Of a stretch of DNA of 64,000 bases, positions 1 through 64,000 are shown in pieces (within the stretch, counting starts at the first letter, position 1; each line of letters starts with the position of its first letter). The notes under the pieces are model-generated. The model ran no database searches. It saw only the letters and a program-made list of their open reading frames with translations, and was not told where the DNA came from. A program made the position numbers and the translations under genes. The stretch is taken from positions 124,001 through 188,000 of the forward strand of contig NC_092674.1 in assembly GCF_964355755.1 (NCBI RefSeq), in the 5' to 3' direction. Origin of the DNA: Antedon mediterranea. Taxonomy: Eukaryota; Animalia; Echinodermata.

Positions 1-99
1 AAACTATTATTCCTACAATATTATAGCAGAGGAATTTCAGACAGTTTAATTAACTTAGCTTTCTCCATGATAAATACTACAACAGAGTAATCAAATCCA

Positions 100-763
100 C
101 TTTATTTGTTTCTTTTGTGGAACTTTGTGCAAGTAACCAAGGTTGCGTTTACGCCTATCAGAAACAGGATCACAACGTACCGACCTGAATAGTTTATTTG
201 TTTCGTTGTGGAACTTTGTGCACGTAACCAAGATTGCGTTTACGCCTATCAGAAACAGGATCACAACGTACCGACCCGAATAGTTTATTTGTTTCGTTGT
301 GGAACTTTGTGCAAGTAACCAATGTTGCGTTTACGCCTATCAGAAACAAGACCACAACGTACCGACCTGAGTAGTTTATTTGTTTCGTTGTGGAACTTTG
401 TGCACGTAACCAAGATTGCGTTTACGCCTATCAGAAACAGGATCACAACGTACCGACCTGAATAGTTTATTTGTTTCGTTGTTGAACTTTGTGCACGTAA
501 CCAAGATTGCGTTTACGCCTATCAGAAACAGGATCACAACGTACCGACCTGAGTAGTTTATTTGATTCTTTCTGGAACTTTGTGAACGTAAAATTCGTTG
601 TGGAACTTTGTGCACGTCACCAAGATTGCGTTTACGCCTATCAGAAACAGGATCACAGCGTACCGACTTGAATAGTTTATTTGATTCGTTGTGGAACTTT
701 TTGCACGTAATCAAGATTGCGTTTACGCCTATCAGAAACAGAATCACAACGTACCGACCTGAA
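100..763. repeat. Tandem minisatellite, 91-bp unit, about 7 copies
   Basis: The unit TTTATTTGTTTCGTTGTGGAACTTTGTGCACGTAACCAAGATTGCGTTTACGCCTATCAGAAACAGGATCACAACGTACCGACCTGAATAG recurs with period 91 (e.g. 193 to 284). One unit near 560-600 is irregular. Confidence 0.95.
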
Positions 764-3700
764 TTTTATAGACAATCATGGTAAGATACTACTAATATGT
801 GTGCACTAGGACTAAAAGGCAATAATTAATCGAATACATGTCACCCCGGACAATAAAACAGTTATTGCTAAATTAGGCCTATATAGAAATTATATGGAAT
901 ATCATACGAAACATCATAAGAGGCGATTATGATTTTATATAATTTTTATTACACTTATAAAGCGAGTATCATTCACAAAAAAATAAAAAGTATTATCATG
1001 GTTGAGCACAAGATTTTAAAATGTAACTGTGGATGTACTAACTATATTAATATACTGACGTATAGTTGTATTAGTCACAAGAAAAGTGTTTTGAACAAAC
1101 TACTATATCATGCATTATTTTGTACATAACCTCGCAATTTAACCATTTCTGTTTTAAATCACATTTTGATGATGTTTGTGGTACTTTAGGCTGTACTTAT
1201 TTTTGTAATAACCTCTCAGAGGTAGCTATTTCCGATCCAAATGTCTTTTAAACAAACATAGTGATTTCAATTTATATTCCCCTTATACGGGATGGAAGAA
1301 AAATATATTTTGTTTTATTGAAAAATGCATTTCTAGAGATTGACAGAAACCACATTTACTTACAGTAACGACGAAATAATTTCTTTTGGAGGAGGAGAAT
1401 GAAGTTTATTTAAATCTTCAATTTGAATGGAGAAATTAAAAAGTATCAACTTTGTTTTTCTAACCCCCACCCTCTTGCTCTCTCTCCCACGCCCTCCTGT
1501 AATGTACTAGCAATACCATAACTTACACCATTCATAATGTCTAATAATAGGGATTTAATATAGTTTGAATTTCTTACAGTGTATTACAGATCAAATTAAA
1601 TGTTTTGATTAACTGTATAAGAATTGATGAATTATGAGGAACACTAATTTTTAGATAGATTCTCGTAAATCCATAATCAAAAACTAACCAAGCAACTAAC
1701 GAAGCATACGATCGTAAATCGTTCCATTAGATTTATAAATAATCTCATAAATTAAGATAATTGCAAACAATTCATCATGGGATAGTGAATGACGGTAAAT
1801 ATGAGAACCTCTTGTAGTAAGATAGCATCCAGACTCCTTTTATTTAACTGTTTTCATAATTTGTTCACAATTGAAATATTCGTTGGATAACCGAGTAAAA
1901 ATACACCATTTCTACATTACCATAGAAACATTAGGCCTATAGCGAATATGCCTATATCTATCATATTCTTTTGGCAATCTTGTGAATTATTATTTGTATA
2001 GTATTATTAATAAAAAATTAGATATACTATCGAAGAGATTCACTCAATATTTTGAAGAAAAAGTTGTCATTTTAATAATACTTGCTTTTCAATAATGATA
2101 ATAATAATGATAATAATAACAATAACATGTTAATTCTAAGCTATTCATTTTGAATCGCGTAATTTCGGGACTTGATATGTATAGGCTACTGTATTATCAT
2201 AGTCATAAAGATAAATGATAACAGTGAGCCACATGTTTTGCGAGATCATAAAAAACAATTCCAATTATGTTGTCCTACATAAAAACAAAATTAAAATACC
2301 TTGACAGGTGCAACAACATCGAGTTATCATACTAATATTTGTTTGGGCCACACAATACGTTGAGGACAAAATCCGCTATAGTTGCGCATTAACAAACAAA
2401 CAAAGTCAAAAACATAATTAATAATTTGATTTATTTTTACAGATTCCGACTATAAAATGTTTCGTTTGTTCTCTATAGAAATGTATGAAGAATGCAATAT
2501 TGAATAAACACATGCATGTGCTTTATTTACATTTTTTGTAATACATTATTATAAGTGTACATCGGAGGGTTAATCTAAATTTGTGATTTTTTTAAAGGGA
2601 AAAATAAAATGAAATGTTATAATGTCAAGATTGGCTACATGAGAATACATAATATCTTTAACGTCAACAGACCTACATAGTTTGTGAACTGTGACAAACA
2701 TAATTGAAGAAACATTTGAAGGAAATGATAACGGTGTAGGGAAATGATTGCCGTAATTATCTATATAACAACAATATACTCAAAGCAGCAGTGGTATACC
2801 TCCTGGGTATTTATACTAGGAAAGGAAGAGTGGAATTTCCATAGTTAAACTGTCCATGGATAAATAAATACTTTAAAGAGTACGAGAAGACTCAAAGCAA
2901 TGAAATAATCGTGACAGGATTTAATACTTCGACACATAATAATGATCACCACTTTTTAGACAGTTTACTTGCAGTTCATATCCAACTAGTTCAAATTCTT
3001 ATGGATTGTTTGCATGCGCACAACCAGCCACGATCAAATACAATATATTTCGCATATTGTTTTACAGTATGGTATGATAATAACTGTATTTGACCTACCG
3101 AAATGAACAAATGTGGGTTTTTTTTAAGTTTGTGCTGTCATAAATCTTTAAGAACGTTTTAACAAATTCAATTGGTTCAAAAGTGTTAAGTCTGGTTTTA
3201 TTTCGTCAAGTCGAAACCTTAATGTACATTGATAGGAACCATGGTTTTTTAGAGCAAATGGTATTTATAACCGATCTCGATAATCCCCGTGTCAAAAAAT
3301 ACGGGGATTTGGAACATCAACTTAATCTGTTAATACATGTTCACCTAAGTCAAGATCGATGTAAACCCGACCAAGTCAATGACTTTCTAAAATTTATTTT
3401 CTTTTGTTGTAAATAATGTCAATTGATTGATAACTTTGTCCTAAATATTTATTTATAAATTCAGTAGATTCGCAATTGATTTAACAAGCTCTATTATAAG
3501 ATTATTGATAATTATATTATTCCACGAATTGGAGAATACGATCAATACAAGATTACCGTACTTAAATTATACGTGGTGAAAACTTTTTTTTTCTCAACCA
3601 TTACAGTTGAATAGGCCTAATATCGTTTATATTGGTCTAATTTGAATGGTCTGATTGAAGTATTATTTATTATTCTGGAAAAATGTTGTTAACGACAAAG

Positions 3701-6323
3701 ATATTTGATTTCAAACACAACATGTTACTTGATTATAGACATGCAAGCAATGAACACATGGAATGTAGGCTTAAAGTAGTATGTCACGCATTGTAAGAAA
3801 TGCTGCCGTACGTGAACGCAATAAAACATGCGAATTGTTGTGAAGCTTACAGATTTTCAAAATTAAAGTCGTGTAAACATTAATCAAATTGTCAATTAAG
3901 TAGTCATAATCACGTACAGTTTCAAAATGGAATACACACGGGTACCATTCCCTTGGGTAAGAGACTACTCATGACGTGTTTGTTTTTTATCTCGTTCCTA
4001 CCACGGTAATTTGAAATTCAGGAGGATAGATTAACACAAAAGTAGCAAGCAATGTAAACTTTAAAAGCTGCTGTATCCAACGTGAAAGCATTCAATATTC
4101 ACAATCATCTATAAGTTTCATTCTTCTTAAAATAACTGCAGATCATTTATGAATTATTTATTAATCAGATGGAGTTCTTTTCAATACCAATTTTAGTAGC
4201 AGTGTATTCAATATTTTTAGGTACGTGATGATAAAATGATTGTCGAATACAAGAATAAGATCCAGAAATTTTAAAATGCAAATTAATGTCATATTATTGT
4301 AGTGTCTGATATAGAAACATGAGAATAAAATAGAATGTTGGCTATTGTTACATTATAAAACTATTGTTTGTTTTGTTTATCTAATGTGAATCAAATAGAT
4401 TAATAATTCAAGTGTAGGCATATGTATTTAAAAATCACTCCCCTTGATTAATGGAATATTAATTGGTTTGTGTGGTCACAATTAAGTATTTGTACAGTAG
4501 GCCTATTCTATACTATTTTGTTAGTTGAATTGTTTATTTTTTGGCATCTCATTTCCGATCCTGACTAACACTGATAAAGAGCACATTCGAAATTGTCTAT
4601 CAGCTTTAAAATTCCAAAAACACTTTAATTATAGTGATCAATTCAAATTTGTTAAAAACAATCCCGAGGGCTATAAGACGATTGGTATAGTTTAATTTTC
4701 TTCAAAAATCAAAGTCGTAAACGCAGAAAGAAGTTCTCTCTAAGGACCTTCGATAAATTTACTTTTGTGCGTTTTGGTACATAATCTAATGATATAGATT
4801 TGAATTCACGCTTGACTTGTTTCAAAGAACTCGTTTGCATTTTGGTCCTTACACTTCGATTGTTACATTCATGTACAGTATGGTTCGCTTAGTAATGATT
4901 TGATTACAAAACATCTTAAAGGATAATATTTATTATTTGAGTTCTTTTAGTGTTTTATAATAACATTGTATTTTACCAATATTACCAAAATAAGTTATTG
5001 AATTGATTGATTATAAACAAGACTTTGTTAGGCCGCAATGTTAACATTGATAAGTAACAGCAAATGTGGCGCAATAATTGATGCAAATTGATAGCAAGTT
5101 GTGCAGTTCTATTAATATTTAGATTGTGTTCACACAATTTGGATGGTGCACACCTATGGACAATACACCTCTTTCATTACATAAGACAATCAATTAGTCT
5201 GTATTAAGCTCACATAGGTCATACTGTTCAAATACAACACACTTCAATCAATCAAATTTATTCTAATTTTGTTTCAGTTGCTTCTTTTTTAAATATAAGA
5301 GCGTATATTAGAAAGAATATAAAGGAGAATATAATATTTAATAAATTATGCTCACTTCTGATGTGTTTATAAAAGGGAAGTTTCAAAGTGGTTATTGTCA
5401 GAAGCATTAAACTGACTTGCGTAGTTAACACGTAGTGTTGCGAACAAAAACTATCACGAGAACAAAAATACAAATTGTACAGGTGTTATTGCTTGAAGGT
5501 CAGTCGAGAATGGGCTTAATAATCACACCGCATAAAATCCCCAGATTCCAAAGTGTTAAAACAATGTCCATTTAGACACAACGGTTAGCTGTATAAAATC
5601 ATAACATATTGCTAGTTATCCCGCAGTTGCTTGCTATCATATAGACGTTATTCACACTCTTAATTTCGTAAATGTCACCAAGTTGTCTAGCAATGTCCAT
5701 TTTATAGAACAACCTCATATATTATTTAAATGAATTTATTTAAAATATAAAGGATGCGCAACGTGAACATTCGTGCGTCAAAACATAGTCATCATCACAC
5801 TAAGCCTATTAAACAAAAGAAATTCCAGAAGTAATTATAATATTGTCAGAAAGATATGGCAAGCCTCAGCTGTCTGAAGTATTCAAAATATTATATTATT
5901 ATATCATTTTTTTATTGTATTATATATTGTATTGTAATGAATTATACGTTTTGCATTATATTACTTGGTTTTACCATTATATTATATCTATTTCTAATAT
6001 ATTATGTGAAAAATGTAACAAATTATTGACTTTTTGTATTATATTATTTGGTTTTAGCATTATATTATGAACATTTAATATTATATTATTAATAAAATAC
6101 ATTATATTATAATATAATTGTATTATATTAAACGCATTTACTTTACTTTATAACATACAACATTATTATATTATACGGATTCGTTAGTTATATTATTATG
6201 TTGTATGATGTTTATTATACGTCACGGCTTATTTCAGTTCTTCTAACTCTTTCTCTCCCTCCCCCTGTTCACTAGCAATCAGCGGCCGGCAGAATCTGAA
6301 TTGTGTGACTGTTGAAGAATAAC

Positions 6324-6647
6324 TACGTACTAGGCCTAGGCCTAGCCTAGGCCTACTAGGGGATCTAGACAAGTGACCAAGGATCACTGGACAGCTACAA
6401 CTAATACTACAATACAATAATACTACTACAATAACTACTACTGCTACTACCTAGGCCTAGCTAGTGAGTAGTAGGTAGCTACTACTAGGCTCTAGGGCGT
6501 ATGTATGATGTTAACTACTAGGTAGGGCCTAGGGCTAGGCCTAACTAGAGGCCTACTAGTACTAGGCTAGGCCTAGACTTAAGTTGTAGTAGGCTAGGGC
6601 CGGGCCTGCTGCCTTAGGCTAGGCTACTACTACTACTACTACTAGGC
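6324..6647. repeat. TAGGCCTA/CTAG/(TAC)n low-complexity tract, present in every arm of the giant palindrome
   Basis: Built largely from TAGGCCTA, CTAG, TAC and TAG words. Its length varies between the eight arms. Confidence 0.85.
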
Positions 6648-6653
6648 AGCCCA

Positions 6654-6753
6654 TGATGGGTACAAGTAAGCCAAAATTTTGGATATATGTAAACCAAAAT
6701 TTGGGTACGAGCGTGTTGGCATGGCATGCATGGGTACGGGTTAACCTGTATCC
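6654..6753 (-). mobile_element. Captured terminal fragment of the GGTCAACCCGTACCC-repeat transposon family, fixed in all arms
   Basis: The consensus reverse complement reads GGATACAGGTCAACCCGTACCCATGCC...CTCGTACCCAAATTTTGG...TTTTGGCTTACTCGTACCCATCA, matching the left end of the nested element at 30280. Confidence 0.75.
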
Positions 6754-9700
6754 TTCTAGCTAATCGTACTATGCCTAGGCCTCAAGTAAGTCTACGCTAC
6801 CCAGTCCGGCTACAATATGGTCTATTTTGTTTTATAGCTTTATTGATAGGTGGGTTCAAATCTGGGTTGGGACGGCTTTTTCTCATTCTAAAACAGATTT
6901 CCTTATAATAAAATAATATATGAATTTATTTGTAATATTGTAATGTATACATAATATAAGTAATTGCCATTGCCTTTATTACTATTAATTATGTATTATA
7001 CGGTTACCCCTTAATTATACTATAGTATAATTTCCTTGTTATATTTTACAATATTTTCTTCCTAATTCTACAATTTTGTCTTTCACAGCACAAATTTATC
7101 ATACTGAATCATCACACACCAAGTCTCATAAATCTCTACTGTATTTGTCCAAGCTACTCCAGCTACATGGTATTGCCTTGAGGCTAAACTACACGGTATA
7201 CTGGCACTACCATCATTCCTGGCTCGTCAACCTGTACCACATTAGCACAGTTTCAGTTTCAGTTTATTTACCATTTCAATTTCTGAACATAAGAGATGAA
7301 CATCTTATATGGATGAATAACCGTAAGAGCGAAAGCTCGTTTACCAGTCACCCGTTAGTGCAGTGACATTACAGACAACATAAAGACAGGACAAAGGTGC
7401 AATACTTAACAAGACATGTGAACAGTTGTGTTTGCAACCCCTTGGATAAAATAATATATTTATATAATGGAGAAAGTTAGATATTATAATATTTCTTTTT
7501 GATCATACAATGATAATTTTTAAATTACTTCTTAAGAAGTCATACTACTGATTCAAAATAGTGACTTACACCCTGTGGTCAAGGCTTTCTTTGCTCTTAT
7601 GCTTATTTCCTCCAACATACAGAGTAAATAGGACTTTTTTTATTCATAACTGTTGAATTGTTTCCCAATACATAGTACCTATTGGTATTATATCTAAAAA
7701 TACAAAGGCGGCTAACACAGATAGTTCCATATATACAGTACTCTTTTATAAATAAATGTATCTCTCCAAACTACTCCCAACTACCTAATCTAATAATAGT
7801 ACTATTAGCATACTACTATACACTTTGTAGACAAGAAATAAGTTGTATACACTAGAGGACTTATGGTAGTACAGTCGATCGCCCTCTCACTGGCCCGGTC
7901 AACATAATCTATACCTAGATTATTACAGTAATTAAAGTACATTATTACAGAGTTTTTTTTTTTTTGCAGAAATCAAATTTATGTGTATAGAAAGCAGTAC
8001 TTGTATTAAAAAACTAAGCAGGTTTTTGAACGCAGACTGGCAGGATATTTTGAATATTTTTTGTTGTTGAAATGATGGAATCCTAACTTCAATTTCCACG
8101 AACCCTTTTATTTAAATTTATTTGAATAGACCTCCATGTAAACTCATTAAAGGCTACATGATTGTTTTATATTTTAATATGTGATAGTAGAAAATCATTG
8201 TGTATAATGAGGACTATGAATCTGATATTTACTTGCATTCTCATCTTTTTAAATTATTATTTATAATGCCGGTAATGAGTTTAAAATTTAATTATATTGA
8301 CTATTTTTGATAATCATCATGTCCTTATAAATTCATTTATATTTCTTTTGTGTAATATAGTTCATATATTATGTATTAAGTAAATTGGTAAGGCCCTATA
8401 CTGTTACTATTTAAGGAAAGTTTATATACACTATTATTTTATGCCTACCAATATTAGTATTAATTGTTTATGTAAATATTTTGTCTAATTGCCTTGATTT
8501 TTTGTATAGGCCAATGGCATCAATGTTTTTCTCAAAGCAAATTAGCCTAATAATGCCACATTTAGACTCATGATTCATTGATTTCTGATATTCTGTACTT
8601 GTGTATGCATTACTAAAATAGTAGTTAATATATTTCATTTATAATGTATGTATAAACATATATTCATATTTTTTTAAACATTTTTAAATTTAAAAATTAT
8701 TACAATACCTATCTACCTTTCTGATATTGTTACTATTATATAATATTTTTTGAGGCAGCAATAAAAAAAAAATTAGAACAATTAATTTGAGTTATACTGT
8801 ACTATGTTAGTTCAGGAGATGAAGTGTGTGTGGGCAGAAACTAGTGTGTTGGAGGTTGGTGGTGTGAGGTGTATAGTTTAGTTGTCACTTTAAGATCTAA
8901 ATTAGATGTTTTCTGAAGAAAAGAAGTAAGCGCATACGCTTTCAAACAACTCCAAGAAGATTCACACAAAAATAATTACTTTCCAATAAAGTAGTATAAC
9001 AGTGTATATTACAGTACATTGAATAAACTCGAGCGGAATAATAACGCACATAAAAAAACATTCATTTTCTTTTCGAAAAGTGCCCTCTCTAATTTTCTAT
9101 TAATTTATTAATAATTATTATTAATTAATGAGTAATATGAACATATTTTTAACATTCAATGCTGGAAGCTGGTTCTACTCCTAACAAAGTTTCATATCTC
9201 CAAATTTCATCAACGTATTCAAAGCACTTCAATATTAAATATCACATTTAACATAAAAATTCGGGTTTTGGATAGAATTTTGCTTAAAAACATATACAAA
9301 AAACATCGATAAAAAATACTTTTCGTATTCAAAAACATTTGATACTTGGTATAAATGTTCACTATAGGTTGTTCTATTCACAGAAAAAAATTGCATTCAT
9401 GAACGTTTTTTGTTGGTTGTTTTTTTCAAAATAGTTATTAGCTTGAAAAAAATGAGTTGGAATTGTATGGTCTTTCATAAGTGTACATTTTGTAAAAACG
9501 TAAATTTAAAAAATCAGTGATATGGCTTGATAGTTATTTTTGGTTTGCAATATGGATGGAGCAACCTATATTGAACATTTATACCAAGTATCAAATGTTT
9601 TTGAATACGAAAAGTATTTTTTATCGATGTTTTTTGTATATGTTTTTAAGCAAAATTATATCCAAAACCTGAATTTGTAATGTTAAATGTAATTTATTTA

Positions 9701-12700
9701 AGTGCTTTGAATACGTTGATGAAATTTGGAGATATGAAACTTTGTTAGGAGTAGATACAGTTTCCAGCATTAAATTTTAAAAATATGTTCATATTACTCA
9801 TTAATTGATAATAATTATTAATAAATTAATAGAAAACTAGAGAGGGCACTTTTCGACAAGAAAATGAATGTTTTTTATGTGTGTTATTATTCCGCTCGAG
9901 TTTATTCAATGTACTGTAATATACACTGTTATACTATTTTATTGGAAAGTAATTATTTTTGTGTGAATCTTCTTGGAGTTGTTTGAAAGCGTATCCGCTT
10001 ACTTCTTTTCTTCAGAAAACATCTAATTTAGGTCTTAAAGTGACAACTGTACACCTCACACCACCAACCTCCAACACACTAGTTTCTGCCCACACACACT
10101 TCATCTCCTGAACTAACATAGTACAGTATAAGTCAAATAAATTTTTTAATTTTTTTTATTGCTGCCTCAAAAAATATTATATAATAGTAACAATATCAGA
10201 AAGGTAGATAGGTATTGTAATAATTTTTAAATTTAAAAATGTTACAAAAAATATGAAATGAATATATGTTTATACATACATTATAAATGAAATATATTAA
10301 CTACTGTTTTAGTAATGCATACACAAGTACAGAATATCAGAAATCAATGAATCATGTGTCTAAATGTGGCATTATTAGGCTAATTTGCTTTGAGAAAAAC
10401 ATTGATGCCATTGGCCTATAAAAAAATCAAGGCAATTAGACAAAATATTTACATAAACAATTAATACTAATATTGGTAGGCATAAAATAATAGTGTATAT
10501 AAACTTTCCTTAAATAATAACAGTATAGGGCCTTACCAATTTATTTAATACATAATATATGAACTATATTACACAAAAAAAGTATAAATGAATTTATAAG
10601 GACATGATGATTATCAAAAATAGTCAATATAATTAAATTTTAAACTCATTACCGGCATTATAAATAATATTTTAAAAAGATAAGAATGCAAGAAAATATC
10701 AGATTCATAGTCCTCATTATACACAATGATTTCCTACTATCACATATTAAAATATAAAACAATCATTTAGCCTTTAATGACTTTACATGGAGGTCTATTC
10801 AAATAAATTTAAATAAAAGGGTCATAATATGTCTTCGTCTCCAGTTCGTGGAAATTGAAGTTAGGATTCCATCATTTCAACAACAAAAAATATTCAAAAT
10901 ATCCTGCCAGTTTGCATTCAAGACCTGCAACCTGCTTAGTTTTTAATACGAGTACTGCTTTCTATACACATAACTTTGATTTCTGCAAAAAAAAACAAAA
11001 CTCTGTAATTATGTACTTTAATTACTGTAATAATCTAGGTATAGATTATGTTTACCGGGCCAGTGAGAGGGCGTTCGACTGTACTACCATAAGTCCTGTA
11101 GGTGTATACAACTTATTTCTTGTCTACAAAGTGTATAGTAGTATGCTAATAGTACTATTATTAGATTAGGTAGTTGGGAGTAGTTTGGAGAGATACATCT
11201 ATCTATAAAAGAGTACTGTATATATGGAACTATCTGTGTTAGCCGCCTTTGTATTTTTAGATATAATACCAATACTAAAAGTCCTATGTACTCTGTATGT
11301 TGGAGGAAATACGCATAAGAGCAAATAAAGCCTTGACCACAGGGTGTAAGTCACTATTTTGAATCAGTAGTATGACTTCTTAAGAAGTAATTTAAAAATT
11401 ATCATTGTATGATCAAAAAGAAATATTATAATATCTAACTTTCTCCTTTATATAAATATATTATTTTATCCAAGGGGTTGCAAACACAAGTGTTCACATG
11501 TCTTGTTAAGTATTGCACCTTTGTCCTGTCTTTATGTTGTCTGTAATGTCACTGCACTAACGGGTGACCGGTAAACGAGCTTCGCTCTTACGGTTATCCA
11601 TCCATATAAGTTGTTCATCTCTTATGTTCAGAAATTGAAATGGTAAATAAACTGAAACTGTGCTTATGTGGTACAGGTTGACGAGCCAGGAATGATGGTA
11701 GTGCCAGTATACCGTGTAGTTTAGCCTCAAGGCAATACCATGTAGCTGGAGTAGCTTGGACAAATACAGTAGAGATTTATGAGACTTGGTGTGTGATGAT
11801 TCAGTATGATAAATTTGTGCTGTGAAAGACAAAAGTAGAATTAGGAAGAAAATATTGTAAAATATAACAAGGAAATTATACTATAGTATAATTAAGGGGT
11901 AACCGTATAATACATAATTAATAGTAATAAAGGCAATGGCAATTACTTATATTATGTATACATTACAATAATATTACAAATAAATTCATATATTATTTTA
12001 TTATGATAAGGAAATCTGTTTTAGAATGAGAAAAAGCCGTCCCAACCCAGATTTGAACCCAGCTATCAATAAAGCTATAAAACAAAATAGACCATATTGT
12101 AGCCGGACTGGGTAGCGTAGACTTACTTGAGGCCTAGGCATAGTACGATTAGCTAGAAGGATACAGGTCAACCCGTACCCATGCCATGCCAACACGCTCG
12201 TACCCAAATTTTGGTTTACATATATCCAAAATTTTGGCTTACTCGTACCCATCATGGGCTGCCTAGTAGTAGTAGTAGTAGTAGCCTAGCCTAAGGCAGC
12301 AGGCCCGGCCCTAGCCTATCTACTACAACTTAAGTCTAGGCCTAGCCTAGTACTAGTAGGCCTCTAGGCCTGGCCTAGGCCCTAGTAGTTAACATCATAC
12401 ATACGCCCTAGAGCCTAGTAGTAGCTACCTACTACTCACTAGCTAGGCCTAGGTAGTAGCAGTAGTAGTTATTGTAGTAGTATTATTGTATTGTAGTATT
12501 AGTTGTAGCTGTCCGGTGATCCTTGGTCACTTGTCTAGATCCCCTAGGCTAGGCCTAGTACGTTATTCTTCAACAGTCACAATTCAGATTCTGCCGGCCG
12601 CTGATTGCTAGTGAACAGGGGGAGGGAGAGAAAGAGTTAGAAGAACTGAAATAAGCCGTGACGTATAATAAACATCATACAAAATAATAATATAACTAAC

Positions 12701-13125
12701 GAATCCGTATAATATAATAATGTTGTATGTTATAAAGTAAAGTAAATGCGTTTAATATAATACAATTATATTATAATATAATGTATTTTATTAATAATAT
12801 AATATTAAATGTTCATAATATAATGCTAAAACCAAATAATATAATACAAAAAGTCAATAATTTGTTACATTTTTCACATAATATATTAGAAATAGATATA
12901 ATATAATGCTAAAACCAAGTAATATAATGCAAAACGTATAATTCATTACAATACAATATATAATATAATAAAAAAATGATATAATAATATAATATTTTGA
13001 ATACTTCAGACAGCTGAGGCTTGCCATAGAAAGACATTCCAAACGTTGGTTTAATTCATAGCTGAAGTATAACTCATAATTCATAATTTACAGCTTTCTC
13101 TTCGCACGCAAAATAAACATTACTG

Positions 13126-13868
13126 TATTTGTTTCATATGCACGTATAATGTTGTTTGTTGTTGCAGTATATAGCTTATTTGTTTCATATGCACGTATAA
13201 TGTTGTTTGTTGTTGCACTTTAAAGCTTATTTGTTTCATATGCACGTATAATGTTGTTTGTTGTTGCAGTATATAGCTTATTTGTTTCATATGCACGTAT
13301 AATGTTGTTTGTTGTTGCACTTTATAGCTTATTTGTTTCATATGCACGTATAATGTTGTTTGTTGTTGCAGTATATAGCTTATTTGTTTCATATGCACGT
13401 ATAATGTTGTTTGTTGCACTTTATAGCTTATTTGTTTCATATGCACGTATAATGTTGTTTGTTGTTGCAGTATATAGCTTATTTGTTTCATATGCACGTA
13501 TAATGTTGTTTGTTGTTGCAGTATATAGCTTATTTGTTTCATATGCACGTATAATGTTGTTTGTTGTTGCAGTATATAGCTTATTTGTTTCATATGCACG
13601 TATAATGTTGTTTGTTGTTGCACTTTATAGCTTATTTGTTTCATATGCACGTATAATGTTGTTTGTTGTTGCACTTTATAGCTTATTTGTTTCATATGCA
13701 CGTATAATGTTGTTTGTTGTTGCACTTTATAGCTTATTTGTTTCATATGCACGTATAATGTTGTTTGTTGTTGCAGTATATAGCTTATTTGTTTCATATG
13801 CACGTATAATGTTGTTTGTTGTTGGACTGTATAGCTTTTTTGTTTCATATGCACGTAATGTTGTTTGT
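13126..13868. repeat. Tandem minisatellite, 51-bp unit, about 14.5 copies
   Basis: Unit TATTTGTTTCATATGCACGTATAATGTTGTTTGTTGTTGCA(GTA/CTT)TATAGCT with two interspersed variants and one 48-bp unit. Confidence 0.96.
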
Positions 13869-14102
13869 CCATAATACGTAACATTATTTGGTATTTTACA
13901 TAAACGGTTGTATACTCTTACTGGAGTTATTTTTTATGGTTGTCGAAATCAATATAACTAATTGTTAAGGTTGGTTACCGTTTTAAAGGGTTATAGGCTC
14001 TACTTACCGTGTTACTCTAACACAGCACCCTCTAAAGTCTAAACAAGTTTTTTTAAACGACAATGCTTTCGTATTTTAATATTACGGTAAACTACGGAAA
14101 CT

Positions 14103-17100
14103 TACGGCAAGCCTCAGCTGTCTGAAGTATTCAAAATATTATATTATTATATCATTTTTTTATTATATTATATATTGTATTGTAATGAATTATACGTTTT
14201 GGATTATATTACTTGGTTTTAGCATTATATTATATCTATTTCTAATATATTATGTGAAAAATGTAACAAATTATTGACGTTTTGTATTATATTATTTGGT
14301 TTTAGCATTATATTATGAACATTTAATATTATATTATTAATAAAATACATTATATTATAATATAATTGTATTATATTAAACGCATTTACTTTACTTTATA
14401 ACATACAACATTATTATATTATACGGATTCGTTAGTTATACTATTATTTTGTATGATGTTTATTATACGTCACGGCTTATTTCAGTTCTTCTAACTCTTT
14501 CTCTCCCTCCCCCTGTTCACTAGCAATCAGTGGCCGGCAGAATCGGAATTGTGTGACTGTTGAAGAATAACTACGTACTAGGCCTAGCCTAGACCAACTA
14601 GGGGATCTAGACAAGGACCAAGGATCACCGGACAGCTACAACTAATACTACAATACAATAATACTACTACAATAACTACTACTGCTACTACCTAGGCCTA
14701 GCTAGTGAGTAGTAGGTAGCTACTACTAGGCTCTGGGCGTATGTATGATGTTAACGGATTCCCATGTTAACTACTACTAGGTAGGGCCTAGGCTAGGCCT
14801 AGAGGCCTACTAGTACTAGGCTAGGCCTAGACTTAAGTTGTAGTAGGCTAGGGCCGGGCCTGCTGCCTTAGGCTAGGCTAGGCTACTACTACTACTACTA
14901 GGCAGCCCATGATGGGTACGAGTAAGCCAAAATTTTGGATATATGTAAACCAAAATTTGGGTACGAGCGTGTTGGCATGGCATGGGTACGGGTTGACCTG
15001 TATCCTTCTAGCTAATCGTACTATGCCTAGGCCTCAAGTAAGTCTACGCTACCCAGTCCGGCTACAATATGGTCTATTTTGTTTAATTATAGCTTTATTG
15101 ATAGCTGGGTTCAAATCTGGGTTGGGACGGCTTTTTCTCATTCTAAAACAGATTTCCTTATAATAAAATAATATATAATTTATTTGTAATATTGTAATGT
15201 ATACATAATATAAGTAATTGTCATTGCCTTTATTACTATTAATTATGTATTATACGGTTACCCCTTAATTATACTATAGTATAATTTCCTTGTTATATTT
15301 TACAATATTTTCTTCCTAATTCTACAATTTTGTCTTTCACAGCACAAATTTATCATACTGAATCATCACACACCAAGTCTCATAAATCTCTACTGTATTT
15401 GTCCAAGCTACTCCAGCTACATTGTATTGCCTTGAGGCTAAACTACACGGTATACTGGCACTACCATCATTCCTGTCTCGTCAACCTGTACCACATAAGC
15501 ACAGTTTCAGTTTCAGTTTATTTACCATTTAAATTTCTGAACATAAGAGATGAACAACTTATATGGATGGATAACCGTAAGAGCGAAGCTCGTTTACCGG
15601 TCACCCGTTAGTGCAGTGACATTACAGACAACACAAAGACAGGACAAAGGTGCAATACTTAACAAGACATGTGAACATTCGTGTTTGCAATCCCTTGGAT
15701 AAAATAATATATTTATATAATGGAGAAAGTTAGATATTATAATATTTCTTTTTGATCATACAATGATAATTTTTAAATTACTTCTTAAGAAGTCATACTA
15801 CTGATTCAAAACTACTCCCAACTACCTAATCTAATAATAGTACTATTAGCATACTACTATACACTTTGTAGACAAGAAATAAGTTGTATACACCTAGAGG
15901 ACTTATGGTAGTACAGTCGATCGCCCTCTCACTGGCCCGGTCAACATAATCTATACCTAGATTATTACAGTAATTAAAGTACATTATTACAGAGTTTTTT
16001 TTTTTTTTGCAGAAATCAAAGTTATGTGTATAGAAAGCAGTACTCGTATTAAAAACTAAGCAGGTTGCAGGTCTTGAACGCAAACTGGCAGGATATTTTG
16101 AATATTTTTGTTGTTGAAATGATGGAATCCTAACTTCAATTTCCACGAACCCTTTTATTTAAATTTATTTGAATAGACCTCCATGTAAACTCATTAAAGG
16201 CTACATGATTGTTGATAGTAGAAAATCATTGTGTATAATGAGGACTATGAATCTGATATTTACTTGCATTCTCATCTTTTTAAATTATTATTTATAATGC
16301 CGGTAATGAGTTTAAAATTTAATTATATTGACTATTTTTGATAATCATCATGTCCTTATAAATTCATTTATATTTCTTTTGTGTAATATAGTTCATATAT
16401 TATGTATTAAGTAAATTGGTAAGGCCCTATACTGTTACTATTTAAGGAAAGTTTATATACACTATTATTTTATGCCTACCAATATTAGTATTAATTGTTT
16501 ATGTAAATATTTTGTCTAATTGCCTTGATTTTTTGTATAGGCCAATGGCATCAATGTTTTTCTCAAAGCAAATTAGCCTAATAATGCCACATTTAGACAC
16601 ATGATTCATTGATTTCTGATATTCTGTACTTGTGTATGCATTACTAAAATAGTAGTTAATATATTTCATTTATAATGTATGTATAAACATATATTCATAT
16701 TTTTTTAAACATTTTTAAATTTAAAAATGATTACAATACCTATCTACCTTTCTGATATTGTTACTATTATATAATATTCTTTGAGGCAGCAATAAAAAAA
16801 AATTAGAACAATTAATTTGAGTTATACTGTACTATGTTAGTTCAGGAGATAAAGTGTGTGTGTGGGCAGAAACTAGTGTGTTGGAGGTTGGTGGTGTGAG
16901 GTGTATAGTTGTCACTTTAAGACCTAAATTAGATGTTTTCTGAAGAAAAGAAGTAAGCGGATACGCTTTCAAACAACTCCAAGAAGATTCACACAAAAAT
17001 AATTACTTTCCAATTAAGTAGTATAACAGTGTATATTACAGTACATTGAATAAACTCGAGCGGAATAATAACGCACATAAAAAAACATTCATATTCTTTT

Positions 17101-20100
17101 CGAAAAGTGCCCTCTCTAGTTTTCTATTAATTTATTAATAATTATTATTAATTAATGAGTAATATGAACATATTTTTAATATTCAATGCTGGAAGCTGGT
17201 TCTACTCCTAACAAAGTTTCATATCTCCAAATTTCATCAACGTATTCAAAGCACTTCAATATTAAATATCACATTTAACATAAAAATTCGGGTTTTGGAT
17301 AGAATTTTGCTTAAAAACATATACAAAAAACATCGATAAAAAATACTTTTCGTATTCAAAAACATTTGATACTTGGTATAAATGTTCACTATAGGTTGCT
17401 CTATTCACAGAAAAAAAAATTGCATTCATGAACGTTTTTTGTTGGTCGTTTTTTCAAAATAGTTATTAGCTTGAAAAAAATGAGTTGGAATTGTATGGTC
17501 TTTCATAAGTGTACATTTTGTAAAAACGTAAATTTAAAAAATCAGTGATATGGCTTGATAGTTATTTTTTGTTTGCAATATGGATGGAGCAACCTATATT
17601 GAACATTTATACCAAGTATCAAATGTTTTTGAATACGAAAAGTATTTTTTATCGATGTTTTTTGTATATGTTTTTAAGCAAAATTATATCCAAAACCTGA
17701 ATTTGTAATGTTAAATGTAATTTATTTAAGTGCTTTGAATACGTTGATGAAATTTGGAGATATGAAACTTTGTTAGGAGTAGATACAGTTTCCAGCATTA
17801 AATTTTAAAAATATGTTTATATTACTCATTAATTGAAAAATAATTATTAATAAATTAATAGAAAACTAGAGAGGGCACTTTTCGACAAGAAAATGAATGT
17901 TTTTTATGTGCGTTATTATTCCGCTCGAGTTTATTCAATGTACTGTAATATACACTGTTATACTATTTTATTGGAAAGTAATTATTTTTGTGTGAATCTT
18001 CTTGGAGTTGTTTGAAAGCGTATCCGCTTACTTCTTTTCTTCAGAAAACATCTAATTTAGGTCTTAAAGTGACAACTATACACCTCACACCACCAACCTC
18101 CAACACACTAGTTTCTGCCCACACACACTTCATCTCCTGAACTAACATAGTACAGTATAAGTCAAATAAATTTTTTAATTTTTTTTTATTGCTGCCTCAA
18201 AAATTATATAATAGTAACAATATCAGAAAGGTAGATAGGTATTGTAATAATTTTTAAATTTAAAAATGTTTAAAAAAAATATGAATATATGTTTATACAT
18301 ACATTATAAATGAAATATATTAACTACTATTTTAGTAATGCATACACAAGTACAGAATATCAGAAATCAATGAATCATGTGTCTAAATGTGGCATTATTA
18401 GGCTAATTTGCTTTGAGAAAAACATTGATGCCATTGGCCTATACAAAAATCAAGACAATTAGACAAAATATTTACATAAACAATTAATACTAATATTGGT
18501 AGGCATAAAATAATAATGTATATAAACTTTCCTTAAATAATAACAGTATAGGGCCTTACCAATTTATTTAATACATAATATATGAACTATATTACACAAA
18601 AAAAGTATAAATGAATTTATAAGGACATGATGATTATCAAAAATAGTCCATATAATTAAATTTTAAACTCATTACCGGCATTATAAATAATATTTTAAAA
18701 AGATAAGAATGCAAGTAAATATCAGATTCATAGTCCTCATTATACACAATTATTTCCTACTATCACATATTAAAATATAAAACAATCATGTAGCCTTTAA
18801 TGACTTTACATGGAGGTCTATTCAATTAAATTTAAATAAAAGGGTCATAATATGTCTTCGTCTCCAGTTCGTGGAAATTGAAGTTAGGATTCCATCATTT
18901 CAACAACAAAAAATATTCAAAATATCCTGCCAGTTTGCATTCAAGACCTGCAACCTGCTTAGTTTTTAATACGAGTACTGCTTTCTATACACATAACTTT
19001 GATTTCTGCAAAAAAAAAAAAAACTCTGTAATCATGTACTTTAATTACTGTAATAATCTAGGTATAGATTATGTTGACCGGGCCAGTGAGAGGGCGATCG
19101 ACTGTACTACCATAAGTCCTCTAGTGTATACAACTTATTTCTTGTCTACAAAGTGTATAGTAGTATGCTAATAGTACTATTATTAGATTAGGTAGTTGGG
19201 AGTAGTTTGGAGAGATACATTTATTTATAAAAGAGTACTGTATATATGGAACTATCTGTGTTAGCCGCCTTTGTATTTTTAGATATAATACCAATAGGTA
19301 CTATGTATTGGGAAACAATTCAACAGTTATGAATAAAAAAAGTCCTATGTACTCTGTATGTTGGAGGAAATAAATAAGCATAAGAGCAAATAAAGCCTTG
19401 ACCACAGGGTGTAAGTCACTATTTTGAATCAGTAGTATGACTTCTTAAGAAGTAATTTAAAAATTATCATTGTATGATCAAAAAGAAATATTATAATATC
19501 TAACTTTCTTCTTTATATAAATATATTATTTTATCCAAGGGGTTGCAAACACAAGTGTTCACATGCCTTGTTAAGTATTGCACCTTTGTCCTGTCTTTAT
19601 GTTGTCTGTAATGTCACTGCACTAACGGGTGACCGGTAAACGAGCTTCGCTCTTACGGTTATCCATCCATACAGTATACCGTGTAGTTTAGCCTCAAGGC
19701 AATACCATGTAGCTGGAGTAGCTTGGACAAATACAGTAGAGATTTATGAGACTTGGTGTGTGATGATTCAGTATGATAAATTTGTGCTGTGAAAGACAAA
19801 ATTGTAGAATTAGGAAGAAAATATTGTAAAATATAACAAGGAAATTATACTATAGTATAATTAAGGGGTAACCGTATAATATATAATTAATAGTAATAAA
19901 GACAATGGCAATTACTTATATTATGTATACATTACAATATTACAAATAAATTCATATATTATTTTATTATGATAAGGAAATCTGTTTTAGAATGAGAAAA
20001 AGCCGTCCCAACCCAGATTTGAACCCAGCTATCAATAAAGCTATAAAACAAAATAGACCATATTGTAGCCGGACTGGGTAGCGTAGACTTACTTGAGGCC

Positions 20101-20977
20101 TAGGCATAGTACGATTAGCTAGAAGGATACAGGTCAACCCGTACCCATGCATGCCATGCCAACACGCTCGTACCCAAATTTTGGTTTACATATATCCAAA
20201 ATTTTGGCTTACTCGTACCCATCATGGGCTGCCTAGTAGTAGTAGTAGTAGTAGCCTAGCCTAAGGCAGCAGGCCCGGCCCTAGCCTACTACAACTTAAG
20301 TCTAGGCCTAGCCTAGTACTAGTAGGCCTCTAGGTCTAGCCTAGGCCCTAGTAGTTAACATCATACATACGCCCTAGAGCCTAGTAGTAGCTACCTACTA
20401 CTCACTAGCTAGGCCTAGGTAGTAGCAGTAGTAGTTATTGTAGTAGTATTATTGTATTGTAGTATTAGTTGTAGCTGTCCGGTGATCCTAGGCTAGGCCT
20501 AGTACGTAGTTATTCTTCAACAGTCACACAATTCAGATTCTGCCGGCCGCTGATTGCTAGTGAACAGGGGGAGGGAGAGAAAGAGTTAGAAGAACTGAAA
20601 TAAGCCGTGACGTATAATAAAAATCATACAAAATAATAATATAACTAACGAATCCGTATAATATAATAATGTTGTATGTTATAAAGTAAAGTAAATGCGT
20701 TTAATATAATACAATTATATTATAATATAATGTATTTTATTAATAATATAATATTAAATGTTCATAATATAATGCTAAAACCAAATAATATAATACAAAA
20801 AGTCAATAATTTGTTACATTTTTCACATAATATATTAGAAATAGATATAATATAATGCTAAAACCAAGTAATATAATGCAAAACGTATAATTCATTACAA
20901 TACAATATATAATATAATAAAAAAATGATATAATAATATAATATTTTGAATACTTCAGACAGCTGAGGCTTGCCATA
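14103..20977. mobile_element. Giant palindromic element, copy 2 (6875 bp, with internal deletions)
   Basis: Starts TACGGCAAGCC (one substitution) and ends GGCTTGCCATA. TSD GAAACT at 14097-14102 and 20978-20983. Spacer at about 17402-17586. Deletions near 15810 (about 210 bp) and 19670 (about 100 bp) relative to the other arms. Confidence 0.93.
14748..14771. mobile_element. Probable excision footprint or collapsed element: 8-bp TSD around GGATTCCC
   Basis: Reads ATGTTAAC-GGATTCCC-ATGTTAAC. The other seven arms have a single ATGTTAAC. Confidence 0.7.
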
Positions 20978-23900
20978 GAAACTAATACATTTGATGTTTC
21001 ATATTCAAGGTTTACTTTAATTACCCACTACTTGACTAAAATGAATACCAAAATGCGCAGTCTCACTGATCTAAATAAAGAATATTAATCTAATGTATGG
21101 CAAGCCTCAGCTGTCTGAAGTATTCAAAATATTATATTATTATATCATTTTTTTATTATATTATATATTGTATTGTAATGAATTATACGTTTTGCATTAT
21201 ATTACTTGGTTTTAGCATTATATTATATCTATTTCTAATATATTATGTGAAAAATGTAACAAATTATTGACTTTTTGTATTATATTATTCGGTTTTAGCA
21301 TTATATTATGAACATTTAATATTATATTATTAATAAAATACATTATATTATAATATAATTGTATTATATTAAACGCATTTACTTTACTTTATAACATACA
21401 ACATTATTATATTATACGGATTCGTTAGTTATATTATTATTTTGTATGATGTTTATTATACGTCACGGCTTATTTCAGTTCTTCTAACTCTTTCTCTCCC
21501 TCCCCCTGTTCACTAGCAATCAGCGGCCGGCAGAATCTGAATTGTGTGACTGTTGAAGAATAACTACGTACTAGGCCTAGGCCTAGCCTAGGATCACCGG
21601 ACAGCTACAACTAATACTACAATACAATAACTACTACTGCTACTATCTAGGCCTAGCTAGTGAGTAGTAGGTAGCTACTACTAGGCTCTAGGGCGTATGT
21701 ATGATGTTAACTACTAGGGCCTAGGCTAGGCCTAGAGGCCTACTAGTACTAGGCTAGGCCTAGACTTAAGTTGTAGTAGGCTAGGGCCGGGCCTGCTGCC
21801 TTAGGCTAGGCTACTACTACTACTACTACTACTAGGCAGCCCATGATGGGTACGAGTAAGCCAAAATGTTGGATATATGTAAACCAAAATTTGGGTACGA
21901 GCGTGTTGGCATGGCATGGGTACGGGTTGACCTGTATCCTTCTTTCTAGCTAATCGTACTATGCCTAGGCCTCAAGTAAGTCTACGCTACCCAGTCCGGC
22001 TACAATATTATGGTCTATTTTGTTTTATAGCTTTATTGATAGCTGGGTTCAAATCTGGGTTGGGACGGCTTTTTCTCATTCTAAAACAGATTTCCTTATC
22101 ATAATAAAATAATATATGAATTTATTTGTAATATTGTAATGTATACATAATATAAGTAATTGCCATTGCCTTTATTACTATTAATTATTTATTATACGGT
22201 TACCCCTTAATTATACTATAGTATAATTTCCTTGTTATATTTTACAATATTTTCTTCCTAATTCTACAATTTTGTCTTTCACAGCACAAATTTATCATAC
22301 TGAATCATCACACACCAAGTCTCAAAAATCTCTACTGTATTTGTCCAAGCTACTCCAGCTACATGGTATTGCCTTGAGGCTAAACTACACAGTATACTGG
22401 CACTACCATCATTCCTGGCTCGTCAACCTGGACCACATAAGCACAGTTTCAGTTTCAGTTTATTTACCATTTCAATTTCTGAACATAAGAGATGAACAAC
22501 TTATATGGATGGATAACCGTAAGAGCGAAGCTCGTTTACCGGTCACCCGTTAGTGCAGTGACATTACAGAAAACATAAAGACAGGACAAAGGTGCAATAC
22601 TTAACAAGACATGTGAACACTTGTGTTTGCAACCCCTTGGATAAAATAATATATTTATATAAAGGAGAAAGTTAGATATTATAATATTTCTTTTTGATCA
22701 TACAATGATATTTTTTAAATTACTTCTTAAGAAGTCATACTACTGATTCAAAATAGTGACTTACACCCTGTGGTCAAGGCTTTATTTGCTCTTATGCTTA
22801 TTTCCTCCAACATACAGAGTACATAGGACTTTTTTTATTCATAACTGTTGAATTGTTTCCCAATACATAGTACCTATTGGTATTATATCTAAAAATACAA
22901 AGGCGACTAACACAGATAGTTCCATATATACAGTACTCTTTTATAGATAGATGTATCTCTCCAAACTACTTCCAACTACCTAATCTAATAATAGTACTAT
23001 TAGCATACTACTATACACTTTGTAGACAAGAAATAAGTTGTATACACCTACAGGACTTATGGTAGTACAGTCGATCGCACTCTCACTGGCCCGGTCAACA
23101 TAATCTATACCTAGATTAATATTACAGTAATTAAAGTACATTATTACAGAGTTTTGTTTTTTTTGCAGAAATCAAAGTTATGTGTATAGAAAGCAGTACT
23201 CGTATTAAAAACTAAGCAGGTTGCAGGTCTTGAATGCAAACTGGCAGGATATTTTGAATATTTTTTGTTGTTGAAATGATGGAATCCTAACTTCAATTTC
23301 CACGAACTGGAGACGAAGACATATTATGACCCTTTTATTTAAATTTATTTGAATAGACCTCCATGTAAAGTCATTAAAGGCTACATGATTGTTTTATATT
23401 TTAATATGTGATAGTAGGAAATCATTGTGTATAATGAGGACTATGAATCTGATATTTACTTGCATTCTTATCTTTTTAAAATATTATTTATAATGCCGGT
23501 AATGAATTTAAAATTTAATTATATTGACTATTTTTGATAATCATCATGTCCTTATAAATTCATTTATACTTTTTTTGTGTAATATAGTTCATATATTATG
23601 TATTAAATAAATTGGTAAGGCCCTATACTGTTATTATTTAAGGAAAGTTTATATACACTATTATTTTATGCCTACCAATATTAGTATCAATTGTTTATGT
23701 AAATATTTTGTCTAATTGCCTTGATTTTTGTATAGGCCAATTGCATCAATGTTTTTCTCAAAGCAAATTAGCCTAATAATGCCACATTTAGACACATGAT
23801 TCATTATTTCTGATATTCTGTACTTGTGTGTATGCATTACTAAAATAGTAGTTAATATATTTCATTTATAATGTATGTATAAACATATATTCATATTTTT

Positions 23901-24019
23901 TAACATTTTTAAATTTAAAAATTATTACAATACCTATCTACCTTTCTGATATTGTTACTATTATATAATATTCTTTGAGGCAGCAATAAAAAAAAAATTA
24001 GAACAATTAATTTGACTTA

Positions 24020-25347
24020 CTAGATGGCACGCTCGCTTCGCTCGCGTACCATCTAGGTCGTGCCCACAGATGGTTCTCGAATACACAGTATTTCCAGCGA
24101 GAAAAAAATGGAGATTTCAAATGTACGTACCGCAAGACTATAATACATTGTCGTTTACAGAAACGAATAAATATACACAATGATTTATGTAGTCAACCAA
24201 AATTAGCACCCTGGGAATTACTTCCGAGAGAGAAACAAAATGAGTCAAATTTTTTTATTTGGACTCATTTAAACAAACCCAATTTGTGTTTTGTATGTAA
24301 CATTAAGGGTTGAGGGATGGGGGAAGAGGATAGGTACAAAGAGGAAACATTTTAAAATATATTCTTATCCACTCAGTAACGAAATATTGTTTTTAATGTT
24401 TTATAGGCCTATAAATAATATACCACTAAATACAGTAAAACATTTACGATTTAATACGGTACTTTGTTAAAACTCTCACTGTCATAGTCGATTGAAATAG
24501 TAAAGTACATGTAACGATACACCACTACGACGTTTATATATTTTTAAATTATTAATTAATACAAACGTTGAGAAGCAACTGTCAGTAATAACGTTTATTT
24601 ATTTGTATATTATATGTTTATAATCTAACAGTAGGGCCTACCCACACTCACAGTAATAAAGTTTATTTGTATATATTTTTATATTACATCTAACAGTACC
24701 AACACTCACAGTAAGAAATTTGCGATTCAAATTGCGATCAAAAGTGGTTTTAACCATTAAAATACCTTAACAGTATTGTACAGCCAGGGAACTCCCTGGT
24801 ACAGCATTGTAATACTATTTATGTTTATTCTCCAAGGGGGCCCATAAATCTAAATCTATACCTGTATGGTTAAACCAAATAATTTGGAATGTTCCATTCA
24901 TCACAAATCAATACATTTGTAAAAACGTATATTAAATGTATCAAAATAGTATTTTTTAAAGAAAATCGGCCTGTCTTCAACATTATGATGCTGTACTCGA
25001 ACTGTTCAACCGGTTTTCAGCTATTAAAAACAATTATCGTAGGAGGAGATAGGAAAATGCGAAGCCTCCTCGCATTTTTGTGGCGGGTATTTTTCAAGAT
25101 GGACATCCATTAGACAGTGTATACCACGATCGGAAAACACCCCTATTTGGGGCAAATCGTTGAACCTAAATTCGTTTTAATCGTCAATAACTAATTATCT
25201 AACTTAATTTAATTAGTAAACAGGGTTACATCAGGTGGTTAAAATCAGTACCGAAAGTACGAACCAACTTTATATACCATCGAGTAAAAATTCTAGAAGT
25301 AAGGCGCGATTTACCGAATTTTGCCCTTACGTAAATTTATATATAGA
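24020..25347 (-). mobile_element. Non-autonomous Helitron (1328 bp) nested in copy 3
   Basis: On the minus strand it begins 5'-TC and ends CTAG-3', and it is inserted between A and T with no TSD. The empty site CAGTA|TAAGTC is present in paralogous arms. 3' hairpin CTAGATGGTACGC...GCGTGCCATCTAG. No Rep/helicase ORF. Confidence 0.88.
24778..24805. mobile_element. Mini-palindrome with 7-bp direct repeats (P-element-like footprint)
   Basis: Reads GTACAGC-CAGGGAACTCCCTG-GTACAGC. Confidence 0.6.
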
Positions 25348-28300
25348 TACTGTACTATGTTAGTTCAGGAGATGAAGTGTGTGTGGGCAGAAACTAGTGT
25401 GTTGGAGGTTGGTGGTGTGAGGTGTATAGTAGTCACTTTAAGACCTAAATTAGATGTTTTCTGAAGAAAAGAAGTTAGCGCATACGCTTTCAAACAACTC
25501 CAAGAAGATTCACACAAAAATAATTACTTTCCAATAAAGTAGTATAACAGTGTATATTACAGTACATTGAATAAACTCGAGCGGAATAATAACGCACATA
25601 AAAAAACATTCATTTTCTTTTCGAAAAGTGCCCTCTCTAGTTTTCTATTAATTTATTAATAATTATTATTAATTAATGAGTAATATGAACATACATATTA
25701 ACATTTAATGCTGGAAACTGTATCTACTCCTAACAAAGTTTCATATCTCCAAATTTCATTAACGTATTCAAAGCACTTCAATAAATTACATTTAACATTA
25801 CAAATTCAGGTTTTGGATATAATTTTGCTTAAAAACATATACAAAAAACATCGATAAAAAATACTTTTCGTATTCAAAAACATTTGATACTTGGTATAAA
25901 TGTTCAATATAGGTTGCTCCATCCATATTGCAAACAAAAAATAACTATCAAGCCATATCACTGATTTTTTAAATTTACGTTTTTACAAAATGTACACTTA
26001 TGAAAGACCATACAATTCCCACTCATTTTTTTCAAGCTAATAACTATTTTGAAAAAACAACCAACAAAAAACGTTCATGAATGCAATTTTCTTCTGTGAA
26101 TAGAGCAACCTATAGTGAACATTTACACCAAGTATCAAATGTTTTTGAATACGAAAAGTATTTTTTATCGATGTTTTTTGTATATGTTTTTAAGCAAAAT
26201 TCTATCCAAAACCCGAATTTTTATGTTAAATGTGATATTTAATATTGAAGTGCTTTGAATACGTTAATGAAATTTGGAGATATGAAACTTTGTTAGGAGT
26301 AGAACCAGCTTCCAGCATTGAATGTTAAAAATATGTTCATATTACTCATTAATTAATAATAATTATTAATAAATTAATAGAAAACTAGAGAGGGCACTTT
26401 TCGAAAAGAAAATGAATGTTTTTTTATGTGCGTTATTATTCCGCTCGAGTTTATTCAATGTACTGTAATATACACTGTTATACTACTTTATTGGAAAGTA
26501 ATTATTTTTGTGTGAATCTTCTTGGAGTTGTTTGAAAGCGTATGCGCTTACTTCTTTTCTTCAGAAAACATCTAATTTAGGTCTTAAAGTGACTACTATA
26601 CACCTCACACAACCAACCTCCAACACACTAGTTTCTGCCCACACACACTTCATCTCCTGAACTAACATAGTACAGTATAAGTCAAATTAGTTGTTCTAAT
26701 TTTTTTTTTATTGCTGCCTCAAAGAATATTATATAATAGTAACAATATCAGAAAGGTAGATAGGTATTGTAATAATTTTTAAATTTAAAAATGTTAAAAA
26801 AAATATGAATATATGTTTATACATACATTATAAATGAAATATATTAACTACTATTTTAGTAATGCATACACACAAGTACAGAATATCAGAAATCAATGAA
26901 TCATGTGTCTAAATGTGGCATTATTAGGCTAATTTGCTTTGAGAAAAACATTGATGCCATTGGCCTATACAAAAATCAAGGCAATTAGACAAAATATTTA
27001 CATAAACAATTAATACTAATATTGGTAGGCATAAAATAATAGTGTATATAAACTTTCCTTAAATAATAACAGTATAGGGCCTTACCAATTTATTTAATAC
27101 ATAATATATGAACTATATTACACATAAAAAGTATAAATGAATTCATAAGGACATGATGATTATCAAAAATAGTCAATATCATTAAATTTTAAACTCATTA
27201 CCGGCATTATAAATAATATTTAAAAAAGATAAGAATGCAAGTAAATATCAGATTCATAGTCCTCATTATACACAATGATTTCCTACTATCACATATTAAA
27301 ATATAAAACAATCATGTAGCCTTTAATGACTTTACATGGAGGTCTATTCAAATAAATTTAAATAAAAGGGTCATAATATGTCTTCGTCTCCAGTTCGTGG
27401 AAATTGAAGTTAGGATTCTGGACATCATTTCAACAACAAAAAATTTTCAAAATATCCTGCCAGTTCGCATTCAAGACCTGCAACCTGCTTAGTTTTTAAT
27501 ACGAGTACTGCTTTCTATACACATAACTTTGATTTCTGCAAAAAAAACAAAACTCTGTAATAATGTACTTTAATTACTGTAATAATCTAGGTATAGATTA
27601 TGTTGACCGGGCCAGTGAGAGTGCGATCGACTGTACTACCATAAGTCCTGTAGGTGGATACAACTTATTTCTTGTCTACAAAGTGTATAGTAGTATGCTA
27701 ATAGTACTATTATTAGATTAGGTAGTTGGGAGTAGTTTGGAGAGATACATCTATCTATAAAAGAGTACTGTATATATGGAACTATCTGTGTTAGCCGCCT
27801 TTGTATTTTTAGATATAATACCAATAGGTACTATGTATTGGGAAACAATTCAACAGTTATGAATAAAAAAAGTCCTATGTACTCTGTATGTTGGAGGAAA
27901 TAAGCATAAGAGCAAATAAAGCCTTGACCACAGGGTGTAAGTCACTATTTTGAATCAGTAGTATGACTTCTTAAGAAGTAATTTAAAAATTATCATTGTA
28001 TGATCAAAAAGAAATATTATAATATCTAACTTTCTCCTTTATATAAATATATTATTTTATCCAAGGGGTTGCAAACACAAGTGTTCACATGTCTTGTTAA
28101 GTATTGCACCTTTGTCCTGTCTTTATGTTTTCTGTAATGTCACTGCACTAACGGGTGACCGGTAAACGAGCTTCGCTCTTACGGTTATCCATCCATAAGT
28201 TGTTCATCTCTTATGTTCAGAAATTGAAATGGTAAATAAACTGAAACTGTGCTTATGTGGTACAGGTTGACGAGCCATGAATGATGGTAGTGCCAGTATA

Positions 28301-30279
28301 CCGTGTAGTTTAGCCTCAAGGCAATACCATGTACCGTAGCTGGAGTAGCTTGGACAAATACAGTAGAGATTTATGAGACTTGGTGTGTGATGATTCAGTA
28401 TGATAAATTTGTGCTGTGAAAGACAAAATTGTAGAATTAGGAAGAAAATATTGTAAAATATAACAAGGAAATTATACTATAGTATAATTAAGGGGTAACC
28501 GTATAATACATAATTAATAGTAATAATGGCAATTACTTATATTATGTATAAATTACAATATTACAAATAAATTCATATATTATTTTATTATTAGGAAATC
28601 TGTTTTAGAATGAGAAAAAGCCGTCCATACACAGATTTGAACCCAGCTATCAATAAAGCTATAAAACAAAATAGACCATATTGTAGCCGGACTGGGTAGC
28701 GTAGACTTACTTGAGGCCTAGGCATAGTACGATTAGCTAGAAGGATACAGGTCAACCCGTACCCATGCCATGCCAACACGCTCGTACCCAAATTTTGGTT
28801 TACATATATCCAAAATTTTGGCTTACTCGTACCCATCATGGGCTGCCTAGTAGTAGTAGTAGTAGCCTAGCCTAAGGCAGCAGGCCCGGCCCTAGCCTAC
28901 TACAACCTAAGTCTAGGCCTAGCCTAGTAGGCCTCTAGGCCTAGCCTAAGGCCCTAGTAGTTAACATCATACATACGCCCTAGAGCCTAGTAGTAGCTAC
29001 CTACTACTCACTAGCTAGGCCTAGGTAGTAGCAGTAGTAGTTATTGTAGTAGTATTATTGTATTGTAGTATTAGTTGTAGCTGTCCGGTGATCCTTGGTC
29101 ACTTGTCTAGATCCCCTAGTAGGCATAGGCTAGGCCTAGTACGTAGTTATTCTTCAACAGTCACACAATTCAGATTCTGCCGGCCGCTGATTGCTAGTCA
29201 ACAGGGGGAGGGAGAGAAAGAGTTAGAAGAACTGAAATAATCCGTGACGTATAATAAACATCATACAAAATAATAATATAACTAACGAATCCGTATAATA
29301 TAATAATGTTGTATGTTATAAAGTAAAGTAAATGCGTTTAATATAATACAATTATATTATAATATAATGTATTTTATTAATAATATAATACTAAATGTTC
29401 ATAATATAATGCTAAAACCAAATAATGTAATACAAAAAGTCAATAATTTGTTACATTTTTCACATAATATAATTAGAAATAGATATAATATAATGCTAAA
29501 ACCAAGTAATATAATGCAAAACGTATAATTCATTACAATACAATATATAATATAATAAAAAATTGATATAATAATATAATATTTTGAATACTTCAGACAG
29601 CTGAGGCTTGCCATACTAATGCATTGTCGGTCGATATTACCATTCGGAGCCTTCATCGATTTAGACCTGAGAGCGTATGAAAAGAAAAATAATATTGAGT
29701 ATAAGGTAATTTCCCGAACATTATACAGTATAGAAATCAAACTGCACAGTGTTTGGTCAAGTGTACTTGTATGGCAAGCCTCAGCTGTCTGAAGTATTCA
29801 AAATATTATATTATTATATCATTTTTTTATTATATTATATATTGTATTGTAATGAATTATACGTTTTGCATTATATTACTTGGTTTTAGCATTATATTAT
29901 ATCTATTTCTAATATATTGTGTGAAAAATGTAACAAATTATTGACTTTTTGTATTATATTATTTGGTTTTAGCATTATATTATGAACATTTAATATTATA
30001 TTATTAATAAAATACATTATATTATAATATAATTGTATTATATTAAACGCATTTACTTTACTTTATAACATACAACATTATTATATTATACGGATTCGTT
30101 AGTTATATTATTATTTTGTATGATGTTTATTATACGTCACGGCTTATTTCAGTTCTTCTAACTCTTTCTCTCCCTCCCCCTGTTCACTAGCAATCAGCGG
30201 CCGGCAGAATCTGAATTGTGTGACTGTTGAAGAATAACTACGTACTAGGCCTAGCCTAGGCCTACTAGGGGATCTAGAC

Positions 30280-32879
30280 GAATACAGGTCAACCCGTACC
30301 CATGCCAACTCGTACCCACCAACTCGTACCCAAATTTTGGCTTACTCGTACCCAAAATTTTGGCTGACCCGTACCCATCATTGGCTGACCCGTACCCATC
30401 ATTGGCTGGCCCGTACCCAAGTTTAATGCTATTTAAAGTATATTTATATTACATTTAAACCCAGTTTTATTAAATTTTTAGATACCAATCATATGTTCGA
30501 TATTATAATGGCAAAAACTATTGACCTAAAATGTATAATAATATGTACAGACTCGTACGTAAAAAGCACAGCTTTCATCGTATTTGCGTACGTCGTATTT
30601 GGTAAAGTTAATACTTGAGGGCGCTGTTTTATATGGCTCTGTGGAAGATGTCAGTGGTCGGCTGTGCTGCATTCTATTTTTTTTTCATTTATGAGTTATT
30701 AATCTATTATTTTCTACGAATAGTAGTACACGGAAATTGAAATACCCACTAGTCTGTGATGATGAAAACTTGAATTATTAAAAGTAAACATAAATATCTT
30801 TTATACATAATTTGTATTTTCATTTTATTTTACAGATAATGAAGTAATGTGCTTTTTGAAAATCGTTTTAAAACGAATGGTTTTTGTTGTTTTGTTTTGC
30901 AAGTTTTGGAAAATATTAAACTGTTTTAACATTTCGAAAATATTTAATACATTTTTAAATAGTCACTCGTATTTTAAAATCACGAAACTATTTAAGTGGA
31001 TACCAGCCTCATTGCTGCTATGAGCATTTAGTAGTAGATTAGATTATTGCCGTTTATCTAGTATACAATGACGGATGTGAGAGTAATAATAAAAGGTAAC
31101 TACTGTACTAACCTCCAATAATTTAACATTTAATTACAAACGACGACATTTGCTGTTATTACCTTTTCATTTTATAATGATTATTACTGTATTATTATGA
31201 CTAAAAACCGAAATAAATACTACTAAAACTTAAAAAAATCATCTTATCGCTGACAGATACGTAAGAACTCAGACACGTGTAGGTAGGCCTTCAGAACGTT
31301 TATATTATTTTAGTAAATAAGACGACATCCGTTGCCATGGAAAAACGATCGTAGTTCATTTCATTTGTCTTATTTGACACATTATAGAATGCGTATTTTT
31401 TTTTAAAAAAGGGAATCCCTCGTCAGCAAAAACACGTAGCTGTAAGTTATTGAGGAAATATCTACCAAAAATGTTTAATTACCGTAAACAAACAGATAAT
31501 TTTACTGAATTATTTAAGAAAAAAAATAAATAGAAAACGATCATACGCCACATTGAACCTTTTGGACACACTACAAATGGACCCGTACAAATGCGTTTTT
31601 TTTTTTAATAATAAAGAGGAATCCCCATTCAGCAAAAACACGTAGCTGTTATAGAAGAAAATCTGCCAAAATGTTTAATTGCCTTAGGCTACAGTACGAC
31701 AGTACGTGTATATGATCATTTCACTGAATTATTAATAAATAAAATATATGGAAAATGATCATACGTCATTACTAAGTCGTCTCTTTGACGCCGGCCCTAT
31801 AAATGCGTGTTTTTTATAATAAAAGGTTAATCCCGGTCAGAAAAAACACGTAACACGAAATCTACGAGTAATTCGACCCCATAGCCCGGCAGGCTTTTCG
31901 CTTAAAACAGGGTGTTGTTAAAATATTTTTTTATTAATTAATGTTCTCTTACGTAAATAAAAAAGACACACAATCAGAATTTTTAACTTTTATACAATCA
32001 GAATTTTTAACTTTTATACAATCAGAATTTAACTTTTATACAATCAGAATTTTTAACTTTTATACATTCATAATTTTTAACTTTTATTCAATCAGAATTT
32101 TTAACTTTTATACAATCAGAATTTTTAACTTTTACACAATCAGATTGTTCAGATAGCAATTGCATTTTTATAACACTTTTGTTAACATTTTATTATACCT
32201 TATTTTTCTATGTATTTTTCTAAATTTGTTAAATGTCGGTTTTATTGTATCGTTCAAGTTGACAGGGGCTGGTCAAGCACATCACAAGATGACAGTTTTA
32301 CACTTTTGCTTTTCCGCTACTCTCCTGTTATACTTATATGTTTGTTTTTTTGCTATGTAGAAAGATTGAAAATAAAATAAATAAAATAAAATAAACATAC
32401 GTTTATAAAACTATAATACTAGATTTAAATAAATGTTAACAAATATATGCCTAATTAAACGAAGTCTACAATCAAATCAATGGTCATTTTTATTAGCACA
32501 CATTTCACCGAGACCTGTATGTAAAATAAAAAAACAATTTAAATATAAAAATATTCATACGGCAAAAGCATACCACTAGTTTTACGCCGATCAAATCATT
32601 ACAAGTAATTATTCAAATTGGGTACGAGTAGGCCAAATAATGGGTACGAGTAAGCCAAAAATGGGTACGGGTAAGCCAAAAAATGGGTACGAGTAAGCCA
32701 AATACTTGGGTACGAGTAAGCCAAATATTTAGGTACGAATTGGCATGGGTACGGGTTGGTTTGGGTACGGGTTAGCCAAAGTGGGTACGAGTTGACCAAT
32801 TATTTGGGTACGGGTTAGCCAAGTTGGGTACGAGTTGGCATGGGTACGGGTTGGTTTGGGTACGGGTTGACCAGCAGGC
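30280..32879. mobile_element. Non-autonomous DNA transposon (2600 bp) with 8-bp TSD and subterminal tandem repeats; superfamily unassigned (MULE-like style)
   Basis: TSD ATCTAGAC at 30272-30279 and 32880-32887, with the empty site in the other arms. The ends carry inverted arrays of about 22-bp (CCAAC/CTTAC)TCGTACCC units at 30287-30420 and 32618-32872. No transposase ORF. Confidence 0.88.
31971..32143. repeat. 24-bp minisatellite inside the nested element
   Basis: CAATCAGAATTTTTAACTTTTATA repeated about 7 times. Confidence 0.9.
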
Positions 32880-33964
32880 ATCTAGACAAGTGACCAAGGA
32901 TCACCGGACAGCTACAACTAATACTACAATACAATAATACTACTACAATAACTACTACTGCTACTACCTAGGCCTAGCTAGTGAGTAGTAGGTAGCTACT
33001 ACTAGGCTCTAGGGCGTATGTATGATGTTAACTACTAGGTAGGCCTAGGCTAGGCCTAGAGGCCTACTAGTACTAGGCTAGGCCTAGACTTAAGTTGTAG
33101 TAGGCTAGGGCCGGGCCTGCTGCCTTAGGCTAGGCTACTACTACTACTACTACTACTAGGCAGCCCATGATGGGTACGAGTAAGCCAAAATTTTGGATAT
33201 ATGTTAACCAAAATTTGGGTACGAGCGTGTTGGCATGGCATGGGTACGGGTTAACCTGTATCCTTCTAGCTAATCGTACTATGCCTAGGCCTCAAGTAAG
33301 TCTACGCTACCCAGTCCGGCTACAATATGGTCTATTTTGTTTTATAGCTTTATTGATAGCTGGGTTCAAATCTGGGTTGGGACGGCTTTTTCTCATTCTA
33401 AAACAGATTTCCTTATAATAAAATAATATATGAATTTATTTGTAATATTGTAATGTATACATAATATAAGTAATTGCCATTGCCTTTATTACTATTAATT
33501 ATGTATTATACGGTTACCCCTTAATTATACTATAGTATAATTTCCTTGTTATATTTTACAATATTTTCTTCCTAATTCTACAATTTTGTCTTTCACAGCA
33601 CAAATTTATCATACTGAATCATCACACACCAAGTCTCATAAATCTCTACTGTATTTGTCCAAGCTACTCCAGCTACATGGTATTGCCTTGAGGCTAAATT
33701 ACACGGTATACTGGCACTACCATCATTCCTGGCTCGTCAACCTGTACCACATAAGCACAGTTTCAGTTTCAGTTTATTTACCATTTCAATTTCTGAACAT
33801 AAGAGATGAACAACTTATGGATGGATAACCGTAAGAGCGAAGCTCGTTTACCGGTCACCCGTTAGTGCAGTGACATTACAGAAAACATAAAGACAGGACA
33901 AAGGTGCAATACTTAACAAGACATGTGAACACTTGTGTTTGCAACCCCTTGGATAAAATAATAT

Positions 33965-33998
33965 ATTTATACATGGAGTAAAGACTCCATGATTTATA
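33965..33998. mobile_element. Mini-palindrome CATGGAGTAAAGACTCCATG with 7-bp TSD
   Basis: Reads ATTTATA-CATGGAGTAAAGACTCCATG-ATTTATA. Absent from the other seven arms. Confidence 0.82.
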
Positions 33999-36900
33999 TA
34001 ATGGAGAAAGTTAGATATTATAATATTTCTTTTTGGTCATACAATGATAATTTTTAAATTACTTCTTAAGAAGTCATACTACTCATTCAAAATAGTGACT
34101 TACACCCTGTGGTCAAGGCTTTCTTTGCTCTTATGCTTATTTCCTCCAACATACAGAGTACATAGGACTTTTTTTATTCACAACTGTTGAATTGTTTCCC
34201 AATACATAGTACCTATTGGTATTATATCTAAAAATACAAAGGCGGCTAACACAGATAGTTCCATATATACAGTACTCTTTTATAAATAAATGTATCTCTC
34301 CAAACTACTCCCAACTACCTAATCTAATAATAGTACTATTAGCATACTACTATACACTTTGTAGACAAGAAATAAGTTGTATACACTAGAGGACTTATGG
34401 TAGTACAGTCGATCACTGGCCCGGTCAACATAATCTATACCTAGATTATTACAGTAATTAAAGTACATTATTACAGAGTTTTTTTTTTTTTGCAGAAATC
34501 AAAGTTATGTGTATAGAAAGCAGTACTCGTATTAAAAACTAAGCAGGTTTTTGAACGCAAACTGGCAGGATATTTTGAATATTTTTTGTTGTTGAAATGA
34601 TGGAATCCTAACTTCAATTTCCACGAACCCTTTTATTTAAATTTATTTGAATAGACCTCCATGTAAACTCATTAAAGGCTACATGATTGTTTTATATTTT
34701 AATATGTGATAGTAGAAAATCATTGTGTATAATGAGGACTATGAATCTGATATTTACTTGCATTCTCATCTTTTTAAATTATTATTTATAATGCCGGTAA
34801 TGAGTTTAAAATTTAATTATATTGACTATTTTTTATAATCATCATGTCCTTATAAATTCATTTATATTTCTTTTGTGTAATATAGTTCATATATTATGTA
34901 TTAAGTAAATTGGTAAGGCCCTATACTGTTACTATTTAAGGAAAGTTTATATACACTATTATTTTATGCCTACCAATATTAGTATTAATTGTTTATGTAA
35001 ACATTTTGTCTAATTGCCTTGATTTTTTGTATAGGCCAATGGCATCAATGTTTTTCTCAAAGCAAATTAGCCTAATAATAATGCCACATTTAGACACATG
35101 ATTCATTGATTTCTGATATTCTGTACATGTGTATGCATTACTAAAATAGTAGTTAATATATTTCATTTATAATGTATGTATAAACATATATTCATATTTT
35201 TTTTAACATTTTTAAATTTAAAAATTATTACAATACCTATCTACCTTTCTGATATTGTTACTATTATATAATATTCTTTGAGGCAGCAATAAAAAAAAAA
35301 TTAGAACAATTAATTTGAGTTATACTGTACTATGTTAGTTCAGGAGATGAAGTGTGTGTTGGAGGTTGGTGGTGTGAGGTGTATAGTTGTCACTTTAAGA
35401 CCTAAATTAGATGTTTTCTGAAGAAAAGAAGTAAGCGCATACGCTTTCAAACAACTCCAAGAAGATTCACACAAAAATAATTACTTTCCAATAAAGTAGT
35501 ATAACAGTGTATATTACAGTACATTGAATAAACTCGAGCGGAATAATAACGCACATAAAAAACATTCATTTTCTTTTCGAAAAGTGCCCTCTCTAGTTTT
35601 CTATTAATTTATTAATAATTATTATTAATTAATGAGTAATATGAACATATTTTTAACATTCAATGCTGGAAGCTGGTTCTACTCCTAACAAAGTTTCATA
35701 TCTCCAAATTTCATCAACATATTCAAAGCACTTCAATATTAAATATCACATTTAACATAAAAATTCGGGTTTTGGATAGAATTTTGCTTAAAAACATATA
35801 CAAAAAACATCGATAAAAAATACTTTTCGTATTCAAAAACATTTGATACTTGGTATAAATGTTCACTATAGGTTGCTCTATTCACAGAAAAAAATTGCAT
35901 TCATGGACGTTTTTTGTTGGTTGTTTTTTCAAAATAGTTATTAGCTTGAAAAAAATGAGTTGGAATTATATGGTCTTTCATAAGTGTACATTTTGTAAAA
36001 ACGTAAATTTAAAAAATCAGTGATATGGCTTGATAGTTATTTTTTGTTTGCAATATGGATGGAGCAACCTATATTGAACAATTATACCAAGTATCAAATG
36101 TTTTTGAATACGAAAAGTATTTTTTATCGATGTTTTTTGTATGTGTTTTTAAGCAAAATTATATCCAAAACCTGAATTTGTAATGTTAAATGTAATTTAT
36201 TTAAGTGCTTTGAATACGTTGATGAAATTTGGAGATATGAAACTTTGTTAGGAGTAGATACAGTTTCCAGCATTAAATTTTAAGAATATGTTCATATTAC
36301 TCATTAATTGATAATAATTATTAATAAATTAATAGAAAACTAGAGAGGGCACTTTTCGACCAGAAAATGAATGTTTTTTTATGTGTGTTATTATTCCGCT
36401 CGAGTTTATTCAATGTACTGTAATATACACTGTTATACTATTTTATTGGAAAGTAATTATTTTTGTGTGAATCTTCTTGGAGTTGTTTGAAAGCGTATCC
36501 GCTTACTTCTTTTCTTCAGAAAACATCTAATTTAGGTCTTAAAGTGACAACTATACACCTCACACCACCAACCTTCAACACACTAGTTTCTGCCCACACA
36601 CACTTCATCTCCTGAACTAACATAGTACAGTATAAGTCAAATAAATTTTTTAATTTTTTTTTATTGCTGCCTCAAAAAATATTATATAATAGTAACAATA
36701 TCAGAAAGGTAGATAGGTATTGTAATAATTTTTAAATTTAAAAATGTTAAAAAAAATATGAATATATGTTTATATGCCTACATACATTATAAATGAAATA
36801 TATTAACTACTATTTTAGTAATGCATACACAAGTACAGAATATCAGAAATCAATGAATCATGTGTCTAAATGTGGCATTATTAGGCTAATTTGCTTTGAG

Positions 36901-38960
36901 AAAAACATTGATGCCATTGGCCTATACAAAAATCAAGGCAATTAGACAAAATATTTACATAAACAATTAATACTAATATTGGTAGGCATAAAATAATAGT
37001 GTATATAAACTTTCCTTAAATAATAACAGTATAGGGCCTTACCAATTTATTTAATACATAATATATGAACTATATTACACAAAAAAAGTATAAATGAATT
37101 TATAAGGACATGATGATTTATCAAAAATAGTCAATATAATTAAATTTTAAACTCATTACCGGCATTATAAACAATATTTTAAAAAGATAAGAATGCAAGT
37201 AAATATCAGATTCATAGTCCTCATTATACACAATGATTTCCTACTATCACATATTAAACTATAAAACAATCATGTAGCCTTTAATTACTTTACATGGAGG
37301 TCTATTCAAATATTTAAATAAAAGGGTCATAATATGTCTTCGTCTCCAGTTCGTGGAAATTGAAGTTAGGATTCCATCATTTCAACAACAAAAAATATTC
37401 AAAATATCCTGCCAGTTTGCATTCAAGACCTGCAACCTGCTTAGTTTTTAATACGAGTACTGCTTTCTATACACATAACAAAAAAAAACAAAACTCTGTA
37501 ATAATGTACTTTAATTACTGTAATATTAATCTAGGTATAGATTATGTTGACCGGGCCAGTGAGAGTGCGATCGACTGTACTACCATAAGTCCTGTAGGTG
37601 TATACAACTTATTTCTTGTCTACAAAGTGTATAGTAGTATGCTAATAGTACTATTATTAGATTAGGTAGTTGGGAGTAGTTTGGAGAGATACATCTATCT
37701 ATAAAAGAGTACTGTATATATGGAACTATCTGTGTTAGTCGCCTTTGTATTTTTAGATATAATACCAATAGGTACTATGTATTGGGAAACAATTCAACAG
37801 TTATGAATAAAAAAAGTCCTATGTACTCTGTATGTTGGAGGAAATAAGCATAAGAGCAAATAAAGCCTTGACCACAGGGTGTAAGTCACTATTTTGAATC
37901 AGTAGTATGACTTCTTAAGAAGTAATTAAAAAAATATCATTGTATGATCAAAAAGAAATATTATAATATCTAACTTTCTCCTTTATATAAATATATTATT
38001 TTATCCAAGGGGTTGCAAACACAAGTGTTCACATGTCTTGTTAAGTATTGCACCTTTGTCCTGTCTTTATGTTTTCTGTAATGTCACTGCACTAACGGGT
38101 GACCGGTAAACGAGCTTCGCTCTTACGGTTATCCATCCATATAAGTTGTTCATCTCTTATGTTCAGAAATTGAAATGGTAAATAAACTGAAACTGAAACT
38201 GTGCTTATGTGGTACAGGTTGACGAGCCAGGAATGATGGTAGTGCCAATATACGGTGTAGTTTAGCCTCAAGGCAATACCATGTAGCTGGAGTAGCTTGG
38301 ACAAATACAGTAGAGATTTATGAGACTTGGTGTGTGATGATTCAGTATGTTAAATTTGTGCTGTGAAAGACAAAATTGTAGAATTAGGAAGAAAATATTG
38401 TAAAATATAACAAGGAAATTATACTATAGTATAATTAAGGGGTAACAGTATAATACATAATTAATAGTAATAAAGGCAATGGCAATTACTTATATTATGT
38501 ATACATTACAATATTACAAATAAATTCATATATTATTTTATTATAAGGAAATCTGTTTTAGAATGAGAAAAAGCCGTCCCAACACAGATTTGAACCCAGC
38601 TATCAATAAAGCTATAAAACAAAATAGACCATATTGTAGCCGGACTGGGTAGCGTAGACTTACTTGAGGCCAAGGCATAGTACGATTAGCTAGATTAGAA
38701 GGATACAGGTCAACCCGTACCCATGCCATGCCAACACACTCGTACCCAAATTTTGGTTTACATATATCCAGAATTTTGGCTTACTCGTACCCATCATGGG
38801 CTGCCTAGTAGTAGTAGTAGTAGTAGCCTAGCCTAAGGCAGCAGGCCCGGCCCTAGCCTACTACAACTTAAGTCTAGGCCTAGCCTAGTAGGCCTCTAGG
38901 CCTAGCCTAGATAGGCCCTAGTAGTTAACATCATACATACGCCCAGTAGTAGCTACCTAC

Positions 38961-39692
38961 GGATTAGGCCAAGTTGAGCCGCCGACAAGTTGAGCCGCCG
39001 CCAGAAAAACGTTATTTTCTATGAAACGCCAAATGCTAACTTTCGCCGGTGCTCGTTTTTTATTTAATAGAAGTTCTATTTTCATTAGGGATAACGAAGT
39101 TTATATATCACACTTTTTAGTATAGTATTAAATATTACACTTTAAAGAACTATAATATGAAAATCTGACTTGTACTTGTAGATTCCAAAATAAAAGACCT
39201 AAAACATCACCGAAAATGATCGTTTTTAGCCAAAAATGACGTAAACATGTTGCCCCCTCAGGTTAAATAATTACATAAAATCACCGTTTTTTAGGAAAAT
39301 ATTTTGTGTATTAAAATTGTAAAATTCAATAAAATATGATATTAAAAGATAGTAAATAAAAGATATTAATTATTTAACATCATTTTAAGAATATCAATAC
39401 TCTATTATATTAGTTATTTGGGTAGGCCTACACGTCCACGCGAGACAAATATAGAGTGCACGGCATTTTTACCTTGAAAGATTACTTTCCTTTGCTGTGT
39501 TGTTTATGGTGGTTCAAACCAACATTGTAGTATGTAATTATATATTATTTATTTTCATGACACAATACACATAAAGACCATGAACTTGAACACCGCTCTA
39601 ATCACTACGCGAAATGTCGTAAAAGACGCGCTGGGCGTTTCATAGAAATTACCGGCGGCTCAACTTGTCGGCGGCCCAACCGGTCATATACC
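38961..39692. mobile_element. MITE-like non-autonomous DNA transposon (732 bp) with 8-bp TSD
   Basis: TSD CTACCTAC at 38953-38960 and 39693-39700. GG...CC ends. Subterminal inverted repeat GTTGAGCCGCCGACAAGTTGAGCCGCCG / CGGCGGCTCAACTTGTCGGCGGCCCAAC. Empty site in the other arms. Confidence 0.88.
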
Positions 39693-42600
39693 CTACCTAC
39701 TACTCACTAGCTAGGCCTAGGTAGTAGCAGTAGTAGTTATTGTAGTAGTATTATTGTATTGTAGTATTAGTTGTAGCTGTCCGGTGATCCTTGGTCACTT
39801 GTCTAGATCCCCTAGTAGGCCTAGGCTAGGCCTAGTACCTAGTTATTCTTCAACAGTCACACAATTCAGATTCTGCCGGCCGCTGATTGCTAGTGAACAG
39901 GGGGAGGGAGAGAAAGAGTTAGAAGAACTGAAATAAGCCGTGACGTATAATAAACATCATACAAAATAATAATATAACTAACGAATCCGTATAATATAAT
40001 AATGTTGTATGTTATAAAGTAAAGTAAATGCGTTTAATATAATACAATTATATTATAATATAATGTATTTTATTACTAATATAATATTAAATGTTCATAA
40101 TATAATGCTAAAACCAAATAATATAATACAAAAAGTCAATAATTTGTTACATTTTTCACATAATATATTAGAAATAGATATAATATAATGCTAAAACCAA
40201 GTAATAAAATGCAAAACGTATAATTCATTACAATACAATATATAATATAATAGAAAATGATATAATAATATAATATTTTGAATACTTCAGACAGCTGAGG
40301 CTTGCCATATACTTGCCATGAATCCATAGAAGGTGCTGATGAAGACATTCTACGGCGTTTAGAGAGGGTCCCAGAATTACATGCGTCTATCTCTCAGTGG
40401 TATATCTCACTTTTAATGTAGGCTTAAAACTGCCATTATGATTTGATTTGACTTCAGATACAAAAAACAAAACAAACAAAAACCCAATCCGCTTTCAATA
40501 GTGAAATTTGCATATTGGGATCTTGTTGGCAGGAATTGATAAGTACTTTTATGCAATAAACATTGATTTAGTCACTTTAGGACTACTTTGAAAATCTTGC
40601 TGACGTCATTACGTCTATTTTTAATGAACATTTTGACCTTTACTGGGTGAAATTGACTTCTATGTTTTACTTTCGTTGATGAAGAATTGTCGCAAAATAA
40701 CAGTAGTCTAAAAATAACATAAAAAGTTTGCACAAACAATAAATGTGAATGCAATGAACGGCAGTGATTGCAATGAATTTTTGTATCGAACAATGATTGA
40801 TTTGTACAAGATTGGTGGAAGTGGATGATGTTAAACAAATCATCAGAGTAATAGTGATGATAATGGTAAACATGATTATAACGAAAATAATAAGAACATG
40901 AACGTCAACCGGTGATAAGATAGATAGAAAGATATTACTTTTGATGTTAAACTGCAATGTAGTACGGTATACAATAACAAATATGAGAGGGCCATCATAC
41001 AATATTCATACCAACTTTATTCACATCATCATACATAAATAGTACAATACAATGTATTTGTGTGTAAAAAGGAGCCAAAAAATAGCTTTCGCTAATCAAG
41101 GTTTGACTCGTGTCACAAAAAATAAATTAGTCATAATGCATACATTTTCATCTATCAACAATAATTCAATAAGAAAGAAACAGCAACTATATGAAAGAAA
41201 TAACGTAAACAAGGGCTAACAATAATATGTTTGTAAAAGTAAACATTTAACTTCATTTATGAATTTAAATCTAGAAGAGGTACATTTTATAACTAAGGGT
41301 AAATTATTCCAATGATTCGACTCGATTGCAGATGATTGTACTGTGAAATGTGGTAGAATTATAGGGAGTAAATTAATAAAAACATATACCCAACGCGAGA
41401 AAATTGGTTCCCATGTGGTAAATGCCTATTTAGTGAGAGCATGTTATGCTTTCTGAACGAATCCCAATAGGCAGACTGCAAGTTTTAGTTTATTTGTAAA
41501 ATTGCCGCAGCATGAGTTTGCTAAATCTAAATAATACAAATATTATCGGATGGTAAAATTTCACTATGAAATATTTAATAAACAGTATGCATTTTATGCT
41601 GATTCAAGTATAGTTCATTTAAGCGACACATTTGTTTCTGTATGTGTCTATTGAATTAAAATTGTCTGTTTATACGTGATTGGTTTCTTGACAAACTGAA
41701 TTACTTACTTTGTATTAGACCTACATACTAATATGTTTATAGGCACCTGACCAAGAAGGATGTATGTCTGAGACCATCAAGTGTTGACTATGTGGCATGA
41801 GGGACTGTATAGAGAGTGTGAGAGGTAAGCAGAAACCAACTTTTTAAGTCGGAAACTCAATTTAAACCAAATTAATCAGTTGTAGATTATCATCAGATTA
41901 TAACATTTCTAACAGTAATATAGTAAAAATTGTTGAGTAAACTAAAAGATTCAGGAATGTTATTTTTCTTGTACATGTATATTAGTAGCAACTGCTTCTT
42001 TAAAATACTTGAATAGAAATGATGCATTAAAGCTAAAGTATACACTTCACAGAAAGGTATTAATGAACTATGTAAAGGCATCGTATTAAAAAAAAACAAG
42101 GCTTCATGTTAAAAGCCATCGTGTTTCTTGCTGATTCAATAAATCTTACTTTTATCAGCAAAGATAGTTGTTGCCAAAAGCACATTTCATCGGCAAGGAC
42201 GGATTTGCACTTACTGTTTCTACTGTTATAGCCTACTATGTCATTATAAATTAAACATATTTTTCAAAGTGAAGACCTTTAGATTTTAACAAGAATTTTC
42301 ACTGCACTCTGTAGCTACAGAAATCCCCGATGCAACGAAAGGTGCAGAGTTAAGAAAAACCCATTGACATCAATGTCCTAATTATCCTATTCCTCGTGTG
42401 TTTTCTCAATCTATTAGTATAATGGAAACAAAATGAATTAAAGTATAATGATTGAAAATAAAATAAAGTATGGTATAAGTAAATGTCTCATCTCACTTAT
42501 ATAATAACGTGTGGTTGGTACTTTTTATTCTAAGTAACGTCATTTAGTCTTCAACACATGGACAAAAATGCATTGTCCATTTATCGATTTGTGTAATGTA

Positions 42601-44324
42601 CTATAGTTAGTAGTATTTGTTCTTCATGGTTAGACCAACATCTTAGAAACAATGCAGCAGCATTGGTCCATGAACAGTTCACTACAACATAGATTTTGTA
42701 GAAATTTAGGCCCAAGGGTTTGGTCGAGGTCGAGACACCATGTCACCCGAACAAGTTATAGAAACAACATCCTTCCCATAATAAATATGAATACAACAAT
42801 ACATTATCAAGTCGTGCATGAAGCTATTCAATCTCGTATTTGATTGAGGGCGTCATCTCCGGTAAGGTGAAATCGTTCAGCTTCACTCACACAACCTTGC
42901 AAGGCATTGTACGAGATACAACAACCCAAATAATTATAAATCCGTTCAATGTGCAAAAAACCACAGCTAGTTGAGGATATTTGAATTTGGTTGATGTTTT
43001 CACTTTGCAATATTACATTTGGAAAAGACCAACTGAACCAAAACAAATATTCTCTCCAGCTGATACCAAGAAATTGATTTTTCAAGCGTCAAGTTCTCAT
43101 TGTATGCTAAAAGGTGTTTACAACTATTGGGTACGTGTGAGTTGCCTTCCACGGAATTTAGTTTAATAAAGAGGATATAAGAGGTAAGTTGATATCTATG
43201 TATTTCTTTGTACCAAACACATGGAAAGAGATGACCATTTGATATTAGATTTCTTTTGAAAAATTGTGTATTTCTTTCAATAAAAAGCCGCGGTAGGCCT
43301 ACACTTCTTTACTTAAGTCGATAGATAGATCAGAAAGTTAATATGTTTAATATATAAATTGTGAAGATCAAGGAAATTTGTAAATTCGAACTCAGAATCA
43401 ATCAGCTTACAATCTGACATCCTACCATAACTAACTATGGCAAGTTTAGTTTAAACTATAAACTAATTCCTCTCTGTTATCTATCTCCATGATGATCGTC
43501 ATTAAATTTAATCCAATCTAAACACTATGGAAATTATGTTTGAGATCGTTAAATAATACACATGTCAATAGTCTCTTGTCTTGCGATATCAAATAGGGCA
43601 CGCCATTCCTCAATATTATCATTTCTTTGATTTTTGTCCAGGCCCCGGTCATCATCATGTTGTTTAGAGTGTAGATTTTAAAATATCAACCCATTTTCCT
43701 ACATTGTACTGAATCGTTGCAAAGTATTTACAAATGTTATGGATCTTAGTGCTTTGTTTTTCTTAAATCATCAGTTATTATCCGAAGTGGGCACAGAGCA
43801 GAAATATTTTATTGTTTGTGCCCTATTTGTGTTACCGACCAGTAACTGTGTAGTGGCGCCAACATTATTTAAAGAATTCACATAAAGGCAACACACGTAG
43901 ACCCAAGAATAACTTTACCCAAAAGCTTATATGAAATACAGAAAGGGAAATACTAGCAGATGTTATGGTATCAATAGCAATTCGCGAACGTAAATCTAAT
44001 CACAGAAATAATGAAGTATAACCATTATTAATTATTGAAGGCAGACGGCGGTGGGATTCAATAAATTTAACATTTCCGTTTTAACCTTGCCAAGTTATGC
44101 AAGTCAATACTAACCCTATCTTTTATAACTATTCTATTATTATTAATAACCTACTATTAATTTAAAGTTTGTTTGTGATTGAACATTTCTTCATATCGGG
44201 TATTTTACAGTATTGAATTCAAAATTTCGGTTTTTATATTAATACTGTATCAACTTTGCAAGCTTATTCATTCATGATTCTTTTCCCCTCTGTTTTTCGT
44301 TTTATGCTGAGGTTGGGGTTTCTG

Positions 44325-44717
44325 AGATATTTGGTTTTAAGGAATGGTTCAGTCATGATGGCCTATTGGACATCTGCTGGTTCAATGGCAGTTCCAGCAA
44401 AATGTCTATTCCACCGTGCTAGATTATTTGGTGTTAAGGAATGGTTCAGTCTTGATGGCCTATTGGACATCTGCTGGTTCAATAGCAGTTCCAGCAAAAT
44501 TTCTATTTCACCGTGCTAGATTATTTGGTGTTAAGGAATGGTTCTGTCTTGATGACCTATTGGACATCTGCTGGTTCAACAGCATTTCCAGCACAATGTC
44601 TATTCCACCGTGCTAGATTATTGTGGTGTTAAGGAATGGTTCAGTCTTGATGGCCTATTGGACATCTGCTGGTTCAACAGCATTTCCAGCACAATGTCTA
44701 TTCCACCGTGCTAGATT
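44325..44717. repeat. Tandem minisatellite, about 97-bp unit, 4 copies
   Basis: AAGGAATGG recurs at 44339, 44436, 44533 and 44631, and the intervening sequence is conserved. Confidence 0.93.
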
Positions 44718-47700
44718 TGTATGTATTGATCAATTTCCCCTACATGCTATGTAGCTTTCGGCACAGTCTATAATAATTACTATTCGTATTTGTCTTTTAA
44801 CCGAATAACAGGAAATTAAAGACGTGGATCGCGCGTTCTAGGTTTAGATTGTTCTTTTCACTTGATTTTGGTGTATTAATTATTTGTTTTTATTTGTTTG
44901 TGTAGTGTTTTGTATGTTTTAAACAGGAATACACTAATGTAATTGGTTCCAATGCCAGAAAACAAAGTAGACATATATTACTGTATATTGTTATCAACCC
45001 ACATTTTTATTTTTTTTTATGTTTGTCCTTCATATGTCTTTTAAGTGAGTGACTAGTACGGTAGCATTACCAACTGCATACTTCAATAAGCAAAATGTTG
45101 AATGGAAATAAATTTTGTCGAAGTCAATCAATTTCAGATAGTGTTGATATAGAAAAGTTCTTCGTCGTGCAGGCACGCCACAAACTGATGGCTGGATTTA
45201 GACCGGCTATGTCACCAGATGAGTTCAGATTTACCAGCCCAAAGTGACCAGTTTTGTGTTTAATTCAAGAGCTCTTACATCTCGGGACTAAGGGTTTACA
45301 AATAGTAGTAACCTCGGTTTGTCGCCAAACCATTTATTCGTTTCTATATCCCACTTATGCATCATTTAACGTTAAGTGACAGGTACATTTTAGTAGTAGG
45401 ATTATTTTGTCAATATCTAGTTCAATAATGAACACGAAGTTCAATGGGCTGTCACTCCGTGAGAAATTACTGTCCTTGTGACACGATTAGTAAAGTCAAA
45501 AGATCCATGCTGCCAATAACAAGCTTTTTGAATATTAAACAATCTATAACTAAACAAAAAGTGTTTTTATTGTCAAGCGATGTTTTAACATTTATTGAAG
45601 CCTTATAGTTTTACGCAGAATACGTTCCCAAATCTGAGGATCTCGTCTAATTATATTTTTACAAAATCATTATTTTTTAATTTGAATTACATGAATATGT
45701 TCAGAATTAGATACAATTCTAGGTGTATTGTTATAACATCAAAACATTGAAGACCTAAAATTGCAAGCAGTTGTATGAATGCTTTTGCATAGTTAATTCA
45801 TTGATTGAAGACCTAAAATTGCAAGCAGTTGTATGGTATGAATACTTTTGCATAGTTGAGTGGTTTTTCAAAGCAATGTCTACAGGGTCGAGTGTAACAA
45901 AGATTCACAACCTGTGTAGGAACACTGTGTAAACATTTGATCTGACGCGATAGAGATTATTATGTCGATGAATGTTAAGTAACATTAATGGTAAACATGG
46001 TATTAATAAAATGGTGAGACTTCTATCAAGGTTATTATGGATTAAATGAACGCATAAAGTACAAGAACTAATTGCGAATTATCTCATTCAACAATGTCCA
46101 GTATGGAGCTTTAAGTAAGGTTTTTGATAATTTTTCTCGATTTGTTTTTCGGAAGTTTATATCCGTGCCAAGACTAAACGCGTAAACAATTATTATTTAC
46201 CTGTCATAATAAAACGTCATAACTTATCCGTGTGATAAATGTTGTTTGTATGCTGGAATTCTCTGCTGTAAGTTGTAACTTACAGTTTTACAAGTATTTT
46301 TAAATATATTAGGAACTGCATCAGTAAATGTTAGTGACTATTTTGTAAAAAATAGAATTCCCCTTTTTATTACAGTAATTAAAATCGGTAATAGAGTAAA
46401 AAACAACCAACAGGAACATTATTATTCATTAAAATATCCAAACTATATAATAAATCAAGTTTGATGCGAAACGTTGCTTTGTATTTTTTTCTACAAGTTG
46501 TACTTTTATGTGTGACTATAAACAAGCAATTTTGCATACTCTTTTTAATAGATTATTATTTGTTGTATCTTAAAGCCTGCTTAGAAATTAAAGGTCGTAC
46601 AGTGTTGTTATAGTGTTGTGTCGTGTTTAAACAGCTCTTTAAAGAATGCATACAAGCTGAAGGCAAAAACGTTGACATTCCTGCAATTATCATTCGTCTA
46701 TAGACACCAACTTTTAACTAAATCACATCGGAATTTGCACATAATTACAAGCATAATAAAATAACAGTTTTTGGTTTTATTTCTTAATTATATGACATGT
46801 GCCAAATAATTAGTCATGATTTAACCTTTCATACATGAATTGTATGTAAACAAATTATGAATGAAATAATCGATTCTACTTCAGTTATAATTAAATGGAA
46901 TATTAATGATTCAACATTGTTGTATTCTAAAATGACAAGGTATTTGTAGATTGTAGTGTCATGTTACAGTGCATACTTTTATACTTGTTCTGTAGACATT
47001 ATAAGTGCTAGTCATCGTAGACCTATCTACTTTTGCTTTTTTTAACAACTTCGAATCGACCAAATTAGTACTATAATTCATCTATTTCAATGTTTCTTGT
47101 GTAGAAAATGAAATGTCCGGTAATGTCTTGACAATTATATCATGATTAATTTATATGTAATTAGGCCTATAATGTATTAATGTTTTTGATACAATTAACT
47201 CATTGTATGTTTTTATTTTCTATCTATATATATAGAAATGAAAGATATTCGACTTTTTAACTCATACATGTTTACTCTGCAAGAGTGCATTTAATAAATG
47301 CAAATTGTCTTTATTGTTCGTTTTCAAAAATTCATTGCTCATAATTATTAGATAGAAATATGCCTATAACAGAATATTGTAATAGAAAGTATCCTATAAA
47401 TAAGTGTATATACATGTTATTTTTATAAATGTGTATAATTATAGGCCTCTCATGAATAAATACAATATACGGTATAATAATGTAAAGCATTAAACCTACC
47501 ACCAATTGAAATTGGTTACCATAATATTTCCCGATGGTGCATTTAAGCCAGTATTGTAGTTCATAAAGTGCTTTGCTAAATATAGAATTCTAAATAATAA
47601 TTGTGACATGTAGTCTCTACATAAAGGCTATTTAATTAACAGCGTTCAAAGAATAAATTATAATCACTCGGCATTTAAGACGAGTCATATATTGACCTAA

Positions 47701-47857
47701 CGTTACGTCACACTCCTTGATTCTGTCTTATTATTGGGCTGTAGATTCTGATTAAATACTTGGATCCACTATGTATTAATGTAATATAAGATGGAAAGAT
47801 CATATAGCACACGTGACATTTAAGATTTAAATCCGAATAGCAATTAGATTTTTAACA

Positions 47858-48240
47858 GCCACTATAAATTAATTAGGTACACATTGAATATCACAAACGC
47901 TTGGCTAAGTGCACAAGGTGAATTATCCTGTTACAATTATAGGTACACATTGAATATAACAAACGCTTGGCTAATAAGTGTTCAAGGTGAATTATCCTTT
48001 TACAATTATAGGTACACATTGAATATAACAAACACTTGGCCTCTATAAATTAATTAGGTACACATTGAATATAACAAACGCTTGGCTAAGTGCACAAGGT
48101 ATGAATTATCCTGTTACAATTTAGGTACACATTGAATATAACAAACACTTGGCCACTATAAATTAAATAGGTACACATTGAATATAACAAACGCTTGGCC
48201 AAGTGGACAAGATATGAATTAGCCTGTTACTTAATTAGGG
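47858..48240. repeat. Compound minisatellite (units of about 46-66 bp, 6 copies)
   Basis: The core AGGTACACATTGAATATAACAAACGCTTGGC is repeated with either a long or a short linker. Confidence 0.88.
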
Positions 48241-49922
48241 TATATATTTAATTTCAGTGAATAATTCGAGATTTAGGACTATTGCATTTTATAGGTACAA
48301 TGAAGTTTGAACAACATTTATAAAGTATTAAGTTAAAACGACAGTAAATCGAACGATTGTGTTAAAGTTTAATCTCTCAATATCCCTAAAATTTGAACGA
48401 ATACCGAAGAACCAATATCGATGGTCGCGTCTAAAAATTCATATTTCAAACAAAATATTTTACATATTCGTGGTAAATGTATTGATTTGTACATTGCCAT
48501 TACAATGTATCAATATGATTTTAAATTAGTTATCAATTCTGTGACGTTAAAAAACATCTTAAAATTGATACAGTAGTACTAAAATTACTCTCTAATCTAA
48601 CGTACATTTTATAATGAGCGCTCATCAAGAACTAGGAAAGAAATCGATGCCTTTAATTCAGGCCAGATAAACAAAATATTTATAGCAATAAAAAAAGGCC
48701 TGATCTATAAAAAATAAAGCAGCAAACTACAAAAAAAAACATATCACACATAATACTTTATAAAATTATATTATTATTTCGTGATCATGTAACTCCAAAT
48801 CTCCACTCCACTCCAATACCCTAACCGAATTTGTGTATTCACAGTAGCTGTCATGCTTGTTTATTTATATTAGGTTACTGTTCTAGTTTAGGCCTATCCT
48901 GTCATAGGTTACTTCGTACGGTCCTTTCACTCAATTATGGATAACATCATACAGTGTGTTATGTAAATATCTTTGCTAACTAAATCGTCTGAGGACGATT
49001 AGGTCTATTAATTAATTGAATAATGTTAATGTTTGTATAATGTCTCTCATGATATTATGTAGGTGATCTTAGACGTTCTTCAGTTCATCAATTGAACACG
49101 TTATTGGAATCCAATGTCAGCAGACTACTCTCATTAACAATGTGTTAACGCCAAACCGATAAATTACACGATAGCCGTATCGATTTGGAAAGTAAAGTGT
49201 TAAAATAATTGGTTTAATGTTGAAATCTGAACTAAATAGCGACAGCGCCAAATGTTAAACGAGGTGTGACGTCTTGGAGTAAATTATTTGTTTTGCAAAT
49301 TGTACCTATATGAGTTTGTATAGGCTTCTGATATTTATTCATCTTCAAGTCAATTTATTTGTTTTGTACATTATTAAATCTATATGATATATATGACATC
49401 AAATTAAAAAATTTAGCTGCATAATATTTATAGGTTTCTCCGCAAGTTAAGCAAATTATGTAAAACAAAATGTACTTCTGATGAATCTGTAGCATGCAGA
49501 TGATACCGATAACTATCTGATAAATGTGATTTACTCACCTGTGTTAAATATCATTTAATGTTTAAATAAATCTAAACATATTTTCATTAAATAAATCTCC
49601 AGGCATAAGGTCAAAAGTTCACATATAATTCTCTTCCTGTGTCTTTCACCCACATACTGATTTATCTAATATTCCATAATTTGTCAAAATACTGCAGTAT
49701 TCTCTGTTGGATATCAAATTTAAATCGGTAACCAATACCAATAATGATTCTTGACACTTTTGTTCACATTGGCAGGCAGTTAACTTCAGGATAGTCGTTG
49801 ATAAAGTATATTTTAAACTCTGCATTTTACATAACATATCAGTACTTTGAAAGTAAACCATGGCCGCCGCGACAATGTATTATTACCTAAAAGCAAACGA
49901 TGTGGCTTCTAAAAGTAGGCGT

Positions 49923-50237
49923 ATTTGTTTGTTTTATCTTTATACTGGGTGACCTCTTCAGTCAAAGACTGATCTCCCAGAGGGCCCAGTTGGTGATCAG
50001 TGGCTGTGATGTACTAATACACCGGGGTAACCCCCTACTCATCTCGAAAGATGTACTAGGTTCTTTAAAGTGCACACGAGCAAGTTGTGTACACTGGACC
50101 TACGGTTTATAGTCCTTATCCGAGAAGACTCGTTCTACCACCAGAACCATGGAGTGAGTGAGAGCCTCGAACCCCTGCCGATGTTATGGCTACGTGCACG
50201 GTTCCACTGTCTTAACCGCTCGGCCACTCACTCACTC
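49923..50237 (-). mobile_element. tRNA-derived SINE with Deu/Nin-like central domain
   Basis: On the minus strand: A box TGGCCGAGCGG and B box GGTTCGAGGC. These are followed by CGGATAAGGACTATAAACCGTAGGTCC...TTAAAGAACC...GAGTAGGGGGTTACCCCGGTGT, which resembles the DeuSINE core as I recall it, and an (AAAC)n tail. Confidence 0.8.
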
Positions 50238-51004
50238 TAGGCAGAGGCCCGTATGATGCAGGATATTTTGGATAGACTAAATAACGCATACTAATAATAA
50301 TGATTACACGTTTTCCCTTTCAGGCTATGGGGGGGGGGGGGGGGGGTGGGGTGGGGATATATCAATAATTTAAGATCATAGCTTCAGGAAGAATATAAAA
50401 AAGCCTTATTGATTGGCCTTACCACAACGACGTTAAAAAGTCTTATGAAAACCCCATGCCCGAACTTGTAGGGCTACCTACCATTTATAAATATGAAAAG
50501 TGTATACAATGCACGCGCGGAGACTTAAACGCTTCCTCATCACGTACATGGCGCGATCAATGTTAGCAACGTACATGGGAACCAATTGTAAAAATAGGAT
50601 AATTAATTGCAAACACCCAGCGGGATTCACCTGCCGTCTTTTATTATTCAACGATTCATTATAATATATATATTGAAATTCAATAATAATTCAAAAATGA
50701 CAATAAAATTGGACATTACTTCTTGTGATAGGTATTCACAGAGGAATAAAGAAATAAAAATATCTTAAATACACGTTGAACGTTATCTCTGTGTAACGCT
50801 GTTTACGTTGACATGGAAACACAATAAGTACGTTCTAACTAGAAATATTCCCTTGAGCAAAAAGATATTATAATTCTGGGGCATATCGATAAGACAACGT
50901 TTGATGATCAAACTAAAAATACCAACATCTAACATTGAAATATAAGTATATAATTACAGAAATTATAGTATCTATAGATCTTTTAATTAGGTCAATATCT
51001 TGAG

Positions 51005-51314
51005 TGTGTAATCGTATACAAGAGTAAGTATCATTGGAGTAAAATAGCGTACATCTTACTTCCAAGAACGGTCCTGTCAATTGTGTAATCGTATACAAGA
51101 GTAAGTATCATTGGAGTAAAATAGCGTACATCTTACTTCCAAGAACGGTCCTGTCAATTGTGTAATCGTATACAAGAGTAAGTATCATTGGAGTAAAATA
51201 GCGTACATCTTACTTCCAAGAACGGTCCTGTCAATTGTGTAATCGTATACAAGAGTAAGTATCATTGTAGTAAAATAGCGTACATCTTACTTCCACGAAC
51301 GGTCCTGTCAATTG
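51005..51314. repeat. Tandem minisatellite, 77-bp unit, 4 near-identical copies
   Basis: TGTGTAATCGTATACAAGAG... recurs at 51005, 51082, 51159 and 51236. Confidence 0.95.
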
Positions 51315-53098
51315 ACATAATACGATACGATCAACCAGAGGCCTTTGTAACCGAGTCAACCAAAGATTGGTAAAAGCTTAATTATACGTATTTATTACGG
51401 TAACTAATGAGAGACAAACGTGGTTGAAGACGTGAACAACCGTTGTTCTCATCCATGATGACATCAAATCCGCTATTGGAAATATTATTAGGAGGAAGGG
51501 TTTAAACTGATAAATATCATCACAGCATAATTATGTTGATTAAAGTTCTTGGTGGTTTAAAACTCTATTAATATTTATTTTCTCAGATGGTTTGAGAAAT
51601 TTCGCTACATTATCAATAATTCAAATTAATATCAAACGTATACTAATATTTTGCTCACATTTTTATGCATGTGATCGAATATTGGTCATGCATAGTAACA
51701 ATCTTGATCTTGTTTATAATTCAGTCACTAAGTCCACAGTCACGTATACCTAAAGATCCACCACTAATGTAGTCACGTGTCGTCGTAATTATTGATGTTT
51801 GGCGTTTGCACAAGAAAATGTACTTTTGCTGATTTCATTAGTAATTACGTGTATAGTAAGTATTGGAATGAATTTGCACCTTGAATTATATATTGCAAGA
51901 TCGTAATAATTAAGCTACGGTAAGTCTAATAAGGTTTTGTATTAAACCAACTAGCAACTATTATTGCAAATCAACGGAATTACTTGAAATACACATGCAA
52001 TCATGACTCTAAGACGGGGGTCATCAGACAATTGCCATTGCAACGTGTCTTGCTACTGTACTGCATGCTCTTAAAGACGTATCCAGCATTAAACTTCCCA
52101 CTAATAATAAATAATAAAAGCATTTACTTTAATGGACAGGTAAGGTATTGTCATTCATTAGTTACGTGATGATACTAATAGACACTTGCATATGAAAAAA
52201 TACTTAGCAATTGAAAAGGACAAAAAACAACACAAGCAACAAAAATGAAAACTTATTTAAAAGAAACATACATTAGGTCCTAATTATATTTTTATTTTAT
52301 AATTGAGATCGGTTTAAAATGTAATAATAATTTAAGAATCTTTAGTATATTATTTTATATATTTAACTTCTTTTGTAAAATTATTTATTTAGTTATTACA
52401 GAGAAGAGTGAAATTACATTAATTTAACTCGTCCCTGGTTATTATTAGTTTATTCTATATAATATGTATATCAAGTAAATGAAAATCGTTCTTAGAATCT
52501 TGCAAAGATGTTGACAGTGTATAAACCCATCAATGTTCGTGCTTTTTTGCAGTTATTGAACCAAATGACAGATATAATTCATTAACTATAATGGCACAGT
52601 TGTATGACCGTTAAAACAACATGAGTTGTGTTGATAACACTTGCAATATCGAGTTGCCAAAACATCAAAGAACCAAGTGTAACATCATTAGTTAAATTCC
52701 GTGTGGAAACTAAGTAACCTGCATGAAATCGAATAACCAGTAATTGCTATGGATTTCTGTTAGTAATTACATGTACTTGAAACATTCGGTATCAAGTCAT
52801 TCATTGTAACATTCACTAATAATGTGGGCAATATTCGGTATAAACTTATTCATGGTAACATTCACTAATAATGTAGGCACTGTTTGTCATCTAAATGTAT
52901 TGCGACTTATTATATTGCTTTTCGGTGAGGTTTTTGTCAAAACTAAAATACCAAATGTTTCTGGTGAGCGAGTCCCTGGTTTTGCTTCTTTTACGCTTTT
53001 CTTGAGATGAGAAGAAGGTCTGAATTCTGCTAGTGCGACTGGAGACGAGATGAAGAAAAAACGATTACTTTTCTTAATAATAATTTAGATAACAATTA

Positions 53099-53130
53099 GA
53101 CTAATAAAAACTTTTGTTATATCTCAACAG
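53099..53130 (+). promoter_or_regulatory. Probable 3' splice acceptor of the GPCR coding exon (5'UTR intron)
   Basis: Branch-like GACTAAT, a pyrimidine-rich stretch and AACAG|G, ending 101 nt upstream of the ATG. Confidence 0.55.
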
Positions 53131-53231
53131 GTTAATACTATGGATCTCACCTAGAATGACTTTGTCAAGATACATCACGCTCGAAAATCAAAATCTCTGA
53201 AAGGACCAACTGAAAACGACACGCACACAAA

Positions 53232-54287
53232 ATGAATAATACAACAGATTCCGACAAATCATTGGGAGCTAAAATAACAATTGGACTTGTGCTAGGAAGC
53301 ATCACGTTCGTTGTCATATTTGGAAACGTTCTAGTACTTCTGTCACCATTTTTCAGCAGAAACCTGCTTAAGAAGCCAACATACATATTCCTTATTTCTC
53401 TTGCCATTGCCGACCTATTACTCGGAATCATTGTTTTACCCTTCAGTAGCATCATCGCCGTCACAGGAACATGGTTTTTTGGTCCTGTTGTATGTAATCT
53501 GTATGTATCTTCAGACGTGTGTTTCTCTACTTCCTCTATACTTCATTTGCTTGTTATTACACTTGATCGCTATTATGCGGCTGCATCTCCATTTCATTAT
53601 AAAACAAGAATGAAACAGAACTGCGCCCTTCTCATTGTTATTATCGTCTGGTTTGTATCTGTTATGATATCTTTCCCGCCAATTCACACGGGTCTTAATA
53701 CTGACGATGGTGTTATACAAAGCTACGAAGACAGATCTACATGCGTGTTAGAAACAAACAAAATATATAGTCTTGTAGATGGAATAGGACTTTTCTTCAT
53801 TCCTTTAATATTTATGTGTGTTCTATACGTACATCTTATCCTCATAGTTCGGAAAAAAGGAGCTGTATCAAGCAAGAACTCTTATAAAGAAAGACGTCTT
53901 GTTATTACAATAGCCGTGGTACTGAGTGGATTTGCTGTTTGCTGGGTACCATATTTTACAATATTCACGGTTGGTGAACTTTTCAAATGGCAAGCACACC
54001 CTGTAGTGTCCGATGTGGTACTCTGGCTTGGATATTTAAACAGTAGTATTAACCCAATTATATATGGACTATTGAATCAGAAATTTCGCGATGCTTTCCG
54101 TAAAATGTTATGTATTACTTGTAATAAAACCGACGCGTCTTCTAATTACAGCATGTCTCGGACTTCGTATTACACAACAAATAACCAAGCTCTTAGTCGA
54201 ATGAAAAATACTACAAAGAATAAGAATGGATGCACTAACAAACATATTTATGAAGAGGCTATATCTTCATCTCCAACAAAAGTGTGA
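53232..54287 (+). CDS. HRH2: Histamine H2 receptor-like class A aminergic GPCR, 351 aa, intronless CDS
   Basis: Seven hydrophobic segments with GN (TM1), SLAIADLLLG (TM2), Asp3.32 and DRY (TM3), the H2-type TM5 Asp in LVDG, CWVPYF (TM6) and VLWLGYLNSSINPIIY (TM7). N-terminal N-glycosylation sequons. Orthology to vertebrate HRH2 is not demonstrated. Confidence 0.9.
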   Translation: MNNTTDSDKSLGAKITIGLVLGSITFVVIFGNVLVLLSPFFSRNLLKKPTYIFLISLAIADLLLGIIVLPFSSIIAVTGTWFFGPVVCNLYVSSDVCFSTSSILHLLVITLDRYYAAASPFHYKTRMKQNCALLIVIIVWFVSVMISFPPIHTGLNTDDGVIQSYEDRSTCVLETNKIYSLVDGIGLFFIPLIFMCVLYVHLILIVRKKGAVSSKNSYKERRLVITIAVVLSGFAVCWVPYFTIFTVGELFKWQAHPVVSDVVLWLGYLNSSINPIIYGLLNQKFRDAFRKMLCITCNKTDASSNYSMSRTSYYTTNNQALSRMKNTTKNKNGCTNKHIYEEAISSSPTKV

Positions 54288-55125
54288 ATAAAAGCGAAGA
54301 ACGATGTCAAAGACAATATAACCAGAATTACTGGTCTGGAATGGACATATTTAAATAACTAAAGCTTACGGAAGCTAAATATATTTTAGAATAGCTGGTT
54401 GTATACATATACGTGGTAATTTGTGCATGCATTTACTCCACCCGTAAAGCTCTCTTAAGACTTTTGTGTCGTAAAATTATTTATCTAGACAACATACTCA
54501 AGAAGCAAGCAGCATATACTAAGCAGTTGCTTTGTTTTGATTTAAACTTACTAATCTGACAAGATAAAAACATTAAGGATAAAGTATTTCCCACTGTCCA
54601 TATTATGTATTGTAGACATAGTACTCTAATAGCCATAATAAACGTATCACCATTTTACTAGTGTAATGTTGACTAAAATATATGGTAATAATAAAAAAAA
54701 AAACATATATCAGTAATTATTTGTAAGCTATCCTACTGCAAGTTGTATTTTAGGTTTGGAGCTTAAACACAGCCTGTGTATTGACTTTCTATTTTGGCTT
54801 ATTAAGCCCATGCTACAACTCTATGCTTTAACTATTAGCCTCTAGCATACAGATGGTTAACTATAAACCCATGTAACCCATGTTTATTAGTATTTTACTG
54901 CTATAGATTTCACATGCATATCTTAGCCCTTTGAGTGAAATATGACGATATCAATAAAGTTTCAGTGTGTATAGGATCATGTAATACAATATACATGTTG
55001 TGTTCTTTAATGTTCGGTGTCTACAACACATCCTTATAATTACTGGAAGAATAAACGAAAGTAAGCATTGACCCGCCTATTTATTATTTTACGTTGTTAG
55101 GCCTACTGTAGGTCTGTGTTGCTGT

Positions 55126-55160
55126 TGATGGTGGTGGTGGTGGTGGTGGTGTTGTTGTTG
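55126..55160. repeat. (GGT)n(GTT)n compound microsatellite
   Basis: Direct reading of the sequence. Confidence 0.85.
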
Positions 55161-57029
55161 CAAAAGTTTCTTAACACTCCGTTTCATCAACAGAATTGAT
55201 GACTAAGCCAAGTACTGTTACTCAGTGCTATCTAATTTTATCTTTTTTGTAAATGCATCTTCATGATTACTTTAAGTTTCAGAAAGCATCAGTGCCTTGG
55301 GCAGTTTCATCTGATCCAACATCGTTCCTAATTTGCAATATAGGTTCTCCTCACAATTTATACTTTCATCATACACAATTTTGTTTTTAATCTGAATAAA
55401 TTCGGATTAATTTTTAAAGCAGTGAATAACATGAATTTTAAGAAACATTCTACTGTTTGTTACATAATTTATTACACTCTTTGTTACTAGAGTACTACAT
55501 TATAGGTTTATTGAGATTATTACAATTAATAATGAGATATTGTTTGCATGCCGAAATCAAATGTTGATATAAAGTTTGCGGTACACCACGTAGGCCTATA
55601 TATAGTTCTAAAAAGAACTGTTGAGTTTCTTTTGAGATATAATAATAAATTTAACTATTTCAATACAAATGATGAACTTAGATAGTTATGAACTTAGATT
55701 TTTAATTATTGATCCAAAAATATACAGTTAATCAGTCACTTTTCCCTGAGTTACTATTATAAGTAATCAGTCACTCTTCTCTGAGTTAATACTCACAGAA
55801 TTGGATTGGTGCCTTTATTATCCTGTCATTAATAGTACAAGACACACTTAATAGGATAGTTATAGTACTTGTTTGCTTCTTGGTTGGGGCAATGCATTTA
55901 AGCACAAGCGCTTCAATGTGAACAAATGAACTTCATTATGAAAACGTTGAAGTGCTTTTGGACATTAGTTTCTAATTCAATAACTCAGTCAGATTTTGTA
56001 CGATGAGTATTATGACTAAAACAATGCAGCAAGCATTTATGACTTATTAAAGCTAATAAATTGAGATCAGTAACTTACGAATATCATAACAAGGAGTCAT
56101 TTAATGCGACACGGTTAATTACAATGAGTCCTTTATGTGCAAAGAAATATTGTAAGTGCACCAGGAACGTACTGAATCTAATAATACGATACTAACTATC
56201 ATTGAAATTCAAAAGTTTAATGTCACAACAAATATTATAAACAATTAAAGTCGATTGAACAAAAAGCCTAAGTCTGTGTTTTTAGATTTAAATTTGTATG
56301 CGAAGTGTCGATATTTACCAACGGGGTTAATTAATATTCTATCATTGAAGAATCCCATATGACCCCCGAGGTTTTAATTTATGTAGGATGTATAAGCAGG
56401 TGCCAAATTTAATATTGAAATTTACGATATGATTTAGTGTACATTTCATCTCTAAAATGTCCATTCTTCGTATATATGCGAAGCGCGTGTGTGTATGTTG
56501 GAGACAAAGAGACCAGACGGGATAGAGGTAATTCTTACCAGAGAATAAGAATGGGGGAGTTAGCATTCCATGAAATTGTTTGGATTTATTCTTCTTCTTT
56601 ATGCTTCTCTCCATTAACTTATCTCTTTTGCTCTTAACCAATAATTTGTTAATTAATTCAATAATTATTATTTTTATATTTTCACAAGTCATCTCTGCAT
56701 CTCATTTTGGTTTTGCCTCTTTCCTTTTCCCAGCTATCTTTGGTTGCCCAACCACATAGTGCTGCTTGTTCACCCATTCTCCTGAAGTATCTGTTTTTTG
56801 TCCATTATTGTTGCATTCATTACGAATGTTGCCATGAGCCAGCGAAGCATGCATGCAATATTCATCATTCATCTTATTTATTTAACGTTCTATATTGTTC
56901 CTACTCTGATATAGTCTGGGTTCCAGACGGAGTTTTGTCTTAATATTAGTTAAAAGATAAATATTTTGGCACATATGGCGTTTCATACGTATACTACTTG
57001 ATTTTGGATACTCCGTCTGGGGAAACACG

Positions 57030-57695
57030 CAAAAGTCACGTGGTTTGACACCAAGAATTCTTGGTGCATACGATTATCCGGTTGACTAGTTTCAGCTGCA
57101 TGCGATTGGCTACTCTCTCGTACACCGTTTAAATATTCATATTTAAGAATTTCAAAGACTCAACAACTAAGATGATGCGCATGCGCATGCGCTATGTTAC
57201 GTTTAGACAATGTGACTTGGGTACATTTATGAAAGTTCTGAAGGCTAGAAATTATTTTATATGCCTAGTAGTCTGGTAAACATTTGATGGGATCTTTGAA
57301 ACATGAAAACTCGTCTTGATATATGATAGGCTAGCTTCTCCGCAAATCAAACATTGAATGGATCATTTATTACGCGGAGATAATTTTGATTTAATTCCCA
57401 CCCAGACCCTGTCCTGTTCTGTGTGGTGGTGTAGCCCTGTTGTGTGCCGGTGGTATGTAGGCCTACTTCATTGGCGTTTTATTTGGCAGGTCATACGTGA
57501 GTAGGACCTACGAAAGAGGCCTAGGCCAAGGACTAAACAATTAATAAACAAAACAACTTGGCATTACTATTTTATATTTCAACAGTCTCGATCGTACATT
57601 AAGCACTGGTAGGCATACATACTCGATCTCTTTCATTTTGAAACAAAATGATCATTGGTTGATTCGAAATCCATATTTACATACCGCCCGCCCCA
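57030..57695. promoter_or_regulatory. Possible housekeeping-type promoter region
   Basis: E-box GTCACGTG (about 57035), inverted CCAAT (about 57105), NRF1-type TGCGCATGCGCA (57176-57187), GC box CCGCCCGCCCC (about 57684) and locally more CpG. No associated gene was identified. Confidence 0.3.
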
Positions 57696-58572
57696 TATAG
57701 CCAAATACGGTATGATAACCTACGTCATTCTTATCGTATGTTTGCGGTCTGCAAATCGATTTCTATACGTGTTTCACAAGTCTGTATTTTCAGACAAAAA
57801 TCGCGGTCGAAATAAAAACAAATAAATAAAAAAAAAAGATAATACGGACTTGGGGCAAGTCTAACTCTGATAACGCGGGTGTTCTTAAAATTGAGGGCGC
57901 TAAACATAACATTTACGCAGAGCCATAAAATTATTATATAGTTATGTATAAAGGTATATTCAGAGCATCATTTCGCATTTCGACGATCGAGCATTCTCTA
58001 CTTCTACGGAGCGCCATTTATGCCTTATTTACTTCTGAAATAGAAATAGTACTACGGTAACTGGTTCAGTGGACCAAATTTAGCACCAGTGGAGCACAGT
58101 GATATGAAATAGAAATAAGTCACTCATTTTAATATCTTTTCGTATGTTAATACACTGTTCTCAAGTGGACCCAATTTGGAGCCAGTGGAGCACAGTGATA
58201 TATATAGAAACAAGTCATTGAATACATTGTGCTCATGTGGACCCAATTTGGAGCCAAGGGAGCATAGTGATATAAAATAGAAATAAGTCACTGAATTTTA
58301 ATATCTTTTCGTATGTTATAATACACACTGTGCTCAAGTGGACCCAATTTGGAGCCAGGGGAGCACAGTGATATAAAATAGAAATAAGTCACTGAATTGT
58401 AATATCTTTTCGTATTTTAATACAATGTACTCAAGTGTACCCAATTTGGCACCAGGCGAGCACAGTGATATAAAATAGAAATAAGTCACTAAATTTTGAA
58501 AAGCTGATAATGGTCTATTTATACGTGTGTTACGTAATTCATCATTACGTCATAAATATCCTATTAACCTTG

Positions 58573-58612
58573 CTAAAACCATGGAGTAAAGAATATTACT
58601 CCATGCTAAAAC
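58573..58612. mobile_element. Mini-palindrome CATGGAGTAA...TTACTCCATG with 7-bp TSD
   Basis: Reads CTAAAAC-CATGGAGTAAAGAATATTACTCCATG-CTAAAAC. Same family as 33972-33991. Confidence 0.8.
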
Positions 58613-58618
58613 CAAAAT

Positions 58619-58884
58619 GATCAGTTAGCTCAGTCGTCTGAGCGTCGTGTTAACAACACGTATGTCGTGGGTTCGATTCCCACGCTGGTCGGTGGAATAG
58701 AGTTAAGGCTATGCGAGCCACTGTGTTTGGGGTTCACAGATCATACGTCCCCCTTTCCACCACACATCATGAGGCAACAACATCAATGCATCTGGTGATG
58801 TGGTGGAAACGACCCCTAAAAGGCTGTGACAGTGCCTTAGTGCTGAGGCAGGGAGAGCACAGTCATTTAGCATCTTTTTTTTTT
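58619..58884 (+). ncRNA. tRNA-headed Pol III-like unit (tRNA-Ile-like body, AAC anticodon) with structured 3' extension; SINE or ncRNA
   Basis: 58619-58691 folds as a cloverleaf: acceptor GATCAGT/GCTGGTC, D stem GCTC/GAGC, anticodon arm CGTG-TTAACAA-CACG and T arm GTGGG-TTCGATT-CCCAC. Downstream hairpins follow, then a T10 run at 58875-58884. Confidence 0.62.
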
Positions 58885-61800
58885 GGCTATCGCCAACTGC
58901 TTTGATGGTGTAAATTTTATGTTTAGCGCCCTCAATTTATTTTAATGTTAAAAAAGGGAATTAATTCTCTTCGTTACGTGTTTAGAAGAGAATTAATTTT
59001 ATCTCATCGTAGTTTGGTATGCCGTGCGTTTGTTATGCAAATGAGTGTGCACATGTGCTGTGGGAAAGATGGTATTGTTAGTCATTCGTGACCAACACAA
59101 CACTGTTCAATTTTTATTTTGTTAATCTTTTACATTAGAATTGTAATTCTACCGTTACACATTATAGTGTATTTTTAAATATCCGTTTCATGCAAGATAT
59201 TGTATTGTAAGCCTATTAATATGTTGTGAATAAAAGTATATGGCAGAATAAATAAATAAATAAATAAATATGTGTTAAATAGATCTTCGAAATTGAAGCA
59301 CATATGAAGTAGAGTTTTTTTTAAACACAACCTAAAATTCGCATCTGGATAGTTGAAATTTAACATTATAATTATCAAAGGTGATATGTTAAATCTAATT
59401 GTTTTCTAAATTCTAGAAATATTAAAATTAGTAAGTAGGCTTTTGTGTGCTAGCTCTGTTTGTATTTCATAATTTTGTTTTGTTGAATTACCATGGTGAG
59501 CTTAACTGGAGACTTATATAAATAATATTTAATTTCATATTTCAATAAATATTTTTTTCAAAATTGTCTTTGCTCAGCCCCAATCATGATGGGGTAGTGA
59601 AGACTCTTATATATCATGTTTCAAAATGAGGTGTCATTTCTGGGGACCTTGTAGCTATTTTCAACAGTTTGGTAAGCCCTGCGTTGTTATGCAAATGAGT
59701 TTGTGCAGGTGTAATGGGGAAGATAGTATTGTTAGTCCCACGCGGTGAACACGCCACAAAATTAAATTTAAAAGTTAAATTTTGATTTTGTTAATCTTTA
59801 TTAGAAATTAAAATCATGTAAAGATACAATTTTCCGGGCGGGAACCTAGAAGCTCCCCTCCTTTAGTTTGCAAAAGTAATCTTGAAAAGAACCCCATGCG
59901 GAAAAGAAGCTTACCCGTTGAAAAGAAGCCCACCGTACCCAAGAGTACTAAAAAATGAGGAACACATGGGCTCTTTTTGGGGTTTTATGGTGTCTATTTA
60001 ATGGAAAAGTGAATGCCATACAAAATTTTTTTTAAATAAAAAAAATATTCATAAAAAATATCAGTCGAGGTTCGAACCCCAACTGATAGCACTCAAAACT
60101 GATCATTACCCGTTGCACCACAAACTGAAACTAGCTGAATAGCTGATAATAGTCTATTTATACGTCTATTTTCATTGCTCTGCCTCAACCATGGATGGGC
60201 TAGTACTGGAGACTTAATATTTAATTTTATATTTCAATGAATAGGTGCACTTTCCGGGGACAAGCTCATATATTGTCCTGGTAAGTCTTATATATTTTGT
60301 TTCATTTAAATTATGTAACGCCATTTTTCGGGCGGAAACCTACTGTATACAGCTCTTTTTGTCAAAATTGTCTTTGCTCAGCCCCAAGCATGGTGGGTTA
60401 CTGAAGATTCTTATGCATGTTGTTTGAAAACATAATAGATTTTCGGGTACCTTGTAGCTCTATTTTAAAGAGTTTGGTATGTGCGTCCGTACGTGCGTTG
60501 TTATGCAAATGAGTCTGTGCAGGTGTATTATGGTAAAGATGGTATGTTAGTTCAACGCGGTCAACACGCCACACTGTTAAATTTTGATGCAGTTAATTAT
60601 TTACATTAGAAGATTTTTCAAATCATGTAAATAAAATATTTTCCGGGCGGGAAGCTAGCAGTTCCCCTCGTTTAGTTTTCAAAAGTATTCTCGAAAAGAA
60701 CTCCATGTGGAAAAGAAGCCCACCCAAGAGTACTAAAAATGAAGGAGCACATGGGTTTCTTTTCGAGGTTTTATGGCAGTCTATTTAATGGAAAATAATG
60801 CCATGCAACTTTGTTTCTGATTTAAAAAAAGTTCCATTTGACATTTACAATCTTAAAAATATCTCTCTTTCAAAATAAAAGAAAAACAATATTATTTTCC
60901 ATTTAAAAAAAAAATCCATTGGCGCCAACTTGGGTCCACTTGAGCACAGTGTGTTAACATACGAACAGATTGAAACTTGAGTGACTTATTTCTATTTTAT
61001 ATCACTGCTCTCCTGGTACCAAATTGTGTCCACTTGAGCACAGTGTTTTATACGAAAATATATAAGATTTAGTGACTTTATTTCTATTTTATATCACTGT
61101 GCTCCACTGGGGCTAAATTGCTGTGCTACCCTGGTGCTAAATTGGGTCCACTTGAGCAGTTACCGTAGTACTATTTCTGTTATTAAAGTTAATAAAGGCA
61201 TAAATGGCGCTCCGTAGAGAAGTAGAGAATACTGACAGTCGTCAGAATGACGCTCTGAATATACCTCATATATATATTGCGTCTACTAGCACGGTAACCC
61301 AATGATTGATTTCAATTGGAGTATAGTATATTGATGCCGCGGTCTACATTAAATAACATTAATTGAACTAATTATTATTGAAATTATCGGATCTATTACA
61401 ATTTGTTTGGTCAATTATTGTGCAATAATATTTTTAATCAAATTAAATTAATATAAAAAATTGAAATATTAAAGATGTATTTATTGTCCCTTGGAACACA
61501 AAAAAATGAAGGTCAAAAGTATTCTAAATTTACATTTGCCATACCAAAGTAATATTAAAGTTATTCACTTTAAGTCGAAAAATTCGAGCCAAAAACAACA
61601 AGTTTACGTAATTAACAGGTAAATTAGTTTGATTACATTTCGTTTGGAAAATCGTCACAAGCTAAAGTAAACAAAGATTTCAAACCACGAGTATGCATTA
61701 TACATATGCTAATTTGGATTGTTTACAACTGGTCACTGTTGAGAAGGTGTTTTCACACAGATCGCAAGGAAGTTTATGATTATGTATACAGAGTAGCCAA

Positions 61801-62139
61801 ACAAGCGCGTTCCATTATTGGACATGTTTTGATCGAAAACTTTGACTGAAAGTCAAAGTTATTTTAACAAAAAAACGTCTGTATTTCAGTTAAATAATTT
61901 TTTTTCGACTAATTTTTGGTGAAAGTTAATAACTATTATGATACTCCAAATTGACCCACTTTTTTAAAAATCTTTTTTAAAAATTTTTTTTGGCATTAGT
62001 TATTTTTTATATCGTACATTTTATTTTTCTATTTCATGCGATTTTAATTAATGTACAGTAAGAATATTTATAACTTAGTTTAAGAAATCTTAAGGTTACT
62101 TTTATAATTATTGCTTATGATGTTTGTCTTTATGATGTG

Positions 62140-62214
62140 AAGCGCCTTTTAAGCATGAGTATTCATGAAAAGGGCGCTCTAGAAATCTGGTAAATAAATA
62201 AATAAAATAAATAA
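62140..62214 (+). mobile_element. Isolated 3' tail of an L2-type LINE or partner SINE
   Basis: Stem-loop AGCGCCTTTT...AAAAGGGCGCT followed by (TAAA)n. Confidence 0.5.
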
Positions 62215-62927
62215 GGGGATCCGTCACAACCTTGGAGTCGTTTCCACGGTGTATATAGGCCTAAAGTAGGCCGTAAAGTATTATTGTTTTATTAAGTCCT
62301 TCTGTTGAAGTTATCTTACATTCTTTACCAAATAATCAAATAGACCTCATTTTATATTGACACAAAAATCATAAAAAGTTATCATTTTGCAGGTAGCTGG
62401 CAGCATTAAACAATAATATCACATAAGGCAGGAACGGCGTTCCATATACGCAATAACAACGACACGAGGAGGGGACGACTCGAGCGTGAGTGACGAGATA
62501 CACGCGAGGAGATATGTGTCTCGCTGGCGTTTGATTATCTCTAATGTATATTTATTTACAGCCTAATTAGACTGAAATATAAGGAAAAGTGACATCTAAC
62601 AATCCGAATCAGCTAGTAGTAAGCAGTTGGTTATTTCTACCCCTTTTTAACTACCACATACGCTTTATACTAACTATACTAGGCCTAGGCCAAAACCCGT
62701 CGTCGCTAATTAAGACAGACGCTAGTCTAGTTAGAGCAGCGAGAGGGGCTGCCTTCTTGCTTGATTTTGGTCCTCTAGCACGGTCTAGGCCTAGCTAGAG
62801 TTTATGAGAGTACAGCCAGATCAACCAAATAATATATCTATAATTTGTTATGCATAAACATACCATCCATCATCCTTGGTCCGCTTTCATTTCTGTTATT
62901 TATAAATGTTTGCAGATGATGTGTTGT

Positions 62928-63965
62928 GATATACTTTTATTTAGTGATGATTATTTATTTATTAATCATAAGGACATCTACCACCAAGCTATTATTTTAA
63001 TGAATCGAGAACTCACTAAAATTGCAAACTGGTTATCTAATAAGCTTTCGTTGAATATTAAAAAAACCAAATTTATTATTTTCGTTCAGTAAATAAACTA
63101 ACCCCCCCCCCCCCCCAACATTCCTAAATTATATTATGGCATTAGCGAAATTGAAAGAACAAAAGAACAACATTTCTTGGCATTTTTATTGATGAATACT
63201 TATTCTTTACTTCTCATATTAATTCAATTTCATTAAAACTATCAAGAGTGGTCGGTGTCCTCAATATTAAACTTAAACTTGCCTTGCCTTCCTCCCTGTT
63301 TTACTATTAATTTATAAATCACTTTTTTTGCCACATTTAATTTATGGTGTAACAGTTTGGGGTTTTACTTAAAAAATTAATTAAACCGACGTATTTATAT
63401 TTTGCAAAAAAGAGCTTTAAGATCAGTTTATAATGTACTATAACCTCCACAATTCAGCTCCCCTTTTTGTCTTGTCTAATACACTTAATATTTACGACTT
63501 ACTTACAAAAAATGTTGCTTTATTTATGTTTAAATTCAAACATAATCAACTGCCCAGAATTTTTGATACTTATTTTCAAACTTTTAGTTCAGTTCATAAT
63601 TATAATACCAGAAATAAATTAGATTATGCTTATGATTGTTTTAATACGGAGGTTGGCAAGCATGATATAACTTTTCAAGGACCAAAAATATGGAATTCTT
63701 TACCAGATGAACTCAAAATTATTAATTTTATATCTTCTTTTAAGTTCAAATTATATGAATACCTTGTTTCTACTATTATTGTTTAAGTTAATAATATATC
63801 TGTCTTAAGTTAAACAACAACTGCATTTGTTAAGTAAAATGTGTACCTTACCTTATTTTTTAATATATATGCCTGGACCCCACATTTTAAAGCTTTTAGC
63901 TTCCAGTGGGGTAGGCCTACATTATAATTAAAAGATAATGAAAATCATAATACAAAATAATAAAT
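62928..63965 (+). mobile_element. 5'-truncated, frameshifted L2/CR1-group (Crack/Daphne-like) LINE, C-terminal part of the RT ORF
   Basis: Motifs LLFSDD (F/YADD equivalent), WLSNKLSLNIKKTKFIIF, YGVTVWG, LQKRALR, SAPLF, HNYNTR and GPKIWNSLPDELK...FKFKL lie in shifted frames. A 3' hairpin is followed by an A-rich tail. Confidence 0.88.
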
Positions 63966-64000
63966 GTTTTTTATGTAAAAAATAACTTGTTTTGTTATAA

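What the first reader, a model, noticed from the sequence alone, without database searches (positions are those of the whole stretch)
5855..40309. A 7-kb non-coding near-perfect palindrome that moves as a unit and makes 6-bp TSDs
Seen: four copies, each about 97% arm by length (two arms of about 3.5 kb plus a spacer of about 184 bp). All have the same termini TATGGCAAGCC...GGCTTGCCATA, no credible ORF, and a different exact 6-bp TSD (GAAAGA, GAAACT, CTAATG, TACTTG). Established: long TIRs with 6-bp TSDs are the hallmark of Polinton/Maverick elements, which use a retroviral-like integrase but typically begin AG and end CT. Known foldback elements of the MULE and P/Galileo types make TSDs of about 9 bp and 7 bp. 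Inference: this is a giant hairpin-type non-autonomous element that does not fit those groups and is mobilised in trans by an unidentified integrase or transposase.
Basis: partly seen in the sequence, partly recalled or inferred. Interest (0 to 1): 0.92.

Follow-up and report, generated by a model that had tools for sequence, protein, structure and literature searches.

The report
Giant hairpin IS3EU transposons crowd hotspot
Four copies of a gene-less 7-kb mirror-image jumping element sit in what was a 1.3-kb stretch of an animal chromosome, and their ends and 6-base footprints match the little-studied IS3EU transposon group, whose enzyme likely moves them, so this is an unusually large hairpin form of a known kind rather than a new kind.

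Summary
The structure is real. Four copies (A 5855-13028, B 14103-20977, C 21096-29615, D 29770-40309) each have about 3.5-kb inverted arms, a 183-185-bp spacer, TAYGG...CCATA ends and their own exact 6-bp TSD. C and D carry nested transposons. Public contigs from one sample lack the insertions at A, B and D (C by length arithmetic), each with one TSD copy. So this is most likely a non-autonomous, foldback-shaped IS3EU-type element. No partner transposase could be sought, since no genome is held. Two features add interest. Arm divergence rises from 1.4% (outer) to 5.9% (apex), pointing to repeated arm-to-arm copying. All four insertions fall within 1,328 bp of the empty haplotype, yet differ by 1.1-1.8%. 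I found no paper on foldback-shaped IS3EU, but Repbase and Dfam could not be queried. This scan already noted such elements in other genomes. Verdict: new variant of a known kind.

The parts
5855..13028 (+). Copy A, 7174 bp: left arm 5855-9374, spacer 9375-9558, right arm 9559-13028; TSD GAAAGA at 5849-5854 and 13029-13034
   Evidence: empty allele: joint 5847->13028 skipping 7180 = 7174+6 in run X1, only 30 letters on the short side
14103..20977 (+). Copy B, 6875 bp: left arm 14103-17401 (starts TACGG), spacer 17402-17586, right arm 17587-20977; TSD GAAACT at 14097-14102 and 20978-20983
   Evidence: empty allele: the 444-letter X1 contig (depth 251.1 in both calls) matches 13795-14102 and 20978-21089, overlapping by the 6 TSD letters
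21096..29615 (-). Copy C, 8520 bp (core 7192), spacer 25920-26102 in the opposite orientation to A, B and D; TSD CTAATG at 21090-21095 and 29616-29621
29770..40309 (+). Copy D, 10540 bp (core 7192), spacer 35879-36061; TSD TACTTG at 29764-29769 and 40310-40315
   Evidence: empty allele: contigs of X1 (874 letters) and X5 (1288 letters) join 29763 to 40310 with 148 and 146 letters on the two sides
5897..6173 (+). Subterminal AT-rich repeats (periods 21, 42, 83 bp) at the outer end of the arm, present in all eight arms; candidate transposase-binding domain (inferred)
6647..6751 (-). About 105-bp relic, 81% like the left end of the nested D1 element; mirrored in the right arm at about 12157-12260, so the arm was copied after the relic arrived (inferred)
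   Evidence: blastn E 3e-22; mirror seen in sequence
9157..9374 (+). Innermost 219 alignment columns of the arm: older stratum with all 10 substitutions (and 2 indels) that separate left from right arms in all four copies
24020..25347 (-). Nested non-autonomous Helitron-like element in copy C, 1328 bp: 5' TC, 3' hairpin then CTAG, inserted between A and T, no TSD (Helitron features recalled)
30280..32879 (.). Nested element D1 in copy D, 2600 bp, 8-bp TSD ATCTAGAC, subterminal inverted repeats, no Pfam hit above cut-off
38961..39692 (.). Nested element D2 in copy D, 732 bp, 8-bp TSD CTACCTAC, subterminal inverted repeats
13035..14102 (.). Target DNA between A and B (1068 bp), holds a 51-bp tandem array at 13126-13868
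20984..21095 (.). Target DNA between B and C (112 bp)
29622..29769 (.). Target DNA between C and D (148 bp)

Best explanation
This is a family of gene-less, foldback-shaped DNA transposons with TAYGG...CCATA ends and 6-bp target duplications, likely mobilised in trans by an IS3EU/GingerRoot DDE transposase encoded elsewhere in the genome. Inferred: the enzyme binds the ends and the AT-rich subterminal repeats and makes a 6-bp staggered cut at the target. Whether it excises (cut-and-paste) or copies out is unknown for this superfamily. Inferred: the palindrome arose when one end plus about 3.5 kb of neighbouring DNA was copied onto the other end during break repair, as proposed for Galileo, and arm-to-arm copying has recurred from the termini inward, stopping short of the apex. 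Inferred: the four copies are separate arrivals from already-diverged donors at one 1.3-kb hotspot, not duplicates of each other.
For: Ends: 8 of 8 fit TAYGG..CCRTA. TSD exactly 6 bp in 4 of 4. [quoted passage not shown] Repbase classifies non-autonomous elements by ends and TSD (PMC4455052). Empty alleles. No coding. Arm copying: left/right divergence 1.43% (columns 1-1830), 2.16% (1831-3440) and 5.88% (apex), while the same arm between copies stays at 1.32, 1.58 and 1.14%. All 10 fixed left/right substitutions lie in the inner 219 of 3663 columns (p about 1e-10). 17 of 20 arm-specific sites shared by A, B and D lie in the inner half (p 0.003), whereas 58 of 109 private changes lie in the outer half. 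A relic of another transposon is mirrored in both arms. TIR extension by repair from the other TIR is proposed for Galileo (PMC3573991). Hotspot: 1068+112+148 = 1328 bp; copies differ 1.06-1.75%, while flanks differ from the empty-site contigs at 1 of 1162 letters.
Against: No autonomous partner was seen: no genome is held, and the terminus scans of metagenome and viral contigs gave 2 and 1 hits with no similarity beyond about the pattern itself. The strict Repbase rule (11 terminal bases, at most 1 mismatch) is not met against the 15 fungal families seen (best 8 of 11 ungapped, 10 of 11 with one gap, compared by eye); no animal IS3EU termini were available. Published TIRs are far shorter (over 30 bp; 100-150 bp in GingerRoot). 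The match rests on 5 terminal bases plus TSD length. The empty alleles come from one sample and one study, from short-read contigs; the A joint has only 30 letters on its short side, 7 of them ambiguous. That sample may be the window's source, and contigs collapse heterozygous sites (29702 differs between its runs), so the flank divergence may be underestimated; a constrained target would also lower it. Only 2 substitutions are shared by the two arms of one copy alone (both in C), so conversion after insertion is not shown.
Confidence: 0.8

Rival explanations
1. The element is moved by an undescribed integrase-like transposase lineage that happens to share TAYGG ends and 6-bp TSDs with IS3EU/GingerRoot.
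For: No partner found; the 11-base Repbase rule is not met against the fungal families seen; arm length is far outside published IS3EU/GingerRoot TIRs.
Against: Both diagnostic features fit, including the T/C wobble at base 3. TIR length is stated not to be a reliable classifier (PMC3573991), and foldback shape is suggested to arise independently in several lineages (PMC4079207).
Confidence: 0.08
2. Origin as a composite transposon: two inverted copies of a 3.5-kb unit flank a captured spacer, as in bacterial composites (recalled), rather than one arm being copied from the other. This changes the origin, not the likely superfamily.
For: A TATGG motif begins 8 bp inside the inner end of the right arm (9551 in A), with a degenerate counterpart on the left (5 of 8 match).
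Against: Inner and outer ends share only those 5 bases; chance of such a motif within 10 bp of either inner boundary is about 0.06 (hand estimate). No solo unit lies in the window.
Confidence: 0.05
3. A non-autonomous derivative of Polinton/Maverick or Ginger2, moved by their integrase.
For: Both make 6-bp TSDs (PMC6839031); Polinton inverted repeats are said to expand (PMC3573991).
Against: Polinton ends begin AG and Ginger ends are TG..CA (PMC6839031); all 8 ends here begin TA. No Pfam hit to polymerase, integrase or capsid in the frames scanned.
Confidence: 0.05
4. The cluster arose by local hopping or duplication of one resident copy, or from insertions on different chromosomes later joined by recombination, rather than by separate arrivals on one haplotype.
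For: A, B and D share 20 arm-specific substitutions and are closer to each other (1.06-1.24%) than to C (1.58-1.75%). Local hopping is common in DNA transposons (recalled).
Against: Hopping with in-place divergence of 1% predicts about 12 flank differences in 1162 letters; 1 was seen (Poisson p 1e-4 to 7e-4), with the caveats above. Each copy has 24-31 private substitutions. Joining by recombination needs crossovers inside 112- and 148-bp intervals.
Confidence: 0.25
5. Assembly artefact (fold-back reads or collapsed repeats).
For: No read or contig laid here spans a filled junction or a whole copy.
Against: Copy-specific exact TSDs that match the single copy in empty alleles; nested insertions in one arm only; left/right diagnostic sites shared by all four copies; arms 1.6-2.3% different.
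Confidence: 0.02

Closest known systems
IS3EU/GingerRoot DNA transposons (PMC10045372, PMC12730594, PMC6839031, PMC11934779: passages read; PMC12730594 Table S1: 15 rows seen)
   Same: TA..TA ends, here TAYGG..CCRTA; 6-bp TSD without a fixed sequence; present in animals; non-autonomous families exist in Repbase (28 of 45 families not autonomous in 2022, from PMC10045372).
   Different: Arms of 3.3-3.5 kb make up 97% of the element, against TIRs of over 30 bp (fungal IS3EU) or 100-150 bp (GingerRoot); no transposase; no partner shown.
Galileo two-TIR copies and Foldback-type elements (PMC3573991: passages and whole Discussion; PMC2775673, PMC4079207: passages)
   Same: Almost all TIR, no ORF, tandem repeats in the outer arm, TIR growth attributed to repair from the other TIR, nested secondary insertions, accumulation at hotspots.
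   Different: Galileo is P superfamily with 7-bp TSDs and TIRs up to about 1.26 kb; most foldbacks are Mutator-type (Tetris 8-10-bp TSDs). Here the TSD is 6 bp, the ends are TAYGG and the arms are nearly three times longer than the longest Galileo TIR in that study.
Polinton/Maverick and Ginger2/TDD (from passages of PMC6839031)
   Same: 6-bp TSD, integrase-like chemistry (inferred).
   Different: Ends begin AG (Polinton) or TG (Ginger); Polintons carry polymerase and integrase genes; none seen here.
Double insertions and hotspots of transposons (bioRxiv 10.1101/158386, PMC2775673: passages)
   Same: Several independent insertions at one preferred site, each with its own TSD.
   Different: Four copies of one family, 112-1068 bp apart on the empty haplotype, none inside another and none sharing a TSD.

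Membership tests
IS3EU/GingerRoot | Termini TA..TA (TAYGG..CCRTA in fungal IS3EU) | tested here: met
   8 of 8 ends: 7 TATGG, 1 TACGG; definition
IS3EU/GingerRoot | 6-bp TSD | tested here: met
   4 of 4 exact at 6 bp only; single copy in empty alleles
IS3EU/GingerRoot | TIRs present, longer than 30 bp (fungal IS3EU) | tested here: met
   3.3-3.5-kb arms; definition
IS3EU/GingerRoot | DDE transposase of the IS3EU/GingerRoot clade in the element or an autonomous partner with the same ends | not testable with these tools
   element is non-coding; no genome held; terminus scans gave only chance hits
IS3EU/GingerRoot | Repbase rule for non-autonomous families: same TSD length and bases 1-11 aligned with at most 1 mismatch to a known family | tested here: inconclusive
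   rule; best of 15 fungal families seen is 8 of 11 ungapped, 10 of 11 with one gap (by eye); animal families not available
GingerRoot in the narrow sense (Selaginella) | TIRs of 100-150 bp | tested here: not met
   arms 3.3-3.5 kb; not filed under this narrow name
Polinton/Maverick | Termini beginning AG | tested here: not met
Polinton/Maverick | Polymerase and integrase genes | tested here: not met
   no Pfam hit above cut-off in 28 frames of copy A
Polinton/Maverick | 6-bp TSD | tested here: met
Ginger2/TDD | TG..CA termini | tested here: not met
Mutator-type foldbacks and Galileo (P) | TSD of 8-10 bp (Tetris) or 7 bp (Galileo) | tested here: not met
Foldback architecture (descriptive, not a lineage) | Long TIRs with tandem repeats in the outer part, short middle, no ORF | tested here: met
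   description

The most novel reading that the evidence does not exclude
IS3EU/GingerRoot has a widespread, undescribed foldback form with multi-kilobase arms kept alike by polar arm-to-arm copying, and its transposase homes to narrow sites beside, but not inside, resident copies (site targeting or target immunity), stacking four 7-kb hairpins from different donors in 1.3 kb of one haplotype. That would give a natural, polymorphic test system for how this unstudied transposase picks targets and how long palindromes persist in animal genomes.
Probability: 0.25. Interest if true: 0.72.

Novelty: new variant of a known kind. Interest (0 to 1): 0.47.

Why it matters
[quoted passage not shown] A 7-kb, 97%-palindromic form extends the foldback design to it with arms nearly three times the longest Galileo TIR in PMC3573991. 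Long inverted repeats are linked to breaks and rearrangements (PMC2775673), and a transcript through one would be predicted to form kilobases of double-stranded RNA, so a multi-copy, presence/absence family of them bears on genome stability and silencing. The arm strata record how TIRs are kept alike, and the four-copy hotspot with an intact empty allele makes target choice testable. It does not point to a new superfamily or a new chemistry.

Tried and rejected
Whole genome: none held, so no genome-wide TSD table, copy number or partner search. Terminus pattern in metagenome contigs: 2 hits (L001, GC 65%; L002, GC 40%) with no blastn match to the window at E 1e-3; rejected as chance. In viral contigs: 1 hit (L003), 20-24 letters only, no inverted partner; rejected. 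Prokaryote genome collections were not scanned. Other TAYGG..CCRTA pairs with a 6-bp TSD in the window: none credible beyond the four copies. Pfam on 97 frames (28 element, 32 nested, 37 flank): only the GPCR passes a cut-off. Rfam: one tRNA outside the element. Sequencing runs: no RNA holder listed; X2 is only guessed to be RNA and is not used as evidence of transcription. Summed contig depth is about two orders higher over the element than over the flanks in X1, but the tool states it is no copy number, so no number is given. Is the target a gene? The C-D spacer has an open frame of 51 aa: Pfam none, Atlas no named hit with recognition below threshold, and the phmmer job was still queued when I stopped, so this is open. 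CpG hypermutation as a cause of copy divergence: only 7 of 115 private changes are CpG transitions (first alignment), rejected. The first arm alignment had the D2 boundary 3 bases off; one search corrected it and one search uses the corrected file; the patterns did not change. Literature searches for a foldback or palindromic IS3EU listed none, judged from titles, abstract starts and term counts; one search listed 40 of 62 papers and 30 of 423. Searches gave context only. GingerRoot supplement held no terminal sequences. Repbase, Dfam and the 2019 Kojima review could not be read; a Repbase entry for this family or shape may exist.
Full report
Observation. A self-comparison of the window shows four copies of one element at 5855-13028 (A), 14103-20977 (B), 21096-29615 (C) and 29770-40309 (D). 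Seven ends read TATGGCAAGCC inward; the left end of B reads TACGGCAAGCC. Each copy is flanked by its own direct repeat (GAAAGA, GAAACT, CTAATG, TACTTG), exact at 6 bp and at no other length from 3 to 10. Flanks of different copies match at only 1-4 of 6 positions, and the chance of four exact matches is about 8e-14. C holds a 1328-bp Helitron-like insertion and D holds two elements of 2600 and 732 bp with 8-bp TSDs. With these removed the copies are 7174, 6875, 7192 and 7192 bp, with arms of 3299-3520 bp, a spacer of 183-185 bp and an arm fraction of 97.3-97.5%. The arms of one copy differ by 1.6-2.3% substitutions; counting gap columns they are 86-96% identical. The central 1.1 kb folds as one long DNA stem at about -480 kcal/mol (no shuffle control at this length). 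By spacer orientation A, B and D point one way and C the other. The window is 31% GC and holds a rhodopsin-type GPCR frame, so it is animal DNA.

No coding. 28 stop-to-stop frames of copy A and 32 of the nested elements gave no Pfam hit above a curated cut-off; frames of the B, C and D arms were not scanned, but those arms are 98-99% like A at aligned positions. Rfam found nothing in the element.

It moved as a unit. No genome is held, so I laid public contigs on the window. In run X1 one contig runs from 5400 to 5847 and continues at 13028, skipping 7180 bases, which is copy A plus one TSD; only 30 letters lie on the short side. A 444-letter X1 contig matches 13795-14102 and 20978-21089, the two pieces overlapping by the six TSD letters: B is absent. 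Contigs of X1 (874 letters) and X5 (1288 letters) join 29763 to 40310 with 148 and 146 letters on either side: D is absent. For C the joint itself is not listed, but 444+874-30 = 1288, and the 414 letters of the 1288-letter contig left of 29616 equal the 112+302 expected if B and C are both absent. Each empty site holds one copy of the TSD, as a pre-insertion allele should. These runs are one sample of one study, which may be the window's source, and no contig spans a filled junction or a whole copy. Contigs of two other organisms (X6, X8) also cover most of the element at 85% likeness.

Which group. The fit is IS3EU/GingerRoot. [quoted passage not shown] PMC12730594 (passages): fungal IS3EU make 6-bp TSDs and end with TAYGG..CCRTA; all 15 IS3EU rows that I saw in its Table S1, of about 27, begin TAYGG. 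PMC6839031 (passages): 72 of 77 GingerRoot copies are TA..TA with 6-bp TSDs and TIRs of 100-150 bp; Polinton ends begin AG and Ginger ends are TG..CA. PMC4455052 (passages): non-autonomous elements are classified by ends and TSD, with an 11-base rule. That strict rule is not met against the fungal families (best 8 of 11 ungapped, 10 of 11 with one gap, by eye), and animal IS3EU ends were not available. Terminus scans of metagenome and viral contigs gave three chance hits. So it works like a non-autonomous IS3EU element and is filed there provisionally; the transposase test could not be run.

How the palindrome arose and is kept. Across eight arms, left and right differ by 1.43% in columns 1-1830, 2.16% in 1831-3440 and 5.88% in the last 223 columns, while the same arm compared between copies stays at 1.32, 1.58 and 1.14%. 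All 10 substitutions that separate left from right in every copy lie in the inner 219 of 3663 columns (p about 1e-10), with two indels. A, B and D share 20 arm-specific substitutions that C lacks; 17 lie in the inner half (p 0.003), whereas private changes are even (58 of 109 in the outer half). The simplest reading is repeated copying of one arm onto the other, starting at the termini and stopping at different depths. A 105-bp relic of the D1-type transposon sits mirrored in both arms, so the arm was duplicated after it arrived. [quoted passage not shown] PMC4079207 (passages) notes that foldback structure may evolve independently in different lineages.

The hotspot. On the empty haplotype the four sites are 1068, 112 and 148 bp apart, 1328 bp in all. 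For assumed values of 300-5000 copies in 500-800 Mb, the expected number of such clusters under random insertion is 6e-9 to 2e-3 (the inputs are assumptions). The copies differ by 1.06-1.75%, yet the flanks differ from the empty-site contigs at 1 of 1162 letters, where in-place divergence after local hopping would predict about 12 (p under 1e-3). This favours separate arrivals from already-diverged donors. It is weakened if the sample carries the window's own haplotype or the target is constrained; a 51-aa open frame in the C-D spacer gave no Pfam or named Atlas hit and its phmmer job did not finish. No copy sits inside another although resident copies offered far more DNA than the 1.3-kb target (about 1e-3 by hand arithmetic if all nearby DNA were equal). 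Hotspots of secondary insertion around long-TIR elements and double insertions at preferred sites are known (PMC2775673; bioRxiv 10.1101/158386; passages), so the phenomenon is not new, though this case is extreme.

Novelty. My searches listed no paper on a foldback-shaped or palindromic IS3EU element; I judged from listings, and Repbase, Dfam and most subscription papers are outside the library. [quoted passage not shown] This scan holds no look-alike of the terminal 546 bases, but it noted foldback elements with IS3EU-type ends on other DNA before: 37 notes hold those words, in at least 4 genomes. I had reached the IS3EU reading before these look-ups and did not test those notes.

Verdict. 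New variant of a known kind; interest 0.47. The boldest reading left open, an undescribed foldback form of IS3EU that homes beside resident copies, has probability about 0.25 and would deserve about 0.72.

Noticed in passing
window 53214-54287 +: Open frame of 357 aa, rhodopsin-family GPCR (7tm_1, E 1e-57); marks the window as animal DNA.
   Followed up: partly
window 58619-58691 +: tRNA-like match, 50.4 bits, next to a tandem-repeat block at 58069-58495 that has an inverted partner at 60915-61276; possibly another TIR element.
   Followed up: no
window 29616-29768 + and 40311-40418 +: The target DNA around copies C and D has open frames of 51 and about 35 aa that look exon-like; no Pfam or named Atlas hit. 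If it is a gene, the hotspot disrupts it.
   Followed up: partly
window 9551-9558 +: A TATGG motif sits at the inner end of the right arm, just inside the spacer; weak hint of a composite origin or of a second element at the apex.
   Followed up: partly
window 24020-25347 -: Helitron-like passenger whose summed contig depth in X1 is about ten times or more that of the host element: a very abundant family.
   Followed up: partly
window 30280-32879 and 38961-39692: Two unrelated gene-less elements with 8-bp TSDs, mismatched outermost bases and subterminal inverted repeats; superfamily not determined.
   Followed up: partly
window 101-764, 13126-13868, 44328-44717, 47874-48230, 51005-51314: Short tandem arrays with units of 91, 51, 97, 69/113 and 77 bp.
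   Followed up: no
runs X6 (organism B) and X8 (organism C), laid on window 5400-14200: Contigs of two other organisms cover 28 and 22 of 30 bins at 85% likeness: the family or close relatives occur in other species.
   Followed up: partly
window 13028 and 29616, run X1: Empty-site contigs break exactly where the right junctions of A and C would rejoin, as if the filled allele were also in the run; no matching break at the left junctions. Zygosity cannot be told from contigs.
   Followed up: partly
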